From Octopus vulgaris (lineage: Eukaryota), in assembly GCA_951406725.2 (NCBI GenBank), contig OX597816.1, forward strand, positions 64,480,001 through 64,544,000: 64,000 nucleotides of DNA, read 5' to 3'. Of this stretch, positions 1 to 64,000 are shown piece after piece. Each line of letters begins with the position of its first letter. Positions within the stretch are counted from its first letter, which is position 1. The notes below the pieces were generated by a model. That model saw only the letters and a program-made list of their open reading frames with translations. It was not told the origin of the DNA and did no database searches. The position numbers and the translations under genes were made by a program.

Positions 1-708
1 GTCATGCCAACTAAGATTGTATATTGCTAAGTTTCCATAAAAAATACGAAAAAATATGGAATTCATAGCGACTGCATAATACCAAGGCGGGAACTATTCC
101 AACATCATGAAACTACAATGTCACATATAATAATTGATGCGTTTTTTTATGGTTCATACGGTTTTTTTTTATTAATATTAAATCTTAAATTTCAAGATAA
201 GAAAGTATCAATTACAAAGTGAATTCTTTTTCTGGCGTATGTCTCCTTTCAGGAAGACTGATTAAATATATTATTCCATTAACGCAGTTAATATTCCTCA
301 TACCATGTCATGTTTCCAATACATAATATTACAAAACGGAATTTGCACTTATCTGTAGATTAAATAAATATCACATCTAGCTTTTATGAGGTAATGCTGA
401 TCAATCAAATACGAGGGTGTAGTGAAAGTTCCTGGCTTTAACGGTACTAGCAAATCTACCCATCTACGATAGAGGCATAAATTGAGGGTGGGAGGTCATG
501 ACAGCAGTCTGTATTGAGAAATGTGTAGATGGACATGAAAAATTACTGGGTGATTTCTTAAAGAACTCACATTGTTGGTGATACAGCATTCTATTGCAGT
601 TATAAGACGTGTCTGCGACAAAGTGACATATGATGATTCACTCCCAAACTGAAATAGGCTCCCAGCCTCTGTATCATGAAAGGTTATTTTTGCAGATTTA
701 TTAATAAT

Positions 709-891
709 TACTTGTTTCAGTCCTCTGACTGCGGCCATGCTGCAGCACCGCCTTTAGTGGAGCAAATCGACCCCAGGACTTATTCTTTGTAAGCCTAGTA
801 CTTATTCTATCGGTCTCTTTTGCCGAACCGCTAAGTTACGGGGATGTAGACACACCACCATCGGTTGTTGGGGGGAAAAACACAGACACTG

Positions 892-964
<73 letters not shown>

Positions 965-1134
965 CATACATATATACGATGGGCTTCTTTCAGTTTCCGT
1001 CTACCAAACCCACTCACAAGGCCTTGGTCGGCCCGAGGCTATAGAAGAAGATACTTGCCCAAGGTACCACGCAGTGGGACTGAACACAGAACCATGCTGT
1101 TGGTAAACAAGCTAATTACCAAACAGCCACTCCT

Positions 1135-1138
<4 letters not shown>
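709..1138 (-). mobile_element. tRNA-derived SINE family A (CORE-like, internal microsatellite)
   Basis: A/B-box-like head (gagtggctgtttggtaa..gttcagtccc) and ccttgggcaag core. Multiple copies in the window. Confidence 0.85.
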
Positions 1139-1189
<51 letters not shown>

Positions 1190-1220
1190 ATCCAAACATG
1201 AAAACACCAAGAGAAAGCAA

Positions 1221-1268
<48 letters not shown>

Positions 1269-1403
1269 GTTAAAAAAACACAAACTGGGACAAGAACGTG
1301 AAACATTTTGAAGACGACAAAAAAACAACACAGACGGGACTTTCGAAGCTCTCAGTCATCAGTCAAGAACCAGATCATCTTCGCAATTTCGGCTGATTAA
1401 TCT

Positions 1404-1446
<43 letters not shown>

Positions 1447-1454
1447 TACATACA

Positions 1455-1531
<77 letters not shown>

Positions 1532-1740
1532 AAATGGAATATTAGAATATTTAACGGTGAACAATCGACCAGTATAACAAAACAGCAAGAGGACAGATGG
1601 AATTTATTAGTTTAGAACTCATGAACATATAGATCCGAGACAAATAGCAATACCACCAGGTATTTTGTACAACTCACTGGCGATTATCCCCTGTTCGCTG
1701 CAATGTTCCTGCTGCTACTGCAGCTACGGATACTATTGCA

Positions 1741-1782
<42 letters not shown>

Positions 1783-1902
1783 GCCACCACCACCACCACC
1801 ACCATAACTAAAAGTAATAACAACAGCAACATCAACAACAACAAAAACAACAACAACATCAATGATAATAATAATAATAATAAAAATAATAATAATAAAA
1901 AA

Positions 1903-2470
1903 ATGCCCTGATGCAGTACCAGACAGTGACTCTCATGGCTTCTGATCTTAACTGATTGGAAGTGTTATCATGTACATTGTTTTGTCTTGGTATAAAAGAT
2001 GGGCTACAGCAAATATTCTGCTCAGTACCACAGATTTGCTTGTTAGTTGTTTGACCTTAACCAGGTGAGCATGTCTCTTACTGGCTGACGATATATGCAT
2101 TTCTGATCACAAGCAGAAGTAGTGGGGGAGCATCATAGCCATGTGTTGAGAGGGATTCTTTGGGGTTTGAATAATTCACCTCTGGAAACATAGGTGTTTC
2201 GTTCAACATCTTCAAACAATTCTTATTCAGGGACCTTTTGAACGGGATGGGCTACTCGATCAGAAGTAAATTCTAACTGGGTACCACCTGCAAGGTCATG
2301 CGCTGTTTATCTTGATATGAAATCACCATGTCGCGCACATTTGGTTGTGATGCATGTGCCTGGTGTACCCTTATCTGACGGGTAGTCATGATGGGTATAC
2401 TGGGCTTCGTATGTTTTACCCCAGTGTCACTTTGATGGCATGCACTGCTCTCTCACTCAATAATAATAAT
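1903..2470 (+). mobile_element. Probable non-LTR retrotransposon 3' UTR inserted in (AAT)n
   Basis: Higher-GC 560-bp block bounded by (AAT)n on both sides and ending ctctctcactc(aat)n. No second copy in the window. Confidence 0.4.
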
Positions 2471-2499
2471 AATGATGATGATGATGATGATGATGGCGA

Positions 2500-2707
2500 T
2501 TTCTAATTTTTGCCACTAGGGCAGCTTAGGGGATGTGTGTAAGTCTATTACATCGACCACAGTGTTTCACTGATACTTAATTTATCGACCCCGGAAAAGA
2601 TGAAAGGCAAGCTCGACCACGGCGGAATTTGAACTTAGAAAAGAGCAACGGGCGATATACCGTCAAGCATTTTTTCCAGCGCTTTAACGATTCTGCCAGC
2701 TTGTCGC
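2500..2707 (-). mobile_element. SINE family B (central motif ctttcatcctttcggggtcgataaattaagtacc)
   Basis: Shared with 11058, 34700, 42797 and 54000; B-box-like gagttcaaattcc. Confidence 0.75.
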
Positions 2708-3120
<413 letters not shown>

Positions 3121-3764
3121 GCGGAGTTTGTGAGAGTGTTGGCGGTAAATGATAAGAACAAGAAAAAAGATATAATGAAATAAAAAGAAAAGGAAGAACA
3201 AATAATCAACGAACGATGTTATTTGTTTATTCTTTTTCTTTCCGTCTTCTTCCTCGACTAACATAGTATGTTGACTTTTCTCAGTCATAAAAACCATAGC
3301 TATCTTTTTGTTACTCTATTTCAAGATTAATTACTCGTATTGAGGTGAAAGCTATATTCTTAGTTGGAACTTGCTGGCTTCTTCTCACGGCTATCGGATT
3401 TCAAATGTTCTTGAACTTGATGCTGTTGCCCTGCTGAGGCATTTTAACATATATGCATATATATGTATGTACGTATGTATGTATGTGTGTATGTATATAC
3501 ATATGTATATGTGTGTCTTAGCGTGCGTGCGTGCGTGCGTAAATAGAAACATATGCAAACAAACCCTAAAAAAATGAAAACTTTGTACGCGTTTATTCTC
3601 GGTTGGATTGATTATATAATGAAATGTACACTACTTATGTATAATCATATGAATACGCTGGTATGAATGCGTGTATGTGTGTATGTGTATACATATATAC
3701 ACTGGCACATCACACATACGTATATATATATATGTACATATATCTATATGTACATATGCCTATA

Positions 3765-3803
<39 letters not shown>

Positions 3804-3908
3804 GTATATATATATGCGTATATATGTATGCATGTATATAAATATATATATATGTATGTATATATATATATATAGATATATATGTAAGTATGTATATATG
3901 TATATATG

Positions 3909-3968
<60 letters not shown>

Positions 3969-4871
3969 CACGCAAACACGCGCGAGTGCTTCTGTTTATG
4001 TCAGTTAATTGTAGCTGTATGTATCAATTTGTCTGTATGTTTATGTTCATGTGAGCGTGTATGTTTATGTGGGTGCGTGAGTGAAAGCGTGTGTGCGTTT
4101 ATTTGTGTGAGTGAGTGAGTGAGAGTGTGTGTGTGTATTAGTGTGCGCGCACGTGTTTGCGAGTGTGTTTGCGTATATGTGTGTGAGCTGATAAAAGGGA
4201 TTTTGACAGGTTTTGCAGAAATGAAGAGGAATATTTATTTTGCAGTATCTTCTGAGTCGCTTCACAAAAATGTGTTTGAAATCCCACCAGGAGCGAGTTA
4301 GCTCTTTTTCCTCCACTCACCCTCTTCTATTAAAAAGATTACCGAAAAGATAGTTTCGCTTGCCCCTCACCCTTTTGTAACTTACCAAGTTTGTTTACGT
4401 GCTGAAACGGAAAAAAATCATTAACTGATTATAATTAAAAATAAATACAACGCGTAATAGAAATTGCCGTTCACGTTTTGGTTTTTCGTGTTGAGCTAGT
4501 ACTGTAAATAATAGACGGGGAAAGAACTGTGACTGCTATCACGAGTTCTCTTGTGGTCATTCCGAATACAGTATTATTAATTAGGTCCATAAAGTGAAGT
4601 GATCATTGTTTTCATATGCCCTCCAGTTAGTGTGAGTTTCATGACCTAGGTCTGGATTTTTCGAACTTTTGCCCAGCGCACTTGTCATTCATGTCCAGTA
4701 GCTTGGGCGTACCACTTCGGATGAATATGTTCTAAAAATGTTTGAAAGCCATAAATCATACAACAGCAGTAACCATTTTTGACTCTATAAGTCAATGTCT
4801 AAGTTATATTTAGTTGTATAATGAGTAAAATCATTGCCGAAAATTAAGGCGGTTCTAAGTTTAGTAGAAGG

Positions 4872-5108
4872 GTTCTAGAAAAGTATGCCGCAAACATTTT
4901 TGCCGTGGGAAGATTCGCCTCTGGATTTTTAGCCGTAAGAAAGTTCGACGAACAGGAAATTTTGCAGCGAGACAAAAACAGTATTGCTCCCCTTAGTACA
5001 AAATTGTTTCACCCAATAAGAAGGTGTAAAGCAATTTCTTAGCTTATATAAAATTTCTTTATTCACTCGAGAATATTTTCTTGTGACAAACATTCCGGAT
5101 ACTATATA

Positions 5109-5184
<76 letters not shown>

Positions 5185-5190
5185 TGTATG

Positions 5191-5259
<69 letters not shown>

Positions 5260-5525
5260 AGAGCTAATCAACGGCAGCATTCGTCCTATTTTTCTGGACT
5301 GCCATGTTAGTTTGGCGATAACTATTAATATCCAGTACCGCTGCCGTAGTCTCCTTTAGAGAGACTTAGAAATATTAATATTTCTATTTTGGAAAACGAG
5401 TTGATTTATTCCACTGAATTTAGGTAAATAAACCTTCGAACAGATGCAGCGTACTTTTTTAAGGCCAAAAATCCTGAGTCGAATCTTTCCGGGGCAAAAA
5501 TTATTGCGGTAATATTACCGGATAC
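4872..5525. mobile_element. Old TIR element with nested insertions
   Basis: gccgcaaacatttttgccgtgggaagattcgcctctggatttttagccg (4888-4936) is an imperfect inverted match of 5461-5510. Confidence 0.5.
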
Positions 5526-5559
5526 GCAGTAAAAGCCAGGCTGCTGCACTGCAAATGAC

Positions 5560-6850
5560 TAAATTTTGAAATTATTTCTGCAGTGAGTGAATCTTTGCTT
5601 ATTTTCTGGTTCACGGGATTTATCCATTCCTCATATTTTCCAGTCAGACTACGAATTGGTAGTATACACTAACGAAACTTTCCTTGGTCACACTCGATCT
5701 GAGAATCTCAATTTATCTACTACTATTGCTACACGAAGCACTTTCTTGTGTTCTGTTATGAAGACGTCAAAGATACAGTGATGTAAAACCTACGCTTCAG
5801 GAATGAACTTGTTCATCATACTTAGAACATATTCAAAGACTACTAAATACCTTTTATATTCAACTAACTGCGCCTAGGAAGCTTTACTGCACTTCAGATC
5901 ATAATAATGTTCGCAATTCGTTATAGAAAGCAGAGTCTCAATGCAATCACTCGAGACAGAAGCAAGAGCAGTACAATGTTCCTCAGATTGTACACTATTA
6001 AATTACGAAAATGAACATGTAATGTTATTCCTGAACAATAAAAAATCGATGAACATAATTGATCTTAGATTTTTCTATCAGTGTTTATGTGCGATTAGAC
6101 TACAACAGCAACAACATAAAACGCAAAAATTATGATAGCCCACGGCAAAAGAAAAAGGAACCCTATTCTTGATTTATATATATGTATCGTGCAACAGGCT
6201 ACAAAATATAATGCAAGACTATTCGCCGCCCCTATACGTCAACAGAACATCAACTTCCCACTAATGTTCTCGCTGTCTCTATCGCGTACACAAGCTGAAA
6301 GATTTTGTCTAAGAGATACAGCTGTCTCGAAATTCCTGACTTCTAAAAGTTTATCATGCAAACATCGAAAAATAACCAATATCGAAATCTTCTATTTAGT
6401 TTCATCAGGTTTTGGCAACTTCAAATGCCTTGTGGGTTATAGAGAACCATTTTCTGATTGCAATATTATATTAAAAAAACGCTTGTCTAGCGTCATAGTG
6501 GTCACACTATCTTTGATAACACCACTTTTATATGTTACGTTTACGTCAACACTTAGGTATTTGTAGCACTCGTGTGGGGGTAAAGAAAGCATTGACGTTA
6601 AAACTTGTACTCCGGGAAACACTTTTCCCCATTCAAATATTAAATGAAAACATTTCTTTTGGCCAAATTCCATTTCCATATCTGCAGGCATCCTACTGGT
6701 TCTCAACATCATAAATAGTTCTGGAATACCTCTTTGAATTACCTGGTGCCATTTGTCGTAGAACGTAGAACAAAGCCATTGCATTTTGGTAAAAGAGATA
6801 ACTGGATTTAATGCCAAAATAAACAGAAGAGCAGACATATTGCCTCTTTG
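5560..6850 (-). pseudogene. Decayed RLE-type (R4/Dong-like) LINE, RT to C-terminus
   Basis: ORF 6437-6838 has DMEMEFGQKKC and ECYKYLSVDVNVTY (compare DIGMxFGxxKC, YKYLG). Left boundary approximate. Confidence 0.6.
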
Positions 6851-6906
6851 GAATATTCCTTTTGAAATATTAATAACATCAGAGACAATCGTTCCGCTTT
6901 CAGAAG

Positions 6907-8942
6907 TGAGTAGATTGTTAACCAGGTCCTGTGAGACATTCAGTGACCGAAGCTAAGTGCTGTGTGAGTAAAAATAAAATCCTTTTCTGTAACCTAGTCA
7001 TACTGACACAAGATTTTGTGTTTTCTTACTTCAGACAGTACAGCATAATTTTTTTTTTATAAAGGTTGTTTCTTCGGCACATATCTAGAGTCACTTCTTT
7101 TCACCTACCAAGTCATCAGTCACTGTTATAGAACTTCAAAGCTTTGAAAGAATCTGGTTCAGGTAGCTGAACTTAAGATAATTTAGGTAAAGTTTCTATA
7201 TACAGCATGAATTGGCCTTTTGACACACACGCACACACATACATAGATAAATACATAGATACATACCAGGTTTTATCATTTAAATATATATGATCATGTC
7301 TTGATATGCAATTGTATGCATGAGAATACATACATAAAATATACAAATCTGCAAATAGACATACATACGTAGAGATATACATACATACATGCATACATAC
7401 ATACATATATACATACATACATACATACATACATACAAAAATACCGTGTTGTTGATCTTGAAATTGTAATGGATCTACGTTAGAAACCGGCTCTCTCTGT
7501 ATTGGCAAGGAATCCTGAAATAAAATCGAATGACATACATATATACATACATACGTACATAGGTACATACGTACATACGGACGTACGTACATACATACAT
7601 ACATACATGCATACATACATACAAAAATACTGTGTTGTTGATGTTGAAATTGCAATGGATCTACGTTGGAAAACGGCTCTCTCAGTATTGGCAACGAATC
7701 CTGAAATAAAACCGAATGACATACATATATACATACATACATACATACATACATACATACATACATACATACATACATACATACATACATACGTACGTAC
7801 ATAGGTACATACGTACATACGGACGTACGTACGTACATACATACATACATACATACATACATACATACATACATACATACATACATACATACATACATAC
7901 ATACATACATACATACATGCATAAATGTTTCCACGTATACACACATAAATACTTACGTGTCTCTTTGCAAAGCAGATAACAATGGGCAGCTACTTCGAAA
8001 TCTTCTAAGTTTGTCAAGATCGTATGTAGAAGGGAAACTTAGTTTAGCTGAGTCTTCATAAGGATAGCCTCATAATGCCCTTTCTATTGAACCATAACAC
8101 ACGTCAGTGGCATTATGCACTCATTACTCTTTGGTTAGAAATAAACTGAAATGATTCAAACAGGGTCCGGCAATACGTATGTAACAAGAATAACACACCA
8201 ATGAAACTGGAGAACAAACAGAACTGAACGCAATGTAGAAGTAGATATTAGAGAATGTTTCATCTCTAACGATGCGGTAAATAAGTCTATTTATCTTCTT
8301 TACTCTATACGCTGTCCCAAAACGAATAACGTAGAGATTAGTTAGCTAGTACCTTTAAAACGTACTTTTCTTGTTCAGATAAGGGTAGTCGTGCTTAAAT
8401 TATCAATCCAATTAACAAAAATCAGTTTAACCATGGCTATCTAGGAAGGTGTATATCTAGATGATTTCATGCGCCCCTCCTGGATTTAGACAGTAGGGTC
8501 TAATTTGAAATATAACTGATAACCTGTTCTGGTGGGTCGCGATATTGCGTTGAAGCACTCTCTCATTGCTTGTGAAGTAGTTCTGTTTTTTGGGGGTTTT
8601 TTTTCCCACCTCAATTACAGTTTCCTGATTGTGGAAGCTTCACAGAAAGCTAGAACCGTACATGTTTCATGTCACTGTAATTAAATTCCATTCTGATGTT
8701 CCCAAATATTAGTATTAGTAGCAGCATAAAATCAAATTCGAAAATTCCATTCCATAGCTTATAAACGGAATCGTGACCGAGTCGCAACGAATTGTAAGAA
8801 TGAGTAGATTGTTAACCAGGTCCTGTGAGACATTCAGTGACCAAAGCTAAGAGCGGTGAGAGTAAAAATAAAATCATTTTCTGTAACCAAGTCATACTGA
8901 CACACGATTTTGTGTTTTCTTACTTCAGACAGTACAGCATAA
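6907..8942 (+). repeat. ~142-bp direct repeat pair (6907-7048 and 8801-8942)
   Basis: tgagtagattgttaaccaggtcctgtgagacattcagtgacc..tacttcagacagtacagcataa occurs twice with a few substitutions. Confidence 0.9.
7262..7925 (+). mobile_element. 3' UTR of the same RLE-LINE with tandemly duplicated terminal module and (CATA)n tail
   Basis: ttatcatttaaatatata..tgcatgagaatacatacat and gttgaaatt..ggatct..gaaaccgg..attggcaag match 16350-16660. The module repeats at ~7435 and ~7620. Confidence 0.7.
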
Positions 8943-9011
8943 ATTTTATAAAGCTTCTAGTTACTAAATCTTTTCTTTTATTCTCTCTCTCTGTCTCTCT
9001 CTCTGCCTCTG

Positions 9012-9058
<47 letters not shown>

Positions 9059-9194
9059 ATTTACTCGTGTTCCTTTCTTTTGATGAGCGTAGGCTCGAAA
9101 CTTAAAATTCTTTCTCACCTTCTCGAACGTTAAACTAATATACCTGCTTGTTGTTTACACACCTGCCTTCGTCTTTTTTGTAATTTTTTGTAAA

Positions 9195-9245
<51 letters not shown>

Positions 9246-9258
9246 CATACATAATACA

Positions 9259-9293
<35 letters not shown>

Positions 9294-9814
9294 TTGCATG
9301 TATGTATGCTTGTATATATGTATATATGTGTGTATGTAAGTATGTATGTATGTAAGTATGTATGTATGTATGTATGTATGTATGTATGTATGTATGTATG
9401 TATGTATCTATGTATGTATATATGCATGTATGATGTATGTATGTATATATGTAGGTATGTAGGTATGCATGAATGTATGTATGTGTTCCATTCAATAAGT
9501 TAAGGACAGAATTTTGATTGGGTCGCAAAGAATTGAAGGAATGTATATGAATATATAAATGAATAAATAAATATATATATATATATATATTATACTACAT
9601 ATGTGTGCGTGTGCCTATGCATGTAATATGTATCGATAGCCGATATGTATATCCACTCTTTTCCTGCAAACTATGTGACTACTCTCCAGACGTAGCTGTA
9701 TATACGTATATATTAAGCTATCTCTTAGGAGTGGAACATAGTTTCTAGGTAAATATTCGATTGATAGATTTTTGCGAAGCAGATATCTTGTATTTTGTTT
9801 AGATACTTTCCTTA

Positions 9815-10230
9815 ACTCTTTTACTCTTTTACTTGTTTCAGTCATTTGTCTGTGACCATGCTGGAGTACCGCCTTTAGTCGATCAAATCGACCGCAGGAC
9901 TTATTCTTTGTAAGCCTAGTACTTATTCTAAACCTCTTTTCCCGAACCGCTAAGTCACGGGAACGTAAACACACCAGCATCTGTTGTCAAGCGATGTTGG
10001 GGAATAAACACAGACACACAAACATACACACACACACTTACATATATATATATATGTACATATATATACGACGGGATTCTTTCAGTTTCCTCCTACCAAA
10101 TCCACTCACAAGTCTCTGGTCGGCCCCAGTCTATAGTAGAAAACACTTGCTCAAGGTGCCATGTAGTGGGAGTGAACCCGGAACCATATGGTTGGTAAAC
10201 AAGCTTCTTACTACACATCCACTCTTACCC
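9815..10230 (-). mobile_element. SINE family A
   Basis: Colinear with 709-1138. Confidence 0.85.
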
Positions 10231-11057
10231 TTTAAAGTAAATATTTCTTCATTTGTCGATGACATATTCGGTTAAAAATGCTTTGTTGATTCAGGTGGTT
10301 TTTATAACGGGAATTTCCTTGCTCCAAATTCTCAAGTTTTTCTTTACTAGTTTTTTTTTTACTGTCAACATTGTGAAGTCCTGATGACATATACGTTACA
10401 CATTTTTCTCGTAAAATATCAGTACTCTACTTCATTGCAGATTACCTACTTCTCCTCAACTCAGTCTATTATTGTTCTTTAGCTCCACCTAACCTTGAAA
10501 AAGGCGACATATGCTTAAAAACCGTTTCAGTGATATTGTATCTAGGATTAGATTATGCCGTCTGTTCTACATTTTAAAAACGGCAGGGCGTGATTCGAGT
10601 GAGATTGGCTGCTAGCTGCAGTGTATCATATTCTCAAGTAGAAACTTGCTCACTGAGTCATTGTCTAATTTTGTTTCCCGCCTGAGGGATAAATAAGATT
10701 ACATCATTGTATACAGTGTCACAGGTATAGTGAGAGTATATTTTTAAATATGTATTGCATACAAAATATGGTCATGCATTTGTTTTCCAATAGCTTCTAT
10801 AACATTGAATGTATTGGCATGTCGACGCATCTTTTTCTTGGTGCTTCCCTTGCACACACAACACAAAACTTTCTGCTCTGGTATGGACACTTTGTTAACA
10901 CTCGTTACAAATTCAGGTTTCGGCTACTTCTGAATCGTTTGTAATAGGGAAGATGTTTGAAATACTCGGTTGTTTTTCTTGCTGTTTATCCCAAAATCAA
11001 GAAAGCTCATTCATTATCAAAGATGTTTTACCAATGACATTCTTCTCTTCGATTTCT

Positions 11058-11476
11058 TGTTTCTTTACTGCCCACAAGGGGCTACACACAGAGGGGGACA
11101 AGCAAGGACAAACAAACGGATTCAGTTGATTACATCGATCCCAGTGCGTAAATGGTACTTAATTTATCGACCCCGAAATGATGAAAGGCAAAGTCGACCT
11201 CGGCCGAATTTGAACCCAGAACGTAGCGGCAGACGAAATACCTATTTCTTTACTGCCCACAAGAGGCTAAACACAGAGAGGACAAACAAGGACAGACAAA
11301 CGGATTAAATCGATTATATCGACTCCAGTGCGTAACTGGTACTTATTTAATCGATCCCGAAAGGATGAAAGGCAAAGTCAACCTCGGCGGAATTTGAACT
11401 CAGAACGTAACGCCAGACCAAAAACCGCTAAGCATTTCGCCCGGTGTGCTTACTATTTCTGCCAGCTCGCCGCCTT
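11058..11476 (-). mobile_element. SINE family B with tandem duplication of its 3' part
   Basis: Two successive copies of ttctttactgcccacaag..gaatttgaac..agaacgta. A further decayed copy follows at ~11520-11715. Confidence 0.85.
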
Positions 11477-12504
11477 CTCTTCGTTTTCTTCAGGAAAAAA
11501 AACTGTTACATGTATACATTGATTTCAAATTTTGGTACTAGGCCAACTATTTCAGGAAGAGGATAAATCGATTGCATGACCCCGTGATCAACTGGTACTT
11601 ATTTTATCGAGATCCCATAGGACGAAACGCAAATATCGATGCCGAACGTAAAGTTGGACGATACTCTACTGAGCATTTTGTCAGGCGCGGTGACGATTCT
11701 AATATCTTCCCTCCTTATAAGACACGTATATATTGCTGTACCAAGGAGGGAAGAACTGTGTCCCTATGCATTGCAGATCTTCTAATAACAGAGGGCAAAT
11801 AATGAATTGTGTTATTTAAAGACATTTTGGCTTGGTATAGGGAGATTTGGCTACTATTTCTGGAATTAAAACTAACCACGTAGAAGTGACTTCGTTTGTT
11901 CATTTGAGAACAGTGACAAGTTATTTGTTTCTGCTTGCAGTCATTATGTGGATAGAAGTGAATACTCACGATCTTGACACAGCTGGAATAAATTAAGCTA
12001 ATAAGCTTTCAACTGAAAAGAAACGAGGAAACATGTGGCGCTCCGGAGCTCAAGGAGTTGACGACATGACAACGTCACAATTGAGCTGCATCTATGAAAA
12101 CCATGTTCGTGGTGAGGAGGAATTCCTTTGAATTCTCACAGATAAATTTATGATGTTGCATTAGCGGGTTACAAATCACACATGCGCGCATACACACACA
12201 TACAAACACACACATATGTACACATACACACATACACATATACACACATAGAGATATATGTAGATACATATATCTCTATGTGTGTGTGTGTGTGAAAGAG
12301 CGAGAGAGAGAGAGAAAGAGAAAGGGGGAGAGATGTGTATAAAGGAGAGAAAAATCTGTTTACGTGCGTAAACTGAACAAAGGCGACATAATTATATTGA
12401 GAAATAATAAAAAAAAAACAATCTCTGACAGATTTGTAAACCTGAACTTAGTAAGATGACAGTAGTATTGTGTGTGTATGTGTGTGTGTGTGAGTTTATA
12501 AATG

Positions 12505-12542
<38 letters not shown>

Positions 12543-12620
12543 CGGCCGCGGTCTACGAACTTAAACGAATAACAAATTAAATATATACATAAAATATACA
12601 TATACAATATACGGGCGTGC

Positions 12621-12654
<34 letters not shown>

Positions 12655-12657
12655 GCA

Positions 12658-12697
<40 letters not shown>

Positions 12698-12788
12698 ATA
12701 TATATATATAAATATATATGTATATATATATATATATACATATATATTTATATATATATATAAATTATATATATATATATATATATAT

Positions 12789-12839
<51 letters not shown>

Positions 12840-12964
12840 GCACGCCCGTATATATATATATATATATATATGTATATGTATCTATGTATCTATGTATCTA
12901 TGTAAACATATATACATTTACATAGACACACACAGACACACACTTATTTATGTAATATAATGTA

Positions 12965-13313
12965 AATGCAAGAGGGCTCCTTCGGTCATGAAGGACTATT
13001 GTATTACACCAAGAAAGTTCCCCTCCGAGGCACAAGTCCTGGCAAGATTGTTTATTGAGGGCCGTCATTTCGTACCACCCTAACCCTCCCCTCCCCTCCC
13101 CTCTACGTGCCACTGATTTTATTTAAGGGAAAGGCAAAGGCCGTTACACCTTGACACAAATGACGTCACAACTTATTTCTACAGTTGAGTGAACTGGAGC
13201 AACGTGAAATAAAGTGTCTTGCTCAAGAACACAATACACTGCTCAGTCCAGGATTCGAACTCACAACTATATGATTGTCAGCCCGACGTTCTAACCACTA
13301 ACTCATGTGCCTT
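12965..13313 (-). mobile_element. tRNA-derived SINE family C
   Basis: Minus-strand head ..agtggttagaacgtcggg..gagttcgaatcc, then gtgttcttgagcaagacactttatttcacgttgctccagttcactca. Confidence 0.75.
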
Positions 13314-13500
13314 CGAAGAAACATATAAAATATAGCAGTGTTGTAGGGTGGCAGTCTAATTTGGAGGTAATGATAAATGCCTTAGTCACCGTCCGAGTCG
13401 TTTTGTTCAGATTTCTGAACAAGGACAGTCAACATCGACCAACCACAGGCAGCCGAAGAAAATATATTTTATTATATTATAATACATTATATTATCTTAG

Positions 13501-13835
13501 TGAAAGTGTGTGGTTCAGTAGTTAGAGTGTCAGCCTTAAAGTCAGGAGGTTATGAGTTCGATTCACGGATTGGACTGCGTGTTGTGTTATTGAGCAGAAC
13601 ACTTTATTTCACGTTGCACCAATTCACTCAGCTCTACAAATCAGTTACGCGTCACTGGTGTCAAGTTGTGTCGACCTTTGCCTTGCACATGGATAACATT
13701 GGTGGCGTGGAGAGTGCAGGATGGTATTCATGGGCGACTAATGGTCTCGCATAAACAAACTTTCCCGGATTTATGACTCGGAGTGTATCTTTCTAGATGC
13801 ATTCCCATTGCATTCATGACCAAAGGGAATCTTTT
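13501..13835 (+). mobile_element. SINE family C, head-to-head with the previous copy
   Basis: tggttcagtagttagag..gagttcgattc..gagcagaacactttatttcacgttgcaccaattcactcag. Confidence 0.75.
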
Positions 13836-15789
13836 GTACATTATCTCATATTAACCAAAAATATGTGTATGTGCACGCGTGCAGAGGAAATACTCTTGTG
13901 ACCTCAATCATCGGCCCCATCTTGCTAATAAACTAAGTAAAGGCACGAGAGAAAGAAAGAGAATTCAAAATGCATCAGAACAACGAGCAAATGGTGTAAG
14001 AGTTAAAGCTAATATTCAACAAAGCTGCAAGGAAGGAACTGATAATAAATCAACGTTTCACGTAGGGATATCCTTTGTCATGAACAAAGGAAAGAGAAAA
14101 CAAAATGATTTTAAGTAATGTATGTGTGTGTGTGTCTGTGTGTCTGTATGTAAGTCTGTCTGTGTATAAAAGCGATGCACATTTAAGTGAAATCAGGAAG
14201 GTGAATGGCAGAATGGAAGATAGCAGGGCGGAAATGAGCCAAATATTGTTTTTCAGGTCTAATGTGAGGGATGAGGGCGATAAACAAAACAAGGTGCAAG
14301 GGAGCGCGTGAGCATGCTGCGTATGTGTGTAGGGAAATGCGTGTTGGCTTGTTGGGAGGGTGAATGACTGTGTGTCGTACAATAAGAATCTGGATGTAGA
14401 GTGTTGCCATATGAGTAATATGAACAGAAACCATAATAGTGTGTGGTTATTCATGCGTTGTACAGGGGTAGTAGAAGTGTTAGTCGGTAGGGGAATGCAT
14501 ATCAGCAAAATGTGAACGGGTTTATGTTTTCTTGGTAAGATGGGAGAGAGGCCCATGCATTGTTTTTAGAGGAAGTCAACTCGGTTATTAATCCCAGCTG
14601 GATTAACAGTATTTAAATAGAAAAAAATAATTGTTGTTCACAATGGAAGCAGGAGATAAGTTTGTGCTCGCGTGTGTGTGTATGTGTTTCAGTGCGTGTG
14701 TATGTATGTATGTACGTGTATGTGTTTATGTGTGATAGTGAATATAGAAAATATAGCTGAATACAGTATCAATCGACTACGTTTAATAATTGCCGCTTGC
14801 ATCTTTATTTGTTAATGTGATTGACTATTTCCGTGTAAATATTATTGTGTCTACAGAGAAGTTATTATTCAAGGATATTAAATATTATTCATAATTTCAC
14901 ATAATGCAGCACTGTAGACGCAATGAATTGTAATGTATATATGCAAAAATGGCGGGCGTGTGTGTATGCATGTATGCATGCATATGTTAAGCACAAGAAT
15001 ACAGAAAGGAAAAGGGGAAAATTGGAGAGAAATAAAGATAGAAATTGTATATCTGTAAATCAGGGTAGTTTTCAAATTTAACTAAGTTGGCTTAAATACA
15101 AGATAGGTATACCCATTAATGAAATTCTTTTCTGTCGTTTCTATATACACAAGATATTAGAAGATTAAGACTTGTAATCTAATTTCTTTACTCCCAAGTG
15201 TCTTTGATTAAACATACTTCAATATCAACTTTCAAAATGCGATTGAAATAGATGTTAGGTTTCAAAAAGCGATATAACTATCATATGGTTTCTTTCGCGA
15301 ATTGAAATATACTGTTTTATATTTTTATTATTAATAGTTATCGCCAAGCTAACATGGCGGTCCAGAAAAATAGGACGAAGGCTGCCATATTAGCTTGACG
15401 ATGACCATTAATATCCAGTACCGCTGCCGTAGTCTCCTTAGAATTAGAAATAATGATATTTCTATTTTAGTTTTATTATTTTCCTGGTTTAATTTATTGG
15501 ACTGCGATAAAAGTCAATCACATTGATCTTTGTATTTATTTCAGTACAACTTATATTTTGACATCGAGCGATAAATAAGGACACACATCTTTAAGTCAGT
15601 ATGCAGAAATACGGACATTGAGACACATGCCCGTGCACAGACGTGCATAAACATACACATACATAGGCAAGAAACGTCGAAGGCTTCTAGTTTTCTTAAG
15701 TATCAACCTTTGTTCTTTTAACTCATCTTCGTTGATTTTTTATCGTTTTTCCTTGTCCCAAATAACTATATCCTAGATCGGATATAGTT

Positions 15790-16680
15790 TCTTGGGACCA
15801 ACGAAAATAGGATGTACCAACACAGAGGACAGATGTCCTGCTAATGTGAATATCTCTACGAAAATCAAAGAGGAAAAGTATCACTACGGACAACTGCTTT
15901 CAGTCATTCACCTTCTGTACCCAGATTATAAATTCACATGTATACCAATAATACCTGGCGTCCTCGTTTTTGTTGCAAAGTCCTTTCGTGACAATCAGGA
16001 AATTAAGTACATCGGAAATTAAGTACATCAGATCTGATATAAGGATTTGGGATGGAGAAGAGAAGCTGCGCACAGTTGTGGAAATTAGCTACTCAGCGGA
16101 TGTTAACATAAAATGAGTGAAAAGAGAACACCTATGCTGAACTATTAAGAAATCTGCAGGTACTCTATCCAGATTACAAGTTCAGGTTTATAACTGTGAA
16201 TATTGGGGCCCTGGGATATGTAACACACTGGCTAAATACCAATCTTGAGAAATTAGGCTTCACAAAACCAGAAAAGAGAAAGCTATTTCGAAGGCTACAT
16301 AACCAGTCCATCACTGGAACTGTAAAAGTTTGTAAAACTTTCCAGAAGTTTATCATTTAAATATATAAGAGCATGTCTAGATATGTAACTATATGCATGA
16401 GAATACATACATTAAACATACATACATAAATACAATATATACCCTGCTGCTGATGTTGAAATTCCAATAAGGAACCTTGGATCTAGGTTACAAACCGATT
16501 CTTTCTCTATTGGCAAGAATAATAACGTACATACATAAAATTATGCATAAATAAATACATGCATACATATATGGAAATTCATGATGTTGTAATTCCAATA
16601 AAAGAACCTTGGGTCTTAATTAGAAACCAAATCTTTCTCTATTAGCAAGAAATATTGAAATAAATTGCATGATGACGTAC
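15790..16680 (+). mobile_element. RLE-LINE 3' end (restriction-like endonuclease C-terminus, partly duplicated) with 3' UTR running into (CATA)n
   Basis: DIRIWDGEEKLRTVVEISYSADVN..LLRNLQVLYPDYKFRFITVNIGALGYVT..GTVKVCKTFQKFII* ends at 16360. An upstream copy reads CPANVNISTKIKE..YGQLL..LLYPDYKF. The UTR module is repeated twice. Confidence 0.75.
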
Positions 16681-17068
16681 ATATATACATAAATACATAC
16701 ATACATACGTACATACAGGCATAAATACATACATACATACGTACGTACATACATACATACATACATACATACAAACATGCATACATACATACATACATAC
16801 ATACATACAAACATACATACATACATGCATACATACATACATACATACATACATACATCGATACATACATACATTCAAGGTGCCGATGAACGTGTTCGAA
16901 TCCTGATTATGCCCTTCTAAATTCATCCTTTCGAACTCTCCATTAACGTAAATATTACAGTCATATTCACTGAAGAACACTGGAAGTCGGAGTCGGTAAA
17001 CGCCGGATATAGACAGATATAGATAGACAGACATGCAGGCAGGCAGGCAAACAGGCATACAGACAGAC

Positions 17069-17115
<47 letters not shown>

Positions 17116-17135
17116 GACATACATACATACATAGG

Positions 17136-17183
<48 letters not shown>

Positions 17184-17415
17184 AAGATAGATAGATAGAT
17201 AGATAGATACATAGGTAGGTAGGTCGGTAGGTAGGAACGTACGAACTTAAGTAGATAGAGACAGACATAGATATCAATATATATGTATATATACATTCAT
17301 CTCTGTATATATAAACATGCATCCATATATGTGTATGTGTGGGTTTGTGTGTGTGTCCACACACACACATATATATATATATATATACATATTCAGGTAT
17401 ATGCATCCACATTCA

Positions 17416-17477
<62 letters not shown>

Positions 17478-18199
17478 CATACACGCATATTCATACTTAC
17501 AAATATTTATTCATTTTTTATTATGTGTGTGTGTGTGTTTGTGCCTCTGTGTGTGTATCTATGCATGTATGTATGTATGTGTGTATGTATACGTATCTAT
17601 GTATGTACATGTACACTCCTTTCAGAATACGTTTTCAAGATTTTCTTCGACTAAGGAATGGTTCGCCAATGCCTTGATCTGCCAATCATAAATATTCTTG
17701 AATGATGTCAGAAGGCAAATAAGTAAGAAATATTTGGGTTATTTTGGTGCACTCGAAATTAGACAGTTACATCCTGTTTTTTTTTCTCTCTCTCTCTTTA
17801 TGGAAAACGAAAAATGAAGCGATAGTTATTGATGAAAAAATTATTACTCTCATGTCAAGAATAAAAGATGAAAACACCTATCAAATAAAACCGATTTGGA
17901 AAAGATGCCACAATATATGTTCTCTTCTGTAAACATAAAGTAAATGGATTAGATGTCATATGGATTCCAATAGAAGTTCCAAATAATGAACTCTGACTCG
18001 TGATTCATGTTAACTTACAAGGGAAAAACAACTCTTAGTAATATATATTTTAGAGGGAGGTAGGTCTGCGATGAATTTCATTATTTCTTTGACGTCTGGA
18101 CATATTCTGACATTGCTATATTTCTTTAATAAATGTACTCACGATATATTCTAGTTGTTCACTTATTCAATTGAGGCACATTTATACTAATGTATTGGT

Positions 18200-18505
18200 T
18201 TAGTAATATTTTTGTAACAAGTTTTCTAAGTATATTTCCCCCATCGTACCAGGTCCCTATTCTGATATTCTGCACTTATATATTAAAGAGAACTTAATGT
18301 TGTTATGTAACACACTTTCTTATTAACAGCATTACATTGACGTCTTTATATTAATTCAAGGTTAACATCCGAAATGCAATATTGAAGAAATTAAGCAAGC
18401 AAAACGATGTAAATAATCCTATATGACTTTTAGCATATGAAAAACATAAGAATAAAAAAGAGTTTTTGTCGTTGATGACGCCTTAAATTTCCTCCAGTCA
18501 TACAG
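18200..18505 (-). pseudogene. Possible highly decayed PLE GIY-YIG fragment
   Basis: Minus strand atgactggaggaaatttaaggcg resembles GLTEGNFKAR; the remainder is weak. Confidence 0.3.
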
Positions 18506-18643
18506 AATTTTTTCTCTGCTCAGTTAAGGACTGTTGCCCTCGCCCGTCCTCTCTCACTCCAACTATTCCCTCCGTCCTCTCTCTCCTACTCACTCATATT
18601 TTTCTGTTATATCCTTTTTACTGTCACTCTTTTCATGTATGTA

Positions 18644-18709
<66 letters not shown>

Positions 18710-18725
18710 ATGTTACATTACTCGG

Positions 18726-18799
18726 TAGTCAAGATAAAACTCTGAGTTTCAGATGCCGAAGTGGAAATCCACAACACCATCTCTTCGGTTATCTGGCTA
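18726..18799 (-). ncRNA. Mirror copy of the PLE variant hammerhead
   Basis: Reverse complement of 22246-22319. Confidence 0.6.
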
Positions 18800-18988
18800 T
18801 TTGAAAACGTTATGAAAAAATAGCGTTAAAAATGAAGGGAAATTACTCTGTTATAACTCTGCTTTGCCTGCGTACTTATACATCGCTCGCATTTTTCGTC
18901 ATAAAAATTATATAAAAATACATAAAAATATATAAAAATATATAAAAATATATAAAATCTTCTTGGGACATAACACAGAAAGCATGTT

Positions 18989-20941
18989 CTATAAGTTTTC
19001 TTTAGGGGACCAAAAACGTAACAGAAATTTAGTCACATGTGGGCATGATCCGAAAAGCTCTGTCCTTGTATTTAGACATGTGGTAGGGTCTAAGCTGCTT
19101 TTCCAGATAAGCCATCTCTCCATGTCGCATAAACCGCACCTTCCGCTGCCGTTAGTGTAGGGCTTACATCTGGCCAAAATCTTCCATTGTATGTTATAAT
19201 CGACACCTTTATCTCTTAAAGACCAAATATGATTGGATAATTGTGTCGCTTTTCTTTTGTTCCAGTGCCTAAAGCTCAAAGTGTGGTTATTGAACCTGGC
19301 CTTGAAATTACCCTCTGTCAGGCCCACGTATTTCTTCGTCGAAACGGTGTCTTTAGTGGTTATAGAGTTTACGGTAGCTTCATATATGATGGTCTTGGAC
19401 ATGCAAGCTCCATTTAGCGGGCACAATTCTTTATTCCTGCATGAACAGCTGTTTTCTTCTTGTGTTTTTTGTATGTTATGATTGATTATGTTTTTAAAAT
19501 TGGTAGTTGAACTAAAACTAATTTTTAAATTGTGTCTATTGAAGAGTTTCCTATAAGCATGGTTAACTGGAAAATGTCTATCTATCAGTGCTAGGAAATA
19601 TTTACCTATATTGAAGGCCACCTCGGGTGAGTAAGGGGGCGTAAACCAGATGACCTTCCTATTTCTATTATTCCTTTTCCTTACTGTTGGGCTGGTGATA
19701 GGTGTATATTTTATTTTTTCGCTAAAACCACTATCTTTTAAAGCTTTATTATAAACTGGGGCAACGCTATTGAAGATGTCCTCATTAGATGAGAGGCTAG
19801 AAATCCTCTTACTAATATTTTTAACTAAATTTTTGAATACTATAGGGGGATGGCATGAACCTACATTAATATAACTTAGTCTATCATTGGGCTTCCTATA
19901 AGGCTTATAAATATTATTATTAAGATCTAAGGAAACGTCTAAGAAATTGACAACCGTCAGGTTAGTGTCTATAGTTATACTAAGTCCGAAGTGTTTCATT
20001 AACTGGATAATATCCTTCCTAAAACGATCTTGTGCTGGTCCATTTGTATTAGCTGTTAAGGCGAGGGCATCATCTTTGTAGATGGTGAAATGTACGTTAG
20101 GGAATGTCTTACCGAAGGTATCTAGGAGAAAGCGTCCAATTAGATCAGAGATGCCTGCCCCATCATATGAACCCATGCTCACATCGAAAGCGCCCTCCGT
20201 GTCGGTGTTTTTTACCCACTTTGCATTCTCACTGAAAAGTAATGTCTTTCTAGCATGGAAGATTATATCCTTATCATTGGTACTAATTTCTATGAAGTCA
20301 CTAGCGAAGATTAGGGCTTTATCTAGCAGTTCTTTAGAGATAGAGGCATAAAAATCAACAATGTCGAATTGTGTAAACCTCGCTTTTTTCTTATTCTTAA
20401 TAGCTTTAAACCAGTCTACGACTTCTATACTATTGGACCATTGCACTAGCCTAGTATCGGTCTTAATTTTCGTATTTATTTTATCTAAAATTTCTTTGCT
20501 AATAATCCCTAGTTCTGACTTGGCTGGGTTGATAAGCCTACATTTAGGGTTGGAAAGGAAGTTTTCTTTGTGATCTTTAATAGTAATAAAGGCCTCTTTT
20601 TGGGGGAGGGTTTCTATTTTTTTATCTAATTTAAGTTTAGCGGCGATGACGCTAGCTTCTTTATTAATTTCGTTATATGTCTGTGCCCTAGCCTTAGTAT
20701 AATTATTAGTAATGCTGTTGTGTAAGAGTTGTGTGTATTTGCTGTTATCTACCAGGTATAAGTTCTTGGTTTTATCCGAAAAGAGTGCTTTTTTCTTGGA
20801 GCTTTTTATATGATCAATATCTTTTTTCAATTTATGTTGGAAATTGTTAAAAGACTTACGAAACTTTATTTTGCTCATGATCTTCAGTAGGTCCGCTTCG
20901 AAATCTAGGACTCTTTCTCCTAGATACCTTCGGTAAGACAT
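18989..20941 (-). CDS. PLE polyprotein, reverse transcriptase plus C-terminal GIY-YIG endonuclease (N-terminally truncated)
   Basis: 650-aa open frame. RT motifs: KDHKENF..PKCRLINPAKSELG, FDIVDFYASI, SMGSYDGA, YKDD, VNFLDVSLDL, YRKPND. Cys linker CSCR..CPLNGAC. GIY-YIG: IIYEATV..YVGLTEGNFKARFNNH, CGLCDME, LNTRTEL. The first ~10 codons derive from the inversion junction. Confidence 0.93.
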   Translation of the reverse strand: MSYRRYLGERVLDFEADLLKIMSKIKFRKSFNNFQHKLKKDIDHIKSSKKKALFSDKTKNLYLVDNSKYTQLLHNSITNNYTKARAQTYNEINKEASVIAAKLKLDKKIETLPQKEAFITIKDHKENFLSNPKCRLINPAKSELGIISKEILDKINTKIKTDTRLVQWSNSIEVVDWFKAIKNKKKARFTQFDIVDFYASISKELLDKALIFASDFIEISTNDKDIIFHARKTLLFSENAKWVKNTDTEGAFDVSMGSYDGAGISDLIGRFLLDTFGKTFPNVHFTIYKDDALALTANTNGPAQDRFRKDIIQLMKHFGLSITIDTNLTVVNFLDVSLDLNNNIYKPYRKPNDRLSYINVGSCHPPIVFKNLVKNISKRISSLSSNEDIFNSVAPVYNKALKDSGFSEKIKYTPITSPTVRKRNNRNRKVIWFTPPYSPEVAFNIGKYFLALIDRHFPVNHAYRKLFNRHNLKISFSSTTNFKNIINHNIQKTQEENSCSCRNKELCPLNGACMSKTIIYEATVNSITTKDTVSTKKYVGLTEGNFKARFNNHTLSFRHWNKRKATQLSNHIWSLRDKGVDYNIQWKILARCKPYTNGSGRCGLCDMERWLIWKSSLDPTTCLNTRTELFGSCPHVTKFLLRFWSPKENL

Positions 20942-21045
20942 TCCCTAACGTACATTTCGCCATCTACAAAGATGATGCCCTCGCCTTAACAGCTAATACA
21001 AATGGACCAGCACAAGATCGTTTTAGGAAGGATATTATCCAGTTA

Positions 21046-22056
21046 ATGAAACACTTCGGACTTAGTATAACTATAGACACTAACCTGACGGTTGTCAATT
21101 TCTTAGACGTTTCCTTAGATCTTAATAATAATATTTATAAGCCTTATAGGAAGCCCAATGATAGACTAAGTTATATTAATGTAGGTTCATGCCATCCCCC
21201 TATAGTATTCAAAAATTTAGTTAAAAATATTAGTAAGAGGATTTCTAGCCTCTCATCTAATGAGGACATCTTCAATAGCGTTGCCCCAGTTTATAATAAA
21301 GCTTTAAAAGATAGTGGTTTTAGCGAAAAAATAAAATATACACCTATCACCAGCCCAACAGTAAGGAAAAGGAATAATAGAAATAGGAAGGTCATCTGGT
21401 TTACGCCCCCTTACTCACCCGAGGTGGCCTTCAATATAGGTAAATATTTCCTAGCACTGATAGATAGACATTTTCCAGTTAACCATGCTTATAGGAAACT
21501 CTTCAATAGACACAATTTAAAAATTAGTTTTAGTTCAACTACCAATTTTAAAAACATAATCAATCATAACATACAAAAAACACAAGAAGAAAACAGCTGC
21601 TCATGCAGGAATAAAGAATTGTGCCCGCTAAATGGAGCTTGCATGTCCAAGACCATCATATATGAAGCTACCGTAAACTCTATAACCACTAAAGACACCG
21701 TTTCGACGAAGAAATACGTGGGCCTGACAGAGGGTAATTTCAAGGCCAGGTTCAATAACCACACTTTGAGCTTTAGGCACTGGAACAAAAGAAAAGCGAC
21801 ACAATTATCCAATCATATTTGGTCTTTAAGAGATAAAGGTGTCGATTATAACATACAATGGAAGATTTTGGCCAGATGTAAGCCCTACACTAACGGCAGC
21901 GGAAGGTGCGGTTTATGCGACATGGAGAGATGGCTTATCTGGAAAAGCAGCTTAGACCCTACCACATGTCTAAATACAAGGACAGAGCTTTTCGGATCAT
22001 GCCCACATGAGACTAAATTTCTGTTACGTTTTTGGTCCCCTAAAGAAAACTTATAG
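21046..22056 (+). CDS. PLE C-terminal part (RT thumb + GIY-YIG), inverted second copy
   Basis: 336 aa identical to the C-terminus of the 650-aa ORF except V/E near the end. Homology extends upstream to ~20913 and includes YKDD. Confidence 0.9.
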   Translation: MKHFGLSITIDTNLTVVNFLDVSLDLNNNIYKPYRKPNDRLSYINVGSCHPPIVFKNLVKNISKRISSLSSNEDIFNSVAPVYNKALKDSGFSEKIKYTPITSPTVRKRNNRNRKVIWFTPPYSPEVAFNIGKYFLALIDRHFPVNHAYRKLFNRHNLKISFSSTTNFKNIINHNIQKTQEENSCSCRNKELCPLNGACMSKTIIYEATVNSITTKDTVSTKKYVGLTEGNFKARFNNHTLSFRHWNKRKATQLSNHIWSLRDKGVDYNIQWKILARCKPYTNGSGRCGLCDMERWLIWKSSLDPTTCLNTRTELFGSCPHETKFLLRFWSPKENL

Positions 22057-22245
22057 AACATGCTTTCTGTGTTATGTCCCAAGAAGATTTTATATATTTT
22101 TATATATTTTTATATATTTTTATGTATTTTTATATAATTTTTATGACGAAAAATGCGAGCGATGTATAAGTACGGAGGCAAAGCAGAGTTATAACAGAGT
22201 AATTTCCCTTCATTTTTAACGGTATTTTTTCATAACGTTTTCAAA

Positions 22246-22319
22246 TAGCCAGATAACCGAAGAGATGGTGTTGTGGATTTCCACTTCGGCATCTGAAACT
22301 CAGAGTTTTATCTTGACTA
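22246..22319 (+). ncRNA. Type I hammerhead-like motif (variant core CCGAAGA) in PLE pseudo-LTR
   Basis: Stem I tagccagataa/ttatcttgacta; CCGAAGA 22257-22263; stem II GATG..CATC; GAAA 22295-22298; palindromic stem III ACTC-A-GAGT; GUU triplet. Confidence 0.6.
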
Positions 22320-22409
22320 CCGAGTAATGTAACATATTGTATAGATAAATTTCCTCTATTTACATAATATTGAGGTCTCTTTCTTTCTTTTGTTATCTTA
22401 CCGTTTTAT

Positions 22410-22452
<43 letters not shown>

Positions 22453-22454
<2 letters not shown>

Positions 22455-22646
22455 GGTCCCGGGTTGATTCGGGGTCAACCACAGTAAATAAGGTACTCAA
22501 TACATAGCAGAGTAAAATTAATTTATTATATAGAAGGAGCTTCTACAGGACTAGAACTGTTTCATTCAAGAGAAATCATCAGGAAGCTTCCAGATGATTT
22601 CTCTTGAATGAAACAGTTCTAGTCCTGTAGAAGCTCCTTCTATATA

Positions 22647-22652
<6 letters not shown>
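22453..22652. mobile_element. ORF-less palindromic HHR mini-element in (TA)n
   Basis: 132-bp palindrome at 22521-22652, centred on ggaagcttcc, with one mismatch (22581/22592). A 68-nt one-sided tail at 22453-22520. (TA)n flanks. Confidence 0.8.
22536..22591 (-). ncRNA. Minimal type I hammerhead motif
   Basis: Minus strand reads ggaagcttc CTGATGA tttc-tctt-gaat GAAA cag-ttctagtc-ctg TA gaagctcc. Stem I agcttc/gaagct, GUA triplet, weak stem II closed by U-U. The plus-strand mirror has CAGATGA. Confidence 0.6.
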
Positions 22653-22682
<30 letters not shown>

Positions 22683-22717
22683 GGGGGGGGTATGCGTGTG
22701 TGAATGTGTCTGTGTCT

Positions 22718-22759
<42 letters not shown>

Positions 22760-24194
22760 ATAAATCTCTGACTACATGGTAGAGTAAAATAACGTACAAG
22801 GCATTGGTTGCAGAACTGACGAATTGTAAAACAAGGAAGCATTTCGTAAAATTAGTTCTATTTCTTCAACCACATAAACCTATCAACAAAGCTATGATAT
22901 ATGAACAATCAATGATGCTCGACGAAGACTGATTTGTCGATGGAATATATGATATTCTTAGCAAATTAACGAGAATATTTGCAGGTTTAGAACCTCAGTT
23001 GATTTCAGTACAATTTAACAGTTTACCGCGCATGATTCAAAATACAAATTTCATTGCATTAGCCATTTCCAGTTTTACCATGGCAAAATACACGATGTAT
23101 ATCAGCGGAATGCCTTACAATCCCACGCCGAATACAGCTTCAAAGGAGGATTACTTCCTTGCTCTAGTCAAGAAATAAATTATATTAGATATTTATGTGC
23201 ATGGTGTCAAACTAACGTGATAAATGTCGATTCAGAGTAATATTGATTTCTTTTGACTGTGTAAAAAGCTACGTTTTATAAAGGGCATTGTATCGCCGAT
23301 TGAATCGACTACAATAGATTGCTAACACTTACTTTATCGACTTCGAAGGGATGAAAGGAAAAAGCTCCAACCTGGCATTCTTTGAACATAATACACGCAG
23401 CAAGGAAAGTAAATACTGTAAGACATTTAGTTGTACATTCTGCTGATTCTGCCAATTTACTGCCTTTCATTTTGAATATAATATTGATTTCTGACCTGGC
23501 CAAAAGGTTAACATGTTTACAGGGGTCCGATTGTAGATCTTTATCCATTTTCATTTTACGTTTGTTACCAATGTCCTTTCCGAATATCATCGATTGTAAA
23601 ATTGAAATTTTTTGTATCACTCCGTCGGCTTACTAAGAACTAATCTCTTGATCTCCAGCGCTCGTCATATACTTATTTATCGTGCTGTCTATAAAAGAAT
23701 ACATTCTATATGCATTTCTTTGTTGTTCTCGTATCTTGCTGAAATCCTATTTGACATTCATTTACCCTTAATCTATAGAATAACACAGTTTCTCTATAAA
23801 AATGTTTCAAGCGAAGCCAAAACTAATGCTAAAAGTGCATAGTATTAGCTAAAACTTACGGTGATATTTTATGACTAAAGATTAACTATTAGAATATTTA
23901 ACTATTGTTAATAAACCTAACATGGCGAAAAGTTTTAACAGTTTTCTTGCGCTTGCTGTTGTCGACTCTCCATAATTTAGTTCTCATTCAAATAGTCTAA
24001 AGGTCGTTCCAGCTGTGACTATACCATATTTCGTACTTTACACACACGTCAGTGTTTCCAGGACACACCCTAATGTTTCCACCTTTTCGGTTGGTAGATT
24101 ATTGTTTGAGGGAGATGCGGTTACAACTTCTAGCATTTCTAACATTTCTTTCCTACAGCTTTGAGTTTTCAATACAGAAACTATTGGTAGGCCT

Positions 24195-24605
24195 ATGCCC
24201 AAGCATGGTTGTGTCGTTAAATATTTTACCTTACAAACTCGTGGATTCGAGTTCAATTCGACATGACGGTACCTTGGGCAAATATCCACGAATATAGAGC
24301 CGCGCCGAGTGAATTTATCATATGTGAGTATGTGTGTTTGTAAGCATGCATGCGTGTGTGTGTGTGTTCTTCGTGTATTTCTGTTTGTTACTTAATCCAG
24401 CACATCAACCTTTATTGGTTTGTTTATGTCTACTAAATCATCGGCTTGGGAAAAAGAGACTGATTAAAAACATACCAGAAATTTTTCTTAAAGGAAAAAA
24501 TATATGAACCGCATGGCTGGATTTGATCGATTATACCCTTCGAAGTGGAGCCCCAGCATGGCCACTGTCCTACGACTGGTAGAAGTAAAAGAATAAAAGA
24601 AGGTA
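24195..24605 (+). mobile_element. SINE family A, diverged
   Basis: gagttcaattc..ggtaccttgggcaaatatc..ccagcatggccactgtc..aagtaaaagaataaaaga. Confidence 0.6.
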
Positions 24606-26667
24606 AAAAGTCAAGTATATTGATAACACCGATCCCAAAACCTTATGATTCCCAAAACCTTATGACAGACGTCAGAAGACTGGATTATAAAATCGTATTT
24701 TAAGACTGATATTTTGCTGATTCGCCTCTACATAGGAGTTGAGTCATTTTACTTTATCCGATGCTTAACATAGTGAAGAATTCTTCCACTTAATATAACA
24801 GACGACAGACAGCATTACAAGTAAGGCGTCCATATTGTTTTTATTATTATTTTTGATACCAAATCTAGCGATTTGATATTGCATTTGTCACTTCACCATC
24901 TGAAGAACGTGAATAATGGCAGGCCTTACGTAAGGAACTATTAGGTGTCGTAAGGAAGCAATCAATTTAAGAATATTCAGCAAGCGGTAAAACGGTAAAA
25001 AAAAAGACAACAACAGCAAATGATAAAAATGAGATAATGAACCAGTTTGATTTAGTAAAATACCACTGTTCTTGAAAATGACATGTTACATCTCATTTCC
25101 GATTCCACTCAAAATATACTCAATCAAAAGAAACCAGAAACAATTAATTTTATAAATGATATTCCAGAGGAGGTGTAGATTGTGCGGCGGATATTAATTC
25201 ATTGGTTTGAGTGTATGTTATTAGATTTTTAAAAAAAGAAATTCAATTCCAAGAACTATTCAATCAACCATACTTTAAAAGTATTCAGAAATCTGTGGAT
25301 GTAGTCGTGGTTGTCCATTAAAATATTCGCATTAGAACTACAGAGTCCTGGTTCAAATTCACTTAGTGGACATTTAGGAAGGTGTAGCTACCACATGGAA
25401 CGGTTTGCTAAACTCTTATGGGTTAAATTCCGTAGATGGAAGCTCTCCCATAATAAGATTATACTAATGTGTGTGTTTGTGTGTGTGCGTGTGTACGCGT
25501 GTGTGTGTGAGAGAGAGAGATTTGTTAATAAGTAATAAATAAATAATAATAATAAAACGTCAATACTTGATATAATATTAATGAACTGAATACTATATGA
25601 CATGGATAAAGTACACCCCCTTATGTGAACGTCCATTTTGCATTTTATAATTTTCGTGAATTATTATATTACGTTTATATATTTGTTGTGCAAGATTTTT
25701 TATGTGAAGTCGTGTGTTGAAATAAGATTAAGATTAATGTAAAAAATAAATATCACTGAAGCAAAGTAACACCAAATATATAGTGTGTGTGTTTTTTATT
25801 GGCTAAACTGGCAAAATGACCATTCCGAAATACAAAAAAATAATTATTATATTCGTACCAGGAAAGTATCCAGAACACCATAAACTGATTAAACATTTAC
25901 GTGTAGTGCATTAGATAAAATATAATGCCTAAAACCTTTGAAAACATGATAGAAGATAAACAGAGCAAAGTAAAGATCGAAAACAAGTATACTACACCGG
26001 AGAACAAGTATAGTAATAATTGATAAAACCTGATACAATGAAATTTTTTCGTCTCTAGTTTCTGTCTTTAATCATTAATTTTCTTTAAATTTTGACATTA
26101 TATATGTATACCACTTGGCTCACTACAAATCTATAATTATATATTATTCTTATCTGATCCTTATTCATAACTCTATATAATTTTATTTTTCCCTTGCAGC
26201 TATTTATTTCATCCTGACAAAATTTTGTTAGGTGTGTTTTTCCTAAATCAATTAATAAACTCGGCTACTGGAGCGCTTTTTCACATTTTGCACGTGGTTT
26301 ACTGCTATGATTTATGTATAGATTTGATTTAGATTTACTAGAGTGTGTTCATATATTGTTGGAATATAATAAGTGGAAATATTCTAAGTAGTGCAATATA
26401 AATTATTTTAAGTGCTAAATCTTGTATGCTAACACATTAAATATTCAGAAGCAAAATTATTGACTATACATATTTATTGAAAATATAATATAACTAAGAT
26501 AACGCTGCACAGTATTAATGCAGAATATAGAACGAAAAGAAAACAGAAACAGTGTTAATCTCTACGGGCCTTTCAGAAATTTCCCTGGAAATTCTTCACC
26601 ATTTTAAACGTGGACATATATCATAGATATATGTATGTTTGTATGTATATATGTATATATATATGTA

Positions 26668-26745
<78 letters not shown>

Positions 26746-27109
26746 ATACATACATACGTGCATATATATATATATATATACGTGTATGTGTGTATTTTTT
26801 GTGCGTGTGTGTGTGTGTGATAAAATGTATTCATTGAGATGGGTGATGTTTTTTTTTCTCTCTGCGAGATGTGTATTATTTACGAGAATTGACTAAATGC
26901 TCTGTGAAGGTTCCGTCGTGCATGAAAATTCCAACGTTTCAGAGAGATCTTTCTACAGAATAAAGTCGATACGAAGAAATTAGAAAAACAAAACTAATAG
27001 AGTTTTACAATGTGTATGTTTGAGAAACTGGCTGCAGCTGATGAGGAACACAATATTATGTGTGATTCACAGTTAGAGGTAAACTTGGTGACATAGACAG
27101 CATATGGAT

Positions 27110-27355
27110 AAAACTCCTTTCTAGATCATATAGAGCCATAGGGCTTTTCTCCCGGGTCCTGAGGCGGATATTTTCCCCAAATGGACGGGACGCAGGCCCG
27201 TCGCAGAAGTACTCTTTTTTGCCAGCTGAATGGTATGGAGCAGCGGGAAATTAAGAGCTTTGTCCAAGAACACGATGCATTTCCCAGTTCAGGAAATGAG
27301 ACAACAATCTCGCGGTCAAGAGTCCAGTACTCTAACCACTAAGCCACGCGCCTCC
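27110..27355 (-). mobile_element. SINE, family C-related head
   Basis: Minus strand ggaggcgcgtggcttagtggttagagtactggactc..gtgttcttggacaaag. Confidence 0.6.
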
Positions 27356-29269
27356 CTGTTAATGGAGATGGAATCAGAAAGTGAAATGGGTGAAGGCTGT
27401 GGTGAGGCCGAGGGAATAAATGAAGTGAGAGAGGGGCTGAATGATGAGAAAGGGATTTACTGAAATGAGAGAGAATGTGGAAGTGTAGATTGGAAAATAT
27501 TCATTAAACACATCAAGTGCATTGTGCCAAGTTCGAATATGGGTTAGTAATAGAATGGCTTATTGTGTTGAACTGTGTGCTGACCATTTGGACAAGAACA
27601 CTTTCGTTGTGTGCTTAGAATATGCACTCGAAAGCGATTTGCTAGGTGACGATATATTCCTCAAATATAAAAGTGGCTCCAAGATGGACAGGAAAGATTT
27701 CTGTGTAAAGTGGTGCTGTGGCATGTGTTGTTAATTAATATAAGGAAATTAATCTTGGTATTCTCAAAAATACCTGCTAATGTTTGGATGGTGCCAAAGA
27801 TTTTTCTACGTGGTTTCATAGGATGCTTTTCCTTTTGACTGCGACGAATGGTTGTGTAGCGATGCTCGGAGCGGTTTTGCGGTCAGAAAATAGAATTTGG
27901 AAGTTGGCAATGAGTTTGTATTTCAATCGCAAGATAGAATGGCTCAAGGTACGTAAGAGAGAGTGGAATCAGTTTTGTAACTGTATGTAAAAAGGATAGC
28001 AGTGCATTGGCATGGTCAATGCCCTGAATATAGTGATAAACACTTATCAATTTATGAGGAATCCTCCGTTTTCTGTCACTAGGGTTCGAAGTCTGAATAA
28101 ATTCTGCAAAGTCGACCATGCCGAAGGAATTGCAGTGAATACAATGGAACGTTTCATGTGTTTTTGGTGACAAAACTCTTGTGGAGAATTAGTAACACTT
28201 TCGAACTGGATATTTTCTGACAGTAAAAGTAATAGTCAGTTATAGAGATATAGATTTTGACATGTCGTGCATGTGTCGATACAAGAAATAATCATCAATG
28301 ATAATGAACTTTAAAATTTGTACAGACTTCAAGGTTTTGATTCCGCCTTGTTCATAGCTATGGGGTGGCGTACAAGAAGGTTTTCTTGATAATGCAATAA
28401 TGTCTATTCTCTTACTATAGTAATATACCTCAGGGAATCAAACAAAATTATTCATGTACCTAAAAGAATATTGATCTCAAAAGATCGAGACTGGTAATAT
28501 GGAACGTGCACGTTTAAAAATATAACAATCATTTTCTATACTGCCTATCGTACAGTGATTTATATATTTTGTTAAGATGGCGTTAGGTAAGTTGGGACTT
28601 GAAAGATATAATCGGTTTTAACCTTTTATTAACAAGATTACTTGGTAAGACGTTTTGTAAGCGTATTTGATTTCTTACCGTTATTATTGTTATTGTTGTG
28701 CATCTCCGTTTGGCTGGGTGCGACGTATAGCGATAAACAATCAATAATATGTTATAAAACGATAAAGAGATCAAAGCCGTAATTTATTCTCAACGCTTCT
28801 TTTATTTCACAATATAAAACATTCTGACAATCTTTGATTGCTGGTTTGAGATCTGGCATTTATGTCACGTAATGCATTTTTATTTGATATTATGCATGAT
28901 TGCAAACAAGAAAACTGGTTTTCGTTGGGTATTTCAATCTTGACTTGAAAACTCCAACTTAATGTGTAGGAGCTAAATTTCATATGCACAAACGTCTAAG
29001 AAATTTTATCAATTCATTCTAATAAACTAAATGCTGTTTTCTTCCGAGAAAAATTCTTATATAGAAAAGTCGAGCAAAAGGCCAGTGGAGAGCGCTAGGT
29101 TGTCAAACATTTAAACCAAATTTTCTCAAAACAACTTGTCCGACCGTCCCATAGGCCTCCCCTTTGAGAAACACTGATTTAACCGAAATTTGAGACACCA
29201 GCAAAAGAAGAAATAAAGATAGACTTCTTTCTATTCCAAAGAATATTTTATCGATCGCATTCTCACCTG

Positions 29270-29412
29270 GAATCGATTTTTGTAATTCAAGACTTATACA
29301 CGCCCTGATACCGTCGGTATCTACATATCAAATTTGAGTGCAATCGGATGGAGGATGCCCGAGATCCTAGAAGACACACACACACAGACAGAACAGATTT
29401 TATATAATAGAT
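29270..29412 (-). mobile_element. Non-autonomous Helitron-like 5' end
   Basis: Minus strand a|tctattatataaaa..(tctg)(tg)n..ccgattgcactcaaatttg resembles common Helitron-N 5' termini. Confidence 0.45.
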
Positions 29413-30019
29413 AACAAAGATAAAGAAATTATGATGGAGTATAATTACTGCAGTGGATAATACAGTATTGTATCCCACTGATATTAAATCAGTTATGACT
29501 GAGAGACTTGCATTTTCTATATTTGACATGGAACCAATGATTTCACTCAACGTTGTGTCTTAACTTATAGAAGTGCTCTCTACAGTGATACATTCTTGTA
29601 ATAATATAATTTTGATTCGATAATGAGAACGCCATGCTTTAATTATTAATGGGTCACGTGTTATTACAACTACTTATTTTATTATGTATTTTGAGGAGTT
29701 GTGTCATTATGACATTATGATTCATTAAGTTCTACTGCATCTTTTGGGGGAGTTTCCTATGGCCATAGCGCTGTAAAGGTAGGTGCAACCACCCCACTCA
29801 ATGAACCCTATTATCGGTGTAGCTTCTTTTCGGCTGTTTCGTTCTCTTTTCAAAGATATCGGTTAGCAATAAACATTCCAATAATTGATATGTTGCTCAT
29901 AGATGTGAAAGAACATAAGATTATGCGCACTGTCTCTCTCTCTCTTTCTCTCTGTCCCCCCTCTCTCTATCCTTTGTCTGTGTATATATACATCTCTGTC
30001 TGTATATTTTATATATATA

Positions 30020-30147
30020 CAGGGTGTCCCAAAAAAATGTATACACATAGTGGTTCGGCAAAAGAGAACGATAGAATAAGTACTAGGCTTACAAAGAATA
30101 ACAAATTTACAATTATTTAAGGTGTGTATACATTTTTTGGGGACACC

Positions 30148-30150
<3 letters not shown>
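30020..30150. mobile_element. 131-bp Tc1/mariner-type MITE with internal SINE fragment
   Basis: 28-bp TIRs cagggtgtcccaaaaaaatgtatacaca (one mismatch), TA flanks. 30049-30101 matches SINE family A. Confidence 0.85.
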
Positions 30151-30206
<56 letters not shown>

Positions 30207-30277
30207 TATAGGTGTATATGTACGTAAATTTATACATATAAGCTTACATACATACATGCATACATATATATATATAT

Positions 30278-30325
<48 letters not shown>

Positions 30326-30370
30326 GCATTGTCTCTCCTATGCCGTTAAGGTGAATTCGTATATAAGGAT

Positions 30371-31169
30371 TTATAATAGTATAAAATGCAATTATAATAA
30401 ACGGCATAGGAGAGACAATGCATATGCTGAAAATAGAAGCTAAATTGTCAAACCACTTAAAATCCTCACGTTTATAGTACACACATGTTGAAATCGAGGG
30501 AGTAGGCTCACAGAAATTCCTAAAATAATAATAATACAATTCTCTAGTATTATAAATCTCTCTATATGAACTCATATTAATAGGTCCATATTATATGCTG
30601 GCCACTGATAAAATCTTTAACAATTTTATCCTTTATTATTATTATTTATTGTCTTTGCACAGCTTCTAACGCTATAGATGTACTACGGTGCCACCTGTGC
30701 AACTTCTTCACTACCTCCAAATATATTGGATTATATGCTGGCTAACCAAAAAGTTTAACGATTTTATCCTTTATTATTATAATTGAATACTTTTCATTCG
30801 CATCGGGGCAGTTGAGTTACTTCTGTACTACTCTGACTAAATGCGCACCTATTGAGGTAGACTACGAAATTCGATGCGGATATATTTGTGGTATTTGTAT
30901 GTAATCGTTGCTTTGCGTTTGTTTCCAGTGGGTATGTATAAATGTCTCATTTATTTACCTCATGCTAATGAGGAAAAGTTATTAGTGTAATCCAGAAATT
31001 GATCAACTAACTAAATTATTATTATTTTATGAATTTCTGTGAGCCTACTCCTTGGATTTCAACACGTGTGTACTATAAAAGTGATAATTTTAAGTGGTTT
31101 GACGATTTGGCGTCTATTTTCAGCATAAGTATAGTCTCTTAATTATACTTCTATTTCATACTATTATAA
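30371..31169. mobile_element. ~800-bp foldback/MITE with long imperfect TIRs
   Basis: 30423-30535 is an inverted match of 31015-31127. The ends ttataatagtat/atactattataa also match. Internal direct repeat at ~30590 and ~30730. Confidence 0.75.
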
Positions 31170-31172
31170 CTT

Positions 31173-31240
<68 letters not shown>

Positions 31241-31331
31241 AAGCATAACAAATGCGCAACCGGTAAAAAGAACTTTCACCTAATTAAATTACTTAAATTA
31301 CTTCAATTATTTGTCAGCATTTTCTTCATTT

Positions 31332-31381
<50 letters not shown>

Positions 31382-31387
<6 letters not shown>

Positions 31388-31675
31388 ATCACGTGATCGA
31401 CCAGACCATCAAATCTTGTTACACATCGCTGGTCACAATGCGTTCGCATTGTTTTAGCCTTCGAATGACACCACCCCGCTGGCTAAGCGAGCAGGCCAAC
31501 AGAAGAAAGAGTGAAAGAAAGAGTGGTGAAAGAGGGATCACCACCCCCTGCCGGAGCCTCGTGGAGCTTTTAAGATGTTTTCGCTCAATAAACACTCACA
31601 ACGCCCGGTCTGGGAATCGAAACCGCCATCCTACGACCGCGAGTTCGCTGCCCTAACCACTGGGCCATTGCGCCT

Positions 31676-31677
<2 letters not shown>
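31382..31677 (-). mobile_element. tRNA-derived SINE family D
   Basis: Minus strand ggaggcgcaaTGGCCCAGTGGttagggcagcg..GGTTTCGATTCCcagacc, with clear A and B boxes. Sits between (TA)n and (CA)n. Confidence 0.75.
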
Positions 31678-31751
<74 letters not shown>

Positions 31752-33046
31752 GAGTGTGTGTGTAATATAATAAATAAAATATATGTATATGTGTATGTAA
31801 TGTATATCTAAATATACATAGGGGTAAATACACACCCAAATATATTCGCATATTCACATACAAACACGCACACACCCACACAGATATATATATATATATG
31901 CGCCCGCGTGTGTGTGTGTGTATGCGCGCACTTCCACACTTTGTTTAACCATCACTATTTTAGCCTTTTCCAACAGATCTATGATCAAAGGCGTTGTAGA
32001 CAAGATCATCCTGTCTTTCCATTTTTCATATAGTAAAGTGTCTTGATCATAATTATCCAATGTGTCCATCTTTAGTAAGACAGCAACGTATTTCGAAAGA
32101 GATTTTATTGCTAATTATCATTGAGCTATCATCGTTGTCCCATGTTGGCCGTATTTTGAAATTGCTGTGTAAATGTTTTAAACACGTCCTTGTGTTTACT
32201 TAACATAAAATCTTCTCTGACAGGAACAATTATGTATTTTAACTATGTAACGTTTTACAAGATTTTTGCCGTTGAACTTAATTGACAAGTCACTGTCATC
32301 AACTCGCTTAATGCATTAAAGTTACTAAATGATAAAAAATTTATGAACACCACAGCATCTGAATTATATTTTCGCAAATAATTTGCCCTCTTCTGGCATC
32401 GTAAGAAATCTCTATATATTTTTAATAATGATTGTAATGACATTGGGTATTTTAGCTTGAAGAAATAAAGGAAGTTCTTTATGTGAAGAAAAACAGCTGG
32501 GTCATAAAATATTTTGTCAGGTCTAGAATACAAATGGCTTACTGTAGCTTAATATTGTTTTTTAAAAGGTCATATACACATCAGTACATGAGCATGTGTG
32601 TGTAATTAACATATCATAAATATGGATTTAGATTCTGCGTACGTTCTCCATTCTTTTATTTGAAGCCTAATGTCACTTAATCTATGTTCATATACTGTAA
32701 GTGCCTGGTTATTCATCACGTAGATGTTGATGTAAGCAAACCAGAATTGTACCTTCGAAGCCCCAATAGCTTTTTGACATATTTAAGACCCCGGAAATTC
32801 TCATTAATCTCCAAGAAATATTGCATTTTATATACACATTGACATTTATTCACATTTAATTACAAATATCCCCTCAAACAGGTGCACCACACAAACGCTT
32901 TGATCTCAATACTCGCAAACTTATATACATAATTACACGCGCGCATATACATATATATACATATACGTATGTATATGGACATACGTATGTATGCGTACGT
33001 ATATCAACTTATGCAAATACATACATGATTTTGTATCTATCTTTCT

Positions 33047-33137
<91 letters not shown>

Positions 33138-33150
33138 CAGACAGACAATC

Positions 33151-33231
<81 letters not shown>

Positions 33232-34699
33232 TAGTCAGATTGATTGATATATATATATATGCACATTTATAATCATCACTACCTTTCCTCAAAATATTTT
33301 CTTTCCTCTCAGTTATATATGGTTGTATATGGTTAGCTTAAACTGCTAGGGATGTATTTAATATATTGATTACTAAGTTCTGTGAGCAGAAGCTTGGTCA
33401 ATTCGTATCCTCTTTGTGGTGTTTTATTCTGTTTGAGGCAAATACTTCTTAACCCACTCTGTTTACCACTTTCTAATAAAGCGGAGGGGGCGAGTGGCAA
33501 TCCACATAATTGCAACGCATATTTCTTAACCAAAGCACGTATATACGGTACACTAACATGTTTACTCCAATATTCATATGTGGTACATACAAAGATAGCA
33601 TGAACTATAGGCGAAATGCAAATAATCTAGCTCTGTATTTTCGAATAATAGCAAGCAATTATCAGGATGACACTCCAGATTTGCTTCTTTGATTATAGAA
33701 GACTGCATCCTAAGGAAAATTCTCGGGACTTCATCATCAAAATAAAGCCCCATCACCAAGTAGAAGCTTTCACCAGCAGAACTTGTCTCTCACTCTAAAA
33801 TTTAGTATGCGTACGATGTTGCATACTCAGTGTTCATAATTGTATGGCGGGTGAGATTTGTCAACACCAGTGGAAGCTAGATCAAGCAGACAACTTTTCT
33901 TTTTTATTTATGTTAAGAAAGCAGGGTGGATGTAGGGAAGGCTATGGTTTTAGTTTGAACTAACTTCATCATTCCTACAGCAGTCTCTGAGTGTTTCGTA
34001 GGAGCCGATCTGAACTACGTTGTATAGATAAATGCAGATGTACCACAAATATATTGGATTTTAGAATTGTCTCTGATGTTGTATTAATAAAACACCAGCT
34101 GAGCATCAGATTTATTTAACGTAATATCTTATTTTTTTACGTTAAAATTATCAAAACTTGAAACGCTTTGACGTCAAACTACTCGAATCGTCAGCGTATT
34201 GTTCAAACTGCTGTTGCGTTATTTGTTCCGGTTGCTTGCCTTCAGAGTTCAAATGCCGCTTAGATAAGTTTTGCATTTTAATCATTCAACATCGGTAAAT
34301 AATGCTCCAATCTAGAGCGGTTGACTGACCGTAGTATTGGATTTGATGTTTTACAACAATTATTCCGTTTGCTTATGTTTTGACTTCGATGAACACTGCT
34401 GAAATGCTTTGATCAAGTCTGATATGGTGCTCCACATAAACTGCAAAATCTTGTGTTGGCCGTCTGAAGAGAAACTAGGAACAGGACAAATTTGGTGATT
34501 TTAAATTAACATAAAGCAGAGAATAATTTATATTTGCATATATCCTTGCGTAAATTTTCCTTTTGGGCTTATAATCCATTCATTGCCATTCCTGCAGCTG
34601 TTGGTCAGAATGGACTTCCATGCTAAAGTCTGGATATCCGTAATTTCCGTTGAGAAAAGTATATAGTGGTAGATTTCTTCGACTTCTGCAGATTTATTT

Positions 34700-34932
34700 A
34701 TTTCTTTATTACCCATACGAGGCTAAACATAGAGGAGCAAACAAGAACAGACAAAGTGATTAAATCGATTACATTGTCTCCGGTGCGTAACTAGTACTTA
34801 TTTCATCGACCCCGAAAGGATGAAAGGCAAAGTCAACCTCGGCGGAATTTGAACCCAAAACGTAACGGTAGACGAAATACTGCTAAGCATTTCGCCCGGT
34901 GTGTATAACGATTTTGCCAGCTTGCCTCCCTT
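34700..34932 (-). mobile_element. SINE family B, monomer
   Basis: tcgaccccgaaaggatgaaaggcaaagtcaacctcggcggaatttgaac..aagcatttcgcccgg. Confidence 0.85.
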
Positions 34933-35406
34933 ATTTACATTATATTGTGCTTGTTCCGCACTCTTTTGAGACATCACATGAAAACAGGTACATGCGACAT
35001 CAGGTCAGATGCACAACACAGTGGGATGATGTAGTACTTGGCCAGAGGCACGTATACTTCGTATATCTGTATGACTTTGACACAGGAACATCTGTTATTT
35101 GACCAACAATTGAAGCCCCTCCGGACCAGAGCGGACATGGGAAAACTGAAAAACATTACTCGACACAGGATTGATGAAGTCCTGAGCTTCACTGTTGGAA
35201 AGTGCTCAATGCTTTACTCGGGACATTCCTTGAATTGTGCGTGATAAAACGAAAATGAGTTGTGTTAGGTCAATTTTCAATGGTAGACCACAACAATATG
35301 TTTAGTATCAAAGCGTGTAACAATCAAATTCGTTAGAAATCAAATGACGGACATAAACAAGAACTAAAATCAATCACTCACACACACATGTATACACACA
35401 TATGTT

Positions 35407-35442
<36 letters not shown>

Positions 35443-35853
35443 AACACAGACGCATGCGCATATCAAGATACACATTATAGAAGAACAGAATGGAATAAGC
35501 AGAGCAAGAGCACACACGAAGACGGAAATTGTCACTGTTGAGGCTACAGATGTGTGAGGAAAGATTTCCGGACAATGGATATGAGAACGGGAATAAACGA
35601 ATGAAGAATGAATATATAGTGCGTGTGTTTATTTCTCACCCCCCCCCCAAAAAAAAAAACAGGAGGAAAAACGATCATCCCGAAATACAACAATACCTCT
35701 TTCAACACAGAAAGGAATCTTGCAACAAATTGATTAACGTTGTCTCACGTTGAAAAAAATCTTTTTGTCTTTGTCTCTTCTTGCATGCACATTTCTACTT
35801 ATATGTTGAATCATTCTCAAACATAGTCTTGCTTCTTAGGTTTAAGCTTCTGG

Positions 35854-35900
<47 letters not shown>

Positions 35901-35906
<6 letters not shown>

Positions 35907-36516
35907 TTTCTTTTTTCAATATTATTATGTATTCGTATAACTCTCTATGGTTTTTTCTGCTAGTGAAATTGTTATGTTGAACTATACTAGGCACGCGTGG
36001 CCTTTTTTATATTGTATTTCGCCTCGACCTGTTACTGTTTTGTTAAACATATCCCTTAGATTCTCATGCTATAGTTTAACTGCACATATAGACTTGCATA
36101 CACATTGATATGACTTTTTTTCTTTTTTCATCTCTCTCACTATTATTATTGTTGTTATCATTATTTTTCCCTTTCACAACTTGGTTTGTAAATTATCCGA
36201 TTTTCCCTCACTGCTCCATCTGTTTTCTCTTACTGTATCTTATTTCATTTTTATTTCTATTATTTTAAATTCTATTTCATCTTATTAAACTTTCTTGGTG
36301 TTCTTCAAGAGATTCCTCACACTGATGAGAATGACAATGCATAAATTTAGTTATAATTACTATGATCAAATTTTTTTCTTACACATTTGTATTGTTTTTC
36401 GAAACGTACGTCTGCATTGAATCCAGTTTTGCAAAAAATATATTTCTGATTCAACATTTTTTCTTTACTTTGTTTATACTTGTTTATGGTATATTTTTAT
36501 ACCTCTAAGGAAACTC

Positions 36517-36520
<4 letters not shown>
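35901..36520 (+). mobile_element. Probable solo PLE pseudo-LTR or retrozyme-like element carrying the 36311 HHR
   Basis: T-rich ~620-bp segment bounded by two (TA)n tracts and containing an HHR motif. Confidence 0.5.
36311..36423 (+). ncRNA. Type I hammerhead motif with long stem II
   Basis: gattc-ctca-ca CTGATGA (36322-36328); gaatgacaatgca..tgtattgtttttc (12 of 13 pairs, including G-U); GAAA (36401-36404); cgt-acg TC tg-catt-gaatc. Palindromic stem III, GUC triplet. Confidence 0.75.
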
Positions 36521-36585
<65 letters not shown>

Positions 36586-36662
36586 ATGCAATACGAGAGT
36601 ATTGCTTTCCAGTAAAGAATAGCCCGTGAGGGAAAATTATACATAGAAGTAAATATATGGTA

Positions 36663-36859
36663 CAACGTTACATGATGGACGGCAGGCATCGTACTTCTTC
36701 ATCTTTGGCTCAAAAAGTGTCAGCTGTTTAGTAGAAAGAGTGCAGTTCACCAAAGTTTGAACCAGTGTGGCTTTCATGGATGCATTCCTCGTATGAAGCC
36801 TCTACTCACTACGAAGCATAAATCAAATCATATTTCATTCCCGAAACCTATGCGAGTAA
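36663..36859 (+). repeat. 197-bp inverted duplicate of Tc1 segment 37913-38109
   Basis: Reverse-complement match with only a few substitutions; coordinates sum to 74772. Confidence 0.92.
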
Positions 36860-36878
36860 TGGCAATTTCTGTAAAATA

Positions 36879-36913
<35 letters not shown>

Positions 36914-37068
36914 ACGTATTTTTGCCATTTCAATATGGCTAACCCCTAAGGGTGGATGCTACTGTAGTTTTTAGCCCCATGAGGACACACTCCTCCAGCT
37001 GGCCATAGACACACTTTCTTTGTCCTGTCAGTATTTGCAAAGGGAAGTCATCCTTCCCGTCTTCAACT

Positions 37069-37129
37069 TATGATACACACGGAATCGAGTTTCGAGGTAT
37101 TGACCTCTCGTCAGCGTGTGACAGTCATA
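37069..37129 (-). ncRNA. Second hammerhead copy with a G16.2-to-U change
   Basis: Same as 37422-37482 except position 37084 (triplet UUC, stem III mismatch) and one change in outer stem I. Confidence 0.8.
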
Positions 37130-37421
37130 GTTGTCGCCGAGAATTAGATTTCCTTCACAAATACTTATACTTTTTCCAGCGTCCACTGTCGCTGATATTG
37201 AAAAAGTGAAATCAAACAATGATAAATATCAATGTGAGTTATATACAGTGGCGGTAACACAACGTGACGTATTTTTGCCATTTCAATATGGCTAACCCCT
37301 AAGGGTGGATGCTACTGTAGTTTTTAGCCCCAGGAGGACACACTCCTCCAGCTGGCCATAGACACACTTTCTGTGTCCTGTCAGTATTTGCAAAGGGAAG
37401 TCATCCTTCCCGTCTTCAACT

Positions 37422-37482
37422 TATGATACACACGGACTCGAGTTTCGAGGTATTGACCTCTCGTCAGCGTGTGACAATCATA
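37422..37482 (-). ncRNA. Canonical type I hammerhead ribozyme
   Basis: tatgat-tgt-cacacg CTGACGA gagg-tcaata-cctc GAAA ctc-gag TC cgtgtg-t-atcata. Full core, GUC triplet, bulged stem I, palindromic loopless stem III. Predicted cut between 37435 and 37434. Confidence 0.9.
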
Positions 37483-37708
37483 GTTGTCGCCGAGAATTAG
37501 ATTTCCTTCACAAATACTTATACTTTTTCCAGCGTCCACTGTCGCTGATATTGAAAAAGTGAAATCAAACAATGATAAATATCAATATGAGTTATATACA
37601 GTAGCGGTAACACAACGTGACGTATTTTTGCCATTTCAATATGGCTAACCCCTAAGGGTGGATGCTACTGTAGTTTTTAGCCCCAGGAGGGCTATATATA
37701 TTTCTGTA

Positions 37709-37746
<38 letters not shown>

Positions 37747-37793
37747 CTAAGTAAATATATATATATATATATATATATATTTCTGTAAGATAC

Positions 37794-37842
<49 letters not shown>

Positions 37843-37849
37843 TAAATAT

Positions 37850-38585
37850 ATGACCCAAAGGAGTTTATCTTTGTCTCGTGAAAAAAGAATTTTATTCCAA
37901 AACTCCTTCCCCTTACTCGCATAGGTTTCGGGAATGAAATATGATTTGATTTATGCTTCGTAGTGAGTAGAGGCTTCATACGAGGAATGCATCCATGAAA
38001 GCCACACTGGTTCAAACTTTGGTGAACTGCACTCTTTCCACTAAACAGCTGACACTTTTTTAGCCAAAGATGAAGAGGTACGACGCCTGCCGTCCATCAT
38101 GCAACGTTGAATGTAGCGAATATCACGCGCCCTTAAAACAGAAGGACCACCCGGACGATGTTTATTACTTGGCCATCCACTAGCTTTGTAGTTCTGAATT
38201 CCATTGGCAACTGTGTTTATGCTAATATGTATTCGTTTGCTAATTAACTTGTATCATAAATCATTCTTCTGCAAATTAAAAATAATTTTCTTCAAATCTT
38301 CAGACAATTGCTTTCCCTTTGGGGGAATTTTAATCACAATCTTCTGATTTACACCACGGTGCACAAATCAGAATACCTGCGGATGCAATAACAATGACCG
38401 GTGCAAAAGTGTCAGGGGAAATAATCTATTAGAATTGAAATTATCAGTAATATCTGCATTTAGCAAAACGAAAGTGGATAAAATATTGAAAATAGCAAAT
38501 TTCCTTTAGGGTGTACATATTTTTGTAACGTTTGAAAATGAATATTTCGTTCACATGTTTGAAAATGTTTATTTCCATAGTGTAT
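37850..38585 (-). pseudogene. Tc1-family transposase remnant (N-terminal half)
   Basis: Translates to KGKQLSEDLKKII..YKLISKRIHISINTVA..YKASG..RPGGP and [26 protein letters not shown], with stops and frameshifts. Confidence 0.8.
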
Positions 38586-38600
38586 GAACATATGTATATG

Positions 38601-38663
<63 letters not shown>

Positions 38664-39237
38664 ATACACACTCTCACACGTTTATATATTGAATAAAGCT
38701 AAAAGTACATGTCTAGCTAGATCGTGATTTGTACTAGAGAATTTAGGTCACAAAACAAAATTAAGAAATCTGAAAAAATTCCTCACCTGTTACCTATGTC
38801 AATACTAGTGTCATTTCTTATCTTCTGTTTCCATATTTTGAAATGTAACATCTAAAGAAATTTGAAGAAAAAAAATTCATGTAAAAATTTGTGCATTACG
38901 AAAAGTTCTTTGTTACTGAATTTGTTTTGTATTTATTTGTTACCATAACTGCATTTGCCAAAATGTAGCCGAGTTTATATCACGAGTAATCATTAAGGTA
39001 TCGCAGATGTTAGCCTTTATTTCAGATTTTCTTTTCTGATACTTGTGTAATAAATAAATAACAAAATATATAAATAGATAAAATAAAAATCAAAGAAAAC
39101 AGAGAGAGTATACTGGCTTCTAAATCTAAACCTACGTCCTCCGTCGTGTATTTTCCGAATGTATTCTTATATTTCATATTTTCTTCAGGGCTGTGCATTT
39201 TATATATAATTATATTCTGTACACACACACACACACA

Positions 39238-39311
<74 letters not shown>

Positions 39312-39338
39312 CACATATATAGACATACATATATATAA

Positions 39339-39372
<34 letters not shown>

Positions 39373-39428
39373 ATAAACATATATATATATATAAACATAT
39401 ATATATATATAAACATATATATACATAC

Positions 39429-39460
<32 letters not shown>

Positions 39461-40541
39461 TCATTTTCCTTTCGCAATGAAAATATGTTATACCTCATTG
39501 TTTTTGTGTGTCAAAACGAAAAATTGCAAGTTTATTTCCCCTCTATTTTTTCATGTAAAACGTATACATATATGTTTGTATGTGAGAATGGCATTTTTTT
39601 TATTTCGGTTTCGGGATATTTGTGTGCGTACGTGCTTATAGGCGTGTATGTGCATACTTTTTGTGTAGTTACATTAGTTCTATGCATAAAACACAGTTAT
39701 ACAAATTCGAAATGTATCTCATTCTTTCAAATCTATATCTACCTCTATCAAACTATCTATCTATCAATATTTCTTTCCCTTTGTCTCTCTCTCTCACTAT
39801 CTCACTCACTCTCTCTCTCTCTCTCTCTCGTTTTCTCTCACTCTTGGTGAAGAAAATATAAAGATAATTAATTTACGTAGCAATAAATGAAATCCTATAA
39901 TATAAAATACAAAACTGAATAAAATTGAGAAAAGACAGCTGGACATATGACGATTATACCAAAAAGGGGGTGGGGATTGAAGAACAGTAAAATTGAAATA
40001 GGGTTAAAAGTTCAAATAACTTCACATAATAACTTAAATTTTCGTTACACTTTCCAGCCACATTCGTTTATTGCTGAAGCCAAGCTGTACTTTTCTAGCC
40101 TTGAGCTTCCATGCATCGTATATATCAACAAAAAGCTTTTGTGTATACTTAGTATTGAATCTGGTGATTTCGTGGTGGACAGAAACCGAAAGAAGCCCAT
40201 CGTATGCATATGTGCATGTGTGGCGGGGTGTCCTCTTGAAGTACATATGCTTATTCCAGTAATCCAAATCCTATGTCGATGGTATATTTGTGTGACGCAT
40301 GCATGAAAGTTCAAAAATATTGGAAGTAATTTTTGTAATGTTTAATCACAATTACATCTGTTTCGTTTGCCAATACAAGCTACAAACTTTTACATGTAGA
40401 AGAAACACATAAAATATATCCAATAAGAAATTTTTCAGACAGTTTCTCTTTCATATACTCGTTTTCTAACTTCAACTAGCAGAATAAGGTGCATCTAATG
40501 GAGAAAACACAATGCCATAAGATGTTTCCAAACTCCTGCTT

Positions 40542-40595
<54 letters not shown>

Positions 40596-40892
40596 TAATA
40601 AATAAAATATATGCATATATACAAACATATATGTACGTACCGACATCTACATGTATATATACATGCATATATAAATATATATATACGTACAGGACACCAC
40701 AAGAAGACGTAAAAATCAACAGAAACGAAAACGGAAAAGCCATTTTGTTACAACAGAAGGACAGAGACGTGGAACAAGACGAAACGAAAACGAAAACTGG
40801 TGACTATTGTCTGAGAGCGCTTCGTGTCGGGTTCGTTTCAATTTTCGATTTTTCGAATTCTCAACTCGTTCCGTCTCTTTCCTCCTCGTTCG

Positions 40893-40948
<56 letters not shown>

Positions 40949-40949
40949 T

Positions 40950-41140
40950 ATTCTTTTATTTGTTACAGTCATATGACTGCGGCCCTGGTGGAGCACTGCT
41001 TTTTGTCGAGTAGATCGACCCCAGGACTTATTCTTTGTAAGCATAGTCCTTATTCTATCGGTTTCTTTCGCCGAACGGCTAGGCTACGGGCACGTAAACA
41101 CACCAGCATCTGTTGTCAAGCGATGCTGGCGGGACAAAAT
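40950..41140 (-). mobile_element. SINE family A, 3' half
   Basis: gatcgaccccaggacttattctttgtaagc..cacaccagcatctgttgtcaagcgatg. Confidence 0.8.
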
Positions 41141-41283
41141 CATTGATGCTTGAAGGAGAAACAAAAAAAGGGTAAATTCTTTTCAGTTCCACAGCGGACA
41201 GGTCAGTTTTAGCTTCACTACTATTATAATGTAAATCTTTTTGAACTCATAATATTCTGTACGTGTATACTGAACTTTTTAAA

Positions 41284-41640
41284 TAATTCCTTCTGGAAAT
41301 TATCTTGAGAATGTATAATATATTTGTTGTAATCTTTTGTGCCCATTATTTCAATGAGCTTGTTAAACTTTTTTATATTCTCGACATGCTCTTGTCACCA
41401 AAGAATGTATATTTATATGGATTGTAGTACTCTGTGTCAACCAATATTCTGTGCATGTTTGAATATACAGATAAAACACCAATACTAATATCAATTCCTT
41501 CTGGAAACTATCTTAAGCATGTCCTTGAGAACGATTATTTATGTAGTAATCTTTTGTGCCCAATATTTTAAGGAACTTGTCGAAATTGTTTATGTCCTTA
41601 ACATGTCCTTGTTACCAAAGACTGTATATATGTAATGTAG
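41284..41640. repeat. Diverged ~210-bp tandem duplication
   Basis: aattccttctggaaa..gtaatcttttgtgccc..ccaaaga occurs at ~41285 and ~41493. Confidence 0.65.
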
Positions 41641-42417
41641 CAATTTGTAACAACCAATAATTAACGCAACCAAACTTCTACATGTTACTTTTGACAATCT
41701 TTTTGCAAAGAGTGAAACCGGTAAAGTAAATAAACATCTTTTAAATTGCATTTTCAAACCTTCTTTCGTATATAATTCCACTCGTGCGGTACCCCACAAC
41801 TCCACTTTGTTATATATGTATATATATATATAGATATATATATGCATGCACATATTCATATATGCATGTATATATCTATGTATGTATGTTTGTATGCATA
41901 TATGATTAATTTCAATAAAAGTACATGTTACCTATGCGTACAACTAAACTCCATTTCATTTTTATTCCTCAGATCTCTTATAGAAAACGATTGATATACA
42001 ATTGAACCAGTTACATACTTATCTAGTGATTTTACTTTAATCCAATGCATAGGATGTGAGAGAGCGTCTGATAGTAATTTATAGGTACTTATCAAAAATT
42101 CAATGTCGAATACACAAACTTGCTTATCTCTGTTTACTTTTTTGCATCACAGATTAATTAAGGAGAAAAATTAAGCGCTATATATTTATTATATGCACAC
42201 ATGAACGTGTCTCTATATAATTTATTCACATAAGCACTGATTTAATTCACTTACAGTTCTATGCGTAGGTATGTGGTCTAGTGTATGTGTGTGCTCGTGT
42301 ACGTGTAGTCATACACGTACATATATTATTGACGTCATAAGAATTATACATACATATACATATATATATACACACACACTCACATATATATATATATATG
42401 TATACACACACACAAAC

Positions 42418-42489
<72 letters not shown>

Positions 42490-42514
42490 GCGTGAGTGTG
42501 TGTCCCGTGTGTCT

Positions 42515-42780
42515 AGCTGCGAGGCTTAGTAGTTAGTGTATTAGGCTCAAAATCATAAGGTCAAACGTTCGATTCCGGCTGGTGTTTGAGCAAGAGACCT
42601 TATTTCACGTTCCGCCTGTCCGATTAGCTGTCAAAAATTAGTTCAGTCTTGACACATTTGACGCATCTCACTGATTCTGCATGTTAACTGAACGCGTGTC
42701 TGTAAAGTATTCAGCCACTTGCAAGTATATTGCTCGAATCAACTGGAACATTCATCGCGGTAACCGAGAGAAGAAGCAGC
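42515..42780 (+). mobile_element. SINE, family C-related, diverged
   Basis: ggcttagtagttagtgta..gttcgattcc..gagcaagagaccttatttcacgtt. Confidence 0.55.
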
Positions 42781-42796
42781 TGGTATATTAATATAT

Positions 42797-43258
42797 GTTT
42801 CTTTATTACCCACACGGGGCTAAACATAGAGGGGACAAACAAGGACAGACAAACAGATTACGTCGATTACATCGATCCTACTGCGTAACTGGTACTTAAT
42901 TTATCGACCCCGAAAGGATAAAAGGCAAAGTCAACCTCGGCGGAATTTGAACTCAGAACGTAGCGACGGGCGAAATACCTATCTCTTCACTACCCACAAG
43001 GGGCTAAACACTGAGAGGACAAACAAGGATAGACAAACGGATTAAGTCGATTACATCGACTCCAGTGCGTAACTGATACTTAATTTATCGACCCCGAAAG
43101 GATGAAAGCCAAAGTCGACCTTGGCGGAATTTAATCGACCCCGAAAGGATGAAAGGTAAAGTCGACCGCGGAGGAATTTGATCACAGAACGTAACGGCAG
43201 ACGAAATACGGCTACGCATTTCGCCCGGCATGCTAACGTTTCTGCTAGCTCGCCGCCT
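42797..43258 (-). mobile_element. SINE family B with 3' duplication; tatattaatata on both flanks (TSD-like)
   Basis: Same dimer junction as 11058-11476. tatattaatata at 42785-42796 and 43259-43270. Confidence 0.85.
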
Positions 43259-43290
43259 TATATTAATATACCGCCTGGTATATTAATATA

Positions 43291-43468
43291 GGCATATATA
43301 TGGCTGTGTGGTCGTAAGATCGTTTCCCAATCACATGGTTCCGTGTTTGCATCCACTGCGACGTACCTGGGACATGTCTCCGCTACTATAGCTACAAGCA
43401 GAAAAAAAGCCTTGTGGAAGGACGGAAACTCCTACAAGATCATGTTTTTTACATGCGTATGTGTGTTT

Positions 43469-43510
<42 letters not shown>

Positions 43511-43690
43511 CTTTGCCCTTCACCACCGATTGACAAACGGTGTTGTCATGATTAAAAAAAAAGCGACTGATTGAATAAGTTCCAGTTTTTAATATAACTC
43601 CTTTCTTTGATTCGTTCAAACTAAAATTCATTTAGGCGGTTCACCAGCATGTCTGAATTCTCATGGCTGAAACAAATGAAAGAATAAAAT
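43291..43690 (+). mobile_element. SINE family A, diverged
   Basis: tggctgtgtggt..ccactgcg..ccagcatg..gctgaaacaaatgaaagaataaaa. Confidence 0.6.
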
Positions 43691-43714
43691 TATATATATA
43701 CATACATACATACG

Positions 43715-43762
<48 letters not shown>

Positions 43763-43771
43763 CATACGTAC

Positions 43772-43833
<62 letters not shown>

Positions 43834-44571
43834 TATATGTATATATATATATATATCGTTACCCACTACACACATTGTTTTCTCTCCTTGTTTTTTCTGT
43901 GTCCCTTTCTGTAGAAGAGCGTAGGCTCGAAACGTAAAAGACTTCTTTTATTCCTGAGCGTTATACTAATACATCTATTGGTTTTGTACACAACCTGTCT
44001 TCGTCTTTTGTTTTTTATTTCCTAAACTCTCCCTATATATACATATATCTATTCATAAAGTTGTAAACAAACCCAAACGCTGTAAATTACGGAGTAGAAC
44101 GACACGCATCGGTCCTTTTTAATGATAACTATAATTATATATTATTTAATATTATATGATGTTCCGTTTAAAGCGACTAAACCTAAACAATTGACCGAAA
44201 AAAAGATGGGCCTATCCACTGGGAACTGAACGCGACAACAATGCTCATATGGTTCCTTACGCAGCCAATTCTGCCACATAGACTACCCCTGAATTTCAGC
44301 CTTCAGGTTGTTTAGAAATTTATAAATATATATATACTAGACTAAAATTATCTATACATAAAAAAATGGCTGAAATTGATGGGTGGGATATGTGGCTGAA
44401 TTGGGTGTGTATGGTGCCGTGTAAGCATTGATGTCGTGTTCCTTTCCCAGTGATTTGGCCAACCTTTTTCAGTAAATTCTTTAGGTTTAGTCACATTAAA
44501 TGGATCACATATCATTAAATATATATAATTATAGTTATTATACATATATATATATATATATATCTGTAAAA

Positions 44572-44823
44572 TAATATGTGACAATTATTCAGTAGCCAAG
44601 ATAAAACTCTGAGTTTCGGATGTCGAGGTGGAAATCCACACCACCATCTCTTCGGTTATCTGGCCATCTTAAGAGATGATGGTGTGGATTTCCACCTCGG
44701 CATCCGAAACTCAGAGTTTTATCTTGGCTACTCAATAATTGTCACATATTAATTTACACTTAAATTCCTCTATTTACATAATATTGATGTATCTTTCTTT
44801 CTCTTGTTATCTTACCGTTTTTA

Positions 44824-44827
<4 letters not shown>
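44572..44827. mobile_element. ORF-less palindromic derivative of the 18.7-22.4 kb PLE pseudo-LTR
   Basis: 81-bp arms at 44572-44652 and 44671-44751, 18-nt spacer, tail at 44752-44827 homologous to 22344-22412, flanked by (TA)n. Confidence 0.9.
44593..44666 (-). ncRNA. Variant-core hammerhead motif (CCGAAGA), same family as 22246-22319
   Basis: tggccagataa CCGAAGA gatg..catc c GAAA ctc-a-gag TT ttatcttggcta. Outer stem I pairs better than in the large copy. Confidence 0.55.
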
Positions 44828-44873
<46 letters not shown>

Positions 44874-45876
44874 GAGAGAGAGAGAGAACAAGTAGTGAGG
44901 GATTATAAATCCGGGCAAAATACTTCATAAGCTCTCTGTTGGGACACCAGCCTAACAATATTAGTTATGTTAGTGAAGAACTCCTAGAAATATTTTGATA
45001 GGGTTCCATGTTATGGTTCATCGCAATTTTATACTATAAATCCGTGGATGGACTCCTGCTAAACAGGTTTTCACAGGGTGATATACAAGAAACAAGTTGA
45101 AAATAATGATCACCACAAATAATTCCTTTATTAGAGCAACGGATAGCATGAAATGACCATTATTTTTATCTTGTTTGTTATGTGTTTACTTTTGTGTGTG
45201 TGTGTGTGTGTATGTATTTTTGTGTGTGTGTGTTTAAAAGCATTTGTAAAAATTATTTAATGCGGTTTGTCCAAGTATAAAAAGGCTTCTCTATATTATT
45301 TTACTTCTTAAAATAAGTTGTAAATTCTTTAACTGAACACAACTAACCATTGTGGGGGGAGAAGTGTGTTGCTACTGCGTGTGAGGGCATTCGAATAACT
45401 CTCCAAACACATGTGTTTTTTGGGTAATGTATGTATGTCTGAATGTATAAAAGCTATTTATAGTAGATAATTGGGGAAACGGGCAAGCTAAATATGTATT
45501 TTGCTTGTCCTCAGTAGACTTCTTATCCGTCATTTTTCACTCCTTTTATAAATATCTTTTACTGATATTGTTGCTTCTTCGTCGTTACCCTGTATAACAC
45601 GCTCCCTTTTATTTGACCTTCTTGTCAGCATTGAATAGAAACTAGCATTTGCAGAGAATTCTTCTGTCACATTGACAAAAAAAAAAGCATAATCCTTCTT
45701 GTTTTCAGTCGAATATGTGATAAGTGTAGCCGTGTAATCAAACGTTTGCTTCACGATTGCATCTTTCAGGGTCCAGTACCATTGTGGAGCTAACTCAGCA
45801 TGTCGCTTCCTAAAGTCTTAAGTCTACCAATACTTTATGAGTGGATTTGGTAGACGGAAGCTGAAAGAATACTGTC

Positions 45877-45952
<76 letters not shown>

Positions 45953-46029
45953 ATTTCGGAATGGTCATTTTGCCAGTTTAGCCAATAAAATGTCTGTTTC
46001 AACACACGACTTCACATAAAAAATCGTGC

Positions 46030-46080
<51 letters not shown>

Positions 46081-46446
46081 CACTAATATGTTTGTAATGT
46101 GTAGCCGAAGAAACTTGACTTATTAAATTTTTCTCCGCACATATTTCAACATTGTGTACATTGACTTAAACTTTATCACTATCAAATGATATTTATCGCG
46201 TCCAACTGGGAAATTGTTTTCCTGTCAGACAAGAATGTTTAAAACTCATAATCGTAACTTTGACCAGTTTACTGATTGTGTATATAAGGAGTCTTTCCAA
46301 TCTGCTTTGACATGAAGCAGTATACACTACGTCTGTTAACCGAGTGGTGCCTAGAATTCCGAGCTATTTCTACCGTTCAAAAAGTTTCCTAGTACCGGAA
46401 GCGTTATTATAATTCTAACCAAAACGAGATCAGTCAAAACAATGTA

Positions 46447-46823
46447 ATGCTAGCGGCTTTTCCAAATTTCTACTCACTTCTCTTGATGGAGTGCGGAATG
46501 GAAGAGTTTGTGATGCAGCTCTTTTCGTCACCGCTCTGCCATCGACAAAATAGTGTAAGACTGAGTCTTTTCCACTGCTACTTCCATGAGTGTTACAGAA
46601 GACATATAGTTTCTAATCCTGCCAGTACATGAACATTGATTCCGAGTTCGGTTTGTCCAAATTGTCAAATTCGATCTTAAATATTTCCCATGCAAGCTGC
46701 AATTGCCGTGCACAATCCATTTACCCTCGCAAAACAGTAGAATTAAGGAAATCGCCGAGCGGTTTTTCTGGACGATGTAAAATTGAATTTTTTAAAATCT
46801 GGGTTACAAAATACGTTGCTTAA
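46447..46823 (+). pseudogene. CR1/Jockey-like LINE ORF2 C-terminal remnant
   Basis: SPLCHRQNSVRLSLFHCYFHEC and SIYPRKTVELRKSP (compare PLxHRRxVASLSLFYRYF and SFFPRTxxLWNSLP). Confidence 0.55.
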
Positions 46824-48060
46824 TGTTGCAGTATTTTTTCATTAAAATATTTTTATTGTTTCTTTTTTTACCATCTTCTTTTATTTCATTTCATTAGCTA
46901 ATTTATTGTCGTCTCATTTACCGTCTTTTATTAGCATCAATTCAGTTACCTGCTCTTTGCACTGCATTTCATTTTCCCCATCAATTATCATTAGGCATCT
47001 TTTATTTACTCCCTACGATTTTTTTGGCATTAGTGCCATTTCCTCTGTTCCACTAACCGTTTGCTAATGGAATTTACAAGGGATCATTCTGCGTCGAAAA
47101 ATGTATTAATAATGTAATAAAATAAATAAATAATGTAATAAATTAATTTTCAGCGGGAAGTTAGTATTCATGAAATTTTACGTCAATAGCTTGTCTTCAT
47201 TTTACATATATTACATCTACTTATAATACGTTTATTAACTGCATTGTTATATTACTCTATTAAGATTTTTTTCTTAAATTCAAAGTACGTATATTGACTC
47301 TGTGAAGTATTTTTACAAAATTGAACATTAATAATGCAAAATGCATCATAAAATTTCATAATGTGGCAAGAAAATTTAAATTTATTCTTTCTATTAATTT
47401 TACCGATTTGCAAAAGTATAAACATATGAATTTTAAACGTATCATTGATATTAACACAAAAAAGAACATGTAGAGTCGATAACTAAATCGAAACGAAAGT
47501 CGGAAAGTATCGTAATCCCCTATATGCACCCCAATTTGGGATTTATTTTTGGAGAGCAATGTTTGTACCTATTGTTGGCCAGGTTTTGTACTTTGTCACA
47601 AATGGTTTCTTTAGTTTTTAAACAATGATCTGAGAAAAAACATTAAGAGTAATTTGGATGAAGTTTCAAGTACGTTTCTGCTGCTGATGAATCTTACAAA
47701 CTTAATTCCAATAAAACTAGATTCGATAAATAAGTGCATTTTAAGTAGGGGCTAACCATAGCTAAGTTAGTGACCAATAAATGACGAGCTTCATTCATTA
47801 AAATCACGCATCATTAAGAAAGCAGAGAAGCATTTCTAAGGCAAGGACGAAGATGCTCTATACCCGCATAGCCATACAGCTAGCGAGAGAAACTGTAGTC
47901 CTATTTGTGAATGTGGTTGTAAAATTTCAATAGCATCGCGAAATCTTTGGTGATCGGATGTATAACATTAAAATTTGTTTATATTGACCATATTATTATT
48001 TATTATCTCTCTCTATCATTCAACTCTCCCCCCTCTATCTAAATATCTATCAATCTATCA

Positions 48061-48092
<32 letters not shown>

Positions 48093-49160
48093 CTATGTAT
48101 GTGTATACATAAAGAGAAAGAGACAGACATAGAGAGAGATCTATATATATATATACATAATATATATGCACAAACGTGTGTATGTATATATATGCACAAA
48201 GATGTATATATATATATATTTATATATATGCATATACACGTATATATGTATATATAGATACGTATATATATATATATGTGTGTGTGTATACATGCGTACA
48301 TAGATATGTGCATACATGTACACCTTCAAACACATACACCTGTGTGCATGCGTTTCGACTTTATTCTCGGTTAAAGTCGTAGTTTCTTATACACATCATT
48401 TCCATTTGCATTCTGTTTTCTTTTCTTTTCTTTCTTTAAAATGCTGCCCATAAATCTCTATTCAGGAATAATTCTTCTATTTCTGTAATTCTTTATTAGA
48501 AACCTGCGATTGTTGTAAATTATTGCCTTATCTTCTGGACTATATTGCATCACTATTCCAATCTGGTGCACTTACCATTGTACCTTAATCATTCTTTGCT
48601 TGCTTTTCTTCGTTGGTTTTTTTCTTTAATGGTCTTTTTTCCTCCATTTATGTCCCTGGCTTTCTTCTCTCTCCCTCTCTGACTCTCTCTCTCTTTCTGT
48701 TTTTTGGCACTTGTTACATCGCATTCTTTGTTCAGTCTCTTATTTATCGTCGCCCTTTCTCTCTTAAATTTTCTTTTCCATTTATTCTTGTTTTCATTCT
48801 CGTCGTTTTATTTTCAATCTTTTTCTATTTTGTTATTAGTATTCACTCTTTAAAGAGGTTTCAAATATATTTGAGTTACGAACTACCTTTTATTTCTCCT
48901 TCACTGCTTTTCCTGTTATAAAGAAAGTAACTTTCTAGCTTCTACAAATTTTGGACTTCATTCCATTCCAAGGAGTTTTATAGCAATGTTATAGCTTTAG
49001 TTATATATTTCCATATTAGCTTCCCATAGATTTAACTGCTACTTCGACCAATGTACCAAGTAGTATCGTTATATCATGCAACACATAGTGGTCCTTTCCA
49101 AAAGTTGGTCATTGTGATTTCTATCTATCTAGCTTGCTAGCTGTCCATACATTTATCTGT

Positions 49161-50432
49161 CAGGTCATTAAGAATGAAATGTCCGATTTTCTTATGCACC
49201 AAATTTGATAGTCGTTTAACCCTAATGTTTTATATTGACAATTCTTTGTTTTACAACACTGAAGAGTTACATCATCACTTTTCGAAATGTAATGCATGGT
49301 GACTGATTATATTGTAAGCTATCTCTTGTAAATCAAGTTTTCTGAATCTATGGATAGATCAAAATTTCGTGTTGTTTATGAATATTAGTTCCGTCGTAGA
49401 ACTAATGCATCACAGACAGCTCGAAACACCAGTTAGGTGTTTGGTAGAGATGTAGTGAATGAGAGCACTTTATGTCGATGGTTTAAGTTCCGGTTTGGTG
49501 ACTTTACTCTTGACAATCAGCCCTTAGTAGACTTGAGATTAAGGTGGATAAGGATGAGCTGGAAACTGTAGCGTAAGCGGATACACCTCAAACTACGCGT
49601 AATTTAATAGCAAGGTTTTATGTTTCGATTCCAGCTGTATTAGACCATCTGCAACAAATCGGTAACGTAAAGAAGCTGGACAAAGGAGTACCACATGAAC
49701 TGAATGAGCATTAAATGACACGTTGTCTTGAAACTTGCTGTTCTTTGCTCTCACAGTATAAAAGCGATTCATTTTTGCATCATGTGATGAAAGATGGATT
49801 CTTTTCAACATTAGCAAGCTTTCTGCACGGTAGCTGGATAGAGACAACGTGCCAAATTACAATCCAAAAAAGAATATTCACAAAACAAAAGTTAATGGTG
49901 CCTTTTTGGTGGTCTAGCGGTGGTGTCATCCACTACAGCTTCATGTGACTTGGTAAGTTAATCACAGAAGATTTATACATCAACAAATTGGATGAAATAA
50001 TGGGTGAAGTTGCAATTAAACAACCGAGATTGATCGACAGACAGGCCAATTCTCTTGCAAGAAAATGCTCGCCTACATGTTGCACAAAGAACGCTACTCA
50101 AGTTACAGGAACTGAATTTGGAAGTACTCTGTTATCCGCCATACTCACAAGATCTTGTACCAACTGAATATCACGTTTTCCAAGCATTAGACAACTTTTT
50201 GCAACGAAAAAAGAATTCAAATCTGTAGAAGTTGCAAAAACAGCCTTTCGTGATTTCATCACCTCTTGCTCTCCAGAATTCTTCGCTGCCAGCATAAAAA
50301 AGACACCGATAAAATGGTCAAACTTATGGTGATAATTTAAATGGATTCTTTGATTAACTGCATTGCTTTTTGTTGAAATAAAGTAAAATAAACTTTCAGT
50401 TCAAAATCAGACATTTCATTATTAATGGCCTA
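49161..50432 (+). mobile_element. Full-length decayed mariner element
   Basis: ~30-bp TIRs (caggtcattaagaatgaaatgtccgatttt / aaaatcagacatttcattattaatggccta). Pseudogene from ATG 49350: MDRSKFRVVYEY*FRRRTNASQTARN, KLMVPFWWSSGGVIHY, LLQENARLHVA, YPPYSQDLVPTEYHVF. Confidence 0.9.
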
Positions 50433-50604
50433 TCTATCTAGCTCTCTCTCTCTCTATCACATTATCTCTCTCATTCTCTCTCTTTCTCTCTCCCCATCTC
50501 TCTCTCTCTCTTTCTTTCTCTGTCCTGTCTCTGTCTCTCTCTCTCTCTCTCTATCTATATATATAAACATACCCGCGTATGTATGTATGTATGTATGTAT
50601 GTAT

Positions 50605-50850
50605 GTATGTATCTGTCGGGCAAATGGAAGAGAGTGTAATTCGGCAGGAGGACTTAAACAACATGCAAAGGTACATGAAGCCCAGTTACAACTACAGCTG
50701 GCTATTACCGGTAAAGATTTTAGCTGCCAATTATGTACAAGACATTGTAGATATTTAGCTGGGCTAAAAAGTCACATTCGATCGCAGTACCAGTAACAGT
50801 GAAGCTTCGTGCAATGGCCATACTCGATAACGAGGGAGCAGCCATAACGT
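50605..50850 (+). mobile_element. RTE-like LINE 3' end with two C2H2-type fingers
   Basis: CRANGRECNSAGGLKQHAKVH and FSCQLCTRHCRYLAGLKSHIRS, then a short UTR, embedded in (TATG)n. Confidence 0.6.
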
Positions 50851-51239
50851 ATGTGTGTATATATGTATGAATCTATATATGTATGTATGCATGCAATGTA
50901 AAACATATCCACAGAAAGAAATGAAAGAAAAGCTTTCTATATAGTCAACAGAGCTGAATGCTGCTGGTACTATAATCTATCAGCACAGTGAGGTTATCTT
51001 AGGTTTCGAAATCCGTAGTTGTAGATATTTATTTAATGCCTCGATCCACATATTTCTTTCCCGAGCACCAAATAACATGGCGACGTTAACTCGAGATCAC
51101 ATGACCCAAAAGGACAGAATTGATCACGCCTCTTGATTCATTATATTCAGGTTAAAATATCTTACTAAAATGTTGGTGGGTTGTAGTTGTTGTGTGATTG
51201 GAGGGTTGGTTAGTTTGTTCTGCGCTTGCTTTTATATGC

Positions 51240-53560
51240 CTCGTCAGTGGATCCATGCTCATTTTACCGCTGAATGTTAAATAAAATCGTCTAGGTTACC
51301 ACCTAGAATTAAAGATCTGGCCCCATTCCAAGCCGACCGACTAAATATGATCAGCAACATTAAATTCCGAATGTACAGATCCAATTTCCTAACAAAACGT
51401 TTAAACGACTTGCTGAAAATAATATCCTCTAGAAATATATTCGTATTTTCAGACAAAACTAAAATTTAATATGAATTTAATGATACAACCAGCTTTTACA
51501 TGATAGTACAACTAATAAATACCAGAAATCCAACGCTGATACCAATAAAGAAATTAATGATGGAGCTAAAGATATCGTCGACACTTTGAAGATAGATTAT
51601 GAGTAATACTTATGTCTTGCTGAATGACGATAAACATGACTTTAACAACAGACTAGCATCTAGATGAATAAGCCCAGCTAAAATAGAATTCGGATTAGTC
51701 AAAAGGAAGAATTTAAAAGACATACTCTTTTACTCTTTTAATTGTTTCAGTCATTTGAGTGCGGCCATGCTGGAGCACCGCCTTTAGTCGAGCAAATCGA
51801 CCCCAGGACTTATTCTTTGTAAGCCTGGTACTTATTCTATCGGTCTCTTTTGCCGAACCGCTAAGTTACGGGGACGTAAACACACCAGCATCGGTTGTCA
51901 AGCGATGTTGGGGGGACAAACACAGAAACACACACATATATACATATATAGATATATACGACGGGCTTCTTTCAGTTTCCGTCTACCAAATCCACTCACA
52001 AGGCCTTAGTCGGCCCGATGCTATAGTAGAAGATACTTGCCCAAGGTGCCACGCAGTGGGACTGAACCCGGAACCATGTAGTTCGTAAGTAAGCTACTTA
52101 TCACACAACCACTTCTACGCCACGTATACGTACTAATGAAAACCCCAAACTATGGCTGTGGAATAACACATCGTCTGCGTTCCCGAGAAAAATAAGGCCT
52201 GATTTACGCAATAAGTTGTAAATTATTTTTACTAGTCAATTACTAGACCCTTGTTAGATAAATATTTAGGCTTTGTCCATAGATTTTGCACGTAGGTTTC
52301 ACCCTTATTAGCAACCAAAACATCGACGCTATTAAGTACGCGAGAAAAAATAAATCCTCCTATTTAATAACAAGTCTATCTGAGATAAAAAAAAAAAAGA
52401 CGTCAAACCGAAGGGACAGTTCTAATGCTAGAATGGGGTCATACGACAGCGCTGATGCGTGAGACCTCGTTGGATTATTTATACCTTATATAATTAAGGA
52501 CACCTTCTCTACTTAAACCATTGTTCTGCACATCGATGATGGTTTATCTCCATAATTGCAAATTCTGCAAAGCTGTAGCTGAAACTCTTGTCAACTTAGG
52601 ACGAAGAATAACAGCAGATACTAAGCACACTAATTCTTATTTCATGTATGCTTTCCTAGTTTTAGCCATAGGTTATAAACCGTATCACAAACCCAATGAA
52701 AATGTATGATATTTTAACAATGTCCTTAAGCTCACCCGTATTACTCAAAAACCTAGTCCTTAATATTAGCTGCTGGATCTCCAGCTTATTTTCTTCTAAG
52801 GAAATATCTGATAAAGCAGCTCCTTAATATATAAATCACTTGAAAATAAGGGATTTAAACATAAAGTTAAATATATGTCTAACCGTAATCCACGAGACAA
52901 AAACATAAACAGAACTAGGAGAATTATCAAGTTCACATATCTTTTCTCCCTAAATATGAGGAGTAATGCCATCAGGAACTTCTTAAACCTATTTGATTAG
53001 CATTTCCCACCGGCAACATAGATATAGTAAGATATTCAGTAAGCATTCGATGACAATCAGCGGTTCTTCTTGACCGTTCATGAGGTCGAACATCTCTCTA
53101 AAAAATCAAATCCGAAGAAAATTCTGAAAGATCCTGCAGAATAAAGGATGACTTCAAGCTACGGCAAAAACGTAAAGTGAAGTCTATAATGAATGAAGCC
53201 ATCATTACGCCAGATAAAATCAAACAAACAGAGATCAGAGGAAAATATATGACTATGGTACAGGACCGTTTTAAACAGCAGTGCCACACACATATCGTGA
53301 CCTTTAAACCAGCTTTTGATAGAAATAAGTCGCATGGAACGTGGCTGTTCATCATGTGAGCCGCATAAGACATGGCACATATGAGCTGACCAACATAACT
53401 AAAAATATTTGCTAGACGCGAGATCCAAAATGTCCTGTGGGCCGCATATTGCTCGTAACTGATGTATTATCTCGACGTAAGTGTGTGGATGTTAAGATGT
53501 AGCTTTTTTATAGTTATATTTATCTTATTCTACATGTTAGTTTCTCACATGGAAAAACTT
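51240..53560 (+). pseudogene. Old degraded PLE (RT + GIY-YIG), interrupted by a SINE
   Basis: Fragments colinear with the 650-aa ORF: FSDKTK (~51447), ISPAKIEFG (~51668), MGSYDSADA*DLVGLF (52433), YKPYHKPNE (~52674), HFP..YSKIF (~53000), KSIMNEAII..KYMTMVQDRFKQQCHTHIVTFK (53180). Confidence 0.8.
51723..52121 (-). mobile_element. SINE family A inserted in old PLE
   Basis: Colinear with 709-1138 and splits the PLE RT remnant. Confidence 0.88.
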
Positions 53561-54004
53561 CGATAACGCCCAACAAGGCTGGAAAATTCCCGTATTTATT
53601 TTTCTTGTACACAGTATCTTGGACTACATTTTCTTGTGTGTGATTTGTATTCTGAAATATGTCTTTACCGAAGATGCCTCGTAGTTGTGCAGGTCGCAAT
53701 TTTGGGATTCGTAGCACCTACAGTTAATAAATCCGATTATAATTAACAGGGTTATATATGCGTTATATTCGGTGGGTTAATGGGGTTAATGGAATATTGT
53801 CACTTTGAAAACTTTCCGCCTAAGACATTATATGCGTAAATTAAATCAATTTGTAAGAAGAGATAAATTAATCAGTATAATGTTCTCAAAATTCTAGGAG
53901 CCAAACGTATTGCTAGCGATGTTGTTTTCGTTGTTATTCTGCATAAGACACTAGTTGGTATAATGAATGCTATCTACATGTTTATTGTTCCAGATACACT
54001 GCTA

Positions 54005-54445
54005 AGACAGCGAGCTGGCAAAGTCGTTCCGCAGGCCGCACAAAATGCTATATGGAATTTCGTCCATCTTTATGCTTTGAGATCAATGCACACCGAGGTC
54101 GACTTTACCGTTTATCCCCTCGGGGTCGATAAATTTAAATAACATTTGAGCATTGGGTCCGATGTATACCTCTCCGTCAAAACTTCAGTCATTGTGCCTC
54201 TAGTAGAAAGGAATGTTACAGATATATCAAGGCGGTGAGATGACAGAATATTTAAAACACCGGACTCAAACCTTAGTGGCGTTTTGTCCGTCTGTACGTT
54301 CTAAGTTCAAATCTAACCGGCGTTGACTTTATTTTTAACATTTTTGGAGTCAATAAAATAGGTACCAATTAAGCACAAAGGTTAATGCAATCGACTTACT
54401 CTCTTCCCTGGAATAACTGCCCGTGGTCAAAGTTTCAATACATTA
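54005..54445 (+). mobile_element. Two diverged tandem SINE family B copies
   Basis: gcgagctggcaaag..ccgaggtcgactttacc..cggggtcgataaa and aaggcggtgagatgacagaa..aagttcaaatc. Confidence 0.65.
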
Positions 54446-54536
54446 TTAGAGATGTATCATAAAACTGTCTTGATGAGTAATTAGGGATCGTCATTATTGT
54501 GGACAGGGTGGGGGAAATTGCTCATCTTTCGGTCTG

Positions 54537-54622
<86 letters not shown>

Positions 54623-55149
54623 AAATTTCAAAAGCTAAATTAGAGGAGAGAAAAATGTACAGTGATGGCTATGTAATCGTGAATTAAAATATGTATAGAG
54701 ACTAAAGTTGGCCATGCGTGAATATTTAGAACCATGAAACTAACGGTTAAAAAATATGGACGCTCAAACTGTGAAACATGCCCCAACCTACTTGAAGGCT
54801 CGGATTTCCTTTTCATACAAGGAGAGAGGTTCAAATTTAAAACCAACTTCTCTTGTGACTCTGAGAATTTAATTTATGTAATAACCGGGTCGGGGTGGGC
54901 ATAACTATATACGGAAAACCACTCTATATAAAGCGATGGTTCGTTGCGATAGGGCATTTGAAATACCTACTGTAGGTATTAAAACAAGCATAATGGCGAA
55001 AGGCGCGTCGAAACAACTACATTAACCTGTGTTTATCCTTATTTTTTCTTGCATTTGCTCTGTAGTTCGTAATTCGGTACTTAACTACACAGAAAGCAGA
55101 CTGGATTATATATATATAGGCATATATACACGTATATATGCGTATATAT

Positions 55150-55782
55150 GCCTACGTTCTATCCGATTTTACCTTTCTTTAAAATTGAATGAAATTTAAT
55201 AGTATTTTAGAATGTCTAATGGAATTATAACTGATTTTTATGCATTTGCATACATTTAAACTAATTAAATATTAATTTACAGAATAATAGAATTAAAATG
55301 TCTTTGATTAAAACCCTTTCTAACATGTAAGTATCCAAAGAGCATTTCAGTCACATAATGCTTTATCAGTACAAAAAAAAAAAAGGAAACACTGTAGCCG
55401 AAGCGACTCGAAACATACACTCAGTTTATGGGAAAGAATGTTTGAATCAAAGAACTTGCAGAAAAGGGTTTGAAAAATTCAGAAGTAGATATTTTAGCTT
55501 ATTCTCCACACCTTGCTCCTTCAGACTACCAGACTACTATCGTAGTTTACAGAATCATTTCGGGGGCATAATTTTTGAAAGCCAGGAGGAGGTCGAAACT
55601 GATATTTCAGAGTTATTCGCTTTGAAAACAAAAGAGTTTTACATTGATGGGATTAAAAAGCTTGTAAATAGATGGAAGGAAGTCATAGATAATCAGGCAA
55701 AGTACATTGATGATTAAATTTCAATTTTGATCACTTGATCACTTTATTCAAAATTCGGACAGAACTTGTGTGATGACCTGAT
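55150..55782 (+). mobile_element. Internally deleted mariner element
   Basis: ORF 55358-55717 joins the mariner HTH (GNTVAEATRNIHSVYG..RTCRKGFEKFR) to the C-terminus (RSLQNHF..FYIDGIKKLVNRWKEVIDNQAKY). Right TIR cggacagaacttgtgtgatgacctgata; left TIR partial. Confidence 0.85.
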
Positions 55783-56686
55783 ATATATGCCAGTATTTAT
55801 GCATATATATATATCCGCATATGCATATATACATGTGTACATGTGTGTGTGTGTGTGTAAATATATTTAAATACATACATATGTATGTACGTTCGCTTCC
55901 TTGGCGTTGGTAGATTAAAGACCTTGCCAGTGGCTGCGCGCTCATGTGTGTATGTGAATATCTCTCCACCTATTTGTGTACATATACATCCATATACATA
56001 TAGCTAAATAAATTGATAGATTGATGCATATAGAGATAGTTAAAAATATTGATAATGATACAGAAATATAAAGTGTAAAGGGGTTAAAAATTCCAGTGTG
56101 TAAATGAGACTTCATAGCTACATAATATTTGAACAATTACGCCTTACAATATTCGCATCTGTTGTTACATAAATTTATAAAGTGACATGATTGAAATCTG
56201 GACATGGGCACTGGATAACGTTTGAAGTGAAATGGGAACGGAATCAGAGAAGAATGTCTTTTTGAAGGAAAATGTGCGTAATTAATTGCAAGTGGAATTA
56301 ATTATATTATAATGAAGACGATCTCTGATTCTCCATCGCTTGCTAAAGAAAACATACACAAGAGGTACTGAGCGAATTACATATCGATTCAAATCATTAA
56401 ATGAGTCATTCTTCGGTGTAGTAACGTAGATGAACCACCTTAATATATTTTGTTGCGAACCGGTATATTTTAGGTCCTGCAAAATGTGAGGCTTTTCCTC
56501 ATACATAACCGCGGAGATAAGTCTATGTAAATCATGATGATATTGGAATTGACTGTTTGCAATTCTACATGATTTCGACAGTTCGTAGCAGCAGAGACAA
56601 CTCATGATATATATAAAAGTTGCGTTGTTGAAAAACTAAAATGTCAAGGATATTATTCTCCTTCCACAATGCATCCACTTATCTGA

Positions 56687-56752
<66 letters not shown>

Positions 56753-56844
56753 ATATGTATGTATGTACGCATGTGTGTATTATGTATGTGAATGTATGTG
56801 CATATTTATGTGTGTGTGAGTATATCAATGTGTATTTACAAACA

Positions 56845-56953
<109 letters not shown>

Positions 56954-56984
56954 ACATATATATATACACATGGATATGTATATG

Positions 56985-57031
<47 letters not shown>

Positions 57032-57577
57032 ATACACATATGTATATAAGTGTAGAAATATACATAGTATGTATGCATTTATTCTTGAATCAGTGGTTGA
57101 TATTAATATTGAGTTATATTTAGACATTAACAAAATTTTAAATTGCAACACAAATATGATATATTGCTATGAACTGTATTCAGTTTTGACATGGAAACAT
57201 TTTTATTAGAATCATGTGAAGTTATTCATTTGTAATAATTCAAAACCCCTGCTAAATTTATTATATCATGTTTCGTAGATATTAACATATTACCGCTGCG
57301 TACAAACTAATAACCATCAAGAAAAAGGCAACCCGTACAGCAACCACATGAATACAGATTCCCTACGTACATATGTACATGTTTACAAGTATGCACATAT
57401 GTATACAAATATGTAAATATAGGTACGCATATTTATATACATGGGTGTATGCATATAAATGTATGTAAGCATGTATATACCCACAATTATATATGTATGT
57501 ATATATATGTATATAAATATATATATATGTATGTATATATATGTATATATATATATGTATATATATATGTATATATA

Positions 57578-57661
<84 letters not shown>

Positions 57662-57664
<3 letters not shown>

Positions 57665-58034
57665 TGGCTGTGTGGTAGGAAGCTTGCTTCCCAACTACAT
57701 GGTCCCGGGTTCAGTCCCACTGCATGGCACCATGGGCAAATATTTTCTACGTGTGTATGGATTTGGTATGTAGAAATTGAAAGAGGCCCGTCTTATATGT
57801 TTGTGTGTGTATGTATTTGTATGTATGTATCTGTGTGTCTGTGTTCGTCCTCCCAGCATCGATTTCCAACAGGTGTTGGTGTGTTTACGCCACCGTTATC
57901 TAGGAATTCGGCAAAAGAGAACGATAGTATATGTACTAGGCTTCCAAAGAATCAGTCGTGGGGTCGATTTGTTCGACTAAATGCGGTGCTCCAACATGGT
58001 CGCAGTCAAATGACTGAAACAAGTAACATGAAAA
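57662..58034 (+). mobile_element. SINE family A
   Basis: gagtggctgtgtggtagg..gggttcagtcccactgc..cagtcaaatgactgaaacaagtaa. Confidence 0.8.
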
Positions 58035-61000
58035 ATATATATATGCATATATATCTAATATAATAATATAATGTGAGTGTGTCAGTGTGTCAGACTTTTT
58101 CAACTTTACTCCTAGAGGCCGTAGCCCAACATATATCATTTTGGAATTAGGTTGACACCATGAGTAAATTAAGAACATTCTGGGCTGAATCCGAATCTGC
58201 AATCCTAAAATTTAGGATTGCTATGTTTTCATTACTGCGATTGTTTTCCACGATTATTTTGATATGATTTTTAGCGACAAATATGATCATCATTGGGTCT
58301 GACAGTGAAGGAAGCAATGACAAAAAATTCTCCAAAACAAGTCAGAGATATGTTTGCAGACCTTCCCGTACGGGCTGGTTGCTTAAAAACCACCCGATAG
58401 TTAGTGTATATACATGCATACATTCTGTGATGAAGTAATGCATACAGAACACAGAGCTCTAGACCAAGAGGACGTAATTTGTTTTAAACAACCCTACCAT
58501 ATAAACTGTAGAACTTCTAAGTTAAAAGACAATGTATTTTTAGGCTGGTGAAACGTAACAATTATTATACGAGCGAGGATATTGAAATTACTCGCACCAG
58601 GCATACATAGAAAAACTTACAGAGAAGATACGATCAATATATACCTCTATTCCGATACAAAGGTCGAATGAACTCCGTCGATATACGCAGAAGTATTATT
58701 CATGTAGCGTTGCTTATCGCAGGCAATGAGGCACAAATTCCTTCTTCAGTAACGAAGAGTAAAATATTAAATATAATACTGAAATTCAGTATAAAAGAAC
58801 ACGTGGTTACCCTCAAACTGTCATACTCTCCAACATCAAAGACGCTGGACGAGATGCAAGCTATTGTCATTAAAATGCATTTATGGGCCAATACCCACCA
58901 GGAAATTTCGCACCTTCAGTAATGTAGATCGCTTCTACATAGATCAAAAACAAGGCAATTATAGCTTAATATCAATCCAGAAAACCTTTCATTGTCACAT
59001 AATGCTCCTTTGGAACCATCTACTACACACCAATATGGAAGTCCTGCTATGGCTCAAAGCTGTGTACGTGAGACCAATAACAGCATAAAATTGAAAAGGA
59101 GCTAACTGGAAAGTATTCACGGGCTGACTACTAAGGGTATACAACCAGAGAAGTTGCATAATTCCAGAATAACAGGATCTTAAACGAATGGCAGTGTAAC
59201 TACCAGAAAAAGGACATGCATGACCATGTTCTCAAATGGCTTCAACGTGATAGTAATTTTGACAAAGAGACTTGTCTATCGCGCGGAAAAAATTCGTCTC
59301 GCTATATTTTTACTCTCACATTATTAACTTACTTTTTACAAGTGATGATTTTGCAAGGCACAAGCAGTATATAATGACAAAGTACTTGATGCACAAAAAG
59401 GACAAGCGCATAGCCTAGATGCGACAACTTATGAAGTCTTTTTAGAATTAGCATTGAATATGAAACCCACATCAGATGTAGCTGCCCAAAAATGTCTTTA
59501 TATGCGAGATGATGGCGTGTTCATAATATTATATGATGAACTCTGAAGAAGGAAAAATGATAAAGAAGCAAATGTAAAATGTATCAATGATATAGAGGTC
59601 ATAGGCATTCATAATTTGAACGAATACTTGTGGAATGTCCCTGCTAAAGCTTCAGCATAATACAAGCTTGAAAAGACCTGATGATGTTCTTTGATAGACG
59701 AAGCTGTCCATTAGTGGAAATCAGCTGCTCAGCAAAAGCTAGACTAATGTTGAATAATAGCGAAAAAGAAAACATCTACTCCGAATAGATGAAAATTCTG
59801 AAGGTACTCCAACCGAAGTACAACTAAATTTAGATTTTCACAAATGATTATTGCAAGATTTGACTACGAGATAAAGTGCTCCTGTAATAATCTTGAGAGG
59901 ATAGGGTTTTAAAAAATCAGAAGGAATACACCTAACCAGAAACTTACCGCTACTAATAATCAAAGGTACTGTAAAATATGTAAAGCATTCATGAAGTTCA
60001 GTATAAGTTCTATATTATCAATGTCGTCTCTAATGGCTCCAATGTGCACATGGCAACATACAACTCTGTAGACGTACATGTGTGCAAACAGAAACACACA
60101 GATATGTCTATATGTACGTATGCATGAATACAGATACATGCTAACACACAGCTATACATAAAAGACTATCCTGTTTGATGTTATCTAAATTCTAGGTTTG
60201 TATCTAGGCTAGAAAACGATTTTTTCTCCACTGCTGAGAAATTCGAAAAATAAATTCAAGAACACATATATATATATGTATATATAAACACATACTTACA
60301 TACATACATCATAATTACATCATACATATATACATACATCATACATACATCATACATACAGACACACACCTACATACATATACAGACACACATCTACAAA
60401 AATATACACATATATACATAGATACAGACACACACCTACATACATATACACATATATACATACATACATATCCCCCCTGTCAATAATAGCGACTAAAATA
60501 CCAACAAAGTTCAAGGTTGAAACGAAGAGCAACCAACCCCCTTATTACCTTACCATTTCCAATTTCTTCATTCCATCTATAGAAACTTTGCTACAGAACG
60601 TACATTCATTAATGAATATCCTTGAGATACAGAATTTAGAACGCGAGAAAGTGAAAGACAATAATTTTGAAGATAGAAAAGAAAATTTATATATTTCATT
60701 TGCTAGGATTTAATATGGTAATATATCACCTGATCTCAACGTATGTAGAAGTAATCGGATGTGCATCAATTTTGATCTTATTTTCTTTCAGTTTATCATG
60801 CTGCCTGAGGATATGTAATTGAATGTTTAAAGATAGAAAAAAAAGAGAAAAAACGTGTTGGTGGTTGGAGTGGATGCAAGTTGCTCAACCATATTGATAA
60901 TGACAGCTGCATATAGTATAGTATGAATCAACGGCTTAGGTATAATCATTTCCCCCATCTAAATGAATATGTGTCTTTGTATAGGACATACATACGCATG

Positions 61001-61094
61001 TGCTTGTCTGTGTGTGTGTATGTATGCATGTGTACACACACGAACTCACACATACACTTATATACACAAATATAAATATATGTGTGTGTGTATT

Positions 61095-61134
<40 letters not shown>

Positions 61135-61179
61135 TATATATATATGCATATATACATATAGATATACATATATATAATG

Positions 61180-61236
<57 letters not shown>

Positions 61237-61456
61237 CATGCATATATATATATGTGTGTGTGTGTTTATTCTTTGCATCCTCACTTTATGTATGCATACA
61301 TTTACAGATACGTACGCTTTATGTACGACTAAATATATAGATATTCGGTTATCTACATATGTCGGTAGTAACTCGCTTTTGACACGGCATAGAAAATGGA
61401 ACAAATAAAGGACAGGAACAGTAAAAAAAAGAAACTAAATTGAGAACTATGTATAT

Positions 61457-61740
61457 ACAGGGTTTAGACAAAATAATAGAAACATCAGGAAAGTTGTTTT
61501 TTTATATAGAAATGTTTAAATTTTGATTAACCTTCAAAGAATATCCAATAATTGATTAAGCTTATTCATACTTTTCATATGAAATGTATTGAATATAGCT
61601 GGTTTTTGTTAGTATTACTTTCCTATTGGAATAATTTTATATTAAGTTAATAGAAGACCTTTCGCATTTTGTAAGAGATCACGTATTAGGAGCTCGGGTA
61701 GGTGGAACCTCCATGTTAGAACCATAATGTTTAGGTTTTA
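61457..61740 (+). mobile_element. Tc1-like left end with start of transposase
   Basis: TA + cagggtttagacaaaataatagaaac (TIR-like), followed by DLSHFVRDHVLGARVGGTS (compare DLSDFxRGxIVGAR). Confidence 0.55.
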
Positions 61741-61753
61741 TATTGTATATTCT

Positions 61754-62271
61754 GGTGGACGCGTCTGAAAGGATTAGAGACAGACACTTTCCTCTCTGGT
61801 CAATCTCTCATCAACTTCTTCAAGTATCACTTGAAAAGGAAAGTGAGAGTAGAGAGGCAAGTTTTGTCTAGCGAATGTTTCAAAAAAAAAAGATGGGTGA
61901 ATGTAGCAAGGATGGCACGTATGAATGACGGAACCACCTTGAGCATAATTCTATGAACCCGGAAAAATTTAAAACAGAGAGTTACCTACTTGCAAATAAA
62001 TGTGTTAACATGTGACATTATTGACCGAGGTTACCGTGGTCTTTTCCATAGACATTTCTTTCCACGGATAAACCTTATCTGCTTCCCCCTTTATACTTTA
62101 CATCATGACATTTCTGTGATACACGATCCCTATTGATGTTTTAGTTTTTTACGATCCCTTTTGAACGAAAACCTACCCCCTTTTTATTTTTATTTTTTCT
62201 ACCCAAAAAGAAAAGCTCTACTTTGTAATTTGTCCCCCCTCCCCGTCTTCAGCCCTGTTGGCTAAAGAAAC
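61754..62271 (+). mobile_element. 5'-truncated non-LTR retrotransposon (L1/Tx1-like 3' end) with 14-bp TSD
   Basis: TSD atattgtatattct at 61740-61753 and 62272-62285. Open frame WWTRLKGLETDTFLSGQSLINFFKYHLKRKVRVERQ..RWVNVARM..* then a 3' UTR. Clade assignment is inferred. Confidence 0.7.
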
Positions 62272-62699
62272 ATATTGTATATTCTTGTTATGGGAGAATC
62301 CTGAACATCCCCACGTGACTGAAGGTGGACTAACCGAATATAATAGATAAGAACTGACTAAACCTGCAGAGAGAGGAGTTCATGGTTTTAGTTCAAACTT
62401 GTTCGGTTTACCATATTAGTTCGACGTGTGTAGGTTTAACAGTCGGTAGTTTAATAGTGAATACTAAGTATCGTATCTACGTTCCAGATGTATGGAGTGC
62501 GTTCTACGTTAACATATATTCCTGCAGTTTGGTTATTTTTAGATAACCACAACCGACTATTTAGTTGTGTAATACCATATTACACCGGACGTGAATACCC
62601 ACGTTATAACAGTCCATAAAATCCACTGGAAAATATAGGTTTAATAGTTAAAATGTAGAATACTGCATAAAAAGTTATCTCTCAAGAAAATGACCTACA

Positions 62700-63600
62700 T
62701 ACTTGTAGCGAATTATCTTCGAGTTTGAAATCAAAGACTGCTCAGTGTCGATTTCATCTTTTGGAAACAAAAATGTATGCAGGATACAACTCCGAAGACA
62801 AAGATGGCTTGCGATTGCCAAAAAAGTGAAGATGCGGAGTGACGCATAAAATAAGCGAATATGTTGTCATGGTGTAGCATACAAATTTTTCTTTGTGTGC
62901 GCCTCATGACTTTGCGTTGGTGCTGCTTCTCCAAACTGATCCAGTAGTTCCAAATAAAACCTTTTACTTCGTCCGACCACATCGAAAAGACATTTGGTGA
63001 ACGAAAGCCTTTCAAAGAGTAAAACAATGAATATCATTTTAATAGTTGTGGAGTATTGAAGTGTATTTGTTGGTCATCGTAATGCAGAGCCATTTTGTTA
63101 TTAATTCGAATTTTTTAGACCCATGTTTCATAAACTATTATGATTCTTTTCAGGAAGTTTACAGCGGCATTCGAACGATCAAAGAGCTCTTGTGCGACGG
63201 TGGTTCCATTTTCTGAAGAAGCAAATTTTGTAGTAACACAAAACATCTTCACCTCTTTTAAAATCACGGGGAGCGTCTTCGGAAATCACACGGACAGTCA
63301 AAGAATATGTTTTAGCAGTTAAAAGCACGCCATTCTTAAAGTCATTGCCATTCATTTGTGTGGAATTTCGTCTAGATTAAGAATTGTTTAAGTGGGTTTA
63401 TTTTTCATTTTAAATACTGGTACCACTTGTAACTCACCATTCAGCTCAGGTGTTCATCTTCTTTAACATCTAACATTACAAAGCAATTTCGGATTTTCTC
63501 TACTAATTCGAAATAGACTTCGTTATGAACATGTTGCTCTTTCATTTCTGTATTATTCAAAATTTTAACAAATGGTGAAATACACTACAGTCTTTGTTCA
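62700..63600 (-). pseudogene. Decayed mariner transposase remnant
   Basis: LHHDN motif and FQKMKSTL (compare HHDNAPAH, FPKLK), with an EQ-type N-terminus near 63540. Heavily degraded. Confidence 0.55.
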
Positions 63601-64000
63601 CTCTAGTTAGAATGCATTAATGAAAAACAAATTTGAAATGATGTGATTGTTTTTACAGAGAGAGTGGAAGTCACCCCATACACAGCGCTGAATTGATGGA
63701 CACGCTGCTCGGGTTGGTTGTTCGTTTACTTTGTTTTCTAAACGATCTGTCATGTGAACAACACTGTCACATCCTGACGTAGGAAATATCGGTGGGATTG
63801 TGATGGAACAGCAACGTATTATTATTCACTCAGGCCTATAGTAAAACTGCCTTGTAGAATCACATTCAGGGACTATTTAACTTTTCGTGATACCAAAAAG
63901 TAATGGTCGAGATGTAATGGCAAGAACCTCCCAGCATAGCTATATCCCGATACGTAACACTAAAATATTTTTAAAGGCTAGCATGAAACAGATGTAAGGT

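Follow-up and report, generated by a model that had tools for sequence, protein, structure and literature searches.

The arrangement considered here, a (TA)n run followed by an inverted 5'-truncated copy and a single tail, is already published, and Penelope-13_HM is listed with a 5'-truncated inverted copy (PMC8557442). For the Anolis Poseidon element, the available part of Frangieh et al. 2024 (PMC11167929) reports that both strands were cut and extended in vitro, that two internal RT start sites bound the tail, that targets were AT-rich and that cleavage by the hammerhead ribozyme (HHR) was unneeded. In Schistosoma, inverted HHR pairs 100-700 bp apart were read as truncated Penelope-like elements (PLEs) in the available part of the corresponding paper (PMC4209133). 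The origin of the head-to-head repeats and one-sided tail of PLEs is left open in PMC8557442 and PMC3846280.

Three insertions of this shape (E1, E2 and E3) were found in the window, the whole 64,000-nt stretch of Octopus vulgaris contig OX597816.1 that was analysed. Judged by their sequence, E1 and E2 are insertions by Hydra-clade PLEs, and E3 is probably the product of such an element as well. Two small conserved hairpins, spaced by about 62 bases, appear to determine where these insertions end on either side. The reading favoured here, with a probability of roughly 0.6, is that both target strands would have primed separate cDNAs at two sites (A, leaving no tail, and B, leaving a tail), which were then joined by microhomology. 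The features of E1 were as follows:

18704..20911, minus strand: long tailless copy, assigned to a Hydra-clade PLE, 5'-truncated by ~70 codons, its end being site A
18732..18794, minus strand: predicted type I HHR of the tailless arm, core CCGAAGA
18992..20944, minus strand: open frame P0001, 651 aa, with RT, CxCx5C linker and C-terminal GIY-YIG
20903..20925, no strand: head-to-head junction, 8-bp stem and 7-nt loop
20908..22411, plus strand: short tailed copy, starting near codon 270, with the arm to ~22341 and then the tail, its end being site B
22251..22313, plus strand: predicted type I HHR of the tailed arm, predicted cut after 22307
22342..22411, plus strand: tail, 67-70 nt
22353..22378, plus strand: hairpin 1 in the tail, variant CCTC..GAGG

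E1 as a whole spanned 18704-22411, with two arms of 1434 nt each (18704-20137 and 20908-22341) that were 99.6% identical, one of their six mismatches lying within the junction microhomology, an exact 4-nt match at 20908-20911. The tail length varied between 67 and 70 nt with the assignment of a shared TATA. The initial annotation had treated E1 as a plain hairpin; the 770-nt spacer between its arms is instead ORF sequence belonging to the tailless copy. The tailless copy thus has 770 nt absent from its partner, and only the partner has the tail; as each copy holds sequence that the other lacks, simple fold-back cannot make E1.

The E1 protein carried the motifs of the Hydra clade, which bears out the PLE origin proposed earlier. 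As in EN+ PLEs, E1 has a single ORF with a telomerase-like RT (the first dozen codons of P0001 derive from the junction), a GIY-YIG endonuclease domain, and direct or inverted terminal repeats with an optional tail. Pfam PF01541 matched residues 534-566 (E 0.012, below the curated cut-off), and the Y..YxG..R motif was conserved across alignments of the E1 protein and its relatives. Features of the Hydra clade included DKT in place of DKG (D57, K58 and T59, invariant in the alignment), the CxCx5C linker (C500, C502, C508), and the CxxC (C603, C606) and CxH (C634, H636) motifs around a conserved E and N. The N-terminal RWK motif, present in full-length relatives, was removed from the E1 copy by 5' truncation, and no CCHH motif was evident in the EN in alignments that included no CCHH-bearing reference. 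The 3' end showed a predicted HHR with the variant core CCGAAGA and insertion into (TA)n. Relatives of P0001 numbered 393 at E<=1e-20 among 7999 candidates; the fold of one of them (P0007) had TERT as its best PDB match (E 1.1e-08, TM about 0.3), and no match by sequence was found in the PDB. On these characters, E1 is a Hydra-clade PLE (RT, GIY-YIG and HHR) and an ordinary new family of a named clade, with Hydra-1_Obim as the nearest listed family by eye. The E1/E2 and E3 motifs had no exact-pattern match in the genome and viral contigs scanned, and at the protein level the viral contigs yielded no relative.

E2, a short relative of E1, comprised:

44565..44670, minus strand: tailless arm, with the whole predicted HHR at 44599-44661
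44671..44758, plus strand: tailed arm, starting within the HHR core
44759..44826, plus strand: tail, 68 nt, with a decayed hairpin 1 (CCTC..GATG) from 44767

The E2 arms were ~90% alike and reached 44565 and 44758, so that the element starts at 44565 rather than at 44572 as first annotated; its tail measured 68 nt instead of 76 nt, and the three tails therefore agree better than in the initial annotation. E2 has the polarity of E1, the tailless copy reaching further 5' and the other copy alone bearing the tail, which does not support fold-back alone, one of the two routes suggested earlier. In its published form (PMC3846280; Arkhipova 2013), the inverted arm arises by self-priming on the antisense template; in a hybrid form, a long cDNA primed at A would fold to make its own second strand while a short cDNA primed at B would give the tail. 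Fold-back is in line with the short palindrome present at each of the three junctions (E1, E2 and E3), and with the letters differing from the family majority that both E1 arms share, by which the arms come from one source variant. Under pure fold-back, however, a copy made from the tailless strand could have no tail, and one made from the shorter strand could not hold 770 extra nt, while the hybrid still needs priming at both A and B; we consider fold-back quite improbable.

The third element, E3, comprised:

22453..22520, minus strand: tail, 68 nt
22492..22513, minus strand: hairpin 1 in the tail, variant ACTC..GAGT
22521..22652, no strand: palindrome with 66-nt arms (22521-22586 and 22587-22652) and no spacer
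22538..22588, minus strand: predicted HHR with intact core

Its axis (22586/22587) lay inside HHR stem I, its arms had one internal mismatch, and its orientation was opposite to that of E1. E3 had been called unrelated in sequence: it is indeed another family with the same signals as E1 and E2, but the tail hairpin is common to all three. The HHR, tail hairpin and spacing of E3 were in keeping with the Hydra clade, and its HHR and hairpin point to a Hydra-clade PLE as its probable maker. A retro-derived origin of short HHR palindromes, as proposed initially, agrees with this hairpin and with two further short palindromes adjoining a Hydra-type ORF in the relative locus L079. A tail was confirmed on one arm only in each of E1, E2 and E3 by the arm and tail coordinates. 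Overall, the arms, tails and (TA)n ends of the three annotated palindromes were recovered with small coordinate corrections. Two classifications were rejected: E2 and E3 are not MITEs, one terminus being a 68-nt tail outside the inverted repeat, and E1-E3 are not non-LTR retrozymes, their HHRs standing head to head and not as head-to-tail tandem repeats.

That the palindromes are assembly or long-read fold-back artefacts is hardly credible. The junction of E1 itself was bridged by none of the listed contig pieces, which would suit an artefact, and run X24 (46 raw reads on two bins, 45 of them <90% alike) was uninformative on it. Against this, several mismatches separate the two E1 arms, either copy contains stretches of its own, the E2 arms are ~90% alike, the same joint type occurred in contigs of other runs, and the same shape was found in unrelated records.

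The HHRs were called with our own pattern scan, combined with stem pairing and a layout as in published Hydra-clade HHRs; at the Rfam gathering score no family was found in the window. E1 and E2 had the core CCGAAGA instead of CUGANGA. An HHR region had been ascribed to every arm, which held for E1; in E2 the whole HHR was in the tailless arm only, and in E3 the core of the tailless arm was changed (CAGATGA). HHR-cleaved RNA was rejected as the template, because the two short elements have each retained sequence lying 5' of the cut. A separate tandem element was present in the window at 36911-37690. Past the HHR cut, published consensus sequences ended at 30-48 nt in 10 of 24 families, 63-70 nt in 2, 88-153 nt in 11 and 355 nt in 1, a spread that loosely fits two sites and is too wide to count as support.

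All six ends of the three elements adjoined (TA)n runs:

18648..18705: (TA)n left of E1
22412..22451: (TA)n common to the tail ends of E1 and E3
22651..22680: (TA)n right of E3
44544..44563: (TA)n left of E2
44827..44868: (TA)n right of E2

The window held 65 (TA)n runs of at least 16 nt (2358 bases); for a random position, the probability of lying no more than 3 nt from the edge of such a run is ~0.006. The (TA)n targeting claimed at the outset is supported. The E1 tail end followed by (TA)n was found in 51, 81 and 40 contigs of three independent runs.

Relatives were drawn from short-read metagenome and MAG contigs, which may be chimeric across repeats. Of 46 distinct regions downstream of the HHR, 36 carried a first hairpin, GCTC..GAGCACT, and the 3' half of a second was present in 24 of the 41 regions running 160 nt (manual count). 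The strict motif had 94 sense and 10 antisense matches at 77 loci, with 26 pairs spaced 55-75 nt (median 62, redundant loci included); the related families behind these counts are not independent of each other. GCTC occurred 4-22 nt upstream of GAGCACT in 64 of 81 distinct contexts (shuffles: mean 3.5, maximum 10), with a GCTC-GAGC spacer of 6 to 19 nt, and in 40 of these 64 a TATA or ATAT was present no further than 14 nt to the 5' side of the hairpin (mean 18.5, maximum 32 of 1000 shuffles). Three published Hydra consensus sequences also show the motif by eye, and a fourth shows a GCCC/GGGC variant of it. The hairpin is weak, being part of the minimum-energy fold in E1, E3 and L003 and absent from it in E2 and L050, and covariation was thin, with 4 compensated cases among 21 variant 3' halves, 6 in which GCTC was retained and 11 without partner.

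The loci L001-L077 provided 34 sides of (TA)6+ runs. Of these, 8 were of the 3' type with an uninterrupted copy, and all 8 of these testable 3' junctions lay 6-13 nt upstream of a hairpin, whereas the two 5'-type junctions followed no hairpin rule. Distances were 13, 8 and 8 nt in E1, E2 and E3, 11 and 11 nt in the long element of L079, 6 and 10 nt in its short palindromes, 8 nt in L083 and 7 nt by eye in L080. One family has its tailless end 6 nt ahead of hairpin 1, together with a tail end that precedes hairpin 2 by 8 nt. The tailless end thus precedes hairpin 1 and the tail end hairpin 2, so that the 62-70 nt tail equals the hairpin spacing; the fixed internal end point of tailless arms and the second priming at a fixed internal site, both suggested initially, agree with these positions. 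In the families of the window itself, every copy ends before hairpin 2, which was therefore never observed there.

In the favoured two-primer reading, the template would be a tandem or circular transcript whose repeat runs ORF, HHR, UA-rich patch, hairpin 1, UA-rich patch, hairpin 2 and next ORF, a layout present in relatives. Within a (TA)n run, the GIY-YIG domain would nick both strands. From one of the target 3' ends, reverse transcription would start immediately 5' of hairpin 1 (site A) and leave no tail; from the other it would start immediately 5' of hairpin 2 (site B) and leave the tail, with pairing to the UA-rich patch helping in both cases. Both cDNAs would be antisense with independent stop points, and would be joined head to head by microhomology and filled in, the tail length being the A-to-B distance, that is, the hairpin spacing. 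The same positions would be expected if the motif acted in DNA: bound to it within a tandem cDNA or a donor intermediate, the endonuclease would cut the TATA just upstream, and the ends would be cleavage sites and not RT starts. This proposal, close to the 'EN-mediated resolution' to which Craig et al. 2021 (PMC8557442) ascribe the tail, accords with the D. virilis tail DNA needed for EN recognition according to the available part of PMC11167929; in that same part, however, the Poseidon tail ends were RT start sites in vitro, and a spacer varying from 6 to 19 nt is easier to reconcile with a single-strand hairpin than with a duplex site. We regard a DNA-acting hairpin as a possibility, though an unlikely one.

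If both cDNAs stopped early, near the 5' edge of the HHR, two-site priming would yield a 200-400 nt, MITE-looking palindrome that, lacking hairpin 2, should have no tailed daughters. Short palindromes are probably such dead-end truncations and not a self-spreading MITE-like class. The initial annotation had seen in them a non-autonomous, MITE-looking class; that this is a family copying as a unit we find rather unlikely. Summed contig depth over the last 200 nt of E1 was several times that over the ORF (depth not being copy number), and E3 had no ORF-bearing partner within the window, both of which fit such a retro-MITE. The seven inversion joints listed for the E1/E2 family, however, all differed in where antisense parts met sense parts, as independent origins would lead one to expect, and the tailed short copy lacks hairpin 2. 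Four of the seven joints lay within 25 nt of the HHR core start.

The single blueprint claimed for the three palindromes is overstated in view of relatives: L079 has a long element with two tailless arms, L083 a direct form, and L050 a tail on a short inverted piece, so that priming at A plus B is not obligatory. Summed contig depth of the HHR bin relative to the tail bin was 1.36, 0.96 and 0.81 (again not copy number), short of the 2:1 ratio that two arms and one tail per insertion would produce throughout.

A more speculative and quite doubtful extension is that the Hydra-clade RT might define its template as telomerase does, docking on the conserved hairpin and aligning the 5' UAUA patch with the nicked (TA)n; two hairpins would load two RTs priming both strands at once, and recopying of the patch might write part of the (TA)n flanks. 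If so, these elements would be a source of TA microsatellites and not merely users of them.

In the literature searched, no earlier description of paired hairpins marking PLE ends was found, and the main text of PMC8557442 contains none of 'hairpin', 'stem-loop', 'palindrom' or 'twin'. A short conserved signal predicting both end points makes PLE end formation experimentally testable. It also helps annotators find true PLE ends, and some short (TA)n-flanked palindromes could be reassigned from MITE to PLE.

In LINE-1 twin priming, two target strands likewise prime two cDNAs whose microhomology-mediated joining gives an inversion, but the pieces barely overlap there, the upstream landing site of the second primer being variable. 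Here the proposed starts are fixed and ~65 nt apart, so that the arms overlap as a long inverted repeat. The published Hydra clade (PMC8557442) has the same C-terminal GIY-YIG, DKT, CxCx5C, CxxC, CxH, HHR layout and (TA)n as E1. E1 represents another family, five short window motifs being without match in the supplement of that paper, whose main text puts tails (Naiads and general figure) at 30-40 bp compared with 62-70 nt here. Poseidon, as far as the available part of PMC11167929 describes it, shares AT-rich targets and a tail between two fixed sites; its RT starts lie in one AC-rich stem-loop inside the ORF, whereas here the ends lie 5' of two repeated UTR hairpins, and that part leaves the inverted arm unexplained. 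Adineta vaga Penelope (Arkhipova et al. 2013, PMC3846280) shares head-to-head inverted pLTRs, an optional one-sided tail and junction palindromes, but has a 31-bp tail and visible target-site duplications, and self-priming on an antisense template was invoked. The Schistosoma dual minimal HHRs on opposite strands (Cervera and De la Pena 2014, PMC4209133) share the short inverted HHR pairs, with no tail, (TA)n flank or end signal described in the available part. Non-LTR retrozymes (PMC7229834; bioRxiv 10.64898/2026.07.22.740005) are also short, non-coding and PLE-derived with a type I HHR, but they are tandem direct repeats, whereas the window elements are palindromes with a tail.

Three palindromic elements flanked by (TA)n, each with a hammerhead ribozyme (HHR) and a single tail, had been described in the initial annotation, and all of them were present, with small corrections such as the tail length of E2:

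E1, 18704-22411: arms at 18704-20137 and 20908-22341, 1434 nt each and 99.6% alike, enclosing 770 nt; tail of 67-70 nt beyond the arms
E2, 44565-44826: arms extending to 44565 and 44758, which gives a tail of 68 nt
E3, 22453-22652: 66-nt arms, spacer absent, tail of 68 nt

The association with (TA)n, also proposed there, was found at all six element ends (p ~0.006 for a random position). An Rfam scan of the window reported no family; a pattern scan combined with stem pairing placed a type I HHR in both E1 arms and in a single arm of each of the others, tailless in E2 and tailed in E3; the remaining E3 arm holds an altered mirror copy. Family data covered three of the differences between the E1 arms (21600, 22010 and 22175); at each of them the family majority letter stood in the tailless arm and the minority letter in the tailed one.

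The minus strand of E1 possessed an open frame of 651 aa with a reverse transcriptase (RT) and a weak GIY-YIG match at the C-terminus, this copy lacking about 70 N-terminal codons. Among 7999 candidates scored, 393 were relatives at E<=1e-20 (top identity 52%), and the predicted fold of P0007, a full-length relative (pLDDT 93.9), was nearest to TERT. The protein contained DKT, CxCx5C, CxxC and CxH, all given as marks of the Hydra clade of Penelope-like elements (PLEs) in Craig et al. (2021, PMC8557442). E1 is a member of a new Hydra-clade family, and by eye it resembles Hydra-1_Obim. This likeness, together with the richness of the window in microsatellites, would point to an octopus as host.

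An unbiased 6-mer count in relatives revealed AGCACT in 25 of 33 families, as part of a motif 3' of the HHR (GCTC, 6-19 nt, GAGCACT; 77 metagenome loci). GCTC preceded GAGCACT in 64 of 81 distinct contexts (3.5 in shuffles), and TATA or ATAT lay ahead of the hairpin in 40 of these 64 (18.5 in shuffles). Matches were mostly in sense orientation (94, against 10 antisense), and the motif frequently occurred twice, at a spacing of 55-75 nt (median 62). With the 77 loci, eight more loci and the window counted together, 36 of the 46 distinct regions 3' of the HHR contained the first hairpin, and 24 of the 41 full-length ones contained the 3' half of the second. Pairing of the two halves is only suggested by the sequences, because four variants were compensated (E1, CCTC..GAGG; E3, ACTC..GAGT; loci L080 and L082, GCAC..GTGC), while GCTC was retained in six and a partner was lacking in 11.

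Element ends were then compared with the hairpins, site A being the tailless end, 5' of hairpin 1, and site B the tail end, 5' of hairpin 2. Of the 34 sides of (TA)6+ runs in the 77 loci, 18 had no second copy, 3 sat at the edge of a contig, 3 matched simple repeats alone, 2 were 5'-type junctions and 8 were 3'-type junctions with an unbroken copy. Each of these eight lay 6-13 nt ahead of a hairpin, which was the first one in some cases and the second in others (rough null, 0.13 per junction). Distances were 13, 8 and 8 nt in the window and 11, 11, 6, 10 and 8 nt, plus 7 by eye, in the later loci. The family L079a/L085 had its tailless end 6 nt ahead of hairpin 1 and its two tail ends 8 and 5 nt ahead of hairpin 2, the latter 0 if imperfect TA is counted as element. 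The later loci are eight contigs in prokaryotic genome records with Hydra-type PLE ORFs, several with microsatellites, and probably represent animal host DNA binned into MAGs.

One of them, L079, a MAG contig with a Hydra-type ORF that is probably host DNA, carried two short palindromes of E2/E3 shape (tails ~62-70 nt). In two metagenome loci (L017 and L030) the inverted arm was tailless and the tail measured roughly 70 nt; the flanks of these loci suggest a collapsed assembly. Other products also occurred: neither arm of the long element in L079 was tailed; in L050 the tail was carried by a 47-nt inverted piece; and L083 was a direct form with (TA)n on either side, its 5' end at hairpin 1 and its 66-nt terminal repeat (3712-3777, 6209-6274) equal to the tail. 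The single blueprint initially proposed thus survives as one common product among others, since the model permits A+A, A+B and direct outcomes.

From the observed anatomy, protein class, motif conservation and end positions, we infer jointly, with a probability of about 0.6, that both target strands would be nicked, that reverse transcription would begin at site A and at site B, that the hairpins would be recognised as RNA, and that the two cDNAs would be joined to each other. The same end positions could arise if the endonuclease cut at the hairpin motif in DNA, which we consider unlikely. Fold-back, one of the two routes initially offered, does not explain E1: in the 5' direction the tailless copy exceeds the tailed one by 770 nt, and the tail is confined to the shorter copy, so neither strand can simply have been copied from the other. 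As an overall mechanism, fold-back, including a hybrid version of it, is quite improbable. E2 had the same polarity as E1. The exact 4-nt microhomology inside a small palindrome at the E1 junction, and the self-complementary AGCT within HHR stem I at the E3 axis, both fit annealing of two cDNA ends.

Independent sequencing runs were compared with part of E1 (20138-22411). In three other runs, (TA)n followed the E1-family tail end in 51, 81 and 40 contigs. Near site A, two runs had a loose end (39 and 43 contigs; its consensus was mixed, with E2-type letters), which continued into TA in one of them. Among the matches listed, seven antisense-to-sense joints occurred, all at different places and four of them <=25 nt from the HHR core start; no contig piece among these matches bridged E1's own junction. 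That the palindromes are an artefact is very improbable. The missing bridge among the listed matches and the HHR:tail contig depth (1.36, 0.96 and 0.81, against 2 expected) both count against the reading with two cDNAs. As a separate question, the short elements are rather unlikely to be a self-copying family.

Other features of the window were as follows:

36911-37690, minus strand: retrozyme-like tandem array (~2.2 copies) of a 353-nt repeat that contains a type I HHR; it lies between TA-rich runs, has no tail hairpin and is nested in an element whose inverted ends measure 203 bp (36663-36865 / 37907-38109)
1263-1405: 143-nt piece flanked by (TA)n; its minus strand holds a degenerate HHR core (1362)
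45947-46036 and 25683-25835: (TA)n-flanked 90-nt element whose terminal inverted repeats are 7 bp long, together with a collinear relative of greater length; in contrast to E2 and E3, it has the appearance of a genuine MITE-type element
44122-44541: palindrome of 420 bp, decayed (about 75%), immediately left of the E2 (TA)n flank; an HHR pattern scan of it found none
30371-30535/31015-31169 and 12936-13299/13517-13872: old inverted-repeat pairs
55331-55717: frame resembling what we take to be a mariner transposase piece

The blueprint initially proposed was largely known, since its parts are published. PMC8557442 describes PLEs whose 5' end carries an inverted, 5'-truncated copy, with a tail at one of the two ends and a bias towards (TA)n, and records the inverted copy for one Hydra family. 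Junction palindromes have been interpreted as the result of self-priming on an antisense template (PMC3846280) and short HHR pairs on opposite strands as truncated PLEs (PMC4209133), and the Poseidon protein was found to cut and extend both strands, with two internal start sites delimiting the tail (PMC11167929). The hairpin pair was undescribed in the listed Penelope, Hydra-clade, MITE/palindrome and octopus literature; the PMC11167929 supplements (start-site stem-loop), subscription papers and Repbase reports may note it. The motif is unnamed in the main text of PMC8557442, and it can be made out by eye in Hydra consensus sequences already in print. The HHR layout of the window elements is that of the published Hydra-clade table. 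The core CCGAAGA (C at position 4), present in all three whole E1/E2-family copies (22257, 18788 and 44655), is absent from the tabulated cores. The architecture is real and mostly known, and the paired end signal, apparently undescribed before, makes the question of tails and inversions in PLEs testable.
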